Shown: one piece after another, positions 1 through 57,246 of the stretch
How positions within the stretch are numbered: position 1 is the stretch's first letter
How the letters are laid out: the number at the start of each line of letters is the position of its first letter
NCBI GenBank assembly: GCA_020851835.1
Contig: JADZBZ010000214.1
Span: forward strand, 1 to 57,246
Reading direction: 5' to 3'
Origin: Acidobacteriota bacterium
GTDB taxonomy: Bacteria > Acidobacteriota > Vicinamibacteria > Vicinamibacterales > UBA2999
DNA length: 57,246 nucleotides
The notes under the pieces: generated by a model
The model's input: only the letters and a program-made list of their open reading frames with translations
Told to the model about the DNA's origin: nothing
The model's database searches: none
Translations under genes and position numbers: made by a program

Positions 1-126
1 CGTCCGACGCTGGTGCCGGGGTCATCCGCCCTGTGGCGAGGGGGCGAAGATCGAACGCAGCACGGGCGTCAGCGTCTGATAACGTTGACTCCGTTACCTG
101 CGGACCCGTTCATAGCGACTATCGTC
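1..126 (+). repeat. Junction repeat, copy 1 (long form: 30-nt 5' extension + 96-nt core at 31..126); may be cut by the window edge
   Basis: nt 31..126 identical 96/96 to 4372..4467, 10412..10507, 18590..18685 and 34480..34575. nt 1..30 identical to 4342..4371. Confidence 0.95.
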
Positions 127-422
127 CTGCGCCCGCCGACGCGAAAGAGAAGATCGGCGTCGTCATCGCCATCGCGGAGGACGGCCTCACCTCCGCGGTG
201 AAGCGCGGCGAGAACAGCGGCCGCACCCTCGCGCACACGGCCGTCGCACGGCGACTCGAGTCGATCGGCGCGCTCGACCGCGACGCCTTCGCCGGCGAGG
301 GGCAGTGGAAGCTGAACGCCGCGTGGCGCCCCTCGTCGCTCCGGGTTATCGCCTTTCTTCAAGGGCAGACGTCCCATCGAGTGTACGGCTCGGCGCAGGC
401 GCGCCTGTCGTCGCCCCGCTGA
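127..422 (+). pseudogene. DUF1223-family protein, C-terminal ~95 aa only (5'-truncated at the repeat)
   Basis: Translation ...VKRGENSGRTLAHTAVARRLE...LRVIAFLQ... resembles the C-terminal part of DUF1223 proteins. It starts directly at the repeat's right end, with no N-terminal CxxC region. Confidence 0.55.
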
Positions 423-1152
423 GCACTCGTCGCCCCGGTATGAGCATCGGCACCATCCGCCGATAGTTCGCGTACGCGGAGCCGTGCTCGGCGACCAGGT
501 CGTGCTCCTCGAACTGGATCGCCAGGACGATGTAGGCGGTCGTCACGAGCGCGAAGACGAGATGCGCCAGCGTCATCGTCGGCGTCATCCAGAAGGCGAA
601 CAGGAACCCCAGGTACAGCGGGTGCCGGACGATGCGGTAGGGAGCCGGCGTCCGGAAGGCGATCGGCGAGTAGGGCTTGCCTCTGAGCGGCAGCCACACC
701 TGCCGCAGCCCGAACAGGTCGAAGTGGTTGATCAGGAACGTCACCACGAGCACCGTGCCCCATCCGCAGGCAAAGAGCGTCCACAGGATCGCCCGTGCGG
801 CGGCGTTGTCGACGGACCAGATCGAGCCGCCGAGAGGACGCCACTGCCAGAAGAGCAGCAGCAGGGCAAGGCTCGCGCAGAGGACGTAGGTGGAGCGCTC
901 GATGGCCCACGGCACGATCTGGGTCCAGCGCTCCTTGAACCACCGCCGCGCCATCACGCTGTGCTGGACGGCGAAGATCGTGAGCAGGCCGCAATCGATC
1001 GCCAGCGCGGCCGGCAGCGAGCCCTCGAGCGGGCCGTCGAGCCGCCGCGGTACCGCGAAGCCGCCCACGAATGCGATCGCGTAGAGGAACGTGACGAGAA
1101 ACACGAGGTAGGCGGCGAGGCCGTACCCGAAAAACAGCAGACGCTTGACCAT
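346..1152 (-). CDS. Polytopic membrane methyltransferase, ICMT/MddA-like family
   Basis: Starts MVKRLLFFGYGLAAYLVF. Multiple TM helices. C-terminal motif HFDLFGLRQ...YRIVRHPLYLGFLFAFW...EEHDL is typical of isoprenylcysteine/methanethiol S-methyltransferase-type enzymes. The longer ORF 346..2328 is an antisense artefact. Confidence 0.7.
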   Translation of the reverse strand: MVKRLLFFGYGLAAYLVFLVTFLYAIAFVGGFAVPRRLDGPLEGSLPAALAIDCGLLTIFAVQHSVMARRWFKERWTQIVPWAIERSTYVLCASLALLLLFWQWRPLGGSIWSVDNAAARAILWTLFACGWGTVLVVTFLINHFDLFGLRQVWLPLRGKPYSPIAFRTPAPYRIVRHPLYLGFLFAFWMTPTMTLAHLVFALVTTAYIVLAIQFEEHDLVAEHGSAYANYRRMVPMLIPGRRVLSGATTGAPAPSRTLDGTSALEERR

Positions 1153-1266
1153 GCGATCCTCCTTCGTCTGGAAGCATCGCCGGTCCACCGCCGTCCGCCC
1201 ATCGGCGGATTGTCCCGATTCAGGTAGAATCGCGCCCCTAGACATGAGGCAAATGTCCCGCCCGTC

Positions 1267-2343
1267 ATGACCGCACCCGGACGCATTCGCCAGCACGTCC
1301 GTTACGTCACCGCCGGTGACGGCACCCGCCTCGCGTGGGCCGAGGCCGGGGCCGGGCGTCCGCTCGTCAAGGCCGCCAACTGGCTCACGCACCTGGAATA
1401 CGAGCTGGACAGCCCGGTGTGGCGCCACTGGCTGCAGTTCCTCTCGTCGCATTTTCGATTCATCAGGTTCGACGAACGAGGCTGCGGCATGAGCGGATGG
1501 GGCGGAGGGCCGCTCACCGTGGAGCGTTGGACCGGGGATCTCGAGACGGTCATCGATGCGGCGCGCCTCGATGGGCCCGCGATCCTCCTGGGCATCTCGC
1601 AGGGTGCGGCGAGCTGCATCCAGTATGCGATTCGGCACCCGGAGCGCGTCTCGCACCTGGTGCTCTACGGTGCCTATGCGCACGGCGTGCTGCACCGCGG
1701 CACGCCCATGACCCGGCTCGCCTACCAGGCGATGGTGGATCTCGCGCGCGCCGCGTGGGGCACGGACAACCCGGCCTTCCGCCAGGTCTTCACCTCGCGC
1801 TTCATTCCCGGCGGGACGCCCGAGCAGCTGCAGTGGTGGAACGAGCTGTGTCTGAAGACGACTACTGGCGAGATCGCGGCCACCTTGTTCCAGGCGCGGG
1901 CGGAGGTTGACGTGTCGGCCCTGCTCGGCCAGGTGCGCGTCCCCACGCTGGTGCTGCACGGGACCGACGATCACATCGTGGCGATCGACGAAGCGCGCTT
2001 CCTCGCGAGCGGCATACCGGGCGCGGAGTTCGTCGAGCTCGACTCGCGCAACCACGTCCTGCTGGAACACGAGCCCGCGTGGGCGCGTTTCCAGGACGCG
2101 GTGCTGGACTTCGTGCAGCGTGGCGCGGTGGCGGGGAATTCTCCCTTCGCCGCGCTTTCGGCGCGCGAGCGGGAGGTGCTGGCCGCGATGGCAGACGGCC
2201 TGAGCAACACGGAGATCGCGGAGCGGCTGCAGATCAGCGAGAAGACGGTGCGCAACCACGCATCGAACGTCTTCGACAAGCTGGGCGTCTGGTCGCGCGC
2301 GCAGGCGATCGTCTTCGCGCGCGACCACGGATTCCGGCGGTGA
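1267..2343 (+). CDS. alpha/beta-hydrolase domain fused to a C-terminal LuxR-type HTH regulator
   Basis: N-terminus is alpha/beta-fold-like (LLGISQGAA nucleophile-elbow type motif). C-terminus REREVLAAMADGLSNTEIAERLQISEKTVRNHASNVFDKLGV is a classic LuxR/GerE HTH. Confidence 0.8.
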   Translation: MTAPGRIRQHVRYVTAGDGTRLAWAEAGAGRPLVKAANWLTHLEYELDSPVWRHWLQFLSSHFRFIRFDERGCGMSGWGGGPLTVERWTGDLETVIDAARLDGPAILLGISQGAASCIQYAIRHPERVSHLVLYGAYAHGVLHRGTPMTRLAYQAMVDLARAAWGTDNPAFRQVFTSRFIPGGTPEQLQWWNELCLKTTTGEIAATLFQARAEVDVSALLGQVRVPTLVLHGTDDHIVAIDEARFLASGIPGAEFVELDSRNHVLLEHEPAWARFQDAVLDFVQRGAVAGNSPFAALSAREREVLAAMADGLSNTEIAERLQISEKTVRNHASNVFDKLGVWSRAQAIVFARDHGFRR

Positions 2344-4206
2344 TCAGCGCTTCGAAATCCTGATGTTGCTGACGTACATCTGGTCGTTGGGCCCGGCCTG
2401 GCGCTGCAGGTCGAACGCGATCGCGTCGAACAAGACCGTTGCGGGAATCGCCTTCGGGTACTCTGCGATCTTCGCCTTGCCGATCGAGACACGCACCATC
2501 TCGCCGGCCCTCGTCACCGTCACGGTGATCCGGTTGTTCTGTTCCGTGTTGGAGAACCCCGGCACCTTCAACCACTTCGTCTCGTTGAAGTAGCCCGGCT
2601 CGCCGGGGAATTTCCCTTCGATCTCCGCTTCGCCGTCCCTGCCGCCGAACCCCGGGCGCAGCTTCACGGTGAAGAACGCGTCCTTGCCGCTGTTGGCGAC
2701 CCCCTTTGACATCTTGAAGATCATGCCCCGCGCCCCCCACGTGTAGTCACGGGCAGCCACGAGGTCGAAACTGATGGTCACGTCGCGCGGCAGCGGGCCC
2801 TTGAGCGCGGTCGGCGTAATCGTGAAGCCGCTGAGCGACGCCCAATGACCGTCGAGTCCTTTCAGCTCCGTCACAACGCTCGTCTTCCCGGTGTTATCGA
2901 GGTTGCTGCGCCACTTGAGGGGCGCCTTGCCGACGGGCGTCGCGGAGAAATCGTCGAAGAAATGCACCGCCGGGTCAGCGGCTCCGGCCCGGCTGGCCGC
3001 AGACGGCATGGCCGCAGACGGCATGGCCGCAGACGGCTCGGACGCGGTGGTCGGTGCGCCAGCGGGCCGCAGCGGCGCGTACGGCTGCCCGGCCACCTTC
3101 GCCGGGTCGAAGAAACGGTTGTAGAGATACTCGAAGTTGAACTGGTTCAGGACCGCGTCGTGGAGGTGCTTGCTGGCCGGCTGGTTCAGCTGTGCGGTCC
3201 ACGACACCACGATCCACTGCGGCGTGTCCCCCTTGCAGCGCTCGAGCGTCGCGGCATCCACCGTGTAGACAGGCAGCCGCATCGAACTGCCGCCGTTGCC
3301 AAGGAACGCATCGGGCGCGTTCTCGAGCATGATGTCCGGCTCGCTTCGCGCGATCTCGGCCACCTCCTGCAGGCGGCCCGCATACTTGACCCGGTTGGCC
3401 TCGAGCGCCGCGCGCCGCTTCGCGGTGGCCTCCTCGATGTAGGTCATGGAGCGCGCGATGCGCTGCGCGTCCCCCTGTTCCGCTTCCGTGATGCGCTTCT
3501 TCTCGAGCTCGTACTTGCGGGTGATCGCCACACCCAGCGCATCGAGGTATTCACCGCGGGTGAGCTTCACGAAGGGCAGCCGCCGGTCCTTCGCGATCAG
3601 CACGTACTTGCGGTTGCCGTTGACCGAGTTGCGCTGGAACCAGGCGGGGAACTGGCCGAGGAACGGATGGTTCGAGACGTCCGCCGCCTTCTCGAGCTCG
3701 GGGCCGAAACCCTGCTGCTCGAACGTGGGGATGGTGAAGTAGTAGCGCTCCGGCGTGCTGAGCGCCGCGGCCTCCTCGCCGAAGGGCCCGTTCACGATGA
3801 CGTTCCAGGTGAAGTGGCTGCTCGTGAACGGCTCGAGCTTCTTGTTGGCGCCGTACTTCAACTCGGTGTAGACCCGGGCGGCAACGCCGTAGCTCTGTGC
3901 TCTGGCCGTCGTGTTCTGGTTGTACGGGGTCAGCTTTTCAGCCATCACGACCGCCAGGTCGCCGAGCCCCCCGATCGGGCTGTAGCTCGCCTGCATCCAG
4001 TTGGCGAGCTCCATCGCGATCGTTCGCTGCGCGGCGGAGTACACGCGGTGATCGACCTTCAGCGGCGCGGTCGCCCCTTTGAAGTTGTAGATTTTCGCCC
4101 AGCCCAGCTCCTGGTCGGCGATGGACGCAGGGGGAATCGTCTGGGCGAGGAGCGGCACCGCGAGCGCGATCGCGAAGGAACCGATCAATCCGCTACGACC
4201 TTTCAT
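2344..4206 (-). CDS. Secreted hypothetical protein (signal peptide; C-terminal jelly-roll-like region)
   Basis: Start chosen at MKGRSGLIGSFAIALAVPLLAQ (signal-peptide-like). Long coherent ORF. No family recognised. Confidence 0.6.
   Translation of the reverse strand: MKGRSGLIGSFAIALAVPLLAQTIPPASIADQELGWAKIYNFKGATAPLKVDHRVYSAAQRTIAMELANWMQASYSPIGGLGDLAVVMAEKLTPYNQNTTARAQSYGVAARVYTELKYGANKKLEPFTSSHFTWNVIVNGPFGEEAAALSTPERYYFTIPTFEQQGFGPELEKAADVSNHPFLGQFPAWFQRNSVNGNRKYVLIAKDRRLPFVKLTRGEYLDALGVAITRKYELEKKRITEAEQGDAQRIARSMTYIEEATAKRRAALEANRVKYAGRLQEVAEIARSEPDIMLENAPDAFLGNGGSSMRLPVYTVDAATLERCKGDTPQWIVVSWTAQLNQPASKHLHDAVLNQFNFEYLYNRFFDPAKVAGQPYAPLRPAGAPTTASEPSAAMPSAAMPSAASRAGAADPAVHFFDDFSATPVGKAPLKWRSNLDNTGKTSVVTELKGLDGHWASLSGFTITPTALKGPLPRDVTISFDLVAARDYTWGARGMIFKMSKGVANSGKDAFFTVKLRPGFGGRDGEAEIEGKFPGEPGYFNETKWLKVPGFSNTEQNNRITVTVTRAGEMVRVSIGKAKIAEYPKAIPATVLFDAIAFDLQRQAGPNDQMYVSNIRISKR
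2995..3037. repeat. 15-bp tandem repeat, ~2.9 units (GGCCGCAGACGGCAT)
   Basis: Direct reading. Encodes SAAMPSAAMPSAA inside the 2344..4206 protein. Confidence 0.85.
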
Positions 4207-4341
4207 GGGTACTCCCTTTCGGCGGGGTCCGGCCGCCTCTGCACGCCGTGCGCATTGTGGCACAGACCACCCAGTGCGGAGTTGCTGTCCCGCCACCTGG
4301 CCCGTCACCCGATCAACGGCCGTCACCTGGCTTTTGGCCCA

Positions 4342-4467
4342 CGTCCGACGCTGGTGCCGGGGTCATCCGCCCTGTGGCGAGGGGGCGAAGATCGAACGCA
4401 GCACGGGCGTCAGCGTCTGATAACGTTGACTCCGTTACCTGCGGACCCGTTCATAGCGACTATCGTC
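4342..4467 (+). repeat. Junction repeat, copy 2 (long form; core 4372..4467)
   Basis: Identical to nt 1..126. Lies between the 5' UTR of the 2344..4206 gene and the 3' end of the TetR gene. Confidence 0.95.
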
Positions 4468-4522
4468 GGACGTGTGTCGATCCGCGCCCGAAGCGGTGTC
4501 TCCTGGCCGCGCAGGTCATCCG

Positions 4523-5185
4523 TCATGGCCTAGGCGAAGTCTTCCGTGTCCGCTTCGTCCGCCTGTGCGTGGGTCCCGAGTTCTTCGGGGCGTTCGAGAA
4601 CAGCAGCTCGACGTACCGCTTGAGGTGATCGACGCTTTCGATCGCCACGGCAACGTCGTTCTGGGCCTTCGCAAGGATGAAGGCGCCTTGCAGGACCGCT
4701 TGTGTGTGCGTCGCCAGGCTTTCTGCGGTCCAGCCGCCGGCGATGCCGTGACTCTTCATGGCGTCAGCGATGTCGTTGGTGAGCGTCCCGGCGTGACCAA
4801 AGATGCTGGCCGCGCAGGCGTCGCGGATCTCCGGATGCTCTCCGTAGGTCTCCTGGACCATGGTGCCGACCACGCACGTGAACTCCGGAATCTCGCCCCG
4901 GAGCAGCGCCCGTCGGAACTCGATGTAGGCAAGAACGCGATCGAGTGGATCTTTGGGGTCGTGGTAGGGCGCACGCTCGAAGAGCTCACCCGTCACGGCC
5001 GACCAGTGCTCGGCGGCGGCCACGCCGAGCGCATCCTTGGTTGCGAAGTAGTGGAAGAACGCGCCCTTGGTCACGCCCGCCCGCGCGCATACGTCGTCGA
5101 CCGTCGTCGCCGAGAACCCCTTCTCGCGAATCAATGACAGGGCGGCGTTGAGCAGTTTGAGCTCCGCGGCTCGGGCTTTGGGCAC
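4523..5185 (-). CDS. TetR/AcrR-family transcriptional regulator
   Basis: N-terminal HTH LIREKGFSATTVDDVCARAGVTKGAFFHYF is canonical TetR. GTG start. Confidence 0.85.
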   Translation of the reverse strand: MPKARAAELKLLNAALSLIREKGFSATTVDDVCARAGVTKGAFFHYFATKDALGVAAAEHWSAVTGELFERAPYHDPKDPLDRVLAYIEFRRALLRGEIPEFTCVVGTMVQETYGEHPEIRDACAASIFGHAGTLTNDIADAMKSHGIAGGWTAESLATHTQAVLQGAFILAKAQNDVAVAIESVDHLKRYVELLFSNAPKNSGPTHRRTKRTRKTSPRP

Positions 5186-5190
5186 GGTCT

Positions 5191-5216
5191 ATACATACAA
5201 ACTAGTTGGTATGTAT
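5191..5216. promoter_or_regulatory. AT-rich near-perfect 26-bp palindrome, putative TetR operator/promoter
   Basis: ATACATACAAACTAGTTGGTATGTAT has one mismatched pair. It lies 6 nt upstream of the TetR start and is an AT island in GC-rich DNA. Confidence 0.6.
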
Positions 5217-5402
5217 GTCAAGGCGAACTGTCGAACCAGCTGCCAGCCCCTGCGCGACTGGGTGGATGAGGCCTGGCGACGTTGGCTCACGCTTGCCGGA
5301 AGCGAGACGAGTCCGAGTGAGCCAGGCTACCTGGCCGGGGCCGTACACGCTGCAGGATGCACCGCCAGCGAGGTGACCCAACTCCTGGCGCTGGGGTGAG
5401 CC

Positions 5403-8132
5403 CTACTCGTCGCGCAGCGCTTCGATCGGCTGGATGCGCAAGCCCTGCCGCAACGGACCAATCGCCGCAATTACGCCGATCGTCATCGTGAGCAAGACGA
5501 CGGCCGGCAGCAGCATCGCGCGGTAGTTCTGTATCATGTCGCCCTCGAGCATCTGCTCCAGGCCAACGGCGCCGATCACGCCGAGCATCGCGCCGGCGCC
5601 CAGTTGGGCGAGGACGCGCGAGAAGATGCCGAGGAGGATCCGGTTACGGTTGGCGCCCAGCGCCGCGCGAATGCCGATTTCGCGCCGCCGCCGCGCCACG
5701 GTGAACGACATCAGCGAGTAGATGCCGGCCGACGAGAGCAGCAGCACGCTCACGATCACCAGCCCAAGGCTGACGCCGATCAGCCGCATCATGCCCTGAG
5801 CCTGCCGGAACGCGATGGCGGCGGTGGACACGTCGAGCACCAGCAGGTCCGGATCGACCGACGCGCTGAGGTCGCGTAGCGGCTCGGCAAGCGCCGCCGG
5901 ATCGCCGGTGCGCGCCCGCACATTGAGACGGGCAGGATACAGGTCGCTGGCAGCGACGGCGTGGTAGACCCGACCTTCCGATTCATCGTCGAACGACCCG
6001 GGCACAGGGAAGTTGGGCACCACGCCGACGATTTCATACCAGCGCTCGAACACGACGTGCTGGGACGGCGCCTCGCGGCTCCGCCCGACGTACTTGATTC
6101 GGCGGCCGAGTGGATTAGCGCCACCGAAGACCTGATCGACCAACCCGCGGCTGACCAGCACGCCAGGCGTCATACCGGCGGTGTCCGCCGACGCATCGGC
6201 GGGTGTCAGGCCGCGCCCGATGCTCACCGGCACGTCGAACGCTGAAAAGAAGTTGGCGGTGACGCGGTTGAACCGCACCAGGGTGCCGCGCTTGGTGCCC
6301 TCGACGATGTTGTAGTCGACCGGGTCGATGGGCACCGGCACGCCTTCTGCCTCGACCACCAATGCAAGTTCGCGGCCAGGACTGGTCAGCGAGAACGTCA
6401 CCTCACGCACGCGTGCGTCGTCTCTCAAGCGGCGTTCGATGTCCGCAAGGGCGCTGCCATAGCGGTCGGCAAAGGCCTGGTCAACCGTCTCGGTCGGCGC
6501 GGCCACGGCGCGTTCGAGCGACAGGCTTGCGTTGAGGAACTCGGCGGTGGCGTAGCCGCCGCCAGACTCGATGCGGAGCGCGCTCCAGGCAAAATAGGTC
6601 GCCATCGGCAGCAGCGCGACCGTCACCGCCACCTGCGCCACGATCAGCGCCGTCCATAGCCGGCCCATCTGCATGCGCGATCCGCTGCCGGGTGACAGCG
6701 TCTGCAGGCGCGTGTGGACCTGGGGACCGGTCGCCTTGAGCGCCGGCGCCACGCCGACAATGGCCGCCGCCAGCAGCGTCAGCCCGACGACGTAGATCAC
6801 GGTACTGGTCTGAAGCTCCGGCGAGAACCAGAAGGGCCAGGCGCCGACCATGGTGCCCATGGCGAGCAGTGCGCCCTCGAGCTGGCGGAGCCCGACGGCG
6901 GTGAGGACGATACCGATGGCCGCCGACACGCTCGCCAGCATCAGCGCTTCGACGAACAGCTGCGCCACGATCCGGCGCCGGCTGGCGCCGAGTGCCCCTC
7001 GCACCGCAATCTCGCCTTGTCGCGTCGCGGTGCGGGCGTAGACGAGGATGGCCACGTTGACGCAGATGAGTATCAGTAACAGCACGATTGCAGTCTCGAT
7101 GGCATAGATCGCAAGAGCGCTGTCAGGGTCGTCGAGTTCGCTGAAGGCGTGGGCGTAGGCCAGCACCGTGGGGCGCAGGTGCTGGTGGGTTGCTGGCCAG
7201 GCCCCCGCGAGACGCTGGCCGATGGCCGCAAGCTCGGCCTGCGCACTCTCGAGCGTGGCTCCGGGCGCAAGCCGTCCAAACACGTTGATGCCGGGGCCGC
7301 TGCGCGGCGCCGAGGCGACCGCGTCGAGACGCCACGGGATCCAGAAGCTGTGATAGGTGGGGAAGCCGAACCCCTCTGGCATCACGCCGACGATGGTGTA
7401 GGCCGTGGCGCCAAGGTCCACCGCCCGGCCGACGATGTCCGGATCCGCCGCGAAACGGCGGACCCACTCGTCATGACCAATCACGAGCGCGTCGGGCGCG
7501 TCCGGGCGCTCGTCGTGCGGCAGCAGCGTGCGGCCGCGATACGCGGGGACGCGGGCGGCGCGAAACGCCGACGCCGAGATCTCGGCCACCATCACGACCT
7601 CGGGCGGCCGGCCGTCGACGATCAGGTTGCGCTGGACGTCGCGTGACACGCTGAAGTCTTCGATGGAGGTCGCGTCGCGCCACGCCTCGAGGTCGGCGAG
7701 CAGGCGGAACTCGCGATTGTTGGTCGAGGCGTCCCAGTTGACGAGTGAGACCAGCCGGTCGCTCTCGGGCAACGGCAGCGTGGTGCCCATCATCATCGAG
7801 CCGATGGTGAAGGCGCCGGCGGCGATGGTGATGCCGACCGACATGCCGAGCACGCTGACCAGGCTCAGGCCCGGATAGCGGAGCAGCATGCGCCAGGCCA
7901 GCGTGAAGTCGAGTGCCGAGAACGCCGGGCCCTGACGGAGCCGGCGCTGGCGCCGTCGCTCACCGAGGCCGGTGCCGAGCACGTTGAGGCAGGCGACGAG
8001 CGCGAAAGAGAGGCGAGCGTGTCCGTCTCGCGCGGCGAGCGCTCGCGCGAACGTTTCGGTCATCTCGGCCGCGTAGCGCTCGCGATGCCGGCGGGGAAAT
8101 GCGCGGAGGGCCAGGTGGTAGAGGCGTGTCAT
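5403..8132 (-). CDS. ADOP-family permease (duplicated MacB-periplasmic-domain/FtsX permease)
   Basis: 909 aa. Two FtsX-type C-terminal modules (...EIAVRGALGASRRRIV... and ...EIGIRAALGANRNRIL...). Ends ALRDE. Translationally coupled to the upstream PadR. Confidence 0.85.
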   Translation of the reverse strand: MTRLYHLALRAFPRRHRERYAAEMTETFARALAARDGHARLSFALVACLNVLGTGLGERRRQRRLRQGPAFSALDFTLAWRMLLRYPGLSLVSVLGMSVGITIAAGAFTIGSMMMGTTLPLPESDRLVSLVNWDASTNNREFRLLADLEAWRDATSIEDFSVSRDVQRNLIVDGRPPEVVMVAEISASAFRAARVPAYRGRTLLPHDERPDAPDALVIGHDEWVRRFAADPDIVGRAVDLGATAYTIVGVMPEGFGFPTYHSFWIPWRLDAVASAPRSGPGINVFGRLAPGATLESAQAELAAIGQRLAGAWPATHQHLRPTVLAYAHAFSELDDPDSALAIYAIETAIVLLLILICVNVAILVYARTATRQGEIAVRGALGASRRRIVAQLFVEALMLASVSAAIGIVLTAVGLRQLEGALLAMGTMVGAWPFWFSPELQTSTVIYVVGLTLLAAAIVGVAPALKATGPQVHTRLQTLSPGSGSRMQMGRLWTALIVAQVAVTVALLPMATYFAWSALRIESGGGYATAEFLNASLSLERAVAAPTETVDQAFADRYGSALADIERRLRDDARVREVTFSLTSPGRELALVVEAEGVPVPIDPVDYNIVEGTKRGTLVRFNRVTANFFSAFDVPVSIGRGLTPADASADTAGMTPGVLVSRGLVDQVFGGANPLGRRIKYVGRSREAPSQHVVFERWYEIVGVVPNFPVPGSFDDESEGRVYHAVAASDLYPARLNVRARTGDPAALAEPLRDLSASVDPDLLVLDVSTAAIAFRQAQGMMRLIGVSLGLVIVSVLLLSSAGIYSLMSFTVARRRREIGIRAALGANRNRILLGIFSRVLAQLGAGAMLGVIGAVGLEQMLEGDMIQNYRAMLLPAVVLLTMTIGVIAAIGPLRQGLRIQPIEALRDE

Positions 8133-8491
8133 TTCGGGCCTCCGAACATGTTCTGCGCGCGGGCCACTTCGAGGAGCGCCCGCAGGCGTTCCGATTCCGC
8201 GCGCGCCACTGCGCGGCCGAAGCTGGTGCGCTGGTAGTACCGCCGAGCCGGCCCGCCGCTCGCATCGCCCTTCGGCGTCGATTCGGTGACCAGGCCTTCG
8301 TCCACCATCCTGGCGAGCGCGGCGTAAAGGGTGCCGGGGAGGATGGCCTCGCGGCCGTCGGTCATGGCCGACACCACCTGCATGATGGCGTAGCCGTGCA
8401 GGGCGTCGCCGTCGCCTAAGGCGAGCAGCACCTGGAAGGTGGAGTGTTTGAGCGGGAGCAGCTCAGCCGGGTCACGCGTCAGTCGGCGCAT
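8129..8491 (-). CDS. PadR-family transcriptional regulator
   Basis: LLALGDGDALHGYAIMQVV...GTLYAALARMVDEGLV is a winged-helix PadR signature. ATGA overlap with the ADOP gene. Confidence 0.85.
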   Translation of the reverse strand: MRRLTRDPAELLPLKHSTFQVLLALGDGDALHGYAIMQVVSAMTDGREAILPGTLYAALARMVDEGLVTESTPKGDASGGPARRYYQRTSFGRAVARAESERLRALLEVARAQNMFGGPK

Positions 8492-8789
8492 CGTATTCGG
8501 CTTAGACTATAGTTGATATCGAATAGTTCCAGCGATGGCGGTGCGCCGAACGAGCCCACGGCGTCGCGCTCATCCCGCGGTGGGCGCCACCCAGAGGCCC
8601 GCCGCCAGCGCCGGCCCCATCTCGATCAGCACCATCGCGACGTAGAGCACCAGCGTCTTTACCGTGGTCGGGACGCGGCTCGGTGGTCGTGATTCCTGGT
8701 GTGGTGGCGGTAGAGTGGATAGCCGTCGCCACCTCTACCCGGTGCGGGCACTCACAGGGCGCGGCGGCAGAGGACGGGAGGACACCCTC

Positions 8790-9521
8790 GTGACCGAGTT
8801 CTACGGCGCGCTGGCCGCGTGGTGGCCCGTCATATCGCCGGTCGAGGATTACGCCGACGAGACGGACGAACTCCGCCGGCTCATCCAGGGCTATCGACCG
8901 CATGCGCGGACGCTCCTCGAACTGGGCAGCGGCGGCGGACATGTGGCCCACCATCTCGCGCGACATTTCGACTGCTGCCTCACCGACCTCAGCGCCGACA
9001 TGCTGGCGCTGTCGCGGCAATTGAATTCAGCGTGCGAGCACGTGCAGAGCGACCCGCGCAGCCTCGACCTGGGGCGCACCTTCGATGTCGTGCTGGCGCA
9101 TGACGCCATCGACTACATGCTCACGGAGGACGACCTCGCGCGAGTGTGCAACACGGCATGGCGGCACCTCGAGCCAGGCGGACTGGTCGTGCTGGTGCCC
9201 GACACGGTGGCCGAGACCTTCGAGCCTGGCACCGATGTGTCTGGCAGCGATGCGCCTGACGGCCGTGCGGCGCGGTTGTTCGAGTGGGCCGAACCCCTGC
9301 GGCCCGGCGCCACGCAGGCGGCCGTGCACTACAGCTTCCTGCTGCGCGAGCGCGACGGCGGCATGCGCACGGTCTACGAGCGGCACGACTGTGGCGTCTT
9401 TCCGACCGGGACGTGGACGCGTCTGCTCGCCGAGCGCGGCTTCCACGTGGACGTGGTCGTCGAGCGGACCGATGACGAGCAAACGCCGCGGCGCCTGTTC
9501 GTGGGACAGCGGCCGGGCTGA
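8790..9521 (+). CDS. Class I SAM-dependent methyltransferase
   Basis: LLELGSGGGHVAHHL (motif I) and VLAHDAIDYM. GTG start preceded by AGGACGGGAGGA. Confidence 0.7.
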   Translation: MTEFYGALAAWWPVISPVEDYADETDELRRLIQGYRPHARTLLELGSGGGHVAHHLARHFDCCLTDLSADMLALSRQLNSACEHVQSDPRSLDLGRTFDVVLAHDAIDYMLTEDDLARVCNTAWRHLEPGGLVVLVPDTVAETFEPGTDVSGSDAPDGRAARLFEWAEPLRPGATQAAVHYSFLLRERDGGMRTVYERHDCGVFPTGTWTRLLAERGFHVDVVVERTDDEQTPRRLFVGQRPG

Positions 9522-9694
9522 CGCACCAACGTGGCTAGTGGGTCAGCCCCCGTCACCCACGAAGCGCTCGAGCCACTCCACGCCACCAGGCTCGGCCCGT
9601 CCCGCCGTGTTCGCGGGCACATCCAGCACGCGGCGATCTCGCGCGTGCCGACACCGAGCCAGCAGTGCAGGCGCGCGGAAACGCGTGCGCGCCT

Positions 9695-10081
9695 TCACGT
9701 TGACCGCGATGCGCCGCGCTGCGACAGCGTGACCAGCAGCAGGAGGGGAAGCGCCATCCAGGCCAGCGGGACCAGCGTGTAGCCGAGGTAGCGCGCGTGG
9801 TGTCTGAGCACGCGGCCGAGCGCACGGAAGACAGCTGGCAGCGAGTCGTTGAACAGGCGCATCTCGAACAGCCCGGCCTGGACGGCGCGTTTCTCCGCGG
9901 CCATGCCCGCCCGGTTCGAGGTGCGGCCGACCACCCACAGTATCGCCACCCCGGTGGCCGCGGACACCAGCAGCAGCGTGGCGAGCGGCGCGACGCGGAC
10001 AGCCGGTGCGAGCGTGGCGTCGGCGGCCGCCACGGCCGCCGCGTTCAGCGCCGCCAGGGCCTGCTCAGGAAATGTAGCCAA
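9695..10081 (-). CDS. Hypothetical membrane protein (possibly 3'-frameshifted)
   Basis: TM segments. Homologous-looking reading continues in another frame below 9695. No family recognised. Confidence 0.35.
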   Translation of the reverse strand: MATFPEQALAALNAAAVAAADATLAPAVRVAPLATLLLVSAATGVAILWVVGRTSNRAGMAAEKRAVQAGLFEMRLFNDSLPAVFRALGRVLRHHARYLGYTLVPLAWMALPLLLLVTLSQRGASRST

Positions 10082-10256
10082 GCCCCTTCAGCTTCTTCCT
10101 GATGTCCTCCTCGGAGTCGGAGCCGTCCAGCTTGGCCAGTTCCTTCTCGAGGATGTGGGTGATGAACTCGTCGACCGACGCATAGCCCGCGAGGTCCGCG
10201 TAGCGCTTGGCGCGAGCCACCAGGGCCTTGTCCAGCTTGATACCCGATCCGAACAT
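10065..10256 (-). CDS. Small ribbon-helix-helix-like protein (antitoxin-like)
   Basis: 63 aa. GIKLDKALVARAKRYADLAGYASVDEFITHILEKEL fits a beta-strand/helix/helix RHH layout. Confidence 0.45.
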   Translation of the reverse strand: MFGSGIKLDKALVARAKRYADLAGYASVDEFITHILEKELAKLDGSDSEEDIRKKLKGLGYIS

Positions 10257-10411
10257 GTCAGGGCGCCTCGCTTCGCCTGGGGAAGTCGTTGATGCCGAAC
10301 TCGGCGAGCAGCGCGGCCGCCAGTTGCTGCAGCGTTGGCGCCGGCCGCTTCAACGGCCGGCTGCTCAGGAGCACGCCCGGCACGGCCTCGTGAACCATGC
10401 AGTGGTCGCCG

Positions 10412-10507
10412 CTGTGGCGAGGGGGCGAAGATCGAACGCAGCACGGGCGTCAGCGTCTGATAACGTTGACTCCGTTACCTGCGGACCCGTTCATAGCGAC
10501 TATCGTC
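10412..10507 (+). repeat. Junction repeat, copy 3 (96-nt core)
   Basis: 96/96 identical to the other core copies. Left flank is the 5'-truncated end of an unknown minus-strand ORF; right flank is the truncated amidohydrolase. Confidence 0.95.
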
Positions 10508-10682
10508 GCACGTGGGCATCCACCAGCCCGCCGGGCAGCACCCACCCGCCGGGGAGCTCGCGCGCGCCGGCCACCGGCTGGCCGGTGAGCCGGCCGTCCA
10601 CGATCCACAGGTCCGCTGGCTCGTCGCCGTCAGGCAGGCTGACCGCCCGCACGTGCCAGGACGTAGCGCTCGATGACGCCAT
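10508..10682 (-). pseudogene. Amidohydrolase-superfamily protein, N-terminal ~58 aa only (3'-truncated at the repeat)
   Basis: ...DLWIVDGRLTG...LPGGWVLPGGLVDAHV is the typical N-terminus up to the first metal-binding HxH. The ORF then runs into the repeat. Confidence 0.65.
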
Positions 10683-10791
10683 GAGAAGCGTTCCTCCAAG
10701 GCAGAGCTTACGCCGCCTGGCAACGTGCGTGCGCGCGATTGCGGCTCATGAGCAGGCCGCCCAACACCATGAGCGATGGTATATTTCTGCC

Positions 10792-11037
10792 ATGCTGACT
10801 ACCATTGACGGGGCCGGTCGAATTGTCATTCCAAAGGCCACTCGCTCGAGGCTGGGCCTCGAGGCCGGCAGCGTGGTCGAAGTTCGTGAACGCGACGGAC
10901 TGCTGGAGATTGAGCCCGTGGCCACCGTGATGACGCTCAAGCCACGCGGCGGTGGGCTGGTCGCCGTTCCCGAAGAACCGCTGCCGCCCCTGACCGATGC
11001 GATGGTCCGGGCCACGCTCGAGGGGACACGGCGGTGA
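10792..11037 (+). CDS. vapB: AbrB/SpoVT-type antitoxin (VapB-like)
   Basis: MLTTIDGAGRIVIPKATRSRLGLEAGSVVEV is a SpoVT/AbrB swapped-hairpin motif. Overlaps the downstream PIN gene. Confidence 0.8.
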   Translation: MLTTIDGAGRIVIPKATRSRLGLEAGSVVEVRERDGLLEIEPVATVMTLKPRGGGLVAVPEEPLPPLTDAMVRATLEGTRR

Positions 11038-11438
11038 TCGCCGTGGACACGAGCGTGGCGGTAGCGGCGTTTGCCAGCTGGCACGAGGGGCACGCCTCGG
11101 CGGCGGCGGTGCTCACACGAGCGCCGAGGATTCCCGCCCACGTCGTGATTGAAACCTTCTCGGTCCTGACCCGCTTGCCGCCACCTCATCGGGCGCCTGC
11201 GGATGTGGTGCAGGCCTTTCTGGCAGGGCGGTTCGGCGATGCGCCCCTGGTGCTGCCGCCGCGGAGACACATGGGGCTGATCGAGATGGCGAGCCGCGAG
11301 GGGCTCACCGGCGGGGCCATCTACGACGCGCTGATCGCGGCCACCGTGCTGCATGCCGGCGCACGGCTGGTCACGCGGGATCAACGGGCGCGGATCATCT
11401 ACGACCGCGTGCGTGTGCCGTACGACTTCCTTGGCTGA
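11034..11438 (+). CDS. vapC: PIN-domain toxin (VapC)
   Basis: MIAVDTSVAVA... and ...GGAIYDALIAATVL... with acidic PIN residues. Coupled to vapB. Confidence 0.8.
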   Translation: MIAVDTSVAVAAFASWHEGHASAAAVLTRAPRIPAHVVIETFSVLTRLPPPHRAPADVVQAFLAGRFGDAPLVLPPRRHMGLIEMASREGLTGGAIYDALIAATVLHAGARLVTRDQRARIIYDRVRVPYDFLG

Positions 11439-11799
11439 CCCGCGCCTCTGGCGCGATGGAGCAGCGTGGGGTCGTTCATCTGCGGAGAGGTTCTCGGCGT
11501 CGCGCGGGTCGGGCACGCACCGCCGGATGACGTTCCGGAGGCCCCGCCCCGCGTTCCAGGACGTCGACAATGCGCCGGTTCGAATCGAGCGCCGTCAGCG
11601 CCAGGCCCGTAAGCCCTCCCTCTACGGGATGTAGACGGATGGTCGGCGCCGGATGTTACGCGCGGGTGGTCACGCTCCGCACGTAGCGACCCACCGCATG
11701 AGTGATGAGGCCTCCGCTCAGCATGGTCACGGCGACAGGGAAACCTCGACGTCGCGCAGCAGCCAGGCCGACACGCCCAGCGCGACGACGACGTAGGCG

Positions 11800-11926
11800 G
11801 CCCGCGCCAGGCAACCAGCGCCGCGATCTCGGCGATGCTGGCGCCCAGCCAGTAGTGGAGGCGAACGGCCGTCTGGTAGACATCGCGCAGTTCGTCCACC
11901 GAGGCCAGGATGGCGCGCCGGCCATC
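11800..11926 (-). pseudogene. Sigma-70 (ECF-type) region 4 fragment
   Basis: ...ELRDVYQTAVRLHYWLGASIAEIAALV... resembles a region 4.2 HTH. Stop immediately upstream and the frame is lost downstream. Confidence 0.35.
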
Positions 11927-12681
11927 TCAATCCTCATGGCGGCGGCCATATCCGTCGCACTGTTCGGCATCCTTCCAGCTAACACCTTGGGAAATGCCCG
12001 CGCCCTAGCGCCTCCTGGAACACGATGTCGGCATCCTCCCCAATCCGAGATCAGACATCCCGTCGATCCGGTCGGTCGGTCTCCAACGCGCCCGTCGGCT
12101 CCCGGTACAGACAGGCGCGCGCCGCGGGCTGCAGCGTGTGATCGGGCCGTTCCAGCCGCATGACGCGATCGGCCACGCGGCGCCGTTCGTCGTAGACGGC
12201 CGCCGGCAGCTCGGGCATGGCAGCGATATCGACCCGCGTTCTAAAGTCCCAGCAGCCGTGCACCATCACTCATGGACATGGCGCGATGGACCCGGACTCT
12301 GGTTCACGCAATCCGGCTCCCCATCGTCGAGCGGTCGTCGCCGCGGCCGGTCCTGGGGGGTACCGTGTCGGGCCGGGCAACCCTGCGACCTGCAGGCGCG
12401 AGGACGAGACCGTGCCCGGCAATCTTGCGGAGTCGACGGCGACCGGGACGGCGTCAGCCACGGCGGTCGTCCTCCCGCGACTGCCGCCTCGGGCAGCGGG
12501 GCGCCGGTCCGCCGGCGCGCCGTCGCCAACGCCGGTGCTGCCGGACGGAGATGGCCGCAGGTCGATAGCCGGGACACGTCCGACCTGTTGGCAAGCACGA
12601 CACAGACCCCGGCACGGGAGCACTGGACTGTTCCATGGAACGGCCCCGGCACAGTCCTGACGGCGCCGTATTCTGCCCTGT

Positions 12682-13269
12682 TCAACTCCGTACGTACCCG
12701 TGGAGTGCCGAGCGCTTTCCTCCCCGCCGGTGCACCTCATCTGACAGCGCGTGCACGCCGCTCGCATCGATCCACCGATTGTAGAAGTTGAAGAGCGCGC
12801 AGACGGTGATCGCGAAGTAGAGGGCCTCGTCGGTCCAGCCTGCGGCCCGCGGGACGTCCAGATCGGCGATGCTGAGCGCCGGCGAGGCATGATTCACCCG
12901 ATCGACGAATCGAAAGAGCACCTTGTGCCGTTCGTCGAGTGCGGACGACTCCAGGTCGGCTATCACGGAGTCCACCAGTGCCGAGTCTCCGAGCAACTCC
13001 GCCGCAACTGCGGCGTGGGACTTCAGTCAGAAGGAGCACTGGTTGCGCTTCGATGTGTACGCGGCGATCAGCTCGCGAATCCCGGGGCTGAGCGGCGCGG
13101 GCCCGCGCAGGATCTCCTGCGTGAAACGGGCCAGGTGGTCGGTCGCACGAGGAAGATAGGCGAACAGGTGCCAGATCTGGGGATACTCGGCACCTTGCGC
13201 CCGCATCTGTTCGATGAGCGCGCGGTAGGGGCCCGGCTGCGGGTTCTGTTCGACTTCAGGCATGAACAT
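12682..13269 (-). CDS. AhpD/carboxymuconolactone-decarboxylase-like peroxidase-related protein with an in-frame TGA at 13027..13029 (selenocysteine candidate, or a pseudogene)
   Basis: ORFs 13027..13575 and 12682..12996 are in the same frame, with the two stops 345 nt apart. The joined sequence reads ...SKRNQCSF[TGA]LKSHAAV..., i.e. CxxCxxxH with TGA at the second Cys. Joined length ~195 aa fits the family. Confidence 0.55.
13000..13015 (-). promoter_or_regulatory. SECIS-like hairpin candidate (CGCCGC-AGUU-GCGGCG)
   Basis: Perfect 6-bp GC stem with a GU-containing tetraloop, starting 11 nt 3' of the in-frame UGA on the minus strand. Confidence 0.4.
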
Positions 13270-13429
13270 CGGTTTGATCCGGCCACCTGTGAGAGGTTGT
13301 CGAGTCCGCGTCACCGACTCCACGACGGACGGGGACTTCAACGTTCCCCGGACTGTACTCCACGGCACGGGCTTCCCGCGCACCGGCGCCAGCCTCGTCG
13401 CGGCCAGCTCATCCGGTCTGGATCGACCG

Positions 13430-13600
13430 GCTAGCGCCTGGCAGATCGTCCACCAGCTCCTCATCGAGTCGAGCGTGCTGGCCGTGCGGGGCGGATTGGG
13501 CGGGCTGCTGGTGGCGGCCGGCCTCTTGATCCGCAGCCTCGCGGACGTGAGCCGTGTGGACCTCGGCCTGAGCACCGAGCACGTCGTCGGCTCGGCCGGG
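13430..13600 (+). pseudogene. ADOP/MacB-type permease internal fragment
   Basis: ...QIVHQLLIESSVLAVRGGLGGLLVAAGLLI... matches the region after the first FtsX module in the intact ADOP genes here. No start, and the frame is lost on both sides. Confidence 0.45.
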
Positions 13601-13739
13601 GCGCCATGTATGCAGGGCTATTCGCCCGAGCGCACGGGGCCTTCCTCGAGCAGCGCGAGCCGGCTGAAGGAGATCGTGCACCGGTGCATCGGTGAGCGCC
13701 GCAAGCGTTACGACAGCGCGGACGAGCCCGGCGCGGTCT

Positions 13740-14924
13740 TCACGTGCCGGGCGCACCGGGCCCCAGCCCCATCACCACCAGCGTCTGATCGTCGTCGGCC
13801 TCGCGCCCTCCGGCAAACCGCTCGAGGTCCGTCATCACCGCCGAGACGATGGCCTCGGGACTCGACGCGGCGGAGCGCGCCAGTGACGTCGTCAGCCGGT
13901 CCTGATCGAAGAGGGTGCCGTTGGGCGCCTGCCGATCGGTAATGCCGTCGGTGTAGACCACCAGGCGATCGCCGGGCTCGAGGCGCTGCTCGGGGCACTC
14001 CACGTTGCCGAGGTCCCTGAACAGCAGCATCATGGCCGACCCGCCCGCCGCGGGCACCACTTCGCGCCCGGGGCGGATCAGCAGGGGCGTCGGGTGGCCC
14101 GCCGACACGGCCCGCCACGTACGGCGCTCGACGTCGAGCACGCCGTAGACGGCCGTGGCGAACATGGCCGTGTCCCACAGGAAGTCGAAGTGACGGTTGA
14201 TGTGGGTCAGCACGGCCAGCGGGTCGTCGGGCACGCCCGGGAAGGTGTGCAGCACCGCCCGGATCATGGCCATGACGATGGCGGCCGGTGCGCCATGACC
14301 CGAGACGTCGGCCACCATCACGCCGAAGCGGCGGCCGCCGAGCGCAATCACATCGTAGTAGTCGCCGCCGGCGTGTCGGCTGGTCTGGTAGAAGGCTGCG
14401 AACGCCGCCCCGGCGTCGGCCGGCATGGTCCTCGGCAGCAGCCGTCGCTGCATGTCGGCCGCGGCCGCCAGCTCGCGGTCCAGACGGTCCCGGCTCCGCC
14501 GCAACTCGCGCTCGAGATACTGGCGCGTCAGGTGGTTCGCCACGCGCGCCAGCACTTCCTCGGCCTGAATCGGCTTGGTGATGTAGTCGGCCGCGCCGAT
14601 GCTGAGGCCCGACACCTTGTCGGAGACTTCGCCGAGCGCCGACAGGAAGATCACGACGCTCTCCTGGGTCTCGGGCCGGCTCTTGAGGGCGCGGCACACC
14701 TCGAAACCGTCCATGTCCGGCATCATCACGTCCAGGAGGATCAGGTCGGGCCGCGCCCGCTCCGCGATGTCGAGGGCCGCGCGGCCCGAGGTGGCCGCCA
14801 GCAGGCGATGGCCGCTCGCGTGCAGGGTCCGGACCAGGACCTGCAGGTTCACGGGGCTGTCGTCCACCACGAGGATGGTCGACGAGGGCACACGCGCCAC
14901 GCCACTCGGGCCGGGCGCGCTCAT
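13740..14924 (-). CDS. Response regulator receiver fused to a PP2C/SpoIIE phosphatase (RsbU-like)
   Basis: REC: ILVVDDSPVNLQVL...DLILLDVMMPDMDGFEV. PP2C: GGDYYDV...VADVSGHG...VVYTDGITD. Confidence 0.85.
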   Translation of the reverse strand: MSAPGPSGVARVPSSTILVVDDSPVNLQVLVRTLHASGHRLLAATSGRAALDIAERARPDLILLDVMMPDMDGFEVCRALKSRPETQESVVIFLSALGEVSDKVSGLSIGAADYITKPIQAEEVLARVANHLTRQYLERELRRSRDRLDRELAAAADMQRRLLPRTMPADAGAAFAAFYQTSRHAGGDYYDVIALGGRRFGVMVADVSGHGAPAAIVMAMIRAVLHTFPGVPDDPLAVLTHINRHFDFLWDTAMFATAVYGVLDVERRTWRAVSAGHPTPLLIRPGREVVPAAGGSAMMLLFRDLGNVECPEQRLEPGDRLVVYTDGITDRQAPNGTLFDQDRLTTSLARSAASSPEAIVSAVMTDLERFAGGREADDDQTLVVMGLGPGAPGT

Positions 14925-17644
14925 CGGGCCCCCTCCGAACGCCCGAGCAGGCGGTGCGCCAGGTCCGCCAGTCCCTCGAAGTCGAACTGCGCGTTCAGCC
15001 GCGCGATGCGCTGGCCGAGAGCGGCTTCCCCGTCATCGCCCGCGACCAGCTCCTGCGCCAGCGCCTCGATGTCGGTCACACTGCCGATGCTGGCGGCTTC
15101 GTGGAGCCGGCGCGCCAGGTCCACGCGCCGCGAGTGGTCCGACAGCTCGGGCTCGCGCGGCGGTTCGGGCGCGGGTGTGACGATGAAGCGGACACCGAGG
15201 TGCTCGCGCAGCGCCGCATAGAGCGACTCCGCGCGAACGGGCTTGGACAGATAGTCGGTGCACCCCGCGTCCCGGGCGGCCTGCCGGGTATCGCCGAAGG
15301 CGCTGGCGGTGACGGCAATCACCGGAATCGATGCGACCGAGGCGTCCTGCTTGAGCCGGCGCGTGGTCTCGAGACCGTCGAGCCCGCCCATGCGGAGGTC
15401 CATGAGGATCACGTCTGGTGCGTGTGCGCGCGCCAGCCGCAGCACTTCGTCGCCCCCGGCCGCCGTGATCACCCGAACGCCCGCGCTCTCGAGCAGCCGC
15501 GCCAGGATCCGGCGATTCACCGTGCTGTCGTCCACGACCAGGGCCGTGAGGTCTTCGCCCGGCGCCAGGCGGGCATCGAGCGGAGGATCGAGCGGCTCGT
15601 CGGCCGGCGGCCCGGCGCCCTCGCCCGCCGCGACGAGGGGAAGCGCAAAGAAGAAGCGGCTGCCCTCCCCCGGCGTGCTCTCGACGCGCAGGTCGTCGCC
15701 CATGGTCTGGATGAGATGCCGACTGATCGTCAGGCCCAGCCCGGTGCCACCGGCGGCCGCCCCCGCCCGGGTCTGGGTGAAAGCGTCGAAGATGCCCGTC
15801 AGCGCCTCGGGCTCGATGCCCACACCGGTATCGCTCACCTCGAAGCACAACTGGCGGTCGTCGACCACTTCGATGGCCAGGCGCACCTCGCCCTGATGCG
15901 TGAACTTGAGGGCGTTGCCGAGCAGGTTGAGCAGGACCTGCCTCAGGTGGCGCCCGTCCAGGCAGACCCGCTGCGGCACATCGGGTGCGATTGTCATGGT
16001 CAGCAGCAGACCCTTGCGGCGTGCGGCCTCGGCCACGACGTACTTCAGGTCGATGATGAGCTGCGCCAGGTTGGTCGACGTGGGCTCGATGTCGATGCGT
16101 CCCGCCTCGATGCGCGACAGGTCCAGCACGTCGTTGATGAGGTCCAGCAGGTGCGCGCCGCACCTGGCGATGGCCTCGAGTGCGTCGCGCTGCGTGGCGT
16201 TCAGCGTGCGATCGCGCTGCAGGAGCTGGGTGTAGCCCAGCACGCCGTTGAGCGGGGTCCTGAGCTCGTGGCTCATGCTGGCCAGGAAGTCGCTCTTGGC
16301 GCGGGTCGCGGCCTCGGCCGACTCCTTCGCGGCGCGGAGCTGCGCCTCCTGTTCGCGCCTGGCCGTGATGTCGCGGATGAACGCCCCGAAGAAGTAGCCC
16401 CCGGCCAGCGGTATGGGTGACGTGATGGTGATCTCGATGGGAAACTCGCCCCCCGTGCGATGGAGCGCGGTCCGTTCCAGCCGGGTGTTCAGGACCGGGG
16501 CATCCCCTGTCTCGAGGAACCGCCGCATGCCCCGATGGTGTGCCTCGCGATAGGCCGGCGGAATGATGGTCTCGGCCATGTCGCGGCCCAGGACCTCCTC
16601 GGGCGACCATCCGAACACGGCCTCGGCCTGAGCGTTCCACGTGACGATGGTTCCGGCCGTGTCGATGCCGACGAACGCGTCGTGCGCCGTATCGACGACG
16701 AGGCGGGCGCGCGCCTCGCTGTCGGCCAGCCTCGCCAGCGCCTCGCGCCGTTCCTGGTCCGCCAGCGCCATGGCGATGAGGTTGGCCGTCGAGATGGCGA
16801 AGTTCTGTTCGTCCACCGTCCAGTGGCGCGCGCCGCCGACGTGCTCGGCGCAGAGCACGCCCCTCATGTGGTCGTCCTGCCGCAGCGGCACGTCCAGCAT
16901 GGCGCCGATGCCGTTGGGCGCCAGATAGTCCGACTGGAAGTCCCGCGTCCGCGGGTCGGTGCGGGCATCGGCGGCGGCGATCACCCGCTCGCGTTCGAGC
17001 GCATCGAAGTACGGCCCCGCCTCGGCGCGATGGAGCACGGCGCCCGACTCGTGGCTGCCGGGCGTGCGGCGGTGGAGGTCCACGCAGCGGATGGCCTGCC
17101 GGGACTCGTCGATCCGCCAGAGGCTCAGGCGCTCGACGTCCAGGGTCCGCGCCGAGACCTCGAGGATGCTCCGCAGGCGCTCCTCGAAGCGGCCGCTCGA
17201 CCCGGCATCACGCGCCGTGAGTTCGGTGAGGGCCCCGCTCTGCGACACCAACCGGGCCTCGCTGGCCTTGAGGATCCGCTCGGCCAGGACCTGGTCGGTG
17301 ATGTCGCTGAACACGGTCAAGATGGCGTCCTCACCGCCGAAGGTGACTCGCCGGGACGACACGCTGGCCCAGAGGGTCTCGCCCGTGGGACGCTTGAGCT
17401 CGAACCGACGGTTCTCGGCGCGCCCCTCGCGCGTCACCTGCTCAGCCAGCCGGCGGCGCTCATCCGGGTTGACGTAGTAGTCGGGCGCGTGCTCGCCGAC
17501 GGCGTCCTCCTGGGCGATGCCGAATACGTCGGACGTGCGCTGGTTGATGGCGAGGACGACGTGGTCGCGCAGGCGCGTCACCACGGCGGGGAACGGACTC
17601 GCGTCGAACAACTGGAAGAAGAGTGCGTCGTCAGAGTCCGACAT
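14921..17644 (-). CDS. Hybrid sensor histidine kinase (PAS-GAF-PAS-HisKA-HATPase-REC-HPt-like)
   Basis: H-box SHELRTPLNGVLGY, G-boxes DTGVGI/GTGLGLTIS, REC LVVDDSTVNRRIL...VILMDLRMGGLDG. Start moved to MSDSDDALFF. 4-nt overlap with the REC-PP2C gene. Confidence 0.85.
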   Translation of the reverse strand: MSDSDDALFFQLFDASPFPAVVTRLRDHVVLAINQRTSDVFGIAQEDAVGEHAPDYYVNPDERRRLAEQVTREGRAENRRFELKRPTGETLWASVSSRRVTFGGEDAILTVFSDITDQVLAERILKASEARLVSQSGALTELTARDAGSSGRFEERLRSILEVSARTLDVERLSLWRIDESRQAIRCVDLHRRTPGSHESGAVLHRAEAGPYFDALERERVIAAADARTDPRTRDFQSDYLAPNGIGAMLDVPLRQDDHMRGVLCAEHVGGARHWTVDEQNFAISTANLIAMALADQERREALARLADSEARARLVVDTAHDAFVGIDTAGTIVTWNAQAEAVFGWSPEEVLGRDMAETIIPPAYREAHHRGMRRFLETGDAPVLNTRLERTALHRTGGEFPIEITITSPIPLAGGYFFGAFIRDITARREQEAQLRAAKESAEAATRAKSDFLASMSHELRTPLNGVLGYTQLLQRDRTLNATQRDALEAIARCGAHLLDLINDVLDLSRIEAGRIDIEPTSTNLAQLIIDLKYVVAEAARRKGLLLTMTIAPDVPQRVCLDGRHLRQVLLNLLGNALKFTHQGEVRLAIEVVDDRQLCFEVSDTGVGIEPEALTGIFDAFTQTRAGAAAGGTGLGLTISRHLIQTMGDDLRVESTPGEGSRFFFALPLVAAGEGAGPPADEPLDPPLDARLAPGEDLTALVVDDSTVNRRILARLLESAGVRVITAAGGDEVLRLARAHAPDVILMDLRMGGLDGLETTRRLKQDASVASIPVIAVTASAFGDTRQAARDAGCTDYLSKPVRAESLYAALREHLGVRFIVTPAPEPPREPELSDHSRRVDLARRLHEAASIGSVTDIEALAQELVAGDDGEAALGQRIARLNAQFDFEGLADLAHRLLGRSEGAR

Positions 17645-17866
17645 GGGTGGCGATTGGTCGGCGACGCTCGCGGCGCCCCGGACAATCGCGTTACGGTACC
17701 CGTGACCGAACCCGACGTCAAGGCGCCGGCTCGTTCGTGTCAAGACTCGTTGGAAATGTCCCCTTCCCAAGAAGCTGCTGGAGGCCTGTGGACGCTCGTG
17801 GAAACCCACCCCGTCGTCAGGGCACTGTCACCACGAGCTCATCCGACGACAGACCCGCGCCCCTAG

Positions 17867-17995
17867 ACCACCGTGCTGCATGCCGGCGCACGGCGGGTCA
17901 CGCGGGATCAACGCGCCCGGATCACCGACGACCGCGTGCGCGTGCCGTACGATTTCCTCGAGTGACCCGCGCCTCTGGTGCCATGGCGTAGCGGG
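17867..17995 (+). pseudogene. Orphan 3' fragment of a vapC paralogue (plus ~30 nt of its downstream sequence)
   Basis: DNA aligns to 11339..11470 with scattered mismatches. Encodes ...TVLHAGARRVTRDQRARITDDRVRVPYDFLE*. Confidence 0.7.
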
Positions 17996-18200
17996 GCGGC
18001 TGCTTGACCCCGGCCCGCCAGTCCAGCATCACCGTGAGCGGCCGCGTGCCGCCCGTCCCTCATCGACGCCCACCACGGCGGGCAGCGTCACGGTTGGTGA
18101 CTGCCCGGTCTGCGCCCCGGCCGGCGCGGCGCTCGGGAACCCGAGCAGCGCCGCGAGCACGCCGGCGGGACGCGAGAAAGGGCAGATGCGCATCGCAGCC

Positions 18201-18589
18201 TCATGTCCCGCCGCGCGGGCGGAGCGGCAGCGTCCACACGTTGCCGCGCCGCTCGCCGCGCTCGTAGACCACGAGGTCGCCGCGACGCGACCAGTCCGGG
18301 TACCGGACGTAGACGTTGGCGGGGCCGGCGGGCAGCATCACACCTCGCCGGCGGGTGGCGACGTCGATCCACTGGAGGCTCCATCGCCCCGCGCGCAGCA
18401 TGGCCACCGCGATCCGGGTACCGTCGGGCGACCAGCTCCGCACCCAGGTCTGGCCCGGCTCGTCGGTGAGCCGCCGGAGTGCCCCCGTCGCGAGATCGAT
18501 GACGCCGGCATGCGTGGAGGTGCCGTCCTTGATCTCCACGGCGAGCCGCCGCTCGTCCGGCGACCAGGCGGGATAGCCCACCCACACGG
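18201..18589 (-). pseudogene. TolB-like (PD40/WD40-like beta-propeller) protein, C-terminal ~128 aa only (5'-truncated at the repeat)
   Basis: WSPDERRLAV...WSPDGTRIAV...YPDWSRRGDLVVYE are PD40 repeats. The reading frame runs straight into repeat copy 4. Confidence 0.6.
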
Positions 18590-18685
18590 CTGTGGCGAGG
18601 GGGCGAAGATCGAACGCAGCACGGGCGTCAGCGTCTGATAACGTTGACTCCGTTACCTGCGGACCCGTTCATAGCGACTATCGTC
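18590..18685 (+). repeat. Junction repeat, copy 4 (96-nt core)
   Basis: 96/96 identical to the other cores. Sits between the TolB-like fragment (-) and the quinone oxidoreductase fragment (+). Confidence 0.95.
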
Positions 18686-19492
18686 TCGCCGACCGGAGTC
18701 ATCCGGCGCGCGCGGCTCCAGCCGCGTCACCTGCCGGCCCACGGCGGGGAGACGGACGTCAAGGCAGGCGACCGCGTGGCCTACCCCATGGTCCGCGGCA
18801 CCTACGCCGAACACCACATCGTCCCCGCCCGCCTCATCATCAAGGTGTCCGACGCGCTGCCGCTCGAAACCGCGGCCGCCGTGCTGCTGCAGGGCACCAC
18901 CGCGCACTACCTCACGCGGTCCACGTTCCCGCTGAAGGACGGGCAGGTCTGCCTGGTGCACGCGGCCGCCGGCGGCGCCGGCGGCCTGGTGGTGCAGATG
19001 GCAAAGGCAGCCGGCGCGCGTGTGATCGGGACGGTGTCCACACAGGCCAAGGCGGAGGAGATCCTGGCCCTCGGCGCCGACCACGCCGTCATCTACACGG
19101 AACAGGACTTCGAAGCCGAAACCATGCGCCTTACCGACGGCCGCGGCGTAGACGTGGTGTACGACTCGGTAGGGAAGACCACGTTCGACAAGAGCCTGGC
19201 GGTGCTGCGGCCGCGCGGCCTGCTGGCGCTGTTCGGCCAGTCCAGCGGCCCGGTGGCGCCGGTAGACCCGCTCAGGCTGAACGCGAAGTCGCTGTTCTTC
19301 ACCCGGCCGTCGCTGGGGCATTACCTGGGCACCACCGAGGAGCTGCGCTGGCGCGCGACCGAGGTGTTCGACCTGGTGGCCGAAGGCCGCCTGAAGGTGC
19401 GCGTGGAGCGGACCTATCCGCTGGCCGAGGCCGCCCAGGCGCATCGGGACCTGGAGAGCCGGAAGACCAGCGGCAAGCTGCTGCTGGCCGTG
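18686..19492 (+). pseudogene. NADPH:quinone oxidoreductase (zeta-crystallin/MDR family) lacking its N-terminus
   Basis: ...VKAGDRVAY...VHAAAGGAGGLVVQMAKAAGARVIGTVS...SGKLLLAV. About the first 60 aa are missing. Natural stop apparently lost. Confidence 0.7.
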
Positions 19493-19626
19493 GGTTACCT
19501 AGGCCTCACGACGCGGGGCCGGCGCGCGCTCGTTCCCGCGCCGGCAACTCTGCGCTGCCATGCCCGGACCCACGAGTCCGGGATGACGACAGGCCACATG
19601 ACCGCGTCTTTGCCGCCACGGCCAGT

Positions 19627-19989
19627 ATGACCCTGCACATCGGCACGCTGGTTGGGCCCAACGAGATCACGGCGACGGTCGGCGCCGGCGGGATGGGAGA
19701 GGTCTATCGGGATCCGGATTCGAATCTCGGACGCGATGTGGCCATCAAGATCCTCCCGGTCGAGTTCGCCCAGGATGCCGACCGCCGGATGCGCTTCGAA
19801 CGCGAGGCGCGGCTGCTGGCGTCGCTGAACCATCCGCACATCGCGCACGTGTACGGCCTCGAGGCCCACGAGTCGTCTACCGCTCTGGTCATGGTTGAGG
19901 GCGATGACTTGAAGCAACATCTCGAACGGGGGCCGATGGCGGTTGAGGACGCCTGTGAAGGGGGGCGAATCTCCAATGAATCAACGCGT
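19627..19989 (+). pseudogene. Ser/Thr protein kinase, N-terminal ~110 aa only, decayed
   Basis: GAGGMGEVYR...GRDVAIKILP...FEREARLLASLNHPHIAHVYGLE (subdomains I-V) with small indels. Ends at the inverted repeat copy. Confidence 0.65.
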
Positions 19990-20073
19990 GACGATAGTCG
20001 GGATAAACGGGTCCCCGAGGTTGACGGAACCGGCGTTCTCAGACCTTCACGGGAGATTCGCCCCTCGCCACAG
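19990..20073 (-). repeat. Degenerate, inverted copy of the junction repeat (84 nt)
   Basis: GACGATAGTCGggATaAACGGGTCC...CAGAC...GATTCGCCCCTCGCCACAG aligns end to end with the reverse complement of the core. By eye roughly 70% identity with one ~12-nt deletion. Confidence 0.75.
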
Positions 20074-20369
20074 CGCGGATAGCCGGCGACATCATCTCGT
20101 GGGACCGGTGCTGTCGGTGGTGGCGGGGCACCACGCTTGGGCGAGGCCAGGCCTCCGGCCAACCCGCACACGAGCGTGCACCGTCCCGTGCCGGGGGGCT
20201 GGCGTACGCGGACAGGACCAACGACGGCGCACGCGTTACCAGGACGGGTCGTCGCGCGGGAGCGGCGGCGCCCGCGCCGGGCGCGGGGCCGGCACCCCCG
20301 CCGGCAACCCCAGGTGCCGCAGGATCCGCGCCGTCACCGTGCCCGCCTCCAGCAACGCCAGCAGCCGCA

Positions 20370-20551
20370 GTGCCCCGCCACAGGCTTCGGCGAAGCTGTC
20401 GCAGGCCGCCGCGGTCCTGAGCGGCGAGCCGGGCGCGATGACGCTGTGCTACCTGCAGACGCTCAACGAAATCGCGGCCGAGCAGAACTCGACGATCGTG
20501 TTCCCGCTGCCAATCGACCTGCTGGGCCTGATGCCGGGAGCCAAGCACTGA
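20370..20551 (+). pseudogene. SPFH/band-7 (stomatin/HflC-like) protein, C-terminal ~55 aa only
   Basis: ...LCYLQTLNEIAAEQNSTIVFPLPIDLL... is the conserved stomatin-family C-terminus. No upstream domain. Confidence 0.6.
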
Positions 20552-20638
20552 ACGGGGAGCCGCACGACGCGCTCGAGGCGCTGGTCAGCGGCGCATCCGG
20601 CCGGCCGGTGGCTCCGCCCACGCCGCCGGCCGTGCGGC

Positions 20639-23314
20639 TCACTCGTCCCTGAGCGCCGTCAAGGGATCCACTCGCGCCGCCCGCCGCGCGGGTGCCCAGG
20701 CGGCGACCAGCGCCACCACGAAGATGGCGATGCCAATCCCGCCGACCACCATCGGGTCGCCGGGCCGTACTTCGAAGAGCAGGCTCGACATGACGCCGCC
20801 GAGCGCCGGCGACAGGGCAACGCCGGCGAACGCGCCCAGGGTCAGCGGCCAGGCCGACTGGCGGACGGTGAGCCCCGCCAGCGACGGTCCGGATGCCCCA
20901 AGCGCCAGGCGGACGCCGAATTCGCGCGTGCGCTGCGAGACGAAGTATGCGAGCACGCCGTAGACGCCAAGGCCCGCCAGCACGAGGCCGATGACCGCGA
21001 AGGCGCCCAGCAGGCGGAGTAGCGTCTCCCGCCAGTCGAGGGAGGCGCCGATGACCGCCGCGAGCGGTCTGGCCTGTGCGGCCGGCAGCCCGGGCTCCAC
21101 TCGCCTCAGCGCCTCGCGGAGCGGCCGCTCCAACCCCGCGGCTCCGGTTCGGCTCCGCGCGACGATGGTCATCACCGGCCACGCGGCCTGGGCGTAGGGC
21201 CGGTAGAACTCGCGTTCGGGCGCGGCGTCCAGGCCGAAATGCCGCACGTTGTCGGCGACCCCGACGATGGTCATCCAGGGATTGCCGCTGTCAGCCCCGC
21301 CGACCCGGAAGCGCTGTCCAACCGGTGAGGCGTCCGGCCAGTAGCGCTCCTGCATCGCGCGATTGACGATCGCCACCGGCGCCCCCTCGCGGCGGTCGTG
21401 CTCGTCGAAGTCGCGGCCTTCGACGAGCGGAATCCCGACGGACGCGAAGTACCCGGGGCAGGTCAGTCGGTAGTTGGCGCTGGGCCGCTGTCCGGGTGGC
21501 GGTACGGGCTGCCCGTCGATGGAGATCCCTCGACTCGCATTGGCCCCGGTGAACGGCAGGTGGCTGATCGCGCCCACGCTGGCGAGGCCGGGCAGTTGTC
21601 CCGCTTCGCGAGTCAGGTCGGCACAGAACGTGGGGCGCGCCGGCGGGCCGTAGGTGTCCGTTTGCGGCAGCGACACCTGGAGGGTGAGGACGCCCTCGGG
21701 ATCGAGTCCTGGTTCCACGGCGAGGAGATGCGCCAAGCTCCTGGCCATCAGCCCGGCAGCGCTCAAGACGACCACGACGAGCGCGACCTCGAGCGCGATC
21801 AGCGCGGACCGTGCCCGGGTCGCAACCGCCGTGGCGCCGCGATCCCCGGCCCTCAGGCCGGCCTGCCAGTCGGCGCGCCGAAGCAGGAGCAGCGGCGCCA
21901 GCCCGACGACCACCGCCGTCAGCATCGACAGCAGCACGGCAAAGGCCGCACCGCGCGCGTCGAGCGAGACCGCGACTTCGCCACGCATGGGCAGCTCGCG
22001 GAACCCGGTGGTGAAGATGAGTTCCACCGCCCGGGTGGCGACCCAGGCCCCCGCCACGCCGACCAGGCCCGCCATCGCGGCAAGCACCGCATTCTCGGCC
22101 AGCAGTTGCCTGGCGATCTGCGAGAGCCGCCCGCCGAGCGCCACGCGCACCGCGAACTCGCGCCGTCTCACCAGGGCCTGGCCGAGCTGCAGGTTGACCA
22201 CGTTCACGCAGGCGATGAGCAGGACGAAGAGCGCGGCCCCCAGCACCGCCCGGAGCATCGGGCGGACGCGCAGCAGGCCGAACTCCGACATGCGGGTCGC
22301 CACCGCGGTCTGGTTCGGGCTCGACTCCGGGTACCGCGCCGCGAGCGAACGGCCGACCTGGTCCATCTCGGCCCGCGCCTGCTCGAAGGTGACGCCGGGG
22401 CGCAGCCGGCCGGCCGCGAAGAACGAGTGGGCGCCGCGCTCTTCGTCCTGGGTCGTCAGGGCGATGGGGATCCAGACACCCGTCCGGCGATCGGGAAATG
22501 CGAAGCCCGCTGGCATCACGCCGACAACGTCGTAGGGGAGGCCGTTGAGGCGGATGGAACGGCCCACGACGTCGGGCGCGCCGCCAAAGTGCGCGTGCCA
22601 GACCCGATCGCTGATGACGGCCACGTGCCGGTCCTGCTCCTCGTCGGCGGTGAACACGCGCCCGAGGGCGGGCGCCGCGCGCAGGACGTCGAAGAGGCTC
22701 GCCGTGGTCCGGAGACCGGGCACCTGCTCCGGCTCCTCCCGGGCGGACACGTTGAGCGTGATGTGCTCCCACAGCGCCAGGGTCTCGAAGCTCTTCGCCT
22801 CCCTGGTCCAGTCCTGGTAGTTGGGTGCCGAGACGATGTAGGGATTGGCCGCGTTGTCGGCGTTGGCGTCCCACAGCAGCACGAGGCGATCGGGTTCGGA
22901 GAACGGCAGCGGACCGAGCAGCATGGCGTCGAACACGCTGAAGACGGCGGTGCTCAGGCCGACGCCGAGGCCCAGGGTCCCAATCACGAGCGCCGAGAAC
23001 GCGGGCCGCAGCCAGACGAGTCGAACCGCCTGCCGCAGGTCGCCCATCGCGCCGGCGCCCCTGGCACCCGCCGGGGTCAGAGACGGCGAACGGCGGCGGC
23101 GGCGCACGGCCATCGCGCGCGCCACCGGTTGCATCCGTTCCAGTTCGCGCGCGACGGCCTCGGCCGCTTCTGCCTCGGACCGCCCGGCACGGAGATAGTC
23201 GCGCTCGAGCAGGCCGAGATGGTCGGTGATCTCCTCGATGACCTCGCGGTGATCGCCGGGCGGCAGCCCCTCCGCCGCGAGTCGCTCGGTTACCCGCGCC
23301 CGCCAGTCAGGCAT
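20639..23314 (-). CDS. ADOP-family permease (duplicated MacB/FtsX)
   Basis: 891 aa. Same architecture as 5403..8132. Ends ALRDE. Overlaps the upstream PadR stop. Confidence 0.85.
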   Translation of the reverse strand: MPDWRARVTERLAAEGLPPGDHREVIEEITDHLGLLERDYLRAGRSEAEAAEAVARELERMQPVARAMAVRRRRRSPSLTPAGARGAGAMGDLRQAVRLVWLRPAFSALVIGTLGLGVGLSTAVFSVFDAMLLGPLPFSEPDRLVLLWDANADNAANPYIVSAPNYQDWTREAKSFETLALWEHITLNVSAREEPEQVPGLRTTASLFDVLRAAPALGRVFTADEEQDRHVAVISDRVWHAHFGGAPDVVGRSIRLNGLPYDVVGVMPAGFAFPDRRTGVWIPIALTTQDEERGAHSFFAAGRLRPGVTFEQARAEMDQVGRSLAARYPESSPNQTAVATRMSEFGLLRVRPMLRAVLGAALFVLLIACVNVVNLQLGQALVRRREFAVRVALGGRLSQIARQLLAENAVLAAMAGLVGVAGAWVATRAVELIFTTGFRELPMRGEVAVSLDARGAAFAVLLSMLTAVVVGLAPLLLLRRADWQAGLRAGDRGATAVATRARSALIALEVALVVVVLSAAGLMARSLAHLLAVEPGLDPEGVLTLQVSLPQTDTYGPPARPTFCADLTREAGQLPGLASVGAISHLPFTGANASRGISIDGQPVPPPGQRPSANYRLTCPGYFASVGIPLVEGRDFDEHDRREGAPVAIVNRAMQERYWPDASPVGQRFRVGGADSGNPWMTIVGVADNVRHFGLDAAPEREFYRPYAQAAWPVMTIVARSRTGAAGLERPLREALRRVEPGLPAAQARPLAAVIGASLDWRETLLRLLGAFAVIGLVLAGLGVYGVLAYFVSQRTREFGVRLALGASGPSLAGLTVRQSAWPLTLGAFAGVALSPALGGVMSSLLFEVRPGDPMVVGGIGIAIFVVALVAAWAPARRAARVDPLTALRDE

Positions 23315-23651
23315 GGCCGAGACCCGCCGCCTTGGTCAGTGCCGTCACGAACGCCGCCCACCGGTTCCGCTGGGCCTTGAGCACCCGCTGCCCCGCGCCG
23401 GTCAGACGGTAGGCGCGGCGTCGGCGCTGTCCGGCCAGCTCCACCCAGCGCCCCACGATCCAGCCGCGGTCCTCCAGCTTGTAGAGCAGCGGGTACAGCG
23501 AAGCGACGTGGAAGACCAGCAGACCGTCGGACCGCCGGGCGATGACGCGCGCGATGTCGTACCCGTGGAGGGGGCCGTCCTCGAGCGCGGAGAGGATCAG
23601 CAGTTCGGCGCTCCCCTTTCGGGCGGCCGACTCGGCGATAGGGTCTCCCAT
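23307..23651 (-). CDS. PadR-family transcriptional regulator
   Basis: LLILSALEDGPLHGYDIARVI...ASLYPLLYKLEDRGWI. Confidence 0.85.
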   Translation of the reverse strand: MGDPIAESAARKGSAELLILSALEDGPLHGYDIARVIARRSDGLLVFHVASLYPLLYKLEDRGWIVGRWVELAGQRRRRAYRLTGAGQRVLKAQRNRWAAFVTALTKAAGLGHA

Positions 23652-23660
23652 ATATGGGAG
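23645..23660. promoter_or_regulatory. Perfect 16-bp palindrome CTCCCATATATGGGAG (putative PadR operator) followed by an AT-rich stretch
   Basis: Direct reading. Overlaps the PadR start codon. Adjacent TTATATATATCA is an AT island. Confidence 0.55.
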
Positions 23661-23818
23661 TTATATATATCATGGCCCGCGTCAACGCGCTGGCCGGGAC
23701 AGGACTTCGCGCACGGGAGCCGGGTGGGGGATGGCCGGCGGCGCCAGCGTGGAAGGCGACGGCGATCGATCCCTCGGACGCGCTGCGCGTGGACTGACCG
23801 ACGCCCCGGCCCGCCCCG

Positions 23819-24664
23819 TCAGGAGGCGGCGTGCTCGAGGATCGACGTCAGCACCGCGGCCGTGCCACGCAGCGGCAGGTTGCTGAGGTAGAAATGACGT
23901 GCCCCGAGCGCCCGCAGAGCGCGGAGCGTCCGGGCGCAGATCTCCACCGGTGTCGCGCCGGATTCGAACTCGGCGACGAGCGCCTCGACCGGGACCGGCA
24001 GGAACTGGCTCAGCATCCGCAGCGTCTTCTCGTTGGCGCTCCGGTAGTAGAACACGCCGAACACGCCGGGGAGGCTCAGGCCCTGGCGAGTCCCTCCGGC
24101 CAGGAAGGCCTCCACCGCACGGGCCTGGTGGTGCGAGACGATTTGCGTGAGGTAGAAGTCGGCGTTCACCCTCGGGTCCAGGAGGAACCGTGCCTGGCCG
24201 GCTGGGTCGGCCACGGGGTTGGCCCAGCCGCCCAGCTCCAGCGCGGGATGCCGCCGCCGGATGGTCTCGCGGAGTTGCCACGCGTGTTCCACGATCCGCG
24301 GACGGCCGACGTGCTTGTCGCCGCCGAGCACGACCAGCGACGGGAACCCGTGGTGAACGGCCTGGTCGGCATAGGCCTGGCAGTACTTCATCGAGTGCTT
24401 CGCCGTGAGGAACGGGATGATGCGCGACCGCGGCACCGCCTCGCCGAGGTTGGTGATGAGGTGGCGCAGGTTGTTCTCCTCCTGGGCGCCCACGGCGCTG
24501 TCGGTGAGCATCACGCGGACGTCGTGGCGCGTGAAGGCCCGGATCGCGTGATAGCTGTCGATCCACGCGTCGATGCCGGCGCTCGATTCCAGCTCGGCCC
24601 GCGGCGGACGCAGCTCGACGGCGATGACGTCGTCGCGGCCGCGCAGATCCTGAAGGAAGCTCAC
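23819..24664 (-). CDS. Methylenetetrahydrofolate reductase-like protein
   Basis: 281 aa. Overall resemblance to the MTHFR (MetF-like) TIM-barrel family. Call is from memory of the family, not a search. Confidence 0.55.
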
Positions 24665-24699
24665 GGGGTGGTGTCGCCGGGGCGCCCACGCCGGCGCTG

Positions 24700-24846
24700 C
24701 TATTTCCGCTCGTTCAGTTTGTAGTCGGCGGGCGGCGCGAACAGGCTGTCGGACAACGCACCGGCCTCTACCGATTGCACGGTGCTCGTCATCGACATGC
24801 CGCCCATCTTGGCCATGATGGCCGCCAGGGTGCCCGAAGGTTAACG
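24700..24846 (-). pseudogene. C-terminal ~45 aa fragment of a DUF4412-like protein
   Basis: ...[26 protein letters not shown] resembles the C-terminus of DUF4412 proteins. Its upstream end abuts or overlaps the partial repeat. Confidence 0.35.
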
Positions 24847-24890
24847 GAACGGCCCTTCTCAGACCTGCTCGTTCCTAGCGACTATCGTCT
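24830..24890 (+). repeat. Partial, diverged 3' portion of the junction repeat
   Basis: ...ACCTGC-TCGTTCcTAGCGACTATCGTC shares the invariant right end. The preceding GGTTAACGGAACGGCCCTTCTCAGACC resembles the hairpin region of copy 19990..20073 but is inverted relative to the terminus. Confidence 0.6.
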
Positions 24891-25324
24891 GCAGGTGGTC
24901 TACAACATCTTCGACCAGGCGCCGGAAGATGAGCTGTTCCCGGTGTGCCGGGATCTCAATGTCGCGGTCATTGCGCGCGTGCCGTTCGACGAGGGCACGC
25001 TCACGGGCAAGCTGACTGTGGACAGCAGCTGGCCGGAGGGTGACTTCCGCAACGCCTATTTCACTCCTGACAACCTGCGCGAGAGCGTGCGTCGCGCGGG
25101 AGGCGCTCCGCCCGCTGGTGCCGCCGGGCATGACGATGGCGGAGATGGCGCTACGGTGGATTCTGTCGAACCCCGACGTGAGCGTGGTGATTCCCGGCAT
25201 GCGCAAGGCGCAGCACGTGGAGGCAAACCTGGCCGCAAGTGATGCCGGGCCGCTTCCGGCCGAGCTGCTGGACCAGCTTCGAGCCCATCGCTGGGATCGC
25301 CGGCCTGCGGCCAAGTCTGACTAG
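24891..25324 (+). pseudogene. Aldo/keto reductase, C-terminal half, frameshifted (5'-truncated at the partial repeat)
   Basis: ...[41 protein letters not shown]... then a frame change near 25090 to ...[32 protein letters not shown]... Confidence 0.65.
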
Positions 25325-25327
25325 GCT

Positions 25328-25376
25328 GGGGTCTGGCACGATCGGGGCGATTTTGACGCAGTTCTTGCGTCCCGCC
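25328..25376 (+). repeat. 49-nt direct repeat A (contains hairpin GACGCAG-TTC-TTGCGTC)
   Basis: 41/49 identical to 27817..27865. Lies just 3' of the 25453..27648 gene. Confidence 0.8.
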
Positions 25377-25452
25377 CGCAGAACGGGCACGTCGGCCTCG
25401 CCGAGGTGCCCGGGCGACAGGGCGGTCGACGCCGCGTGCGGCCGGGGACCAA

Positions 25453-27648
25453 TCACTGGACGACGACGGCGATGTCATTCGTTGGTACGCCCGCGCCCAC
25501 GGCGTTCACCGCATGCACGCGCACGTAATAGATGCCAGGTGGAACCCCAGCGAACACCGCGCTGGTGGCGGCGCCGGCCGTGTGCACCTGTGCAATGTTG
25601 GACAAACCCGGTGCGGAGCCCGCCCGCACCAGATGACTCGTTGCATCGCCATCAGCCGGAGGCAGCCACGAGAGCGTCACCGTGGAGCCGGAGACGCTGC
25701 TTGTGAGGTTGCCAGGCATCGCCGGCGGCGACGCCACCCCTCCGGCGTTCACGAGAGTATCTATCGGCGGGGGCCCGAGGCCGGCAGGCGTCAGCGCCCG
25801 CGCGCGGACGAAGTAGTTCCCCGGCGGAACCGCGCACACCGTCAACGCCCGGCTGTTGAGGCCAATCGTCGCGATGTCGGTGAGCCCCGGCGCCGACCCC
25901 GCTTCCAAGACATATCCCGTCACCGCCGCCGCCGGATATGGCGCGCTCCAGGTAAGCGTAAGCCGCGAACCGCTCATCCATGCTTGTGGATTACCGGGGA
26001 CAGGCAGTCGCGGACCCGTTGCAGGCAGCACCTCGACGACGATCTCCTCCGAGGCAGGCCCCGTGCCATAGGCGTTCACACCCCGAACCCGGACGAAATA
26101 GCGCCCGACCGGCACGCCACCGACATGGAAACCGCGCTCATTGGACGTCAGACTGACGGCGGTTGTCCCTGGGCTGAAGCCGGCCTCCACGACGTAGGAG
26201 GTGGCGACGCCACCCCCTGAGGGCCCGAACCAGTACACCCAGACCGTGGCGTCTTCAACGGACCACCCAGGCGCGTCCGGCGCCGCGGGGGGCACGTCGC
26301 TGCGCAGCAGGAAGCCCACGCCAGTCGTGTGCGTGCCAGCCGTCACGACGATAGGCGTGCCGCCGGTGACGGCAGCTTCCGGTGTGCAGATCTCACCGGC
26401 GCATGGGACGTCATCGTAGACTTCGTGGCGGACGTACCCGTCTCTCGAGAACGCGTAATACGTCCCCGGGGGCAGGGCCGTGGACTGGTATTCGCCCGTA
26501 GAAGGCTCCGCCTTTCCGACCTCCACGGGCACGCCGGCTTCGAGGCGCCAGATACTCACGTAGGTCGAACCCAGCGACTGCCCTGTCTGCGCGTTGCGAA
26601 CGACTCCGCGGATCGTGCCGCCAAGGTCGAGGGCAAAGTTGACGCCGGTAGTCTCCGTCCCGAGCAACACCGGGATGGGAGTGCCTCTCGCAAAGTCGCA
26701 CGACCGCAGGGGACATTGAACTCCGCCGAACAGCTCCGAGACGAAGGGAACCTCAGGTGGAGCTTCGGCCATCGCCACGTACTCACCCCCGGCCATCCCA
26801 GTGAACCTGTAGGCACCCGAGGCGTTGGTCAACGCCGCGCCGGCCCATTCGAGACCGCCGGGCACCTTTGCATAGGCGAGCACTGTCGCGAAGGCGATCG
26901 GGAGTCCGGATGTTCCGTCGGTGACGATGCCCGTGAGGCGCCCCGCCGCGTCCAGTGCAAAGTCACGGTTTGCGACGGTCGCGCCCAACGTGACGTCGAT
27001 GGGGGTGCCGAGGATCGCATCGTGCCAGTCGCACACGCGCGGGCAGGATATGTTGTCGAAGACCTCATTCACGTAGTCCACCTGATTGGTGGTCTGCGCG
27101 TAGTAGCGGCCGGCCGGCAGGCCCGGGATGACGTAGCCGCCAGAGGCGCTGGTGTCGGCGAACCCCACTTCAACTGGCAAGCCAGTGACCATGGAAATAG
27201 CCTGCACCCGAACGCCCGGCAATGGCGCGCCGCCCGACGAGGTGACGGTCCCTTCGATCCGTCCGCCGCGATCGAGATCGAAGTCGGCAACCACCGTGGC
27301 GGACGGGACCAGCGCCAGCGGGGTGCCACTCTGGGTGGCGAGCCATTCCTGGCACGCGCCGTTACAAAGGATGTCGCCGTGGATCTCATTCGTGTAGCTG
27401 GTCCCCGACGAGGTGTTCCTGGTGAACACCCGGTAGGTGCCGGCGCTTCCGGTAAAGACGTAAGCGCCGTCGGCATTCGTCAGGCGAGGCGTGCACGCCC
27501 CGGACTCGGGGCAAATCATCACCTCGATGGTCACCGGCTCCCGCGTGGCAGCGTCGCGGACCCTGCCGGTAATGGTACCCACCTGGGCGAGTGCGGAGGT
27601 TGGAATGAGGACAGCAAGGATGCCGAAGGCGAGTGCGCGGAGAGCCAT
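25453..27648 (-). CDS. Secreted protein with repeated carboxypeptidase-regulatory-like (Ig-like) domains and C-terminal fibronectin-III-like repeats
   Basis: Signal peptide MALRALAFGILAVLIPTSALAQ. Repeated G.I.G.V......P.....V motifs. Three FN3-like repeats end ...VRV.AVNA.G.GP.S. Confidence 0.7.
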   Translation of the reverse strand: MALRALAFGILAVLIPTSALAQVGTITGRVRDAATREPVTIEVMICPESGACTPRLTNADGAYVFTGSAGTYRVFTRNTSSGTSYTNEIHGDILCNGACQEWLATQSGTPLALVPSATVVADFDLDRGGRIEGTVTSSGGAPLPGVRVQAISMVTGLPVEVGFADTSASGGYVIPGLPAGRYYAQTTNQVDYVNEVFDNISCPRVCDWHDAILGTPIDVTLGATVANRDFALDAAGRLTGIVTDGTSGLPIAFATVLAYAKVPGGLEWAGAALTNASGAYRFTGMAGGEYVAMAEAPPEVPFVSELFGGVQCPLRSCDFARGTPIPVLLGTETTGVNFALDLGGTIRGVVRNAQTGQSLGSTYVSIWRLEAGVPVEVGKAEPSTGEYQSTALPPGTYYAFSRDGYVRHEVYDDVPCAGEICTPEAAVTGGTPIVVTAGTHTTGVGFLLRSDVPPAAPDAPGWSVEDATVWVYWFGPSGGGVATSYVVEAGFSPGTTAVSLTSNERGFHVGGVPVGRYFVRVRGVNAYGTGPASEEIVVEVLPATGPRLPVPGNPQAWMSGSRLTLTWSAPYPAAAVTGYVLEAGSAPGLTDIATIGLNSRALTVCAVPPGNYFVRARALTPAGLGPPPIDTLVNAGGVASPPAMPGNLTSSVSGSTVTLSWLPPADGDATSHLVRAGSAPGLSNIAQVHTAGAATSAVFAGVPPGIYYVRVHAVNAVGAGVPTNDIAVVVQ

Positions 27649-27816
27649 GACGAGCCTTCCTCTGCCTGTGCCCCGAACGCAGGCTGGGTTCAGGCTTTGC
27701 GGGTCCGCTTCGGGTGCGGCGGAACAGGGCTGTGGCCGCGAGCGTACCTGATGGGGACCTCCGGGCCGTTACGCTCGAGAACGAAGCGGCACCTGAGCCA
27801 TCGTAGCACCTCTGCC

Positions 27817-27865
27817 GGGGCCTGGCACGAGCGGGCCGTTTTTGACGCAGTTCCTGCGTACTGCC
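27817..27865 (+). repeat. 49-nt direct repeat B
   Basis: 41/49 identical to 25328..25376. Lies ~170 nt 5' of the 25453..27648 gene start and at the broken 3' end of the D-aminoacylase remnant. Confidence 0.8.
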
Positions 27866-27894
27866 GGCCTTTGCCTTATCTCGTCCCCCGATAC

Positions 27895-28865
27895 CCAGGC
27901 CCGCGCAGCGCACGACATCGGCGAAGGCGCCGGGCCGGACCACTCCTCTGTCCCAAAGGCGCATCCCCTGGGCAGGGAGTGAGGTCATCTTGCGAACGGC
28001 CTCCTTCAGCGTGAGCAGCCGCTCCTCACGCACATACTTGCCGAGAATCCGCGCCGCGGACCCCCACGCGCGTGGGTGGACGCCGGCCGTCGGCGGCGGG
28101 CTGTCCGGCGCCATGCCTCCCGAGTCGGTGCCGCGCATCACCAATGGATGTCTCAGCGCCGCCTTCACATCGTCCTCGTTCATGAAGAACATCACACCGC
28201 TGCCGGTGGTGTCGTCCTGGCCGATGATGTCCATGAGGACGTCGAGCGGATCCTTCTGCTCCGCCTTGGCGATGTCGTCGAGCGTGCGGCCCTGATACTT
28301 CTTCAGTTCCGTGCGGCTGACGGCGGAGACGAGGTTGCCGGCGGCGCCGCCCGACCCGACGTACTGGTTCTCCCAGGCGGTGGACGGCGTCAGAATCTCC
28401 GCCTTGATCTTCGCGCGTCGCTGGATCGGTCAGCCGCTTGACCATGGCGTCGCGACCGCCTTCCCGCGCCCACACCGGCAGGCTTGAGTCTAGCGGGTTG
28501 CTGCCGGCGACGTACGGGTACTGGTCCGCGGCGATATCGAGGCCGTCCTGCCGCGCCCGTTCGATGCGCTGCAGCACCGCGGGCATGCGGCCCCAGGTCT
28601 GCTTGTAGGCGGTCTTGAGGTGATGGATGGTGGCCGGCACGCCAGCCTCGCGCGCGATGCGGAAGACCTCGTCCAGGCTCTGCTCGATCTCGTCGGCCTC
28701 GGAGCGCTGGTGGGTGATGTCGCTGCCGCCGAACCGTCCGGCGACCTTCGCCAGTGCCACCAGTTCGTCGGTGCGCGCGAAGCGGTCTGGCTGCCCGCCG
28801 CATGAGTCGATACACCCTGCACAGCGCGGCCGCGTGACGGGCCAGCCCGAGGCGTGTCCCGCCAT
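27895..28865 (-). pseudogene. N-acyl-D-amino-acid deacylase (D-aminoacylase) remnant, truncated at both ends and frameshifted
   Basis: ...TDELVALAKVAGRFGG...GVPATIHHLK...DQYPYVAGSN... then another frame ...FFMNEDDVKAALRHPLVMRGTDSGG...HPRAWGSAARILGKYVRE...MTSLPAQ... Confidence 0.7.
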
Positions 28866-28900
28866 CTCGAAACGTGCGCCGCCATGGCATCAGCACCAAC

Positions 28901-29023
28901 CCTCCGGGCGGTGCGGGTGGTCATCGGCGCTGTGGCGCGGGCAAATCCTGACGAATCAGGCCGTGCCAGCGTCTGATAACGTTGACTCCGTTACCTGCGG
29001 ACCCGTTCATAGCGACTATCGTC
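28901..29023 (+). repeat. Junction repeat, copy 5 (mosaic long-form variant)
   Basis: 28967..29023 (57 nt) is identical to core positions 40..96. 28901..28966 aligns to the long-form 5' part at only ~65% by eye (e.g. GGTCATCGGCGCTGTGGCG vs GGTCATCCGCCCTGTGGCG). Confidence 0.85.
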
Positions 29024-29065
29024 TCGCCGGCGCTGGGTGGCTGCTGCAGCACTACGACCACTTGA

Positions 29066-29647
29066 AGGATACGCCGACCGGGTTCGTCGCCGATTGGCCG
29101 GTTCATGAATCGCCAATCCATTGTCGTTGCCACAAATGCTGCCAACCCATCGGACCTCGTGCCGCTGATCCGAACGGAACTGCAGCAACTCGATCCCCTG
29201 GTGCCTATCGAGGTTTCGTTCCTGCCACAGGTGGTGTCCGACTCACTGAGCCGGCAGCGGCTCGGGATGTTGTTGATGGTGCTGTTCGGCACAGTCGCGC
29301 TGCTGCTGGCTGCGATCGGCGTCTATGGTGTGTTCGCCTACGCAACGTCACAACGCAGTCGCGAAGTCGCGATCCGGCTCGCCATCGGCGCGACGCCCGC
29401 GGAAGTGTTCCGCCACACCTTCGTGCGCGGGCAACTCATGGCCGTGGTCGGAGTACTCGGTGGGGTGATCCTGGCATACGCCGCCGGACGGGTGCTCACA
29501 GGCTCGCTCTATCAGATTCGAGCCGCCGACCCTCTCGTGCTGATCGCGTCGACGGCTATCGTGGCGGCTGTCGCCGCGCTGGCGACGGCGTTGCCGGCGC
29601 GTCGCGTCGCCCGGGCCGATCCGTGCGTGACCCTCAGGGACGAATAG
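29066..29647 (+). pseudogene. ADOP-family permease, C-terminal ~190 aa only (last FtsX module)
   Basis: ...SQRSREVAIRLAIGATPAEVF...RADPCVTLRDE* equals the terminal module of the intact ADOP genes. No upstream part. Confidence 0.75.
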
Positions 29648-29724
29648 CGGCCCCGTCGACGACCGACTCACTGCCATCGAGATGGCGCAGCCTGGGTGCG
29701 GACGGGGGACGACCGCCGGCAGAT

Positions 29725-29961
29725 TCAAGCTGGTACAGCTTCACGCATCGGTCGAGTGCTCGGTGGCGGTAGATCCTTGCCCGCACGCTGAAGTTGTTCG
29801 ACTTCCTCAATGACCAGCTCGCGAAGTTGACGGTATGCGTCCTCCTCCGCGCCGGCATGACAGACACCACCCCATGGAAACAGGTCCGGGCAATAGCCGA
29901 CGTACGCGCCGTCCTCCTCATGCCAGCGAACGAACTTCAGATACCGATCCTCCGGTTTCAT
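29725..29961 (-). CDS. hicB: HicB-family antitoxin
   Basis: YLKFVRWHEEDGAYVGYCPDLFPWGGVCHAGAEEDAYRQLRELV is an N-terminal HicB fold motif. Overlaps hicA. Confidence 0.75.
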   Translation of the reverse strand: MKPEDRYLKFVRWHEEDGAYVGYCPDLFPWGGVCHAGAEEDAYRQLRELVIEEVEQLQRAGKDLPPPSTRPMREAVPA

Positions 29962-30158
29962 TTCGCAGCCTCCCGGATTGCCCTTCGTACCTGCTTCTCC
30001 TGGTAGTCCTTCGCGTCGTCGCCGTCGTTTCCGCTGAGAATCACCGATCCGGCCAGCTTCGGATGCCGGAACTTCTTGTGTCCGCCTTTACCGCCTCCCA
30101 CGAGCGAGAAGCCGGCTCGTTCGAGGTCCGAAATCAACTGGCGAATCTTGCGCGGCAC
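29958..30158 (-). CDS. hicA: HicA-family mRNA interferase toxin
   Basis: 66 aa. KIRQLISDLERAGFSLVGGGKGGHKKFRHP is the HicA signature. GTG start. Confidence 0.75.
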   Translation of the reverse strand: MPRKIRQLISDLERAGFSLVGGGKGGHKKFRHPKLAGSVILSGNDGDDAKDYQEKQVRRAIREAAK

Positions 30159-30309
30159 ACACCGATCAGTATAGCCCGCCCTATCGAACCTCCCTTCCTC
30201 TCTCGCCCAAATGAACCGTGACGAAGGATGCGCCTGACTTGAACCCTTTTGCCGATCTCGTCGTCCAAGGATATGGTCTGCAATGCAGGCTATCAGGGGA
30301 CGAGGCGAC

Positions 30310-30642
30310 ATGGCGAAAACACCCTACCTGGGCGAGTTCGAATACGCGGTCATGCTGGCCGTCATCCGGCTCGGCGATGAGGCCTACGGCGTCCCGATTC
30401 GCGAGCTCATCGAGGCGCGGACGGGCCGGCCAGTCGCGCGCGGGGCGCTCTACACCGGCCTCGAACGCCTGGAGATCAAGGGCTGCCTGCGCTCCCGCAT
30501 GGGCGATCCCATGCCGGAGCGCGGCGGCCGCGCGCGGCGATACTTCACGGCCACACCGCTCGGGCTTCGCGCGCTCAGGAGCACGCACGCGGCGCTCTCC
30601 AACCTGTCGAAGGGCCTCGAGGCCATCCTGGAGCAGCCATGA
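30310..30642 (+). CDS. PadR-family transcriptional regulator
   Basis: GEFEYAVMLAVIRLGDEAYGVPI...GALYTGLERLEIKGCL. An alternative start at 30283 is possible. Confidence 0.85.
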   Translation: MAKTPYLGEFEYAVMLAVIRLGDEAYGVPIRELIEARTGRPVARGALYTGLERLEIKGCLRSRMGDPMPERGGRARRYFTATPLGLRALRSTHAALSNLSKGLEAILEQP

Positions 30643-33332
30643 CGGCCCCACCGACCCCTCCGGCGCTTGCCGAGCGTGTGCTTCGCGCTGCCATTCGCGA
30701 CCCGGAGTGGCGGGAGGCGGTCAGCGGCGACCTGTGCGAGGAGTTTGACGACATCGCCCGCCGCTACGGGCTCCCGGCCGCAAGGCGCTGGTACTGGCGT
30801 CAGGCGGTGGGACTCGGCGCCCGATTCGTCGCGGGCCGCGTCGTGCCCCGCGCGGCGCCGCAGCGCTGGCAGGTGCGGGACCGGGACTTGGAGCCGCGGG
30901 CCTCGTGGACGGCCTTCCGCGACATCGCCTATGCCTGGCGGGCCATCGCCCACCGTCCGGGCGTGTCCTTCGTCATCGTCGCGACCCTGGCGCTCGTGCT
31001 CGCCGCCAACGCGACCGTGTTCAATCTGGTCGATGCGCTGTACCTGCGTCCCTTCCGGTTTCCGGGCGTCGACAGGCTCGTGGTGGTCGCCTCGGCTGCC
31101 GACAACGGCGCCGAGACCGACTACAACTCGGTCGCGCCGGCCGACTTTCGCGACTGGCAGCGCGAGAGCACCACCATGTCGCTGCTTGCAGCCGCGGCCT
31201 TCTGGGACCCGAACATGTCCGGCGTGGACGAACCGGAGCAGGTGCCGGGGTTCCTGGTCAGTCCGGCGTTCTTCCGTGCGATTGGCGCCGAGCCGCTCAT
31301 CGGGCGGACGTTCCTCGATTCCGAAACCATTCCCGGCAGCCACCGCCGCGTCGTGGTGTCGCACGGTCTGTGGGCGCGCCGATTCGGTTCGGACCCCCGC
31401 CTGGTCGGACGAACGATCCGCTTCGACGGCGAGCCGTACGAAGTGGTGGGCATCATGCCGCCGGGCCTGGCCCTTCCCTACGGCGCGCAGGCGTGGGCGC
31501 CGCTCGCCTACACCGAGGAACAGTGGGCCGAGCGCGGGCGGGGCGGGTTGCTCGTCATCGGACGCGTCGCCGACGGGCAGACGGTCGGATCCGCACGCGC
31601 CGAGATGACGTCGATCGTCGGCCGGCAGCGTCACGAGCATCCCGAGACCAACGCGCAGCGGGACCTCACCCTCGCCTCCTTCACGCGCGCCCTCGCGGAC
31701 GGCTACGCCGCGCCACTGCTCGCCATCTGGCAGGCCGCGGCCTTCCTGCTCCTCGTCATCGCATGCGCCAACATCGCCAATCTCCTGCTGGCTCGCGGCG
31801 CGGAACGCCACCAGGAGTTTGCCGTCCGCATGGCGCTCGGCGCCGGCCGCTGGCGAGTCGCGCGGCAGTTGCTCTTCGAGGGTGCCCTGCTCACCTTCGC
31901 CGCCCTCGTCGTGACCGTGCCGCTGGCGATGGCCGGTGCGGAAGCGACGCGGCGCGGCATGCCGCCGGGACTTCACCGGTGGGTCCCCGGCATCGACTTC
32001 ATCCGATTCGACCCCTCGTCGCTGGCCGTCATGGCAGGGCTCGGTGCCGTGGCCACGCTGGTCTTCTCCTGGCTCCCGGCGCTCCAGGCCTCCGGCGCCG
32101 CCGTCTCCCAGTCGCTTCGCGACGGCGGTCGCACCATTGCCGCCGGTCGGTCACGCGGATGGCTGGGGACGGGACTCGTCGTCGGACAGGTCGCCCTGGC
32201 CGTCTGTCTCGTGGCGGGCGCCGGCCTCGTGCTGGGCGGGATCGACAAGGCCGTGAACGGCGCGCTGGGCTTCGACAAGCAGCACGTGCTGACGGCCGAG
32301 ATGCGTCTGGACGGGCCCGCCTACCAGGAGCCGGAACAGCGGCGGCAGTTCGTCGAGCGTGTCTTCGACCGGCTCCGGGGCATGCCGGCCGTGGAACGGC
32401 TGGCGGCTTCCTCGTCGCTGCCGTATTCGCCGGGCGGCGGCCTGCTCTCCCGGCCGATCTATCCCGAAGGTCTCGATCTGACGGAGGCCGAGGCTCGTCC
32501 CGCGCGCCTCCACCGCATCACGCCCGACTACTTCGACGTGCTCCGCATGCCCATCGTCGAGGGACGACGGTTCACCGAGGCCGATCGACCCGGGGCGCCA
32601 TCGGTGGCCATTGTCAGCCGGAACTTCGGCGAGCGGTACTGGCCCGGCGAATCGGCCGTGGGCCGGCGATTCCGCACCGCGCCGGATGGGCCGTGGCTGG
32701 AGATCGTCGGCGTGGCCGGCGACATCGTGCAGGACATGCTGCTCGCCCGCGAATGGCCGGCGTTCTACACGCCGGCGGCGCAGGAGCCGACCTTCGCGAC
32801 GGCGTTTGGCATACGGACCGGGAGCGATCCTCTGGCCGTGAGCGGTGAGCTCCGCCGGGCCATTTCGGCCGTCGATCCCGATCTGCCGCTGCTGCAGCTC
32901 CGCAGCCTCGAACAGGTGGTGGCCGAACGCGCCGGCGGCATCGCGCACCTGGCCCGGCTCCTCGGCGTGATGGGCGCCGTGGCACTCCTGCTGGCCCTGA
33001 TGGGCGTCTACAGCCTGATGGCGTACGCCGCGGCGCGACGCACGCAGGAGTTCGGCGTCAGGATGGCGCTCGGCGCCACACGCTGGCAGGTGGTGCGCCT
33101 GTCGCTCAGGCAGGCGGCGGTCCTGACCGGACTTGGCCTCGTCGCCGGCGCGGTCCTAGCCGCCGCGCTTAACCGCGTCATGTCCTCGACGCTCTTCGGG
33201 CTGGTCTCGTTCGACGCCGCCGCGATCGCCGTCATGACGCTGGCGATTGGCGCAACCGCACTGGTGGCCGGGTGGCTGCCGGCACGGCGCGCCGCGGATC
33301 TCGATCCGACCGTTGCGCTCCGGATGGAATGA
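30639..33332 (+). CDS. ADOP-family permease (duplicated MacB/FtsX)
   Basis: 897 aa. Same architecture as the other two intact ADOP genes. Ends ALRME. ATGA overlap with the PadR gene. Confidence 0.85.
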   Translation: MTAPPTPPALAERVLRAAIRDPEWREAVSGDLCEEFDDIARRYGLPAARRWYWRQAVGLGARFVAGRVVPRAAPQRWQVRDRDLEPRASWTAFRDIAYAWRAIAHRPGVSFVIVATLALVLAANATVFNLVDALYLRPFRFPGVDRLVVVASAADNGAETDYNSVAPADFRDWQRESTTMSLLAAAAFWDPNMSGVDEPEQVPGFLVSPAFFRAIGAEPLIGRTFLDSETIPGSHRRVVVSHGLWARRFGSDPRLVGRTIRFDGEPYEVVGIMPPGLALPYGAQAWAPLAYTEEQWAERGRGGLLVIGRVADGQTVGSARAEMTSIVGRQRHEHPETNAQRDLTLASFTRALADGYAAPLLAIWQAAAFLLLVIACANIANLLLARGAERHQEFAVRMALGAGRWRVARQLLFEGALLTFAALVVTVPLAMAGAEATRRGMPPGLHRWVPGIDFIRFDPSSLAVMAGLGAVATLVFSWLPALQASGAAVSQSLRDGGRTIAAGRSRGWLGTGLVVGQVALAVCLVAGAGLVLGGIDKAVNGALGFDKQHVLTAEMRLDGPAYQEPEQRRQFVERVFDRLRGMPAVERLAASSSLPYSPGGGLLSRPIYPEGLDLTEAEARPARLHRITPDYFDVLRMPIVEGRRFTEADRPGAPSVAIVSRNFGERYWPGESAVGRRFRTAPDGPWLEIVGVAGDIVQDMLLAREWPAFYTPAAQEPTFATAFGIRTGSDPLAVSGELRRAISAVDPDLPLLQLRSLEQVVAERAGGIAHLARLLGVMGAVALLLALMGVYSLMAYAAARRTQEFGVRMALGATRWQVVRLSLRQAAVLTGLGLVAGAVLAAALNRVMSSTLFGLVSFDAAAIAVMTLAIGATALVAGWLPARRAADLDPTVALRME

Positions 33333-33336
33333 GTCG

Positions 33337-33588
33337 TCAGCCCTGGTTGGGCGTCTCGGCGGGTGGTGCCGGCGGCACGGCGTTCGGGCCCGGCGCGGTT
33401 TCCTCCGCCTGGAAGTTGCACAGCCGGTGCGAGCCGTCGCAGAACGGGCGCCGCTTGGACTGCCCGCAGCGGCACAGGGCGAACGGCTTCTTGCTGAGGA
33501 TGTACTCCTCGCCGTTCCAGTCGATGAGCTTCACGTCCTCGCCCTCGACGAGGAGCGAGCCGTTCTGTCGGACCTTGATCGTGATCAT
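33337..33588 (-). CDS. CDGSH-type iron-sulfur domain protein
   Basis: ...CRCGQSKRRPFCDGSH... is the CDGSH 2Fe-2S motif. Confidence 0.8.
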   Translation of the reverse strand: MITIKVRQNGSLLVEGEDVKLIDWNGEEYILSKKPFALCRCGQSKRRPFCDGSHRLCNFQAEETAPGPNAVPPAPPAETPNQG

Positions 33589-33596
33589 GTCGGCGA

Positions 33597-34479
33597 CTAT
33601 CCTTTTTGCATCGCGGACAGGAAGTCGGCGTTCGACTTCGTCTTGCCCATTTTGTCGAGCAGCAGTTCCATGGTCTCGACCGGCGACAGCGGGTTGAGCA
33701 CGCGCCGCAGCACGTAGACGCGCTGCAGGTCTTCCTTCGGGATGAGCAGCTCCTCCTTGCGCGTGCCGCTCTTGAGGGTGTCGCTGGCCGGGAAGACGCG
33801 CTTGTCGGAGAGCTTCCGATCGAGGTTGATCTCCATGTTGCCCGTGCCCTTGAACTCCTCGAAGATCACGTCGTCCATGCGGGAGCCGGTGTCGATGAGC
33901 GCGGTGGCGATGATGGTGAGCGAGCCGCCCTCCTCGATGTTGCGCGCGGCCCCGAAGAAGCGCTTCGGCTTCTGCAGGGCGTTACTGTCGAGACCGCCGG
34001 AGAGCACCTTGCCGGACGGCGGGATCACCGTGTTGTAGGCGCGCGCGAGGCGCGTGATCGAGTCGAGCAGGATGAGCACGTCCTTCTTGTGCTCGACGAG
34101 GCGCTTGGCCTTCTCGATGACCATCTCGGCCACCTGCACGTGCCGCTGCGCCGGCTCGTCGAAGGTCGAGGAGATGACCTCGCCGTCCACCGACCGCTGC
34201 ATGTCGGTCACCTCCTCCGGCCGCTCGTCGATGAGCAGGACGATGAGGTAGACCTCCGGGTGGTTCTTCGCGACCGACTGCGCAATGTTCTGCAACAGCA
34301 TCGTCTTGCCGGTGCGCGGCGGCGCGACGATGAGGCCGCGCTGCCCCTTGCCGATGGGCGTCATCAGGTCCATGACGCGCGCCGACAGGTTCTCCGCATC
34401 GGTTTCGAGTTTGAGACGCTCCTGCGGATAGAGCGGCGTCAGTTCTCGAAGAACAGCTTGTCGCGCGCCTGGTCCGGCG
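33597..34479 (-). pseudogene. rho: Transcription termination factor Rho lacking the N-terminal RNA-binding domain, with a 1-nt frameshift near 34441
   Basis: ...[26 protein letters not shown]...[33 protein letters not shown]...[19 protein letters not shown]... aligns by memory to E. coli Rho from about residue 130 to the C-terminus. The 5' end abuts repeat copy 6. Confidence 0.85.
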
Positions 34480-34575
34480 CTGTGGCGAGGGGGCGAAGAT
34501 CGAACGCAGCACGGGCGTCAGCGTCTGATAACGTTGACTCCGTTACCTGCGGACCCGTTCATAGCGACTATCGTC
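34480..34575 (+). repeat. Junction repeat, copy 6 (96-nt core)
   Basis: 96/96 identical to the other cores. Sits between the rho remnant (-) and an IS701-like transposase remnant (+). Confidence 0.95.
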
Positions 34576-34639
34576 CAAACGGCAAGGTCCTCGGCTCTGG
34601 AGGGTCGACACTAGTACTACTTTGTCAGGTTCACGGGTG

Positions 34640-35165
34640 GGCTGATCGATAGCGCTTGTACTGCGACGCGGGATCTCGTACGCTACGCGCGTGACGACGG
34701 GGCCGCACGGGCGCTCTTGCGCCGCCTGGGGCAATTCCTCGACGGCTTCAGCGCGTGCTTCAGTCGCCGCCCGCAACGCGAGGCGGCGAGTCGCTACCTC
34801 GACGGCCTGCTGAACGACAGCGAGCGGAAGTCGATGCAGGCGATGCATGGCCGGTTGAGTGATCCCGGCCAGTATCAGCCGCTGCAGCAGCACTTCATCA
34901 CGGACTCGCTGTGGGACGCCGCGCGGGTGTGGACGCAGCTGCGGGCGGCCGTGCCGGTGCGCGCCGGCATTCTCGCCATCGACGACACCGGCTTCCCCAA
35001 GCAGGGGACGGACTCGGTGGGCGTGCAGCGCCAGTACTGTGGGGCGCTCGGCAAGGTCGGCAATTGCCAGATGGCCGTCTCGAGCGCGCTGATCGCCGAC
35101 GGCCGCACGTGGCCGCTCGCCTTCGACCTGTATGTGTCGACATCGTGGACGGACGATGCGGATCG
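34640..35165 (+). mobile_element. IS701-family (IS4-like DDE) transposase, N-terminal ~170 aa remnant
   Basis: ...FSRRPQREAASRYLDGLLNDSERKSMQAM...ILAIDDTGFPKQGTDSVGVQRQYCGALGKVGNCQ... is typical of IS701-type transposases. No ATG start; truncated near 35165. Confidence 0.65.
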
Positions 35166-35189
35166 GCGCGCCCTGGTGGGTACTGCGTG

Positions 35190-35330
35190 TGCAAATGGCG
35201 AGAACGATTTCGAGTGCGCCGCTTGAGGGATTGACCGACGAGCCGCGTCCGGGGGCCCCCCCGCAAAGCCACCGACGATGCGGCCGGTGCAGGATTGTGA
35301 CGCGAGTTGTCAGAAACTGGCGCGCGGAAG
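35190..35330 (+). mobile_element. Possible IS630-type transposase HTH fragment
   Basis: ...LEGLTDEPRPGAPP... resembles the HTH-linker motif of IS630-family transposases. Very short and frameshifted. Confidence 0.3.
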
Positions 35331-35733
35331 CGTTCCATCTAATACAAGGCAGCACACGACTCGGCGACTGAGCCCCGGGACGTGCCAAGCCCGTCGCAAC
35401 TGGCCTCAGGCCGGTGCGCGCTCGAGCTCGCCTCAGGCCGCTGTCCTGACGACGATGGGCACGCCAGACGAGTCGATCCGCATCAGTCGGTACGACTCCG
35501 CCGCATCGTCATCGCAGAGCAACGACGGTTCTCTGGCGGCTTTCAAGAACGACGAGTAGCGCGAGCGGCGCTCCGCATCTACTCCGACTTTCCTGACCTC
35601 ATCGAACCTCCGGAACGTCTCGACCGCGAAATACGTGTCGGATGGGAAGCGTGTCGCACAGCGGCGTTCGGCCTCAGAAGTGATTCCCACCTCTTGAGAG
35701 GGAAGCTGCGTCGGCGCGCAGCCGGTGGCAACG

Positions 35734-36156
35734 CTACGCCAAGCGAGTGACAGGCAGAACATCTGGGGTGTTCACGAGTTCGCCGTGGACGCGTGGCGCG
35801 CCCCACAGCGCGTTGGCGTCGGCCATCCTGTGGATCAGGCGGCGCAGTTCGCCGGTCACGCGGGGGCGGCCGCCGATTGGACGCGACCGCCAGGTCCAGT
35901 ATTGGGCAAAGCCACGGCGATGCCACGCGACAACCGTCGCGGGCCGGACGATCTCCAGCGCCGAGCGCCAGTCCGTCCACGCGCGGCGCAGGCCGACCCA
36001 GAAGAGTCGGTCGGACCACCGGATCGTGGGCCTGAATCGAGTGCGCCGGTACATGGCCAGCTGCTGTCGGAGCGCGAGGTTCTCAAGCGCGAGGGCGCGG
36101 TGCCCGCCCACGAGGACGGTCAACAGGCGAAGGCCGCGAAGCAGACGGGCAAGCAT
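35734..36156 (-). mobile_element. N-terminal ~135 aa remnant of an rve-type (IS481/IS3-superfamily) transposase
   Basis: ...ENLALRQQLAMYRR...DRLFWVGLRRAWTDWRSALEIVRPATVVAWHRRGF...WGAPRVHGEL... The catalytic rve core is missing. Confidence 0.55.
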
Positions 36157-36363
36157 GACCCAGGGTAGCGCCCAGGGTTTGCTAGAATCCCTCGAATTCA
36201 GGGGAGTACGAGGTCTTGGCGAACGACAGGCAACGGCCGCGGCTCGAAGGGCGGGTCGAGGCGCCTGCCAACGACAGCGCGACGAGTGCTTCGGTGCGAA
36301 TCTCGGATTGATCCGGGAACATACTAACAGGTCGAAGACGCTGATCGCGACGGCGCGATTGGA

Positions 36364-36810
36364 TCACGACCTGTCCGGATCGGTCGGATGCACGGCCAAT
36401 TCGAACCCATGGCCTCCAGCGAGTCGAACGGCGGCGAAGTGACGCACGTCGCGGGTCGCGAGTCGATAGACGCCGATCGACTCGGCCAGCGCGACGATCG
36501 AGGAGTCGACGAGGCCCAGGCGAAGATCCGCGAAGCGTCGGTCCACGTCCATCGCACGCGCGAGCTGGCCGAGGGTTGGCGGCGCGTAGGTGAAGGCACC
36601 GCGCGACAGATCCTGCATGAACGCCTGCATCGCTGCGCGTTCGTCGCGAAGGAAGTAGTCGACCTCGGCGAGGACGAGTCCCGGAACGTAGCGCGTGCGG
36701 GCCTGGTCGATGACGCGGCGAAAGCGCCGGTGGTCTGGCGCGCCCTCGACGAGATAGTCGATGAGCGCGCCGGTGTCGCAGATGAGCGCGGCTGCGCTAC
36801 CGGCCGGCAC
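36364..36810 (-). CDS. vapC: PIN-domain toxin (VapC)
   Basis: ALICDTGALIDYL...LVDSSIVALAE... acidic PIN residues. Overlaps the upstream RHH gene. Confidence 0.8.
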   Translation of the reverse strand: MPAGSAAALICDTGALIDYLVEGAPDHRRFRRVIDQARTRYVPGLVLAEVDYFLRDERAAMQAFMQDLSRGAFTYAPPTLGQLARAMDVDRRFADLRLGLVDSSIVALAESIGVYRLATRDVRHFAAVRLAGGHGFELAVHPTDPDRS

Positions 36811-37027
36811 TGAACAGCTCGCGCTCGTCGCCGCGCTCTGTCAGCGTGCGGACGATACCCGCGCTCCGAGGCTTGGGGTGTCGGCGGTACTGCTCGAGCA
36901 CGAGGGCGAGATGCTGCCGGATGAACTCCGCACGCGAGACACCGCGCTCCCGAGCTGCCCGGGTCAGCAGGCGATCGTCCTCCGGATCCAGGGCAATCGT
37001 GGTCGCCTTCTTCAGTGAGAGTGCCAT
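36797..37027 (-). CDS. vapB: Ribbon-helix-helix (CopG-like) antitoxin (VapB)
   Basis: MALSLKKATTIALDPEDDRLLTRAARERGVSRAEFIRQHL has the RHH layout. Start at the internal ATG of ORF 36797..37303. Confidence 0.75.
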   Translation of the reverse strand: MALSLKKATTIALDPEDDRLLTRAARERGVSRAEFIRQHLALVLEQYRRHPKPRSAGIVRTLTERGDERELFSAGR

Positions 37028-37220
37028 GGAAGTAATATGACTCGACGAGGGGCGGCGGTCAAGCTGCGTCCGCGTCACCGGAGACACTGCGGCGGGCGCC
37101 GCCAAGTCGAAACAAGGATTGTGTAGAAACGGTGTAACGTCGGCCCGGACACCCCGACGAACCGGGGCGAACACGGCGTCACACCGACGAGCACCGGATG
37201 GCCGTAAGTCGCTGACTCGG

Positions 37221-38554
37221 CTATGCCTTGCGATGCGGGGGCGTTGCTCCGTGCAGGTGGCCGGAAGCACCTTCCAAGCGTGCGCCCTCAACCACTCGGC
37301 CATCTCTCCGTTTGAGTGGAATCAACAGTTTAGCGGAGGGCGGGGATCCCGCCAAACGCAAACTGTGACGTGACTGTGACGTAAGGCTTTCGGACAGCGC
37401 CAAGAACAGCGGGATTTCCACGCCGTCCTTGGGTGATTCAGGGCTGTCGCCGTTCCTGGCCCCGTCCGCGTCCGCGTCTCCACTCGTGCCGTCGCCATTG
37501 TGAGCGTCTCGACGTGATTCGTCCAGTGCGTCGAGGGCTTGCCGCTTCGCGTCGATCCGGATGTGCGAGTAGTGCTCCAGCATTCGCCGCGACAGGTGGC
37601 CGCTGATCGATTCGAGCACATGATCGGCGACGCCCAGTTCGGCGAGCTCGGTGATCACCGTGTGCCGCAGATCGTGGAAGCGGAATCGCGGCAGGCCGGC
37701 GGCGTCGCGGAGCGCCCGCCAGGCCGTGTCCCATTTCTCCATCGGCTTCGTCGGATCGTAGTGACCCCACTGGCAGGCCGGCCAGATGTAGTGGTCCGGT
37801 TCGGTGTGTCCGAGCAAGTCGGCTCTTTCGAGCATGCGAGCGACGGCGACGATGGCCGGCGCGTTGAGCGGGATGACGCGATGGCTCGTCTCGTTCTTGT
37901 TGCGCCGGACGTAGAGCAGCTTCTTCACGAGATCGACATCACGCCGGCGGAGGTGCTTCACCTCCACCGGCTGCATCGAGGGTTCGAAGCAACCATCGCT
38001 GCGCAGTAGACGTGTTCCCACTCGGGATTGGACGCAGCACTCTCAAAGAGTCGCTGCCGTTCCTCAGGTGTCAGCGCGCGGCCAACCGGCTTCTGACGCT
38101 CGGGCAGATTCCGTACATGGTCTGCAACCGCCCGCCACCGTCCGCACGACTTGAGGACGCGGCACAGGACGCCGACGTCCATGTTGATGGTCCGGTTCGC
38201 CTTGCCAGCGTCATGGCGCTTGCGCTGGTACTCGGAGATCGACCTCGCGGTGATCGCCGTGAGCGGCGTGTCGCCGAAGTAGCGCTTCAGCGTGATGAGG
38301 CGCTCTTCCTCGAACTCGATCGTTCGCGGCGAACAGTGCAGCCGCTTGCCGTCGATGTAGGCGTCGACGGCCTCGAAGAGCCGCTTCGGTCCCTGCTCGT
38401 GCGTTGCGACGGCGCCGTGACCAGCGTCCTCGATGAGCTGCCGTTCCTTCCGCTTGGCGTCCTGGAGGTTCGTCGTGTCGAGACGCTTTCGGTAGCGACG
38501 GCCATCGACCGTGAAGTCCGCCCAGTACTGGCGCCCGCGCTTCCAAAGACTCAT
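37221..38554 (-). pseudogene. Phage-type tyrosine integrase, frameshifted near 37960..38020
   Basis: N-terminal ORF (MSLWKRGRQYWADFTVDGRRYRKRL...) and C-terminal ORF (...HDLRHTVITELAELG...GHLSRRMLEHYSHI...) are in different frames. R..H.R.Y catalytic motifs are present. The 3' extension below ~37380 is read-through. Confidence 0.8.
37270..37312 (-). tRNA. tRNA-Ser 5' half only (acceptor 5' strand, D arm, anticodon-stem 5' strand and loop); non-functional remnant
   Basis: The minus strand reads GGAGAGATGGCCGAGTGGTTGAGGGCGCACGCTTGGAA..., a typical class-II tRNA-Ser 5' half. No matching anticodon 3' stem, T arm (GTTCGAATC) or TCTCTCC acceptor follows. Confidence 0.55.
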
Positions 38555-38639
38555 GGCCGCAGCTCCTCGGTTCCGGTCTGTCGTTCAGACGACGATTCCG
38601 TGCGGGCGTCAACGGCGCTGGCGCGGACGAAGGTCTCCA

Positions 38640-38900
38640 GGTCCGGCTCCAGCATACGCCGCGACAGGTGGCCGCTGATCGATTCGAGCACGTGATCGGC
38701 GACACCCACCTCGGCCAACTCCATGATGATGGTGTGGCGCAGGTCGTAGAACCGGAGCCCGTGCAGGCCGGCGGCATCACGCAGCGCCCGCCAGGCCGTG
38801 TCCCACTTCAACAACATCGGCTTGGTCGCGTCGTAGCAGCCCCACTGGCCGGCCGGCCATCCCTCGCCGATGGACTTCCAGCCGAGGCTCCCGAGTGTCG
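38640..38900 (-). pseudogene. Second tyrosine integrase, internal fragment (~80 aa) in tandem with the first
   Basis: ...WPAGQWGCYDATKPMLLKWDTAWRALRDAAGLHGLRFYDLRHTIIMELAEVGVADHVLESISGHLSRRMLE. The DNA aligns to 37575..37800. Confidence 0.65.
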
Positions 38901-38928
38901 AGAGAGCGACGTCCGTTGCCCAAGGGCG

Positions 38929-39213
38929 CTACCGCGTGATGGGTCGGCGCGCTTGATGATAGACGCAGACGATCGGCAACTCGTCGGGATGCCGCTGATA
39001 GTAGATCCGGAACGGCGGCACGCCCCAACTCCGCACGACCGCACCCGAGCGAAGCCACGAGAGTGGCCCATCAAACTCTCGGTCTGCGAGGCGGTCGATG
39101 CAGCGGGCGATCTCCGCGTCGAGGTTCGCGGCGGCGGTTGGATTCCGTTGGTTGAGATAGCTGACGACCTCGACGATGTCGGCGACCGCTTCCTCGGTGT
39201 TGGTGACCTTCAA
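38929..39213 (-). CDS. RelE/ParE-family toxin
   Basis: 94 aa. ...PFRIYYQRHPDELPIVCVYHQARR is a ParE/RelE-type C-terminus. Overlaps the upstream small gene. Confidence 0.7.
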   Translation of the reverse strand: MKVTNTEEAVADIVEVVSYLNQRNPTAAANLDAEIARCIDRLADREFDGPLSWLRSGAVVRSWGVPPFRIYYQRHPDELPIVCVYHQARRPITR

Positions 39214-39446
39214 CGCCCGAGAACTGCGTCGACGATCTCGCGAGAGCGCTTCGCGTCGACGACTCGACCTTGGCGGTACGACTCAAGCGCAGCTTCGATG
39301 CCGGCTTCTTCGTCAGGCGTCAGGGCGGGCGCCTCATCGTCAACGGGTTCGACCACGTAGCGGCCGGCAGGAAGCTCGCGCAGCTCGGTCGGAACGTCCT
39401 TGCCGTTCCAGGTGACGACCTTGGCGGTTCGGCTCAGGCCAGCCAT
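39210..39446 (-). CDS. Putative cognate antitoxin
   Basis: ~78 aa starting MAGLSRTAKVV. 4-nt overlap with the toxin gene. No family recognised. Confidence 0.5.
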   Translation of the reverse strand: MAGLSRTAKVVTWNGKDVPTELRELPAGRYVVEPVDDEAPALTPDEEAGIEAALESYRQGRVVDAKRSREIVDAVLGR

Positions 39447-39504
39447 TGTAGCTCCGGAACTGTGACGTGATCGCCGGTAGTGTCTCGACCGCACTGGAGA
39501 GCAT

Positions 39505-39759
39505 GTGAACGGCCTGCTGGACGAACTGCCCGAGGACGAAGCCGAGATGTACTTCTGGCGACTCTGGGATGTGCTCCGCCTCTATGTGAAACGCCGGAAG
39601 CCGCGGGTTGAGCGAATGCCGAGCGACTCCCGCAAACTCGCCCGTCAGATGTTTGTCTCGTCGCGACCCGTCGCATGGATGCGCAACGTGGCCTTACGAT
39701 CTTATTCTTTCGAAATGCTTGCGAAGAATATCGCCAAGGCGTTCGATGAGCCAATCTGA
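39505..39759 (+). CDS. Hypothetical protein
   Basis: 84-aa ORF in a locally lower-GC stretch. No family recognised. Confidence 0.3.
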   Translation: MNGLLDELPEDEAEMYFWRLWDVLRLYVKRRKPRVERMPSDSRKLARQMFVSSRPVAWMRNVALRSYSFEMLAKNIAKAFDEPI

Positions 39760-39875
39760 CTGCACTCCTACCCGTCGTCATCAGCAGTGGCCGGCCCAGC
39801 CCGCCGGTACCCGCACTGTCGAACCGGTCGGGAACCGTTGGCCCCGTGGGCCGCGGCTTCGCGAAGCCTACGTGC

Positions 39876-40015
39876 TATACTCCCGCCCTGATGATGACCC
39901 GGATGCGAAAGCGCACCGCTCGAAAGCGGACTTGCTCCGCGTCGGGAATTGCCGAACTCCGGTTCGCGCCCTAGCGTGGGCGCCGTCACCGAGGGCCTCC
40001 AAAGGGCCACCAGCA
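39876..40015 (+). promoter_or_regulatory. Structured 5' leader of the asd-lysC-dap operon (lysine-riboswitch-like candidate), with TATACT -10-like box at 39876..39881
   Basis: Several short hairpins (UGCG-AAAG-CGCA, CCGCU-CGAA-AGCGG, UCGG-GAAUUG-CCGA, GCGCCC-UAGCGU-GGGCGC). Motifs GGAUGCGAA, GGGAAUUGCCGAA and CCGUCACCGAGGG recall L-box conserved segments. Genomic context is lysine biosynthesis. Confidence 0.4.
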
Positions 40016-40052
40016 CCCGCCGCGGCAGACGCCCTGGCGGGTTTTTTGTTTT
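40016..40052 (+). terminator. Intrinsic terminator/attenuator hairpin + U-tract
   Basis: CCCGCC...GGCGGG stem followed by TTTTTTGTTTT, ~40 nt upstream of the asd start. A T-run like this is rare in this GC-rich DNA. Confidence 0.6.
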
Positions 40053-40093
40053 GAGCGCGCGCCGGCCTATCGGTGCCCGCACGAGGAGGCCGT

Positions 40094-41134
40094 GTGAGAG
40101 CGATTGAGGTTGGGGTGCTCGGTGCCACGGGCGTAGTGGGGCAGCAGTTCGTCTTGCGACTGGCGGCGCACCCCTGGTTCCGCCTCACCTGGCTGGCCGC
40201 CAGCGAGCGGTCCGAAGGCAAGGTCTACAAGAGCGTCGCGCCGTGGCGCCTGGCCACCCCGGTGCCCGACGATGCCGCCGGCCGCGTGGTCGAGCCGTGC
40301 GTGCCGGGCCGCGGGCCGAAGGTGGTGTTTTCGGGCCTCGATGCCTCGGTAGCGGGTGACATCGAGAGCGCGTTCGCCGCCGCCGGGCACATCGTCGTCA
40401 GCAACGCGCGCAACTTCCGCATGGACCCGCTGGTGCCGCTGCTGATTCCCGAGGTGAATGCGGATCACCTGGCCCTCGTGGCCGAACAGCGCGCCGGCAA
40501 GGGCTGGCCGGGCGCCATCGTCACCAATCCCAATTGTTCCACCATCGTGCTGGCCCTGGCGCTGGCTCCGCTCTGCCCGTTCGACGTCCGCGCCGTCGTG
40601 GTCTCGACCATGCAAGCCGTGTCGGGCGCCGGGTATCCAGGCGTGCCGTCGCTCGACATCCTCGGCAACGTCGTGCCGTTCATCGGCGGTGAAGAGGAGA
40701 AGATGGAGAGCGAGACGCGGAAGATCCTGGGCCGGGACGGTGGCCGCGCGGTGCACCCGATGATCATCAGCGCCCATACCAACCGCGTACCGGTCATCGA
40801 CGGCCACACCATGACGGTGTCGGTGGACCTGGGCGCCAGGCCGACGCCCGACGAGGTCGTTGCGGCGTTGCGCGACTTCAAGGGCAGGCCGCAGGAGCTG
40901 AACCTCCCGAGCGCGCCACAGCCTGCCATCGTGGTGATGGACCAGCCGAACCGACCGCAGGCCCGACTCGACGCGGACCTGGGATCGGGCATGGCCGTCG
41001 CCGTGGGCCGCGTGCGGCCGTGCCCGGTGCTGCAGACACGGCTGGTCGCGCTGGGGCACAACACGGTTCGCGGCGCCGCCGGCGCCGCCATCCTGAACGC
41101 GGAGTTGATGCACGCCGAAGGGATGCTGGATTAG
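40094..41134 (+). CDS. asd: Aspartate-semialdehyde dehydrogenase
   Basis: VGVLGATGVVGQQF (NAD(P) fold), NPNCSTI active-site Cys. GTG start 4 nt after GAGGAGG. Confidence 0.9.
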   Translation: MRAIEVGVLGATGVVGQQFVLRLAAHPWFRLTWLAASERSEGKVYKSVAPWRLATPVPDDAAGRVVEPCVPGRGPKVVFSGLDASVAGDIESAFAAAGHIVVSNARNFRMDPLVPLLIPEVNADHLALVAEQRAGKGWPGAIVTNPNCSTIVLALALAPLCPFDVRAVVVSTMQAVSGAGYPGVPSLDILGNVVPFIGGEEEKMESETRKILGRDGGRAVHPMIISAHTNRVPVIDGHTMTVSVDLGARPTPDEVVAALRDFKGRPQELNLPSAPQPAIVVMDQPNRPQARLDADLGSGMAVAVGRVRPCPVLQTRLVALGHNTVRGAAGAAILNAELMHAEGMLD

Positions 41135-41176
41135 AAGGCGAAGGCCGGTGGTCGGATCCCGGATCGAGGTTCTGTA

Positions 41177-42595
41177 ATGGTCGTCATGAAATTCGGAGGC
41201 ACGTCGGTGGCCGATCGCGCTGCGATCGAGCGCCTGATGGCCATCGTGCGCGCCGAACGGCAGGCCGAAGCCCAGCGCGAGAGCGGCGACGCCCGCGGGC
41301 CCATCGTCGTGGTGTCGGCGCTCTCGGGTGTCACCGACAGGCTGCTCGGCGTGGCCGCGCAGGCGGGCGCCGGCGACGCGGAAGGCGCCCGCAGCAGCCT
41401 GCGCGAGCTGCACGAGCGCCACGTGACGGTGTCGGAGGTCATCGTGGACGACGATCTGCGGGCCTCCACGCGCGAAGCCATGGCTCGAGATGTCGGCGAG
41501 CTGGAACGCATCGTCCTGGCCCTGTCCGTCCTTCGTGAAGTGTCGCCCCGCTGGATGGACACCGTCGCCGCTGCCGGCGAGGTGCTCAGCAGCCGACTCG
41601 TGGCCGCAGCCCTCACTTCGCACGGCCTGCCCGCCGCCTGGGTGGACGCGCGGCTGGCCGTGGTCACCGACGGCGAGCATCAGGCCGCCGCCCCGCAGTT
41701 CACCGAGACGACGGCCGCGCTCGTCGCGCAGGTGGATCCCGTGCTGGCCTCGGGACGTATTCCGGTTCTGGGAGGATTTGTCGGCGCGACGCGGGACGGC
41801 GTCACCACCACGCTCGGCCGCGGGGGCTCGGACTACTCCGCGGCCATCGTCGGCGCCTGTCTGGGCGTGGCCGAAATCCAGGTCTGGACCGACGTGGACG
41901 GCATGCTCACGTCCGATCCGCGCATCGTCAAGGACCCGCCCGTGGTGCCACACCTCTCGTTTGGCGAAGCGTCCGAGCTGGCCTACTTCGGTGCCAAGGT
42001 GCTGCACCCGGCCACCATCCAGCCGGCGGTCGCGCGCAACATTCCGGTTCGCATCCTCAACTCGCGCTGCGCCACCGCCCGCGGCACGCTGATCACGGCC
42101 GAGCGCCCCGACGGCGGGCGTCTGCTCACGGCCGTCGCCTCGAAGAAAGGCGTTACGGTGGTCAACATCACCTCGACGCGGATGCTGATGGCCCACGGCT
42201 TTCTCAGCCGCCTGTTCGCCGTGTTCGAGCGCTTCAGGACCGCGGTAGACGTGGTCACCACATCCGAAGTGAGCGTCTCGGTCACCGTGGACGATGCGCG
42301 GCGGCTGCCGGCCATCGTGGACGAGCTGTCGGGGTTCGCCGACGTGTCGTGCGAGGATTGCATGGCGATCGTCTGCGCGGTCGGCGAGGGCCTGCAGCGG
42401 GACACCGGCCTGGCCGCGCACGTGCTGGCGGCGGTGGGCGACGTGCCGCTCCACCTGGTGTCGCAGGCGGCCTCCCGGCGCAACATCACGTTCGTCATTC
42501 GCGAGACCGACGTGGCCACGGCCCTCAGCCGCCTGCACGAAGCGTTCTTCGCGCCGGGCCAGGGCCTCCGTGCGGTGGCGGGCGCCGCCAGGTGA
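41177..42595 (+). CDS. lysC: Aspartate kinase
   Basis: MVVMKFGGTSVAD..., ...GRGGSDYSAAI..., C-terminal ACT-like region. Confidence 0.9.
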   Translation: MVVMKFGGTSVADRAAIERLMAIVRAERQAEAQRESGDARGPIVVVSALSGVTDRLLGVAAQAGAGDAEGARSSLRELHERHVTVSEVIVDDDLRASTREAMARDVGELERIVLALSVLREVSPRWMDTVAAAGEVLSSRLVAAALTSHGLPAAWVDARLAVVTDGEHQAAAPQFTETTAALVAQVDPVLASGRIPVLGGFVGATRDGVTTTLGRGGSDYSAAIVGACLGVAEIQVWTDVDGMLTSDPRIVKDPPVVPHLSFGEASELAYFGAKVLHPATIQPAVARNIPVRILNSRCATARGTLITAERPDGGRLLTAVASKKGVTVVNITSTRMLMAHGFLSRLFAVFERFRTAVDVVTTSEVSVSVTVDDARRLPAIVDELSGFADVSCEDCMAIVCAVGEGLQRDTGLAAHVLAAVGDVPLHLVSQAASRRNITFVIRETDVATALSRLHEAFFAPGQGLRAVAGAAR

Positions 42596-42600
42596 CGCCC

Positions 42601-43281
42601 ATGCGGCTGCTCATCGTCGGCCACGGGCGGATGGGCACGCTGGTCGAGTCCCTCGCACCCGCGCATGGATTCGAGGTCGCCGGCATCGTGCAGCGTGCCG
42701 GCGGGGCCGGGGCCATCGCCGATGCCCGGTTCGGAGAAGCAGACGTGGCCATCGATTTCACCCTGGCCGAGGCCGTGCCCGTCAACCTGGCGGCCTTGGC
42801 CGCGCGCGGGATCAACGCCGTTATCGGCACAACCGGCTGGCAGGCGCACGAATCGTCCCTGAGGGCCCTGGTGGCCGAGAGGAATACCGGCGTGGTGGCG
42901 GCATCGAATTTTTCTCTGGGCATGGCGCTCTTCGAGTTGGTGGTGGAGGAGGCGGCCCGCCGTTTCGCGCCGCAGGCCAACTTCGGCGCGTGGATCCACG
43001 AGGCGCATCACGATCGGAAGAAGGATGCGCCGTCGGGAACGGCGCTCAGCCTCGAGGCCGGCATGGTGCGCGAGGGATTTCCCCGTACCATCGATGTCTC
43101 GTCCACCCGGGCGGGCTTCATTCCCGGCACGCATACGGTTGGCTTCGACGGCCCGTCGGAGACGGTCGAGCTGACGCACAGGGTTCGCGATCGCGCCGTC
43201 TTCGCGCGCGGTGCGCTGGTGGCAGCCCGATGGCTGATTGGGAGGCGCGGGTGGTACTCGATGAGGGATGTGTTGGAGTAA
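42601..43281 (+). CDS. dapB: 4-hydroxy-tetrahydrodipicolinate reductase
   Basis: MRLLIVGHGRMG..., ...EAHHDRKKDAPSGTA... is the DapB signature. Confidence 0.85.
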   Translation: MRLLIVGHGRMGTLVESLAPAHGFEVAGIVQRAGGAGAIADARFGEADVAIDFTLAEAVPVNLAALAARGINAVIGTTGWQAHESSLRALVAERNTGVVAASNFSLGMALFELVVEEAARRFAPQANFGAWIHEAHHDRKKDAPSGTALSLEAGMVREGFPRTIDVSSTRAGFIPGTHTVGFDGPSETVELTHRVRDRAVFARGALVAARWLIGRRGWYSMRDVLE

Positions 43282-43315
43282 GTACGGTGGGTGCGAACAG
43301 GTGCGGGAGGATGCC

Positions 43316-44215
43316 ATGAGAACTCCGTGGACCGGGGTCGGCACGGCGCTGGTCACGCCCTTCACACAAGGCGGGGCCGTGGACGAGGCCGGCGTCAGGC
43401 GGCTGGCGCGGCGGCAGATCGACGCAGGCGTCCACTTTCTCGTGCCCTGCGGCACGACGGGCGAAACGCCCACGCTGTCGGATATCGAGCGGCGGCGGGT
43501 GGTGGAGCTGGTCGTGGAAGTGGCGGCCGGGAAGGTGCCCGTCATGGCTGGCGCCGGCGGCTACAGCACCACGGAGGTGGTGCACGCGGCGCGCGCGATG
43601 CAGCAGGCGGGTGCCACCGGACTGCTCTCGGTGACCCCGTACTACAACAAGCCCACGCCCGAGGGCCTCTTCCAGCACTTCTCGGCCGTCGCCGACGCGA
43701 CGCCGCTGCCCATCGTGCTCTACAACGTGCCAGGCCGCACGGGCTGCAATATGGACGCGGCCACCGTGGCGCGGCTGGCGACTCTTCACACGATCGTTGG
43801 CGTGAAGGAGGCCTCCGGTAACATCCAGCAGATGGCCGAGATCCTCCGCGCGACGCCGGACGACTTCCTCGTGCTGTCGGGCGACGATGCCATCACGCTG
43901 CCGCTGATGGCGATGGGCGGCCGCGGCATCATCTCGGTGGCGTCGAACGAGATTCCCGCCGAGATGGTGCAGATGGTGGAAGCCGCCGAACGCGGCAACT
44001 TCGAGTCGGCGCGGGCACTGCACCGGCGGTGGCTGCCGCTCCTGCTGGTGAACTTCATCGAGTCGAACCCCGGACCGGTGAAGTTCGCCATGGCGGCCAT
44101 GGGCCTCTGCGAAGAGGTGTACCGGCTGCCGATGGTTCCGCCGCGGCCGGCGTCGAAGGAGAAGGTGCTGGCCGTGCTGACCGAGCTGGGCATAGTCGAG
44201 ACGGCAGTGGGCTGA
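43316..44215 (+). CDS. dapA: 4-hydroxy-tetrahydrodipicolinate synthase
   Basis: GVGTALVTPF...VPCGTTGE...YYNKP...VGVKEAS (Schiff-base Lys). Confidence 0.9.
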   Translation: MRTPWTGVGTALVTPFTQGGAVDEAGVRRLARRQIDAGVHFLVPCGTTGETPTLSDIERRRVVELVVEVAAGKVPVMAGAGGYSTTEVVHAARAMQQAGATGLLSVTPYYNKPTPEGLFQHFSAVADATPLPIVLYNVPGRTGCNMDAATVARLATLHTIVGVKEASGNIQQMAEILRATPDDFLVLSGDDAITLPLMAMGGRGIISVASNEIPAEMVQMVEAAERGNFESARALHRRWLPLLLVNFIESNPGPVKFAMAAMGLCEEVYRLPMVPPRPASKEKVLAVLTELGIVETAVG

Positions 44216-44230
44216 CGTGGGCGCGACGGC

Positions 44231-45058
44231 ATGAAAGAACGGATCGAACGGTTGTTTGCGGCGGGAGCCGGGGCCGACAAGGCCGAGGCTCGCGCCGTGT
44301 TCGCGGAGCTGCGGCAGGCGCTGGGCGCGGGCACGGTGCGCGCGGCCGAGCCCGACGCGGGAGCGCCCACGGGCTGGCGCGTCAACGCGTGGGTGAAGCA
44401 GGGCATCCTGCTCGGCTTCCGCTTCGGCGACCTCGTGGACATGAGCGAGGGCCTGCCGTTCTACGACAAGGACACGATGCCCGTGAAGCGACCCGGCACC
44501 GGGGCGGGCATTCGCATCGTTCCCGGCGGCTCGAGCGTGCGCGACGGCGCGTTCGTGGCGGCAGGTGTCATCTGCATGCCGCCGATGTACATCAACATCG
44601 GCGCGTGGGTCGGGGAGGGGACGCTCGTGGATTCGCATGCGCTCGTCGGGTCGTGCGCGCAGATTGGCGCACGCGTGCACGTGAGCGCCGCGGCCCAGAT
44701 TGGCGGCGTCATCGAGCCGGTCGGTGCGCTGCCGGTCATCATCGAAGACGAGGTGCTGGTGGGCGGCAACACCGGCATCTACGAGGGCGCGGTGATCAAG
44801 CGGCGTGCGGTGATCGGGGCGGGCACGGTGCTCACCGGGTCGACGCCCGTCTACGACCTGCCGCACGGCCGGATCATCCGTCCCGAGTCGGGTCAGCCCA
44901 TCGTCGTGCCCGAAGGGGCGGTTGTGGTGCCGGGCGCACGGCAGGTGACGGTGGGCGTTGGACGCGACTGGGGTGTGTCGCTGGCGACGCCCGTCATCGT
45001 GAAGTACCGCGACGATCGGACCGATACGCGCACGGAGCTCGAAGCGTGGATCCGGTAG
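44231..45058 (+). CDS. dapD: 2,3,4,5-tetrahydropyridine-2,6-dicarboxylate N-succinyltransferase (hexapeptide-repeat)
   Basis: Left-handed beta-helix hexapeptide repeats. N-terminal region typical of DapD. Located in the dap operon. Confidence 0.8.
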   Translation: MKERIERLFAAGAGADKAEARAVFAELRQALGAGTVRAAEPDAGAPTGWRVNAWVKQGILLGFRFGDLVDMSEGLPFYDKDTMPVKRPGTGAGIRIVPGGSSVRDGAFVAAGVICMPPMYINIGAWVGEGTLVDSHALVGSCAQIGARVHVSAAAQIGGVIEPVGALPVIIEDEVLVGGNTGIYEGAVIKRRAVIGAGTVLTGSTPVYDLPHGRIIRPESGQPIVVPEGAVVVPGARQVTVGVGRDWGVSLATPVIVKYRDDRTDTRTELEAWIR

Positions 45059-46107
45059 ATCCGGTTGCGCTGGCGCGCGAGCTGATCGACATCGATTCCA
45101 CCACGGGCCGCGAAGGCGCGGCGGCGCGGGCGCTGGCGGCCTATCTGCGCGCGAGAGGCCTTGCCGTACTCGAACAGCCGCTGGTGGCCGCGGAATCCGA
45201 CGTCGAGCGGGGCGGACCGCTCGAGGCGTCGGCCGACCGTATCAACGTCATTGCCGCCGCGGGCGAACCCGCGGTCGTCTTTTCCACCCACATCGACTGT
45301 GTGCCGCCGTTCTTCCCCAGCCGCCTCGAAGGAGGCCGGCTGTTCGGGCGCGGAGCCTGCGACGCCAAGGGGATTCTGGCTGCCCAGGTGGGGGCCGTGG
45401 AGCGCCTGCGCGCGCGCGGCGAGACGCGGGTGGGCCTGGTGGTGGTGGCGGGGGAGGAGCGCGGCAGCGACGGGGCCCGCGCCGCCAACCGCATGGCGTC
45501 GCGCTCGCGTTACCTGATCAACGGCGAGCCCACCGACAACCGGCTGGGTTCGGCCACGCGCGGCGTGTTCCGCGTGAGGCTCGTGACCAGGGGCATCGCC
45601 GTCCATTCCGGCTATCCCGATCTGGGCCGCTCGGCCATCGAACTGCTCGTGGACGTGCTCGTCTGCCTGCGGGAGGCGAGGTGGCCGGAAGATCCCGTGC
45701 TGGGCCGCACGCACTACACGGTGGCGTTCATTGCCGGGGGTGTGGCGCCCAACGTCGTGCCTCCGCACGCCGAGGCCGAGCTGACGTTCCGCAGCGTGGG
45801 CGCGCACGACGAGATCCGGAGGGTGCTGGCGGCCGCGGTCGGCGATCGTGCGTCCCTGCACGAGATGGTGGAGGTGCCGCCCGTCCGCCTCACGACGCCG
45901 GAGGGGTTCGAGACAGCCGTCTTCGCCTACACGACCGACATCCCGCTCCTGACCAACTGGGGCACGCCGCTGCTAGTCGGACCCGGCTCGATCCACGTGG
46001 CGCATACGGACCACGAGCACGTGCGCGTGGACGATCTGCACGAGGCCGTGGACCTGTACGAGCGGCTGGCGCTACTGTTGCTGGACCGCAGCCAGGCGAT
46101 AGACTGA
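45046..46107 (+). CDS. dapE: M20-family metallopeptidase (ArgE/DapE-type; likely succinyl-diaminopimelate desuccinylase)
   Basis: ...LIDIDSTTGREG..., HIDCVPP, GRGACDAKG, GEERGSDG metal ligands. GTG start overlapping the dapD end. Confidence 0.7.
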   Translation: MDPVDPVALARELIDIDSTTGREGAAARALAAYLRARGLAVLEQPLVAAESDVERGGPLEASADRINVIAAAGEPAVVFSTHIDCVPPFFPSRLEGGRLFGRGACDAKGILAAQVGAVERLRARGETRVGLVVVAGEERGSDGARAANRMASRSRYLINGEPTDNRLGSATRGVFRVRLVTRGIAVHSGYPDLGRSAIELLVDVLVCLREARWPEDPVLGRTHYTVAFIAGGVAPNVVPPHAEAELTFRSVGAHDEIRRVLAAAVGDRASLHEMVEVPPVRLTTPEGFETAVFAYTTDIPLLTNWGTPLLVGPGSIHVAHTDHEHVRVDDLHEAVDLYERLALLLLDRSQAID

Positions 46108-46268
46108 CAGTCCGTGGTGGAAGTGGTGACGTAGCACCGAGGGCGGCGATGCGCCCGGATCGCAAGGCGCGACGACTGAGAATATCGGGCCATATTCGAA
46201 GGAGGAGCAACGAAGCGAGGCGGGATGCGGCGCCGGCCGAATGCCGGCACCACTTCCACCACGGACTG
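46108..46268. repeat. 161-bp element bounded by perfect 21-bp inverted repeats
   Basis: CAGTCCGTGGTGGAAGTGGTG (46108..46128) is the exact reverse complement of 46248..46268. The element fills the entire gap between two convergent stop codons. Confidence 0.85.
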
Positions 46269-47390
46269 CTAAGGCAAGGGGGTCGGCAAGGACGGCCCGG
46301 CCGAGAGCGTCTCGCGGTCACACGCCATCAGCGCGTCGACGATGTCACCGTCGAACTGGCGCCCGCGCTCTTCCTCGATGGCGGCAATCGCCATCTCCGG
46401 CGTCCTCCCCTGGCGATAGGGCCGATCGGTCGTCATCGCGTCGAACGCGTCGGCGATGGCCACCATGCGTCCGGGAAGCGGAATGTCGTGTCCCTTGAGA
46501 CCGCGCGGGTACCCGCTGCCGTCCCAGCGCTCGTGGTGCGTCAGAGCGATCGTCGACGCCAGCCGCAGCAACGGCATGTCGCTGCCGCCGAGAATCCGGG
46601 CGCCGATCGTGGTGTGCGACTGCATTACCTGCGCCTCCAGCGAGGTGAGCGGGCCCGGCTTACGGAGCAGGGCGTCGGGAATGCCGATCTTGCCGACGTC
46701 GTGCAGCGCGGACGCACGCGCCAGCAGGTCGGCGTCCGAGGGCGACCGGCCCATCGCCGTCGCCAGGGTGCTGATGATCCGGCCCACACGGGTGTTGTGG
46801 TTGTTGGTCGAGTCGTCGCGGTACTCGGACGCCATCGCGAGGCGTTCGATCATCTCGATTCGCGCCGATTCGAGCTCGAGTGTGCGCCCGCGCACCGAGT
46901 CGCGGAGCGACCGGTTCTGCTTGCGCAGGTCATGGAAGAGCAGGCGGGTTTCGAGCTGGTTGCGGACGCGGATGGCGATTTCGGTGAAGTCGAACGGCTT
47001 GGTCACGAAGTCGCGGGCGCCGCGCGTGAGGGCCTGGCGCCGGACGTCGGAGGAGTCGTCCCCGGTGACTACGATGACCGGCAGCCGGTCGGCGTGGATG
47101 AGCGGAGCCAGGGCATCGAGCACGTCGAACCCGTCGCGTTCGGGCATGTGCACGTCGAGCAGCACCAGGTCCGGGGGCGTGCTCGTGATGAAGGCTTCGA
47201 CCTGCCGGGCGTCGGTGAGTCCCGACACGTTGGTGAAACCGGCCCGCGCCAGCAGCATCTTCACCAGCTCCACATTGAGCGGCTCGTCGTCGATGGCCAG
47301 GATGTGCGCGGCCGAGCTGAGCCGCTCGAGCCGGGCCGGCTCGCCGAAATACTCGCTGTCGTCGTGAAAGGCGGGCGGGAAGGCGATCAT
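46269..47390 (-). CDS. Response regulator with HD-GYP phosphodiesterase domain (RpfG-like)
   Basis: REC: ILAIDDEPLNVELV...LVLLDVHMPERDGFDV. HD-GYP: ALHDVGKIGIP...HHERWDGSGYPRGL. Confidence 0.85.
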   Translation of the reverse strand: MIAFPPAFHDDSEYFGEPARLERLSSAAHILAIDDEPLNVELVKMLLARAGFTNVSGLTDARQVEAFITSTPPDLVLLDVHMPERDGFDVLDALAPLIHADRLPVIVVTGDDSSDVRRQALTRGARDFVTKPFDFTEIAIRVRNQLETRLLFHDLRKQNRSLRDSVRGRTLELESARIEMIERLAMASEYRDDSTNNHNTRVGRIISTLATAMGRSPSDADLLARASALHDVGKIGIPDALLRKPGPLTSLEAQVMQSHTTIGARILGGSDMPLLRLASTIALTHHERWDGSGYPRGLKGHDIPLPGRMVAIADAFDAMTTDRPYRQGRTPEMAIAAIEEERGRQFDGDIVDALMACDRETLSAGPSLPTPLP

Positions 47391-47585
47391 GGCATCGTGT
47401 CCGCTTGCAAGGGCGGTACCGCAACCTCCAAATTCGTTAAGTGCCTTGCACCGAGGTACTTGGCTCCGAGAACCCCTGCCGGGCGGCTGTGCACACGTGC
47501 GCGCGCACAGCGTGAATGCTACACTGTTTCCCACGTTCCATGCACCAGAGCCGGTCGCGACTGGCCGGGCTGGTGGCGGGCCGCA

Positions 47586-47691
47586 CCGCGGCTCGGGACC
47601 TGTGCAATCTCAGGGCGGCGAACCGCGTCAGGGCCGGAAGGCAGCAGCGCTCAGTCGTTTCCGTGATGTGTGCAGCCATTCCGGGCCGCGG
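47586..47691 (+). ncRNA. ffs: Signal recognition particle RNA (small/4.5S type)
   Basis: Long imperfect hairpin CCGCGGCUCGGGACCUGUGCA.../...UGUGCAGCCAUUCCGGGCCGCGG with apical GUCAGGGCCGGAAGGCAGCAGC, which matches the conserved domain IV motif. Classic position upstream of dnaX. Confidence 0.7.
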
Positions 47692-47724
47692 TGAGGCCCG
47701 TGGGCGCGGACGGTCCTCTCCCCG

Positions 47725-49413
47725 ATGTCCTACCAGGTTCTCGCCCGCAAGTGGCGGCCGCAGCGCTTCGACGACGTGCTCGGTCAGCAGGCCGTCACCC
47801 GGACGCTCGGCAACGCCCTCAAGAGCCGCCGGCTCGCGCACGCCTTCGTCTTCGCCGGCCCGCGGGGCTGCGGCAAGACGACCAGCGCCCGCATCCTCGC
47901 GCGCGCGCTCAACTGCGTGAACGGGCCCACGGCCGAGCCCTGCGGGGTGTGCGACGCCTGCGTCGAGATTGCCGAGGGGCGCGACATGGACGTGCTCGAA
48001 ATCGACGCCGCCACGCACACCGGCGTGGACAACGTCCGCGAGGTCATCATCGAGGGGCTGTCGATCGCTCCCGTCCGCAATCGCTACAAGGTGTTCATCA
48101 TCGACGAGGTTCACATGCTGTCGGCCTCGTCCTTCAACGCCCTGCTCAAGTCCATCGAGGAGCCGCCGCCGCACGTGGTCTTCATGATGGCGACCACCGA
48201 GCTGCACAAGATTCCCGACACCGTGCTGTCGCGGGCCCAGGTCCACGAGTTTCGGACCATCCCGGCCAGGACGGTGGCCGAGCGGCTGCGCTACATCGCC
48301 GGGGAGGAGCACATCGACGTGCCAGACGAGGCGCTCATGCTGCTCGCCCGGGCGGGCGAGGGGAGCATGCGCGACTCCCTGAGCGCTCTCGACCAGGTGC
48401 GGGCCTTCGCCGGCGACCGCATCGCCACCGAGGACGTGGTCGCCGTGCTCGGCCTGGTTGGGCGCGATCTCGTCATGGACATGCTCGATGCGGTCGTGAC
48501 CGAGGACGCGCCGGCGGCCTTCACGCTGACCGAACGCGCCATCGAGCGCGGCTACGACCTGCGCCTGCTGTGCCGCGAGCTGTCGCGCGCCATGCGGGAC
48601 CTGTTGTTGCTGTCGGTCGACCGGAAGAGGGCCTCGGACCCGGAGGTGGTCGGCGACGGCGACCGCGAGCGCCTGTTGGCCCTGGCGGACCGCTGGTCGC
48701 GCGAAGACCTGCTCCGCGGCTTCGACCTGCTGACGCGCGCCGAGCAGGAGATTCGCGGCTCCGAACAGCCCCGCTACAACCTCGAGATGGCGTTGCTGCG
48801 CCTGATGCACCTGCGGAAACTCGTGCCGCTGACAGATCTGCTGTCGGGCGCCGCCGGAGCGCGGGGCGTGGCCGGTGCGAGTGCGCCGCCGCCGCGCCGC
48901 CTGGCGACGCCGACGTCAGCGCCAGTGCGGACGACGGCGCCGGGTCGCGCCGCCGGCGCCGCTCCGGCCTCCCGGGTCGCACCCGCCCCGCCGGCCGCAT
49001 CGGCCGCGCCTGGTACGCTCAACCGCGACGCCTTCCTCGCCGAATTGAAGGCCGCCAAACCGACTTTCTACAATCTCGTCGTCGCGCAGGCGTTCAGCAT
49101 CGACGCGGATCAGTCGGGCGTGAGGTTCCGGTTCCAGCCGAATCAGAAGGTGCCCAAGAGCCAGTGCGAGGAGCAGCGCGCGTGGGTGCAATCGATTGTC
49201 GAGCGGCTCACGGGTGTGCGGCTGCCGGTGACCGTTGCCTTCACCGATCCCGCGGCCGTGCCCGGGCCACCACCACCCGCCGCGCCGGCTGTGCCCGTGG
49301 CGGCCTCGCCGGCGAAGTCAGGCGGAGAGCAGGCCTCGCCGCTGGAGCACGAGACGGTGCGCAGCCTCCTCGAGATTTTCCCGGTGGAGAAGACGTCGGT
49401 GGAAGGTGAGTAG
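47725..49413 (+). CDS. dnaX: DNA polymerase III subunits gamma/tau
   Basis: FAGPRGCGKTTSARILA (P-loop), Zn module CGVCDAC, KVFIIDEVHML. Confidence 0.95.
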   Translation: MSYQVLARKWRPQRFDDVLGQQAVTRTLGNALKSRRLAHAFVFAGPRGCGKTTSARILARALNCVNGPTAEPCGVCDACVEIAEGRDMDVLEIDAATHTGVDNVREVIIEGLSIAPVRNRYKVFIIDEVHMLSASSFNALLKSIEEPPPHVVFMMATTELHKIPDTVLSRAQVHEFRTIPARTVAERLRYIAGEEHIDVPDEALMLLARAGEGSMRDSLSALDQVRAFAGDRIATEDVVAVLGLVGRDLVMDMLDAVVTEDAPAAFTLTERAIERGYDLRLLCRELSRAMRDLLLLSVDRKRASDPEVVGDGDRERLLALADRWSREDLLRGFDLLTRAEQEIRGSEQPRYNLEMALLRLMHLRKLVPLTDLLSGAAGARGVAGASAPPPRRLATPTSAPVRTTAPGRAAGAAPASRVAPAPPAASAAPGTLNRDAFLAELKAAKPTFYNLVVAQAFSIDADQSGVRFRFQPNQKVPKSQCEEQRAWVQSIVERLTGVRLPVTVAFTDPAAVPGPPPPAAPAVPVAASPAKSGGEQASPLEHETVRSLLEIFPVEKTSVEGE

Positions 49414-49414
49414 C

Positions 49415-49699
49415 ATGAACATCCAGGACATGATGAAGCAGGCGCAGGAGATGCAGCAGCAGATGACCGAGTTGCGCGTCGAGGCCACGGCGGGTGGCGG
49501 GATGGTGAGCGTGGTGGTCAACGGCCACAAGCACGTGCTCACCCTGACGATCGATCCCGAGGTGGTCGCGAAGGAAGACGTCGGCATGCTGCAGGACCTG
49601 ATCGTCGCCGCCGTCAACGACGCCCACCGCAGAGTGGACGAGGCGCTCAAGCAGAAGATGGGCGGCTTGATGTCGGGCCTCGGACTGCCCGGCCTCTAG
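49415..49699 (+). CDS. ybaB: YbaB/EbfC-family nucleoid-associated protein
   Basis: 94 aa. MNIQDMMKQAQEMQQQM... Conserved dnaX-ybaB-recR order. Confidence 0.9.
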   Translation: MNIQDMMKQAQEMQQQMTELRVEATAGGGMVSVVVNGHKHVLTLTIDPEVVAKEDVGMLQDLIVAAVNDAHRRVDEALKQKMGGLMSGLGLPGL

Positions 49700-49750
49700 C
49701 GCCACCGACGCCGAACCCGAGAACGCCCAACCCCGACAACCCCGAAGGCC

Positions 49751-50344
49751 GTGCTCCCCGAATCCCTCCAGCACCTCATCGACCAGTTCAAGCGCCTGCC
49801 CGGCATCGGCGGCAAGAGCGCCCAGCGGCTGGCCTTCCACGTCCTGCGCACCCCGCGCGAGGATGCCGAGCGGCTGTGCGAGGCCATCCGCCTGGTCAAG
49901 GACCGCGTCACCTACTGCACTATCTGCAGCAACATCACCGATGCCGACCCGTGTCTCATCTGCGCCGACCAGAGCCGCGATCGGACCAGCATCTGCGTGG
50001 TCGAGGAACCGCAGAACGTGCACGTCATCGAGAAGACGCGCGGCTTCCGCGGCACCTACCACGTGCTGATGGGCGCCATCTCGCCGCTGGCCGGCGTGGG
50101 GCCGGACGACCTGAAGATCAAGGACCTGCTCGTCCGCATCGGGGCGGGCGGTGTGGAGGAAATCATCCTCGCGACCAATCCCACGGTGGAGGGCGAGGCC
50201 ACGGCCATCTACCTGGCGCGCCTCCTCAAGCCGCTTGGCCCGCGCGTGACGCGCATCGCCATGGGCATCCCCGTCGGCAGCGACATCGAGTACGCGGACG
50301 ACCTGACGATGACCAGGGCGATGGAAGGGCGGCGGGAACTGTAA
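49751..50344 (+). CDS. recR: Recombination protein RecR
   Basis: [15 protein letters not shown] (HhH), C4 zinc finger CTICSN...CLIC, Toprim ICVVEEP. Confidence 0.95.
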
Positions 50345-50403
50345 AAGGCAGCCGCCTCGGCCCTCGGCACCTGCTAAGATTCTCCATCCCTTCCCCCGGG
50401 ACC

Positions 50404-51036
50404 ATGCTGCCTGTCGCCTATCAGTTCCCGGCCGCCGCACTGCTCGTTTCTGGCGGGCTCCTGTCGTGCCTGTTCGGCTACCGGCTGTTCCGGTTCGTCC
50501 TCGCTATCTTCGGCTTCATACTTGGAGCGCTGGCGGCCAGTTCCGTGTTCGGCGAGGGCGCCGGGACGGCCATGGCGATTGCCGCCATCGTGGGTGGGCT
50601 GGTCGGCGCGGGGCTGCTGCTGGCCGCCTACTTCGTCGGGGTGGCCCTCGTCGGGGCGGGGCTTGGCGCCCTGCTCGTCAACCTGCTCTGGGCGCGCATC
50701 CAGGGCGATCCGCATCCCGCGCTGGTCATCATCGCCGCCGTTGCTGGCGCTCTGGTGGCCACGTGGCTGCAGCGCTATGTCATCATTCTCGCCACCGCCT
50801 TTGGCGGTGCGTGGACCACGGTGGTCGGCGCGGCCGCATTGCTGGGTAACGCGGCCACGCTCAAGGCGGCGTCCGAGGGCGATATCTGGGTGGCGTATCC
50901 CATGAACCCCGCGCCGGGCCAGGGCTGGGTGCCTTGGACCTTTCTCGGCCTGGGCTTGACGGGTACGCTGGTCCAGATGTACTGGACCGGCGGCGATCGC
51001 GGTCGCATTGGACGCCGGCGCTCGAAGCCGAAGTGA
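50404..51036 (+). CDS. Polytopic membrane protein (DUF4203-like)
   Basis: Six to seven Gly/Ala-rich TM helices. The start is an internal ATG of ORF 49876..51036. Confidence 0.5.
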   Translation: MLPVAYQFPAAALLVSGGLLSCLFGYRLFRFVLAIFGFILGALAASSVFGEGAGTAMAIAAIVGGLVGAGLLLAAYFVGVALVGAGLGALLVNLLWARIQGDPHPALVIIAAVAGALVATWLQRYVIILATAFGGAWTTVVGAAALLGNAATLKAASEGDIWVAYPMNPAPGQGWVPWTFLGLGLTGTLVQMYWTGGDRGRIGRRRSKPK

Positions 51037-51078
51037 GGCCGTGCGGCTGAGCGCGTGCCACCGGCGAGAGGACTCCGA

Positions 51079-52086
51079 TCAGCGGACGGCGTCGGCGGCG
51101 GCCAGGCCACTCAGGAACGCGGCTTCGATGCGATTGCCCGCGCACCAATCCCCGCACGCCACCAAGTGTCGATCGTGATCGGCGAGCGCGCCGGCCGCCA
51201 GTGGCGGGTCGGCGCAGGCGAACGGCCACCGGTGCGCGCTCAGGTGCACCGGCAACGGCAGAGATCCCCGCACCAGGTCGCCGAAGGCGTTCAACAGGAA
51301 CGGTCCGACGGCGTCGGGCGCATCGCCGGCGTGGGCCTCGCTCCAGGCTCCGGCGCCGTGCAGCACCCACGTCTCGGCCAGGCCGCGCCGGGGTTTCGAC
51401 CGATCCCGCGCGATCCAGCCGAGTGGGCTGCCGGCCACGAACGCACCGTCGAAGGAGGTGGGGACGCGATCGCTGAACGCCGCCATCGCCACCCAGCATG
51501 GGTGCATCCGCACGGCCGCGGCCCGCTGCGCGAGTGACGGCGACTCTGCCAGCAGCGGGACGGCCTGAGACGCCGGAACGGCCACTACCGCCGCGTCGAA
51601 CGGGCCGAGCGTCCGGCCGTCGTGGAGTGAGGCGAGCCAGCGGCCAGCCGCGCCCTGCTCGTCGCGGGTCAGGGCCGTGACCCGCGTTTCGCAGTGCACG
51701 TCGAGGCCGCGCGCCAGGTGCCGTCCGATGGCGCTCATGCTCGGCACGCCCACCCACCGCCTGCGCTCGTCTTCGAGAGCCTCGCGCCCTTCGCTGTCGA
51801 ATGTCGCGAGAGCGCCATGCCACACCTGGACGGTTCGCGCCTTGTGCCACGCCTCGACCTCGCGTTCGAACCGCCTATCGCGCACCGTGAAGTACTGGGC
51901 GCCATGATCGAAGGCGAGCGCCGCCAGTTCCGGCCGATCGGCATCCTCGTCCACAATGCGGCGGGTCGAGACGCGACCGCCCGGCGCACGCGCCTTGTCG
52001 ACGACCGTGACATCGCGGCCGCGTTCCTGCAGGTGGCGCGCGGCGGTCAGGCCCGCGATGCCTGCGCCGATGACGAGGATTCGCAT
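51079..52086 (-). CDS. NAD(P)/FAD-dependent oxidoreductase (amine-oxidase/renalase-like)
   Basis: MRILVIGAGIAGLTAARHL...VVDKARAPGGRV is a dinucleotide-binding fold. Confidence 0.7.
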   Translation of the reverse strand: MRILVIGAGIAGLTAARHLQERGRDVTVVDKARAPGGRVSTRRIVDEDADRPELAALAFDHGAQYFTVRDRRFEREVEAWHKARTVQVWHGALATFDSEGREALEDERRRWVGVPSMSAIGRHLARGLDVHCETRVTALTRDEQGAAGRWLASLHDGRTLGPFDAAVVAVPASQAVPLLAESPSLAQRAAAVRMHPCWVAMAAFSDRVPTSFDGAFVAGSPLGWIARDRSKPRRGLAETWVLHGAGAWSEAHAGDAPDAVGPFLLNAFGDLVRGSLPLPVHLSAHRWPFACADPPLAAGALADHDRHLVACGDWCAGNRIEAAFLSGLAAADAVR

Positions 52087-52096
52087 CTGCGGGCTC

Positions 52097-53375
52097 CTAC
52101 TGCGTCATGACGCGGCCGAGGCTGCCCTTGTACCCCGTCATCTCGAGATAGCCTCGTCCGGTGACCGGCCGGTCGCGCGCCGTGCCGGACACGTCCACCA
52201 GCCCTTCCCAGTACGCGATGCCGGCACCCGAGGTGGCCAGCTCCTGGTTGGCGAGGGGAGTGGTGACCCGCAACTCGAGCTGCTGCGTGGGAATGGTGAC
52301 CCGCCATCCGACGGGGTAGGTGGCGCCTGATGGCGCCGTGAACGTCTGGCCGCCGGGGGCCAGGGTGAAGTCGGCCGCGGCCAGGTGGGTGGCGCGTCCC
52401 TTCGCGTCCACCAGGGTGCCGCTCGATCGCGGGTCGCGCGACCCATCGCCTCGCCTCAGCTGGTAGATCATCAGCTCGCCCCCGTCGCCGAGTTGCAGCG
52501 ACAGCCAGTCCCAGCCCTGCTGCTCGCGCTCGAGGAAGCTGGTGCCGAACTCGTGATCCATCCAGCTCTCGCCGGTCACCTCGAAGCGTTGGCCGTCGAT
52601 CGTGAGCGTTCCGTGCGTGGGCATGCGCGTGAGCGAGTAGTAGTGCGACGCGTTCCCCGCCTCCGCGCCCTTCTGGCTGATCCCGTCCACGCCGTTGATG
52701 ACCGGTCCCTTGCCCTCGTCGAGGACGAGGTCCACGCCGGCCGCGCGGCTGGCGGCACGGATGAGGTGACGGCCCCGATCGTCGAGTCGGGCTGTCCAGT
52801 CTTCGTTCCACACGCGATAGCGCCCCGCGGCGGCGCCCGACAGGCCGGGCCCTGCGCGGGTGAGCTTCTCGTCGAAACGGTACCGCTGCCCCGAAGGATC
52901 GCTGACGGCCAGGTGCGCCATGTAGAGATCGCGCACCGCCCAAGCCGACGGGTTGGCCGGGGCGGGATCCACGCCGACGCGGAAGAACGTCACCTGGTAG
53001 CCGAACCGCCGACCCGCGGCGGTGTCGACGTTACCCGTGTAGTACCACCACTCGATCTTGTAGTCGGGATGATTGGCGTGATCGCGCGGGAACGCGTAGC
53101 GATAGCCGGACGTCGCCTCGCGCCAGTCGGAGAGGGACGCCGGGACTGAAGTCCCGGCGCTCCGTGCTGCGGCGGTCTCGACCGGGACTGAAGTCCCGGC
53201 GCTGCGTGCTGCGGCGGTCTCGGCGGTCCGTACCTGGGACGCCGCGCCAGTGGACGGCCTTGGCAGCAGGGCCATCGCAATAATGCCGACCAGCGCCGCG
53301 TACCGTGCGACCGGCCTGCTGGAGCGCCGGGGCTTCAGCCCCGGCGATGCCTCACCCGGCACCCGGCACTCGTGT

Positions 53376-53386
<11 letters not shown>
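52097..53386 (-). CDS. AttH/CrtC-like lipocalin-fold protein (secreted)
   Basis: FPRDHANHPDYKIEWWYYTGN...FGYQVTFFR is the AttH/hydroxyneurosporene-synthase-like signature. Sits downstream of the ABC ATPase/permease. Confidence 0.7.
53141..53224. repeat. 42-bp tandem duplication (2 units) inside the AttH-like gene
   Basis: CGGGACTGAAGTCCCGGCGCT(C/G)CGTGCTGCGGCGGTCTCG(AC/GC) occurs twice. Encodes the duplicated ETAAARSAGTSVP(V/A). Each unit contains hairpin GGGACT-GA-AGTCCC. Confidence 0.85.
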
Positions 53387-56028
<2,642 letters not shown>

Positions 56029-56048
<20 letters not shown>

Positions 56049-56766
56049 CGATGACGCCGGAGGCCGGCACGCGTGACGCGGGTGCCGGACGCGGCGCCTC
56101 GGCGAAACGCCCGTCGCGCATCCGCAGGACGAGGCCCGCCGCGGCGGCCACCTCCCGCGCGTGCGTGGCGAGCAGGATGGTGATGCCCATCTCGCGATTG
56201 AGCTCGGCCAGCAGCGCCAGCACGCGGGCGCCGTTCTCCGAATCGAGATTGCCGGTCGGCTCGTCAGCGACGAGCAGCGCGGGCTCGTGCACGAGAGCGC
56301 GCGCGATGGCCGCGCGCTGCATCTCGCCGCCCGACACTTCCTGCGGGTAGTGGCGCAGGCGGTGTCCGATGCCCACGCGCTCGGCCATCTCCGTCGCGCG
56401 TCGCCCGGCGTCGGCACCGGCCATGCCGCCGAGCAGGCAGGGCAGGGCGATGTTGTCGGCCAGCGTGAGCGTGGGTAGCAGATTGAAGAACTGGAACACG
56501 AAGCCGATACGATCCCGCCTCAGCGCCGTCAGCGCATCGTCGGAGAGCTTCGCGAGGTCGCGCCCTTCGAGCGCCACCGAGCCCGACGAGGGACGGTCCA
56601 TGGCGCCACACAGGTGCAACAGGGTGGACTTGCCACAGCCCGACGGGCCCATCAGCGCGATGAAGGCGCCCGAATCGAGCGAGAACGAGACGCCGTCGAG
56701 GGCCCGGACGGTCGTCGTGCCCCCTGTGTAGTTCTTGGTCACGTCCGTAACGGTGAGCAGGGCCAT
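56029..56766 (-). CDS. ABC transporter ATP-binding protein (MacB/LolD-like)
   Basis: Walker [10 protein letters not shown], signature VSGGEMQR, Walker [13 protein letters not shown]. Confidence 0.9.
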
Positions 56767-56854
56767 GCCTACATGGTATGACTCTGGGCGACTGGCCGGG
56801 GGTTCGGGCCGGGCGGCCTTGGAGAAAGCCGGGCCTTCGGCCGATATCTGACTC

Positions 56855-57246
56855 GTGAGCCTTGGTCAGGCCCAGGTCGTGGCGGCGGCGGTGACCCTGC
56901 TGCTGGCGTGCGGCTTTGCCTGCATCTTCTGGCGGCGCGGGCGGCAGCCGGCCGGGATGGTTCCGGGTCGGCCGGGAGGGCCGCGGGCCCGGAAGGCCTG
57001 GAGACACAGGCCCGCCATCGAGGCGCGCCTCGAGGCGGCGATGCGGCTGCTGGGTGCACGAGGGATCATCCTGTGGGCCGCCGATGCGGCGGGCCGGCAC
57101 CTGCACATTCATGCGTCGTCCGGTTATCCGCCTTCGTTTCTGCAGACAGTGGGGCCCATTCCGCTGGAGGCGCGCCTGCTCACGGCGGTCGCGTATGTCG
57201 AGGGCCGGGCGCGCACGCGGCGGCGCAAGGGCTGGCACCTGGCGGC
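56855..57246 (+). CDS. Partial CDS (runs off the window): N-terminal TM helix followed by a GAF-like region
   Basis: Frame is open from GTG 56855 to the window end. [21 protein letters not shown] segment. ...[23 protein letters not shown]... Confidence 0.35.

Follow-up and report, generated by a model that had tools for sequence, protein, structure and literature searches.

Hallmarks of insertion sequences of the IS91/ISCR family include the lack of terminal inverted repeats and of target-site duplication, and a missing transposase beside a copy is in keeping with the family as well. In IS801, a member of this family, right-end fragments of 229, 360 and 679 nt, which are bounded by a tetranucleotide, make up 26% of insertions, and the element also moves fragments of adjacent genes (PMC3189936). 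An oriIS region of 82 bp in IS91 and of ~100 bp in ISCR1 is enough for transposition (PMC13181058, PMC13023784), with the oriIS of ISCR1 reading GTGGTTTATACTTCCTATACCC (PMC13023784), and oriIS is separated from the stop codon of the transposase gene by 236 bp in ISCR27 (PMC8894482) and by 167 bp in an IS91 of a sphingomonad (PMC5737581). Here we describe right ends of such an element in a 57,246-nt stretch of acidobacterial DNA (the window), where they punctuate a region of truncated genes (table 1).

Table 1. Right-end fragments and neighbouring gene remnants in the window (a slash marks a fragment boundary).
Feature	Position	Strand	Remarks
Right-end (oriIS) fragment, at least 126 nt, cut by contig start	1–126	+	100% identical to 4342–4467; 98% identical to full-length IS in L045
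DUF1223 3' remnant	127–419	+	Pfam PF06764, profile 118–202 of 202; abuts right end of copy 1
Right-end fragment, 184 nt, 'long form'	4284–4467	+	Left boundary t/GCTGTCC; 98.4% identical to L045 2291–2474 and to L042 28–211
Right-end fragment, 96 nt	10412–10507	+	Left boundary g/CTGTGGCG, right boundary CGACTATCGTC/
TolB-like (PD40) gene fragment	18204–18589	-	PD40 repeats only; N-terminal part missing
Right-end fragment, 96 nt	18590–18685	+	Between TolB-like (-) and quinone oxidoreductase (+), both 5'-cut
Quinone oxidoreductase	18686–19630	+	ADH_zinc_N and ADH_zinc_N_2 only; lacks N-terminal ADH_N
Right-end fragment, ~393 nt, degenerate, second subfamily	19990–20382	-	Left boundary c/CTGTGGCGGGG; 68–83% identical to 3' parts of IS copies in L095, L045, L098, L096
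Right-end fragment, short, diverged, ~61 nt recognizable	24830–24890	+	Followed by 46-aa aldo/keto-reductase fragment
Right-end fragment, 234 nt, mosaic	28790–29023	+	Left part resembles L098 subfamily (83% identical to IS_L098 1850–2085); last 57 nt of main type
ADOP-type permease remnant	29066–29647	+	C-terminal FtsX domain only
rho, residues 163–452 of 452 only	33600–34479	-	In native PadR–ADOP–CDGSH–rho neighbourhood
Right-end fragment, 96 nt	34480–34575	+	Cuts rho at codon 163
IS701-family transposase remnant, N-terminal ~150 residues	34615–35226	+	NCBIfam NF033540, profile 2–153 of 363; Pfam DDE_5

The window contains eight copies of the repeat. Five of these are co-oriented and identical at 96/96 positions (31–126, 4372–4467, 10412–10507, 18590–18685 and 34480–34575), three are variants, and 7/8 lie on the + strand, with right ends spaced by 4,133 to 8,178 nt; a pattern of the 20 terminal nucleotides matches eight times in the window and not once in 100 shuffles. 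Coordinates and spacing thus reproduce those of a preliminary description of this DNA, in which, however, the long and variant copies had been drawn too short, their actual extents being 4284–4467, 28790–29023 and 19990–20382.

The origin of the repeat becomes apparent from other metagenomes, which contain full copies of a parent IS of 2,058 bp. This length is defined by element ends common to four independent insertions, found as six loci (L045, L095, L096 and L113–115) of which three are one locus. From a left end GAC(C/G)TGAACC..., the element proceeds through a 316-nt leader, a gene for a 488-aa HUH/Y2 transposase and 263 nt of 3' non-coding DNA to the right end ...CCCGTT(C/T)AT(A/C)(G/C)CGACTATCGTC. 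The 96-mer makes up the last 96 nt of this IS, whose conserved end is reached 263 nt past the transposase stop codon. In L045, the 184-nt form of the window recurs with 98% of its positions identical (95/96 within the 96-mer) and an intact 488-aa ORF directly upstream; leftwards of this form, L045 runs on into the gene for the transposase, while the window copy breaks off at 4284. The 488-aa ORF shows an HUH-type motif (HLH), matches the Pfam families Zn_Tnp_IS91 (2e-18) and Y2_Tnp (2e-25), and, aligned over 95% of its length, shares 39% identity with plasmid proteins that carry the annotation 'IS91 family / ISVsa3 transposase'. In NCBIfam it matches ISCR_clade_Ia best (7.6e-96), but at 322 bits against a cut-off of 925 bits, and its score reaches the curated cut-off neither for ISCR clade Ia nor for IS91. 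The preliminary description had named beforehand, as an outcome that would speak against it, that the 96-mer might form the end of an IS whose intact copies lie elsewhere and explain the pattern, and this is essentially what the full-length copies in other metagenomes reveal.

What the window holds of this IS are right ends only. All its fragments (~61, 96 in three cases, at least 126, 184, 234 and ~393 nt) match the full-length IS at positions 1650 or beyond, the ~393-nt fragment including the last ~34 transposase codons (residues 455–488 at 20340–20239 by tblastn); left-end fragments and, beyond these codons, transposase fragments are absent from the window matches and, as already described, the window contains no transposase of the repeat's own family. 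The same bias prevails among relatives, which terminal 20-mer scans of genomes and metagenomes locate almost only in contigs of Vicinamibacterales/Acidobacteriota and which have conserved blocks and both boundaries in common with the window copies. Of 29 non-redundant family copies preceded by 700 nt of sequence or more, 3 have transposase homology upstream, and ~90% of family copies in other Vicinamibacterales contigs are likewise solo ends.

The boundaries of the fragments follow a pattern of their own. On the left, the 96-, 184-, 393- and 234-nt fragments start with CTG(T/C) in every case, at four different truncation points. Over the last 450 nt of the parent, CTGT is found at just two places, 183 and 96 nt from the end, which are exactly the two boundaries used, and the full-length left end GACCTGA... 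is a different motif. On the right, the boundary reported as invariant holds in 8/8 copies only for ...CGACTATCGTC and varies further in, with CCTAGCGACTATCGTC in the copy at 24830 and TATCCCGACTATCGTC in the inverted copy. The sequence beyond it does not differ every time, as had been thought, since two pairs of copies have 6–7 nt in common there; for instance, the end of 28790–29023 is 100% identical to 18629–18685 and remains so up to 18691, 6 nt past the boundary. A conserved target tetranucleotide 3' of the right end was not found, and the terminal GTC may itself be derived from the target.

By these features, the window fragments have most likely arisen as 'miniature' products of a rolling-circle transposition that would start at oriIS and stop early at internal CTGT-type sites, with the transposase acting in trans from a full-length copy elsewhere; IS801 yields its own miniature right ends in experiments through such early termination. 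Such a partner in this organism is assumed, because the window contains neither a full-length copy nor a transposase gene, and none was traced to the window's own samples (0/4 of the full-length or near-full-length relatives whose contigs were looked up). The 96-nt unit as such is presumably mobile, although no empty/filled site pair was found for it. The perfect identity of five copies suggests that the transposition events were recent, and inverted repeats or target duplications are missing because the IS91/ISCR family makes neither. Overall, the 96-mer is the oriIS-containing right end of an IS91/ISCR-family rolling-circle IS widespread in Vicinamibacterales (Acidobacteriota), and we consider this reading as a whole, with the fragments as presumed early-terminated, trans-mobilized products of the IS, highly probable. 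The earlier suggestion of a non-autonomous element mobilized in trans, or of one-ended rolling-circle capture, was therefore right in kind but not in pointing to IS200/IS605 derivatives.

An important question is how these ends came to lie between unrelated gene remnants. Domain and residue coverage agrees with the reported truncation of the DUF1223, quinone oxidoreductase, aldo/keto-reductase (Pfam profile positions 160–205 of 291 only), ADOP, TolB-like and rho neighbours, and both profile matches listed in table 1 bear out the IS701-like remnant, which is unrelated to the 96-nt repeat. An amidohydrolase remnant taken to be 3'-cut and to abut the element instead retains its C-terminal part (profile 319–442 of 472), i.e. 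is 5'-cut, and does not abut it. The genes to the left of the copies at 4284 and 24830 look intact, the 2344–4206 gene having a context that differs in the closest available relative. No copy in the window has both flanks from one gene, and 7/7 truncated neighbours are directed away from the element. The adjoining region also carries integrase fragments and toxin–antitoxin modules alongside the IS701 remnant. Simple insertion alone does not account for the lack of same-gene flanks, for the outward neighbours or for the 6–7 nt shared past the end. Rather, the mismatched, truncated flanks may be secondary effects of the same element, arising either by insertion followed by deletion or recombination or by ISCR-like one-ended capture that stacked kilobase-sized chunks between successive oriIS ends, two candidate routes which the evidence does not separate.

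Along the first route, which is a tentative possibility, independent insertions of miniature right ends hit genes within a single chromosomal region, and deletions then removed gene halves, either by homologous recombination between co-oriented copies or as adjacent deletions made by the transposase at the oriIS junction, leaving the segments in native order. [quoted passage not shown] This route, however, requires many separate insertions and deletions within 35 kb as well as loss of the 5' part of rho, a usually essential, single-copy gene, and synteny with relatives was compared for the rho block alone, the context of the 2344–4206 gene differing in the closest available relative.

A truncated rho would be harmless if it were a duplicate, as the second, rather unlikely route implies, in which a kilobase-sized chunk with an oriIS fragment on its right was copied past a weak internal terminator by one-ended transposition and then joined, through insertion or recombination, to an oriIS end already in place, the chunks being duplicates of loci intact elsewhere. 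ISCR 'sandwich' structures and tandem units are thought to form in this manner, e.g. the ISCR28 gene 'sandwiched' between two successive oriIS (PMC12772301) and the tandem 5.1-kb units of ISCR1 (PMC13023784); one-ended events account for 1–14% in IS91/IS1294 (PMC13181058), and the mobilization of adjacent gene fragments by IS801 (PMC3189936) points the same way. So do the co-orientation of all copies but one, the order IS, intact kinase gene, truncated right-end copy in L055, and the extra DNA that the window has relative to L020 exactly where an oriIS end meets GTCT. However, a captured chunk must sit on the terIS side of its oriIS, which would place the element inside rho at the donor site too. 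Moreover, searches returned neither donor copies nor an intact rho of the window's organism (the window rho is 93% identical to Rho of a Vicinamibacterales relative), circle junctions and duplicated chunks are absent from the window, and the left ends of the chunks have no common terminator-like motif.

That the assembler merely hopped between sites or strains at a dispersed identical repeat, making the order of chunks artificial, is improbable, and unlikely to account for the pattern in full. The source is a metagenome, the k=31 Logan contigs of the same runs all end 28–29 nt inside the repeats (L093, for instance, enters the 10412–10507 copy by 28 nt from the left flank), so that these contigs link no copy to both of its flanks, and the 184-nt copy exceeds a k of 127. 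In other metagenomes, a given left flank is paired with more than one right flank, and a given right flank with more than one left flank (L024, L042, L045, L054). However, the flank/repeat junctions are reproduced in Logan assemblies of several sequencing runs, which weakens this reading as first put forward; hopping would not create such junctions, and the truncated genes are thus real either way. Furthermore, the diverged copies at 24830 (~61 nt) and 19990–20382 cannot cause hops and yet have unrelated truncated flanks, and 28790–29023 has the same flank pattern, although its identical last 57 nt could in principle allow a hop. The contig also starts with exactly 126 nt of repeat, as a k=127 graph would give, and 127-mers span 96 nt.

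It is highly improbable that the repeat is instead a site for site-specific recombination (integron-like attC or other), a PATE or omega-RNA module of the IS200/IS605 type or a structured RNA of non-coding or regulatory function, as its co-oriented copies of ~100 nt, its sharp 3' boundary with variable sequence beyond and short palindromes such as TAACG-N7-CGTTA might suggest, given that it shows no linkage to an integron integrase, TnpA(Y1) or TnpB and that full copies are contiguous with an IS91-family transposase gene, which also disposes of the recombination-site reading of the preliminary description. The Rfam search proposed there gave no family match, either at the gathering threshold or with E<=1 as the limit; neither a tRNA nor a sigma-70-like promoter nor a consensus structure or covariation of the repeat was found, and its single-sequence folds were not consistently better than those of shuffles.

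Cassette arrays of chromosomal integrons (such as those with the Vibrio VCR repeats) resemble the window in being punctuated by co-oriented, near-identical repeats of ~100 nt, whereas here there is neither an integron integrase nor attC symmetry, spacing is 4–8 kb rather than ~0.5–1 kb, the units contain truncated genes and the repeat continues into an IS91-type transposase gene in full copies. Helitrons, the eukaryotic rolling-circle transposons, likewise consist mostly of non-autonomous copies, with asymmetric ends, no inverted repeats or target duplications and associated host gene fragments, but they use a Rep/helicase protein and capture on the 3' terminator side, capture being only a candidate route here. 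With the prototype IS91, our element has in common a transposase with Zn-binding and Y2 HUH domains, functionally distinct ends (oriIS and terIS) without target duplications, and, as precedents, one-ended transposition and the sufficiency of an 82-bp oriIS segment; it differs in having no orf121, no conserved CTTG/GTTC tetranucleotide past the end and an NCBIfam IS91 equivalog score under the cut-off.

ISCR elements (ISCR1, ISCR2/ISVsa3, ISCR27, ISCR28) resemble it in several respects, i.e. in the transposase (best match ISCR clade Ia, 39% identity to the ISVsa3 type), in an oriIS ~230–260 nt past the stop codon, where the repeat's end CCCGTTTATCGCGACTATCGTC has the framework GTTTAT-N5-CTAT in common with ISCR1, in variable DNA beside oriIS and in oriIS-only remnants that flank other genes. 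Unlike these, our element scores far under the clade cut-off, has a clear left end in full-length copies and resides in a chromosomal, environmental setting without resistance genes, with mostly truncated housekeeping or accessory genes between its ends. There is also a close likeness to the 'miniature sequences' of IS801 (IS91 family) in Pseudomonas syringae pv. phaseolicola (Bardaji et al. 2011, PMC3189936), which likewise retain nothing but the right end of a rolling-circle IS, begin on the left at a short motif that recurs, have neither inverted repeats nor target duplication and depend on a transposase in trans (as is presumed here), the same element also carrying adjacent gene fragments. 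The acidobacterial fragments differ in their length (96 nt versus 229–679 nt), in their boundary (CTGT rather than GAAC-type), in their host, in solo ends that far outnumber full copies and in a mobility deduced from sequence, which for IS801 was trapped experimentally. Right-end-only fragments being a documented product of IS91-family elements (PMC3189936), the repeat adds a new case to a class of mobile DNA already known and involves no new mechanism.

By its sequence, the element behind the 96-nt repeat is to be placed in the IS91/ISCR family, closest to the ISCR branch, and the repeat itself is the right, or origin, end (oriIS) of this rolling-circle insertion sequence. The family assignment follows from the domains of the transposase, the position and motif of oriIS, the lack of inverted repeats and of target duplication, and the occurrence of miniature products of the right end, and the identification of the 96-mer as oriIS follows from full-length copies and a shared oriIS framework. 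The parent was found at a metagenome locus (L045) which carries the window variant, 95/96 positions of the 96-mer being identical and the 184-nt form matching at 98.4%, and where this end lies 263 nt downstream of the stop codon of an intact 488-aa ORF. The latter matches Pfam PF14319 Zn_Tnp_IS91 (66.6 bits, cut-off 26.3; 2e-18) as well as PF04986 Y2_Tnp (90.4 bits, cut-off 20.9; 2e-25), and an HUH-type HLH motif can be read in its sequence. It has thousands of homologues, with close ones named from Vicinamibacterales/Acidobacteriota MAGs; the Y2 domain is present in the 120 closest homologues listed and the zinc-binding domain in most of them. An ORF with IS91-family domains precedes the element at several loci, another case being a frameshifted gene with Zn_Tnp_IS91 and the start of Y2_Tnp at locus L055. 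The top NCBIfam match is NF052416, 'ISCR element clade Ia family transposase' (7.6e-96), with 321.7 bits against a curated whole-protein cut-off of 925, and NF033538 (IS91) also stays below its cut-off (103.2 against 125 bits). As judged by these scores, the protein is an unnamed relative of the ISCR clade Ia and IS91 models and a member of neither at the named level. Plasmid genes annotated 'IS91 family / ISVsa3 transposase' match 95% of the protein at 39% identity. A search for an autonomous copy in the window's own samples (SRR112940xx runs) gave none among the transposase relatives that were looked up (P0121-P0124, P0126).

When contigs fetched for the nearest transposase homologues were compared, the same first and last bases of homology delimited a 2,058-bp element in four independent insertions (L045, L095, L096 and the L113-115 locus). 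Directly after the left flank, the element starts with GAC(C/G)TGA(A/C)C, followed by a 316-nt leader and the transposase gene; its 3' part consists of 263-275 non-coding nt that end, directly before the right flank, in C(G/T)(A/C)CTATCGTC. Inverted similarity between the termini GACCTGAACC and CGACTATCGTC is short and imperfect, with about 8 of 13 matches, and no target-site duplication was found at the four full-length insertions or at the window copies. A conserved TGATAA in the right end was considered as the transposase stop and rejected, as ORFs ending there are GC-rich and in the wrong frame and the real stop lies 263 nt before the end.

The right-end motif, CCCGTTTATCGCGACTATCGTC, has the same framework (of the GTTTAT...CTAT type) as the oriIS motifs of ISCR1, GTGGTTTATACTTCCTATACCC (PMC13023784), and ISCR27, GCGGTTGAACTTCCTATACC, the latter being located 236 bp past the stop codon (PMC8894482). 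The last 82 bp of IS91 together with the adjacent tetranucleotide are sufficient as an origin (PMC13181058), as are approximately 100 bp of ISCR1 (PMC13023784). With 96 nt, the repeat has the right size for a minimal functional end. Characterized IS91/ISCR members have a specific target tetranucleotide beside oriIS (CTTG, GTTC or GTCC). In the family copies, no conserved tetranucleotide was seen after the GTC end, the first flanking base being mostly C or T. The terminal GTC itself could derive from the target: in a Lake Mendota Vicinamibacterales MAG (L020, 6756-7825), an oriIS end abuts GTCT and then a VapBC-type region sharing 98% identity with window 36214-37183, and the window has GTCT at the same spot (36207) with other DNA to its left, which may represent the right half of an empty target site.

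Repeat finding and alignment confirmed the five identical 96-nt copies and three variants of the preliminary description. Three forms had been assigned too short a length there, since they extend over 184 nt (4284-4467), 234 nt (28790-29023) and approximately 393 nt (19990-20382). A terminal 20-mer pattern occurs eight times in the window and not once in 100 shuffles. With sensitive blastn using the four full-length elements and tblastn using their transposases, the window matched only IS positions at or beyond 1650. Thus, no left end was found in the window, all eight copies are right-end fragments, and the sole trace of a transposase gene consists of the last approximately 34 codons inside the inverted copy. 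Of the right boundary described as invariant in all eight copies, only CGACTATCGTC is so, the remainder of that end being variable. Nor does the sequence beyond it always differ, since two pairs of copies share 6-7 nt past the boundary; this exceeds chance and may be due to a preferred target, to imprecise nicking or to a conversion tract extending past the end.

The left boundaries are non-random. All four distinct ones start with CTG(T/C), and the final 450 nt of the L045 parent contain CTGT at just two places, 183 and 96 nt before the end, which are exactly the boundaries of the main-type fragments in the window. That the left end of the 96-mer copies the true left end (terIS) was considered and rejected, because full-length elements begin with GACCTGA and not with CTGTGG. 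The copy at 28790-29023 is recombinant, with 177 nt on the left resembling the subfamily of locus L098 and the last 57 nt identical to the main type.

Repeat copies, neighbouring genes, matching contigs and other features of the window
Feature	Window position	Detail
96-nt-identical copies (n = 5)	31-126; 4372-4467; 10412-10507; 18590-18685; 34480-34575	left boundary of the 96-nt fragments (last three): g, then CTGTGGCG
184-mer	4284-4467	left boundary: t, then GCTGTCC
393-mer	19990-20382	left boundary: c, then CTGTGGCGGGG
234-mer	28790-29023	left boundary: g, then GCTGCC
Shared right flank, 7 nt	4468-4474; 10508-10514	G(G/C)ACGTG
Shared right flank, 6 nt	18686-18691; 29024-29029	TCGCCG
DUF1223 remnant	directly after copy 1	begins at profile position 118/202
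Quinone oxidoreductase	after 18685	lacks ADH_N
AKR fragment	after 24890	profile positions 160-205/291 only
ADOP permease fragment	after 29023	C-terminal FtsX domain only
PD40 (TolB-like) fragment and rho	left of two copies	
PadR + ADOP (MacB_PCD/FtsX) pairs (n = 3)	5403-8491; 20639-23651; 30283-33332	
ADOP fragment	29066-29647	
Logan contig L118	98-4313	
Logan contig L093	4439-10439	
Logan contig L123	29000-33860	
Logan TetR contigs		each stops 84 nt beyond the gene
AhpD/CMD-like 'peroxidase-related enzyme' gene	12685-13617 (minus)	single in-frame TGA at 13027-13029
vapC (PIN) 3' end, 129-nt duplicate	11341-11469; 17868-17996	88% identical
55-nt repeat	25325-25379; 27814-27868	84% identical; beside large CarboxypepD_reg/fn3 protein gene
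Island-like stretch	35200-39500	just upstream of asd-lysC-dapA
PIN-domain-like toxin and ribbon-helix-helix-like antitoxin genes	36367-37321	labels from translations
Phage-type integrase fragments	37574-37784; 38646-38859	83% mutually identical; labels from translations
Bacterial small SRP RNA	47591-47689	Rfam RF00169, 65.5 bits
42-nt unit, tandemly duplicated	53140-53222	perfect to 98%; inside long minus-strand ORF

Right-end fragments of this kind have been obtained experimentally with IS801, a member of the IS91 family, for which 26% of trapped insertions consisted of pieces 229, 360 and 679 nt long that each began with a characteristic tetranucleotide and were ascribed to one-ended transposition; pieces of an adjacent gene were also taken along (PMC3189936). 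The window pattern, with right ends cut at a recurrent CTGT-type motif, matches these products. The earlier suggestion of one-ended rolling-circle capture pointed in the right direction; the idea of a new mechanism finds no support.

Solo ends are the common state of the family. A scan with a degenerate terminal 20-mer, covering the JGI metagenomes and a single genome of each species, revealed related elements concentrated in Vicinamibacterales/Acidobacteriota contigs, with the remaining matches being obvious chance; viral contigs gave one chance match only. Four blocks recur across diverged subfamilies, i.e. GGGCGAA, GGTC(T/C)GATAA, TTC(C/T)GTTGACC and CCCGTT(T/C)AT(C/A)(G/C)CGACTATCGTC. Many copies start with CTGT directly after a G and end in CTATCGTC; among 45 non-redundant copies, 27 have CTGT at a distance of 88-99 nt from the right end. 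Transposase homology is present upstream in just three of the 29 non-redundant copies for which 700 nt or more of preceding sequence were available. Small tandem duplications also occur, such as a 52-nt unit starting exactly at CTGTGG (L096, 5620-5787), the terminal 37 nt (L038, approximately 1917-1990) and the left module (L058, L069), which suggests repeated nicking or re-initiation at those sites.

Pfam profile coordinates bear out that genes beside the copies are cut. An amidohydrolase remnant had been described as 3'-cut and abutting the element, but retains its C-terminal part and has no contact with it. Each of the seven truncated neighbours is oriented away from the element. The G+C content of the window is about 69%. 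The rho gene retains residues 163-452 of about 452, and Vicinamibacterales MAGs encode Rho proteins with 93-95% identity to this fragment. In a search for an intact rho of the same organism, the best full-length proteins reached only 94-95%, with nothing closer among the members of the ten best clusters. The order PadR-ADOP-CDGSH-rho is conserved on a 1.29-Mb contig of a relative (75%, 57%, 87% and 93% identity, respectively), and the rho fragment thus lies in its native neighbourhood. At least this chunk is a piece of the chromosome, truncated at codon 163 by the left boundary of a 96-mer. Three PadR-ADOP pairs and a further ADOP fragment all lie within 35 kb, and these paralogous pairs could themselves promote recombination.

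Two routes to the mismatched flanks would fit the biology of the family. Either elements inserted into genes that then decayed in situ, with deletions arising by recombination between co-oriented identical copies or, alternatively, by transposase cutting at the oriIS junction and a downstream site; or DNA was captured by one-ended transposition, which would read past a weak internal terminator and copy the left-hand chunk, the latter then being inserted or recombined at another oriIS. A capture-type model has been put forward to account for the tandem units of ISCR1 (PMC13023784) and for ISCR28, where two oriIS in succession form a 'sandwich' (PMC12772301). Such a sandwich is present at L055 (526-5572), where a frameshifted full IS is followed by a Ser/Thr kinase-PD40 gene that is intact and begins directly at the oriIS end, and a second, truncated right-end copy closes the unit 3,186 nt downstream. 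No empty site was found for any of 49 copies when 120 nt each of left and right flank were joined and compared with all fetched loci. At the 4284-4467 copy, the closest relative of the adjacent 2344-4206 gene (74% identical) has different neighbours, and no IS701 inverted repeats were found that would bound 34576-36206 as a simple IS insertion.

The array is improbable as a pure artefact of an assembler hopping between identical repeats. Logan contigs (k=31) from at least nine runs (SRR11294019 to SRR11294036), retrieved by exact-protein look-ups, match the window at 100%, and each stops 24-29 nt inside a repeat copy. The junctions between flank and repeat, and hence the gene truncations, are therefore independently reproduced, the order of the chunks across the repeats lying beyond the reach of these contigs. 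One of them (L118) ends 29 nt into the 184-nt form, so these samples must contain that form in one or more further contexts. Another (L123), examined for a second rho context, breaks within rho at approximately 33860, short of the junction, probably due to strain variation. A hop is possible at 28790-29023, where the final 57 nt match the main type exactly; it is impossible at the diverged copies at 24830 and 19990-20382, yet these also lie between unrelated sequences. Moreover, the contig starts with exactly 126 nt of repeat, as we would expect of a de Bruijn graph with k=127, in which a single k-mer is long enough to cross a 96-nt repeat. Finally, the copies are concentrated in 35 kb beside the island-like stretch, which also contains a ParE/RelE-like gene (labelled from its translation), with none in the core-gene part (40-57 kb).

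Other classes of element do not fit. IS200/IS605 derivatives (PATE, TnpB omega-RNA), which had been put forward as an option, have a Y1 TnpA or TnpB gene linked to them, carry a subterminal hairpin at either end and are preceded on the left by a conserved target of 4-5 nt; here, no Y1 TnpA/TnpB genes are linked, the sequences left of the copies are mutually unrelated and Rfam gave no match. Integron cassette arrays have IntI, attC sites with inverted cores (R''-L''/L'-R', GTTRRRY) and whole promoterless genes, whereas the window has just phage-type integrase fragments at 37-39 kb, unlinked to the copies, no dyad symmetry spans the element and the units hold truncated genes. A classical MITE has terminal inverted repeats and a target-site duplication, and the element has neither. 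Against an RNA gene or riboswitch, in the Rfam search proposed earlier the SRP RNA alone passed the gathering thresholds, and relaxing the limit to E<=1 brought no credible match on the element. No tRNA or tmRNA was found in the window, RNAalifold detected neither structure nor covariation among 15 diverse copies, single-sequence folds were inconsistent, and a consensus scan revealed no outward promoter.

Several further features of the window deserve mention. In the AhpD/CMD-like gene, TIGR01926 matches both halves around the in-frame TGA, which takes the place of the second Cys of the CxxC motif (CSF-stop-LKSH), with the GCCGCAGUUGCGGC hairpin starting 12 nt downstream; judged from the sequence, this is either a candidate selenocysteine codon or the gene is a pseudogene. 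One vapC duplicate stands alone between a histidine-kinase gene and the TolB-like fragment. The 55-nt repeat may be a common regulatory or leader sequence. The SRP RNA lies directly upstream of the dnaX, ybaB and recR ORFs (read from translations), an ordinary core synteny.

Overall, abundant 96-nt solo origins in an understudied phylum, an unusually dense array and the possibility of testing ISCR-type capture outside resistance islands make this element noteworthy. Set apart by the NCBIfam cut-offs and by 39% identity to ISVsa3/ISCR2, it probably represents an uncatalogued and unnamed ISCR/IS91-like clade in the Acidobacteriota, a major and little-studied phylum of soil and freshwater. Occurring in nature mostly as approximately 96-nt solo origin ends, this clade is missed by gene callers, IS finders and human readers. 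These ends also break short-read assemblies, so recognizing them accounts for broken contigs and seemingly truncated genes in Vicinamibacterales MAGs. ISCR elements have been blamed for the capture of antibiotic-resistance genes, and to our knowledge their transposition has hardly been shown by experiment. The window array offers a non-clinical system for studying how one-ended rolling-circle transposition reshapes chromosomes, in which one may also ask whether two successive oriIS ends define a mobilizable unit.

A more far-reaching reading, which we consider rather unlikely, is that the solo 96-nt oriIS modules are active, serving as portable rolling-circle origins and as terminators for the next origin downstream, so that an array of co-oriented modules would turn arbitrary chromosomal chunks, among them pieces of housekeeping genes (e.g. 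rho), into mobilizable units. If so, MITE-like mini-ISCR elements far outnumbering their autonomous parent in Vicinamibacterales would drive the mobilization of chunks, and the array would be a chromosomal, non-clinical counterpart of ISCR-mediated resistance-gene capture as well as a bacterial parallel to the capture of gene fragments by Helitrons.

Follow-up and report, generated by a model that had tools for sequence, protein, structure and literature searches.

Gene stumps beside copies of an IS91-family right end in a contig from the Vicinamibacterales

Insertion sequences of the IS91 family have separate oriIS and terIS ends, make no target duplication and can transpose from one end, according to the part of PMC13181058 available to us. 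For IS801, the accessible part of PMC3189936 reports that 26% of transposition events gave right-end fragments (229, 360 and 679 nt) and that 290-1431 nt of adjacent DNA were carried along; its authors judged most genomic IS801 fragments to be reorganisations in which the IS acted as recombination homology.

The DNA analyzed here (the window, 57,246 bp) is the whole of contig C214 of a soil/wastewater Acidobacterium MAG. An earlier note had set a remnant-rich left part of 39.8 kb against an intact right part of 17 kb. This contrast holds, but the number of remnants was too high: of 20, 12 were confirmed with Pfam and NCBIfam profile searches, three are weak and five were not found. We consider it probable, with appreciable doubt, that the left 39.9 kb consists of native chromosomal DNA and a single decayed integrative island, and that it was broken and rejoined where copies of an IS91-family right end lie.

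The 96-bp repeat and its parent element

The left part contains a 96-bp repeat (R), absent from the earlier account. Five copies, 100% identical and in a single orientation, occur at 31-126, 4372-4467, 10411-10507, 18590-18685 and 34479-34575. The MAG as a whole has 11 full-length copies (10 at 100%, one at 99%), and within any single contig all have the same orientation. Two older right-end fragments were also identified (Table 1), one of which includes an exact 100% match (28967-29029 to 18629-18691).

R is the right (oriIS-side) end of a 2.05-kb IS91-family rolling-circle insertion sequence. The full element is present on metagenome contig L048, where the transposase gene is followed by ~545 bp and then by R with 1 mismatch; R thus lies downstream of the transposase gene, the position of oriIS. 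The L048 transposase shares 90% identity with the Y2/Zn_Tnp_IS91 transposase that the MAG itself encodes on contig C92. The C92 protein has the domains of a Y2 HUH enzyme with an N-terminal zinc-binding region (PF04986, E 2.4e-23; PF14319, E 1.9e-15) and is ~41% identical to annotated ISCR1/IS91 transposases on plasmids. The same end architecture is found 3' of the transposase gene in three distant IS91 relatives within the order, and 74 of 301 genomes from the order encode the transposase (a count that includes G000 and the unpublished genome G312). The two ends of the element differ (left TGGYGGAC..., right ...GCGACTATCGTC), and inverted copies of the ends were not seen. By eye, no flank bases shared as a target-site duplication were identified at L048 and two C92 copies, a comparison of three ends only.

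All copies in the window and the MAG are right ends that run uninterrupted to IS position 2835. Their left truncations fall at IS 2357, 2630, 2652 and 2710+, and in seven copies at 2740. Lacking from the MAG are a full R-type element and its left end; the only relative is the C92 element (81-88% identity). The 96-bp form has the same left boundary in diverged subfamilies, and also in other metagenomes. R begins CTG-TGGCG and the left end of the IS TGGCG/TGGTG, a 5-base match offset by 3; the other truncation points have no such match.

Within R, GTCAGCGT and ACGTTGAC form an imperfect 8-bp palindrome, and the tetranucleotide CGTC is invariant. When 13 ends were folded to a consensus, 0 covarying pairs supported a conserved subterminal hairpin, and R folds no better than shuffled sequences (z -1.6 and -0.4). 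Rfam searches at E up to 10 returned chance-level matches only, and a consensus scan for an outward promoter found 0 sites. The exact 45-base head of R had 0 matches in JGI metagenome contigs, owing to one mismatch that was seen later. Three other identities were rejected: a MITE (the ends of R are unrelated and its flanks share no target-site duplication), an integron attC cassette array (the units span 4-10 kb and include several genes, on both strands) and a link to the neighbouring IS701 stump (an IS701 paralogue on C81 lacks R).

Gene stumps, intact genes and relatives

The confirmed remnants are DUF1223, a vapC tail, TolB-like, qor, Ser/Thr kinase, aldo/keto reductase, amidohydrolase/D-aminoacylase-like, one ADOP tail, rho, IS701 and two integrase pieces (Table 1). 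Sigma region 4 (11816-11917, E 2e-4) and the DUF4412-like tail (E 0.003) gave weak matches below cut-off, curated in the first case. IS630 and rve pieces at 35.2-36.4 kb were rejected: IS630 is reduced to a weak HTH_32 match (E 0.025), and an rve transposase was not found. Also not identified were an amidohydrolase near 0.4-1.2 kb, a second ADOP piece, an SPFH remnant (ORF 23822-24874 has no family match, and is matched across ~1 kb in relatives) and half a tRNA-Ser (no ARAGORN gene, nothing in Rfam). The left part also encodes intact genes, including an alpha/beta-hydrolase-LuxR gene, TetR, three ADOP+PadR pairs, a methyltransferase, VapBC, RR-SpoIIE, a hybrid kinase, CDGSH, HicA, PIN/RHH and ParE.

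Table 1. Positions of IS ends, gene stumps and flanking regions in the window.
Feature	Position	Strand	Evidence
IS91-family right-end fragment (IS 2710-2835)	1..126	+	Contig start; same as 4342-4467; 98.4% to rc(L048) 2710-2837
DUF1223 gene without 5' part	127..419	+	Pfam PF06764, profile 118-202/202; directly right of IS end
Right-end IS fragment, 184 bp (IS 2652-2835)	4284..4467	+	98.4% to rc(L048) 2652-2835
Solo IS end R, 96 bp	10411..10507	+	100% to other copies
vapC 3' tail copy	17868..17996	+	88% to 11341-11469
TolB/PD40-like stump, 5'-cut at R	18204..18589	-	TIGR02800 196-273/418 (18339-18572)
Solo IS end R, 96 bp (IS 2740-2835)	18590..18685	+	Identity to copies; mapping on IS
qor without ~73 N-terminal codons	18752..19627	+	NF008024 77-325/327; protein alignment with three relatives
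Ser/Thr kinase N-terminal stump, 3'-cut	19663..19959	+	NF033483 10-111/563; Pfam Pkinase 4-92/263; abuts inverted IS end 19987
Inverted older right-end fragment, related IS91-family element (about IS 2426-2835)	19987..20382	-	78-80% to C92 element end; 77.6% to rc(L048) 2426-2662
Aldo/keto reductase C-terminal half, frameshifted	24889..25321	+	Pfam 160-205 and 237-289 of 291, two frames (24889-25288); 85-87% to G012, G008
Amidohydrolase (D-aminoacylase-like) stump, 5'-cut, frameshifted	27911..28772	-	NF006560 205-303 and 330-462 of 517, two frames
Older right-end IS fragment, ~235 bp	28790..29023	+	80% to C92 19839-20096; last 57-63 bp = R
ADOP permease tail	29111..29644	+	TIGR03434 626-803/803; only ADOP fragment in window
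rho (rho-A paralogue) without first ~130 codons, cut at R	33600..34457	-	TIGR00767 131-415/415
Solo IS end R, 96 bp	34479..34575	+	100% identity to other copies
IS701-family transposase, 3'-cut	34615..35223	+	NF033540 2-153/363; Pfam DDE_5 2-148/272
Decayed island: PIN/RHH, frameshifted tyrosine integrase 37224-38584, integrase fragment 38554-38928, ParE	36367..39282	-	Pfam
Conserved syntenic core (asd, lysC, dapA, dapD, RR-HD, ffs, dnaX, ybaB, recR, onward)	39871..57246	.	Pfam; Rfam SRP 47591-47689

The breaks in DUF1223, TolB-like, qor, kinase, amidohydrolase, ADOP tail and rho fall at an IS end or within ~90 bp of one; the distance from the IS end is 66 bp for qor and about 45-88 bp for the ADOP tail. 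No IS end was identified at the breaks near 24.88, 25.4 and 35.2 kb. Several stumps have clean, undecayed frames up to the break, as the earlier note had observed, and the rho stump, at 532 bits, still exceeds the equivalog cut-off. Of the two rho paralogues of the genus, this stump represents the native rho-A, of which the genome has no other copy. The N-terminal halves of rho-A and qor are absent from the MAG.

In all three testable cases homology to relatives stops at the left edge of R (10413, 18581-18585 and 34480-34481). For the 10411 copy this applies to four relatives; the TolB-like stump is homologous to four relatives over 18219-18585 only; and PadR-ADOP-CDGSH-rho is collinear in 5/5 relatives up to the first base of R, the rho chunk keeping its native synteny over 4.2 kb. 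L043 and L046 are 100% identical over R and 1770 bp of right flank, and differ leftwards from exactly the left edge of R. The amidohydrolase stump is 87-89% identical to relatives across 27912-28791. The testable chunks are of native chromosomal origin and not foreign.

Adjacent chunks map to different contigs or to far-apart places in relatives, the flanks of the 18590 and 28967 copies being 39-178 kb apart. No copy was seen as a simple insertion with both flanks contiguous in a relative, and no window copy has flanks from one gene. A plain deletion between the TolB-like gene and qor was rejected, as the 45-kb interval of G002/G012 has homologues on six other MAG contigs. The kinase stump was also considered, and rejected, as the absent part of the kinase that neighbours qor in relatives; C109 has that kinase intact, with no match to the stump.

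Pieces of the left 39.9 kb were cut regardless of gene boundaries, as originally proposed. The accompanying picture of an unstructured dump of unrelated kb-sized chunks, tied to no specific element and arising for example by uptake or illegitimate end-joining of random DNA, is very improbable. It would accommodate the housekeeping-type stumps (rho, qor), a second asd-lysC' on another contig and the breaks without an IS end at 24.88 and 35.2 kb. However, seven IS91-family ends lie at or beside breaks, the junctions carry one specific sequence, and the chunks are syntenic with relatives, the rho stump being a native paralogue. Since the stumps mostly adjoin identical 96-base IS91-family ends, the patchwork points to a known kind of mobile element.

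The segment at 34.6-39.9 kb is an ordinary decayed integrase/IS/toxin-antitoxin island. For the left part as a whole, ordinary slow decay does not apply, in line with the earlier note. Within the island, 37574-37784 and 38646-38859 are 83% identical. ARAGORN identified 0 tRNA genes in the window and none in four other contigs, Rfam returned nothing in 35.2-40.1 kb, and the island has neither a tRNA nor an att repeat by these searches. A scan for T-loop motifs found 5 where 1.9 were expected, all of them outside any tRNA context.

The island ends where conservation with relatives starts. Every scanned gene in the right part is full length (Pfam), and 39871-56785 is collinear in 4/5 same-genus genomes (G012 has no match), in agreement with the intact, syntenic right part described previously. 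The left boundary of this core is common to five relatives. Upstream of asd the five same-genus genomes have nothing in common with each other, and the suggested recovery of an ancestral arrangement from relatives fails there. C540 carries a second asd-lysC', with 73% identity to the one in the window.

Assembly and origin of the patchwork

The main rival to reshuffling at IS ends is an assembly chimera, in which the assembler hopped between dispersed copies of R and strung together unrelated pieces, 4-10 kb long, from a single strain or several. The MAG is strongly fragmented (577 contigs, 3.88 Mb, N50 7.8 kb). The terminal 127-mer of 441 of 1154 contig ends recurs elsewhere in the MAG, marking graph branch points, and no terminal 128-mer does; contigs therefore overlap by exactly 127 bases, the assembler k-mer, which is longer than R. 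C214 begins inside R, its first 127 bases being the end of C540 (a k-mer overlap), and C540, C440 and C201 end inside R. Chunks between copies (4.2, 5.9, 8.1, 10.2 and 5.5 kb) are similar in size to the N50, neighbouring chunks map apart in relatives, and independent per-run contigs (k=31) stop at every copy. The 184-bp copy at 4284-4467 exceeds k=127, so that its join depends on how the assembler resolved the repeat. By contrast, the copies at 10411, 18590 and 34479 measure 96-101 bp, less than k, so paths through them require real read words holding both flanks. Breakpoints away from R are spanned by single per-run contigs with 0 differences. The coverage check proposed in the earlier note showed chunk depth to be equal within each of 4 runs and to co-vary across them. 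A wrong join would also not undo the truncations: each stump-R junction lies within one k-mer and the rho-A and qor N-terminal halves are missing. On this evidence we regard a chimera as unlikely.

One-ended rolling-circle capture would have solo ends lacking a terminator carry left-flank DNA of arbitrary length, the left part being an ISCR-like array of such units, possibly built in another host. Left-flank homology does end exactly at R, with arbitrary far left ends, and immediately to the left of copies are short homologous stretches (364 bp of TolB-like sequence; 670 bp at 9744-10413). Contig C383, the native locus, lacks the TolB-like gene, copies in one contig share an orientation, and IS801 moves adjacent DNA likewise (290-1431 nt, in the accessible part of PMC3189936). 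However, capture is replicative and the source copy should remain in place, whereas no duplicate of any chunk was identified in the MAG and every chunk is at single-copy depth, which argues against replicative capture within this genome. The rho chunk, with the only rho-A, sits in its native synteny. We consider this alternative improbable.

Under the favoured reading, reshuffling at IS91-family right ends, rolling-circle transposition, which starts at oriIS, would halt early at an internal site, and the 96-bp class would be the product of this early stop, a miniature right-end fragment of the kind shown experimentally to arise from IS801. The identical copies may then act as portable homology or as transposase substrates, by which left and right flanks would be exchanged, moved or lost. 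The predicted outcome is single-copy gene stumps with undecayed frames. The 100% identity of the copies implies that the events were recent. A bolder and rather doubtful extension is that the 96-bp unit is a self-propagating, transposase-free "ori-only" mini-element, its left edge an internal termination site conserved across diverged subfamilies, with the HUH transposase exchanging flanks site-specifically, as relaxases do at oriT. If true, a rolling-circle shuffling system would move and truncate native genes genome-wide in Vicinamibacterales.

What looked like a junkyard can now be tested as IS91-family activity in the phylum Acidobacteriota, whose mobile elements are little studied, and on the best explanation the housekeeping paralogue rho-A was lost to that activity. 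The perfect 96-bp repeat at many contig ends and junctions is also a warning for work on MAGs: without read support, stumps beside R should not be annotated as independent pseudogenisation, nor their adjacency trusted.

Comparison with described systems

Like tyrosine-integrase genomic islands, the stretch at 34.6-39.9 kb combines two integrase remnants with an IS701 stump, PIN/RHH and ParE. A tRNA-targeting island would have its integrase next to a tRNA gene or tRNA-derived direct repeat; integrase remnants are present here, but no tRNA or att repeat was found. A genomic-island reading covers only the last 5 kb of the remnant-rich region.

The likeness to IS801 of Pseudomonas syringae pv. phaseolicola, as far as described in the part of PMC3189936 available, is closer. 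Both systems have right (ori)-end-only fragments with variable left truncation, which are abundant compared with full copies and are associated with chimeric and interrupted genes. Here the host is an Acidobacterium (Vicinamibacterales), with an IS of 2.05 kb and a dominant fragment of just 96 bp, and the system is known from sequence alone; simple insertions with contiguous flanks, as would be expected of an IS801-type fragment, were not seen among the window copies.

With ISCR/IS91 elements, in the accessible parts of PMC13181058 and PMC6218425, the element shares a Y2 HUH transposase (the ~41% identity above), oriIS 3' of the transposase gene, variable DNA just beyond the ori end and no inverted repeats. 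It differs in that there are no resistance genes or integron context and most copies are solo ends without transposase, and its invariant end tetranucleotide is CGTC, compared with CTTG, GTTC and GTCC in those sources.

Gene remnants and a recurrent 96-bp sequence

The genome bin (577 contigs, 3.88 Mb, N50 7.8 kb, 92% complete and 4.6% contaminated) includes the window in full as contig C214. Raw ORF lists were noisy at the G+C content of the window (64-73%), and frames were therefore chosen by third-position G+C; 116 + 100 + 110 + 53 ORFs were scanned against Pfam and 63 against NCBIfam. The contrast drawn in the earlier note between a left part with gene remnants and an intact right part is borne out, but not its count of at least 19 remnants. 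Of 20 items, 12 were verified as fragments (Table), three (sigma region 4, a DUF4412 tail and IS630 pieces) gave weak matches only, and five (an early amidohydrolase, SPFH, rve, a second ADOP piece and half a tRNA-Ser) were not found in the window. The left part also holds many intact genes. The right part (39871-56785) encodes full-length genes only and is collinear with four of the five same-genus relatives (G002, G018, G008 and G013); G012 gave no match.

Self-comparison of the genome and alignment identified a 96-bp sequence, overlooked by the earlier note, that is repeated in the window with 100% identity and in a single orientation, along with diverged copies (Table). There are 15 matches genome-wide, 11 of them full length (10 at 100% and one at 99%) on C214, C212, C440, C540 and C201. 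Among other related genomes, 3 of 60 have matches, all weak. The ends of the DUF1223, TolB-like, qor, kinase, amidohydrolase, ADOP and rho fragments coincide with repeat positions.

Gene fragments and repeat copies in the window (primed names and "stump" denote gene fragments that end abruptly)
Feature	Position or extent	Profile positions	Remark
Repeat, identical copies	31-126, 4372-4467, 10411-10507, 18590-18685, 34479-34575		
Repeat, diverged copy	28790-29023		
Repeat, inverted diverged copy	19987-20382		
DUF1223'	starts 127	118-202/202	
vapC tail	129 bp		88% identical to end of intact gene
TolB-like stump	ends 18589	196-273/418	
qor'	66 bp after 18685	77-325/327	
Ser/Thr kinase stump	ends at inverted repeat copy	10-111/563	
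AKR remnant			two frames
Amidohydrolase stump	ends 28790	205-303 and 330-462 of 517	two frames
ADOP tail	follows 29023	626-803/803	
rho'	ends 34457-34478	131-415/415	
IS701 transposase stump		2-153/363	
Integrase remnants			n=2

Several other loci in the window were recorded. An AhpD/peroxidase-related gene (12685-13617, minus strand) is a single frame with an in-frame stop at 13027-13029, with TIGR01926 positions 5-81 preceding the stop and 85-170 following; the stop may encode selenocysteine or reflect a nonsense mutation. The VapBC pair at 10767-11447 is 90-93% identical to those of G002 and G012, compared with about 76% for neighbouring genes, which suggests recent transfer of the module. 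Between dapD and an RR-HD gene (46104-46271) lies a 144-164-bp repeat, 96-98% identical to pieces on C184 and C266. A short stretch at 53112-53234 has 75-85% matches on more than 30 other contigs, often several per contig, probably reflecting either a repetitive motif within coding sequence or a small repeat dispersed in the genome.

Identity of the repeat

Contig C92 of the same bin encodes a 420-codon protein with Zn_Tnp_IS91 and Y2_Tnp domains, and a relative of the repeat (78-80% identical) lies downstream. Of 301 genomes in the order, 74 have this transposase (a count that takes in the present bin and one unpublished genome, G312), which is 41% identical to annotated plasmid ISCR1/IS91 transposases. 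A search with a 25-base end motif recovered 11 metagenome loci and three loci of another Vicinamibacterales bin. One of these, the external metagenome contig L048, carries the element in full: its transposase is 90% identical to that of C92 and is followed by a spacer of about 545 bp and, at the right terminus, by the repeat with a single mismatch. Comparison of three copies places the left end at TGGYGGAC and gives an element length of 2054 bp, and the end architecture is shared by three distant relatives whose transposases are 58-60% identical. Because of the full L048 element, the relative downstream of the C92 transposase and the end architecture shared by distant relatives, the repeat is identified as the oriIS-side end of an IS91-family element. 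Elements of this family are described as having oriIS on the downstream side of their transposase gene and as making no target duplication; in IS91 itself the final 82 bp suffice (PMC13181058, PMC6218425).

Junctions, origin of the chunks and rearrangement

Of the 1154 contig ends in the bin, 441 share a terminal 127-mer with another place in it and none shares a 128-mer, thus the assembly graph had k=127. Since k exceeds the length of the 96-101-bp repeat copies, a path through any of these requires read words that include both flanks. The copy at 4284-4467 (184 bp) exceeds k, and its last 126 bases are common to three left-flank and three right-flank contigs; this join is less certain than those at the 96-101-bp copies. 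Four runs of one study contain the sequence, as k=31 contigs. Depth in these contigs is equal and co-varying for all chunks (the pieces between repeat copies), at about 10-11, 35-39, 22-26 and 11-13.5 per run. Breakpoints without the repeat are bridged with zero differences. The k=31 contigs are interrupted at every copy, and the adjacency of flanks across the repeat is thus only inferred. The per-run contigs also break at 24026-24521, inside the ORF at 23822-24874, where depth is about 1.5-fold; this points to a repeat or strain-variable segment.

The interpretation of the left part as a dump of kb-sized DNA pieces holds only in part. PadR-ADOP-CDGSH-rho is collinear in all five same-genus genomes, with homology ending at 34480-34481, and homology to relatives likewise ends at the left edge of the repeat at 10413 and 18581-18585. 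The rho stump is the native rho-A, one of two rho paralogues of the genus, and all chunks are single copy. The synteny inside chunks, the native rho-A and the single-copy state argue against a dump of DNA from foreign sources and also against replicative capture inside this genome. The ancestral arrangement, which the earlier note hoped to recover from relatives, is undefinable upstream of asd because the five relatives share nothing there.

Two rho genes are present in most of the listed genomes of the genus (e.g., G002 C4:205716 and C4:1553141); rho-A adjoins a CDGSH gene and rho-B sits behind lon-engB. The present genome retains rho-B alone, on C343, where it is itself cut by the contig end. 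The AKR and amidohydrolase genes adjoin each other in G012 and G008. Between their remnants in the window is a 731-codon CarboxypepD_reg/fn3 gene (25371-27911), which looks like an insertion given that only 182 bp separate the two genes in G012. An ordinary decayed island makes up the last part of the left region, 34.6-39.9 kb, with the IS701 stump, PIN/RHH, one frameshifted and one fragmentary integrase, and ParE; conservation with relatives sets in at its end, at about 39.87-39.90 kb.

In G002, G012 and G008 the TolB-like gene and qor are collinear and 39-51 kb apart; in G013 and G002 a distance of 166-178 kb separates the amidohydrolase from PadR-ADOP. Plain deletion of the 45-kb TolB-like/qor interval is rejected, as homologues of its genes occur on six other contigs of the bin and C383 covers the native locus without the 3.4 kb holding the TolB-like gene. 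For these reasons the 364-bp TolB-like stump is a displaced piece. Two external loci, L043 and L046, match at 100% identity across the repeat and the 1770 bp on its right and differ leftwards from its first base; the same right junction therefore occurs with two different left sides, and flank exchange at the repeat also occurs elsewhere. We propose that early termination gave rise to miniature right-end fragments and that their flanks would then have been reshuffled, through recombination between identical copies or through action of the transposase on the ends, with one-ended transfer of short neighbouring pieces as a contributing route. The breaks at 24.88, 25.4 and 35.2 kb are without any IS end.

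Left-truncated right ends and comparison with IS801

On the L048 scale, copies start at 2357 (C201 end), 2630 (C440 start), 2652 (window 4284) and at or before 2710 (window start and C540 end); seven copies in the bin start at 2736-2740. The boundary at 2740 is seen again in diverged subfamilies. Positions 782-2356 of this element type occur in none of the bin's contigs, and of the nine external loci (eight distinct) whose left flank extends to 800 bp or more, L048 alone has the transposase.

Two IS ends on other contigs have notable neighbours. On C201, the 81 bp directly right of a solo end (1464-1544) match G018 and G013 at 93% identity, much higher than the local average; ARAGORN found no tRNA there, and the stretch may be a small conserved RNA or regulatory site. 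On C540 (17778-19734) there is a second asd-lysC', 73% identical to the window copy (same-genus relatives, 76-80%) and of higher third-position G+C (0.92-0.95), with lysC cut at the IS end with which the contig terminates. This second copy may represent a xenologue or else contamination of the bin.

Among the papers listed in a literature search, none dealt with miniature ends of IS91-family elements in Acidobacteria, which is not proof of absence. For IS801, one study reports right-end fragments of 229, 360 and 679 nt in 26% of transposition events, possible co-transport of 290-1431 nt of adjacent DNA, and genomic fragments that its authors judged to be mostly reorganisations (PMC3189936). 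The copies described here match this precedent in being right ends only, truncated on the left. More unusual is that the 96-bp boundary recurs and that a rho paralogue has been lost. The system consists of an undescribed IS91-family element plus its solo ends, behaving as IS801 does.

Follow-up and report, generated by a model that had tools for sequence, protein, structure and literature searches.

Does the TGA that divides two adjacent reading frames on the minus strand of this stretch mark a broken gene, or is it read as selenocysteine (Sec) within one protein? The window, by which we mean the whole 57,246-nt stretch of DNA that was analysed, has a metagenome as its source and carries the two frames at 13269..12682. 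The sequence-only reading had described split minus-strand open reading frames, with the TGA at the second Cys of an AhpD-type motif and a hairpin 11 nt further on, and both the coordinates and the description proved exact. It had also proposed that this is a Sec-encoding UGA with an fdhF-like SECIS element in an AhpD/CMD protein. This proposal is supported by the comparison with relatives given below, in which the TGA and the hairpin recur at every locus fetched, the frame stays open beyond the TGA, and the hairpin covaries. As far as sequence comparison can tell, the window gene is very probably that of a selenoprotein, in which the in-frame TGA stands for Sec and is served by a bacterial SECIS element.

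The sequence, its translation and the family scores identify an AhpD-like gene of 195 codons, including that of Sec81, which runs from an ATG at 13269 to a terminal TGA at 12684..12682 and contains one in-frame TGA at 13029..13027. Around this recoding site the mRNA reads, in DNA letters, AAC CAG TGC TCC TTC TGA CTG AAG TCC CAC GCC GCA GTT GCG GCG GAG. TGA is a normal and frequent stop in the window and ends most of its genes, and therefore the genetic code is not reassigned. For the family scans, the joined protein was used with Cys substituted for the TGA. Matches above the cut-off were obtained with PF02627 CMD (28.8 bits, cut-off 23), with TIGR01926 peroxid_rel, the 'peroxidase-related enzyme' model (88.1 bits, cut-off 81.8; protein residues 5-169 on model positions 5-170 of 178), and with the AhpD core domain TIGR00778 (30 bits, cut-off 27.8). 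The protein belongs to the TIGR01926 / PF02627 CMD AhpD-like family. NF041238 (AhpD_rel_CFYUT) likewise describes an AhpD-related (seleno)protein in which Sec takes the second place of C-x-x-U; membership in it was rejected, as the match reached 34.7 bits where the cut-off is 175 and spanned no more than the C-terminal third of the 357-position model.

Among solved structures, the closest relatives are 2pfx (E = 7e-16) and 6k40 (E = 2e-15), the latter an AhpD, and 2oyo, 3c1l and 2prr are also related; apart from 6k40, the PDB matches are 'uncharacterized peroxidase-related proteins'. When the window protein is aligned with 2pfx, the TGA coincides with the second Cys of the motif C-x-x-C-x-x-x-H, with C78-S-F-[TGA]-L-K-S-H85 standing opposite CFYCLVAH. 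The codon at 13027..13029 (minus strand), which is TGA in the relatives as well, would thus supply residue 81 as Sec in the second position of C78-S-F-U81-L-K-S-H85. The other motif residues are invariant across the clade of related sequences, each being conserved in 152 of 152 distinct sequences. Cys78 (codon 13036..13038, minus strand), the first Cys of C-x-x-U, is encoded by both TGC and TGT. His85 (13015..13017, minus strand), the His of C-x-x-U-x-x-x-H, aligns with the motif His of 2pfx, and the last base of its codon doubles as the first base of the hairpin. Glu66 (13072..13074, minus strand) lies 12 residues before Cys78 and is conserved in 2pfx; we take it to be the putative counterpart of the proton-relay Glu described for AhpD. 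Between Cys78 and the TGA, the window gene has Ser where the C-P-F-U relatives have a near-universal Pro (PF in 153 of 157).

The SECIS-like hairpin, CGCCGC-AGUU-GCGGCG at 13000..13015 on the minus strand, begins 11 nt after the UGA and consists of six G-C pairs, to which an A-U pair is added that closes the loop around an apical G-U. In the single sequence, this hairpin is no more than chance, and its significance comes from comparative data. The window has 69% GC, and each of its strands contains perfect hairpins with a 6-bp stem and a 4-nt loop at a density of 0.68 per kb, so that ~0.9 coincidences of a TGA with such a hairpin are expected from the 1261 TGA trinucleotides on both strands; one was seen, at this gene. 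The fold of the 45-nt segment has a z-score of -1.4 relative to shuffled sequences. Rfam gave no SECIS family match in the hairpin region at E <= 10, the only hit being a chance match on the other strand, and this absence says little because a suitable Rfam model for this SECIS class may not exist.

The conservation of the TGA was examined at the protein level and in DNA. A protein search returned 2718 relatives, and among the best 120 of these (clusters), 91 have C-x-x-C and 22 have 'W' at the position of the second Cys. The 22 'W' clusters are the closest of the 120, with 63-76% identity and the motif C-P-F-W-[LIT]-K-[SA]-H-A-A-V-A-A-E-L-L, and all of them stem from JGI contigs of ~1 kb. When the best 'W' match was checked in its DNA (contig L001), the codon was TGA and the hairpin again lay 11 nt on; the 'W' there was evidently a TGA called under a code in which TGA is Trp. 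The DNA of further relatives was taken from GTDB species genomes and JGI metagenomes by a profile query whose search patterns, FNFYNRW and RELIAA[YF]TS, lie away from the TGA and do not select for it. In addition to L001, TGA was found at the homologous codon in 160 of 160 fetched loci, which share 68-87% protein identity with the window protein and derive from 80 GTDB species genomes (all Acidobacteriota MAGs) and 80 JGI metagenome contigs. The genome matches span Vicinamibacterales (the best, 87%), Bryobacterales, Terriglobia, Solibacteraceae, Acidobacteriaceae and Candidatus Acidiferrales. One outcome that would have refuted the sequence-only reading, by its own account, was an alignment of orthologues that all carry TGC or TGT and lack the hairpin; the opposite was found, as all 160 loci have both TGA and hairpin.

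Beyond the TGA, the frame is open for at least 112 codons in 155 of the 155 loci that reach the terminal stop (112-122 codons in 154 of them and 219 in one). Past the TGA, 95-99% conservation of the residues goes together with freely varying codons, and the downstream region is therefore translated and under purifying selection.

Different from the single sequence, the relatives show that the hairpin is under nucleotide-level selection, covaries, and is tied to the TGA. It lies at the same distance after the TGA in every related sequence, and in 150 distinct sequences, 98.7% of the alignment cells in the stem are paired. None of 500 shuffles matched the observed pairing or the covariation score, and when the partner strand was slid by 1-3 columns, pairing fell to 28-83%. 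Loop positions 1 and 4, which are the third bases of the codons GCA/GCG (+6) and GUU/GUC (+7), are A..U in 104 sequences, G..C in 44-45 and another combination in 2. As these positions change only together, the stem effectively has seven pairs that close on the apical G-U. Both sides vary in three of the seven pairs, and the few substitutions in the stem either restore pairing, as in three sequences where C-G has become U-A, or leave a wobble pair (G-U or U-G). Loop sequences are AGUU, GGUC and AGGU, and 2 sequences have CGGU; G31 does not vary over the 150 sequences, and U32 is shared by at least 90% of them. RNAalifold keeps 5 pairs only, and a lower helix is not conserved. A small apical loop with a conserved guanosine is a criterion for bacterial SECIS elements (PMC1088965).

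Codon usage gives the same picture. The zone of nucleotide constraint, including the 11-nt spacer, extends over 12997..13032 (minus strand), that is from codon -1 (Phe) to codon +10 (Glu). The synonymous entropy of Ala codons is 1.4-1.7 bits elsewhere in the gene, and that of the Ala codons in the stem is 0.16 bits at +5 (GCC), 0.06 at +8 (GCG) and 0.56 at +9 (GCG). Codon -1 is TTT in 142 of 152 sequences, though Phe is mostly TTC elsewhere, and codon +10 is GAA in 122 of 147; the window gene itself carries the minority codons at both places (TTC and GAG). The base following the UGA is C in ~70% of sequences.

Sec and Cys forms are paired in this family, and the hairpin goes with the TGA: more distant relatives carry Cys where the window gene has TGA, and the hairpin is absent or decayed in the Cys forms. 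For example, one relative with T-Q-F-C (L168) encodes the identical peptide HAAVAAELL through GCT GCG GTG GCC GCC, from which the hairpin cannot form, and another with C-E-F-C (L167) is also without it. A third (L166, C-Q-F-C) is a Cys form nested within the Sec clade and retains a decayed hairpin, CGCCGC-GAUU-GCGACG. On a rough neighbour-joining tree, built with no support values, 103 Sec tips fall in a clade of 105, the two non-Sec tips being the protein of L166 and a sequence that has GAA at the site yet keeps the hairpin. This looks like a near-monophyletic Sec clade with rare secondary loss, as judged from the sequences. The next relatives outside it are Cys forms, and Sec may therefore have arisen separately here. 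T-x-x-C relatives have lost the first Cys and kept the second position, which fits the Sec position being that of the essential nucleophile.

Could the UGA be recoded to an amino acid other than Sec? It might be translated as Cys or Ser by a selC*-type Cys-tRNA(UCA) or by an acidobacterial 'allo-tRNA' suppressor, and we consider this very unlikely. Unusual 8/4 and 9/3 tRNAs that are possible nonsense suppressors have been reported from Acidobacteria, and selC* tRNA(Cys) opal suppressors mimic tRNA-Sec (PMC5389517). The search for Sec machinery, which within the DNA covered weighs against Sec insertion, is compatible with this explanation. ARAGORN detected no tRNA in the 57-kb window and no tRNA-Sec in 165 loci including 1.66 Mb of flanks, and Rfam at gathering thresholds gave only an SRP RNA in the window. 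SelA, SelB and SelD were not found by Pfam among the ~30 window ORFs scanned, and tblastn gave no match to SelD or SelB in the loci or the window, which is a weak negative because the queries were approximate E. coli sequences. Several points stand against such recoding. The selC* tRNAs come from anaerobic Firmicutes, Thermodesulfobacteria, Nitrospirae and Proteobacteria, not from Acidobacteria (PMC5389517). A costly UGA with a hairpin is hard to explain as a way to encode Cys when TGC suffices, and the recoded position is that of the redox nucleophile, a classic Sec site. In addition, Occallatibacter riparius DSM 25168, an Acidobacteriota isolate, is treated as Sec-utilizing and has a known AhpD-like CPYU selenoprotein (PMC12013277). 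Phylum-level support for the Sec trait is drawn from the literature only, and it also includes the 3 selenoprotein families counted in Acidobacteria in a 2006 census (PMC1794560).

A nonsense pseudogene, the alternative raised in the sequence-only reading, is rejected by the conserved TGA, the intact downstream frames and the selected hairpin. In such a gene, a change from TGC or TGT to TGA would have killed an AhpD-like protein, and the hairpin would be a coincidence of the GC-rich codons for Ala-Ala-Val-Ala-Ala. When the window sequence is considered by itself, this explanation has some appeal: about one such pair of TGA and hairpin is expected by chance, the fold z-score is modest, and mobile-element debris, namely fragments of a DDE transposase and of an integrase, is present in the window. 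It becomes extremely improbable when the relatives are included, as loci of 68-87% identity all share the TGA, the protein downstream is conserved in intact frames, the hairpin is maintained through synonymous positions and covaries, and with TGC in place of TGA, an identical peptide is encoded by codons that form no hairpin. The loci are also not copies of one recently spread dead element, which is excluded by 13-32% protein divergence and free synonymous variation. The earlier claim that the region is full of pseudogenes was not borne out beside the gene, since the genes upstream of it, for a histidine kinase and a response-regulator/SpoIIE protein, are intact.

The surroundings of the gene and of its relatives give no clue to the substrate. 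Over ~155 loci, no conserved redox partner or operon partner recurs beside the gene, and the protein most often encoded next to it is an outer-membrane beta-barrel protein, in 32 of them; an adjacent ahpC was not found. A promoter and terminator scan of 12300..13800 gave nothing above shuffled expectation. A crude GC3 screen for further genes with an in-frame TGA was non-discriminating in this GC-rich window and missed the studied gene too.

Gene calling with table 11 divides the gene at the TGA, which raises the idea of two polypeptides, with an 80-residue product that ends at the TGA, a second chain that initiates downstream, and a fold built from both. Besides the split call itself, a TTG eleven codons past the TGA in the window could be quoted in its favour. 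We regard this arrangement as scarcely credible. No conserved start codon or ribosome-binding site follows the TGA, the next codon being CTG, ATC, ACC, ACG or GTG, and the 10 codons that follow are constrained as a hairpin and not as an initiation region; moreover, the split separates the redox residues of the active site and removes the nucleophile. Finally, a sequencing or assembly error that hides a true TGC or TGT has nothing specific in its favour and next to no chance of being correct: the window gene is identical, TGA included, in contigs of four independent runs (SRR11294030, SRR11294029, SRR11294019 and SRR11294025; whole in two of them and truncated beyond the TGA in the other two), the TGA is therefore not an assembly error, and all relatives share it.

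With Sec insertion as the preferred reading, the following mechanism can be proposed. When the ribosome reaches the UGA at 13029..13027, the hairpin 11 nt downstream would recruit SelB-GTP-Sec-tRNA(Sec) through its apical G-U, Sec would be inserted in place of termination, and 114 further codons would be translated. The product would be a thiol/selenol oxidoreductase of ~21 kDa with the CMD fold and the active site C78-x-x-U81-x-x-x-H85. Sec81, at the nucleophilic second-Cys position, would attack an oxidised substrate, for example a peroxide, a peroxiredoxin sulfenate or a disulfide; as the presumed resolving thiol, Cys78 would resolve the adduct as an intramolecular selenenylsulfide, and His85 and Glu66 may act as a proton relay. 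We infer the use of SelB and tRNA-Sec, the inserted residue, the catalytic roles and the type of substrate, and the basis of the proposed roles is that E66-12 residues-C78-x-x-U81-x-x-x-H85 repeats the catalytic spacing of AhpD. In the AhpD of M. tuberculosis, the catalytic residues are Glu118, Cys130, Cys133 and His137, and the second Cys is the nucleophile. The core spacing of Glu-12 residues-Cys-x-x-Cys-x-x-x-His is thus the same as that of E66, C78, U81 and H85 in the window protein, which would have a Sec nucleophile instead of Cys. The two proteins show no significant full-length similarity, and entries of the M. tuberculosis AhpD are not among the PDB matches.

Compared with the SECIS of E. 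coli fdhF, the window hairpin is likewise a stem-loop in coding sequence, at a fixed short distance after the UGA and with an apical G-U, but it is shorter, with 6-7 conserved pairs, and has neither a conserved lower helix nor a bulged U. The loop GGUC, which we take to be the fdhF loop sequence, occurs in ~30% of the homologues. In the present clade, the G-U is found 19-20 nt downstream of the UGA, and in fdhF, ~20-21 nt downstream.

The AhpD-like family, the Sec position and the mechanism are known already, and the family has been catalogued for two decades. The sequence-only reading was correct that AhpD-like selenoproteins had been described in bacteria (PMC1088965, PMC2398784, PMC13188914). 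For example, 27 AhpD-like C-x-x-U sequences from the Sargasso Sea were assigned to COG2128 (PMC1088965), 299 Sec forms and 902 Cys forms of the family were counted in the GOS data (PMC2398784), and the table of a 2026 review lists the family under TIGR01926 with MCB9421940.1 as representative (PMC13188914). The window protein shares with this catalogued COG2128/TIGR01926 family the NCBIfam model, the CMD/AhpD core and Sec at the second position, and likewise there is an apical-G hairpin directly after the UGA and a wide spread of Cys homologues; its identity to MCB9421940.1 is 23%. The published AhpD-like selenoproteins came first from marine metagenomes, whereas the present clade appears to belong to soil Acidobacteriota. 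The O. riparius protein is of the same phylum and family, and when the two proteins are aligned over their full length, its Sec shares a column with residue 81 (C-P-Y-U-L-D-S-H versus C-S-F-U-L-K-S-H), but at 26% identity over 173 residues, the O. riparius protein is of a different subfamily. From these sequence comparisons, the window gene probably belongs to an acidobacterial subclade of its own within a known kind of selenoprotein, and its SECIS is very compact but ordinary.

A broader interpretation joins these observations, and we offer it as a tentative one that we think is rather doubtful as a whole. The clade might be a Sec subfamily that evolved separately and extends over the whole phylum, with members in at least 80 GTDB species of Vicinamibacterales, Bryobacterales and Terriglobia. 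It might then be the most widespread selenoprotein of soil Acidobacteriota, systematically hidden by annotation as split ORFs or as 'Trp'. Its minimal, near-invariant SECIS, a 7-bp stem on a two-base G-U apex, could then define a distinct mode of SelB recognition.

In conclusion, the window gene should be annotated as one selenoprotein and not as two fragments or a pseudogene, and the same correction applies to its relatives in at least 80 species-level acidobacterial genomes and in many soil metagenome contigs, some of which are now called with an active-site Trp because the gene caller took TGA as a sense codon. The finding does not change what is known about selenoproteins, and a specialist would not be surprised by it. 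The compact and highly conserved SECIS is a candidate for reporter tests. We believe that the value of this work lies in the repair of annotation and in showing how widespread and uniform this probable selenoprotein is in soil Acidobacteriota, where the gene would mark these lineages as selenium users.

Database proteins of the AhpD-like family misreport selenocysteine as tryptophan in 22 homologues annotated by JGI, all of which carry 'W' at the active-site position and lie within P0001-P0031, P0083 and P0091 of the 120 best protein clusters. At locus L001 (660-1256), the sole 'W' homologue examined as DNA, the codon behind this residue is TGA, and on these short JGI contigs the gene caller therefore seems to have used a genetic code in which TGA stands for Trp.

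Other residues at the selenocysteine position were found in two relatives. The gene at L166 (1001-1618; protein P0025) encodes a Cys form, C-Q-F-C, which sits within the selenocysteine clade of our rough neighbour-joining tree, and its hairpin has decayed to CGCCGC-GATT-GCGACG. This gene looks like a selenocysteine-to-cysteine reversion with an eroding SECIS element. The gene at L169 (501-1154; protein P0042) has GAA (Glu) at the TGA site, reading TTT GAA CTG rather than TTT TGA CTG, and the hairpin TGCCGC-GGCC-GCGGCG is still there despite this codon. The nucleophile could truly have been lost here, or the assembly could have slipped by one base.

In P0027, P0040, P0043, P0070 and the L168 relative, T-x-x-C replaces C-x-x-C/U, so that the second Cys is kept and the first is gone, and the same tree places these proteins outside the selenocysteine clade. 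In P0032 the family reading frame is lost precisely over the C-x-x-U/hairpin region, for a stretch of about 28 residues, and then regained, which suggests paired indels or assembly errors across this region. Seven proteins from Terriglobia and others (P0007, P0010, P0016 and P0018-P0021) are forms of about 330 residues, in which the AhpD-like domain follows an N-terminal extension of about 135 residues and the motif reads C-x-Y-C-A-N-S-H.

Directly 5' of the selenoprotein gene and on the same (minus) strand, gene calls within 13740-17827 gave two intact genes, one for a PAS/GAF histidine kinase of about 907 aa that carries a receiver domain, the other for a 394-aa fusion of a response regulator and a SpoIIE/PP2C phosphatase. 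A promoter scan of the 470-nt gap between these genes and the selenoprotein gene found no recognisable sigma-70 promoter. In six related loci, a GAF/FHA/SpoIIE protein adjoins the AhpD-like selenoprotein gene.

Elsewhere, the 57 kb holds four large MacB_PCD/FtsX permease genes (5406-8462, 20642-23335 and 53379-56519 on the minus strand; 30381-33329 on the plus strand), one of which is adjoined by an ABC ATPase gene (56032-56865). Duplicated orphan permeases of this kind are typical of Acidobacteriota, and their presence is in line with the taxonomic placement of the best matches. A full-length bacterial small SRP RNA lies at 47591-47689 on the plus strand (Rfam RF00169, 65.5 bits). The window also contains mobile-element and toxin-antitoxin material, namely a truncated DDE_5 transposase (34615-35223, plus), a phage-integrase-family fragment (37224-38042, minus), a PIN-domain gene (36367-36840, minus) and a MazE-antitoxin/PIN pair (about 10790-11440, plus, placed by way of the gene calls for L002), and GC content falls to 65-66% around 36-40 kb.

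At the recoding site, the Phe codon immediately 5' of UGA is UUU in 142 of 152 relatives, contrary to the rest of the gene, where Phe favours UUC; the window copy (13030..13032) has UUC, unlike this majority. The base 3' of UGA is C in most relatives. This UUU bias, together with the prevalent C, suggests selection on the bases that directly flank the recoded codon.
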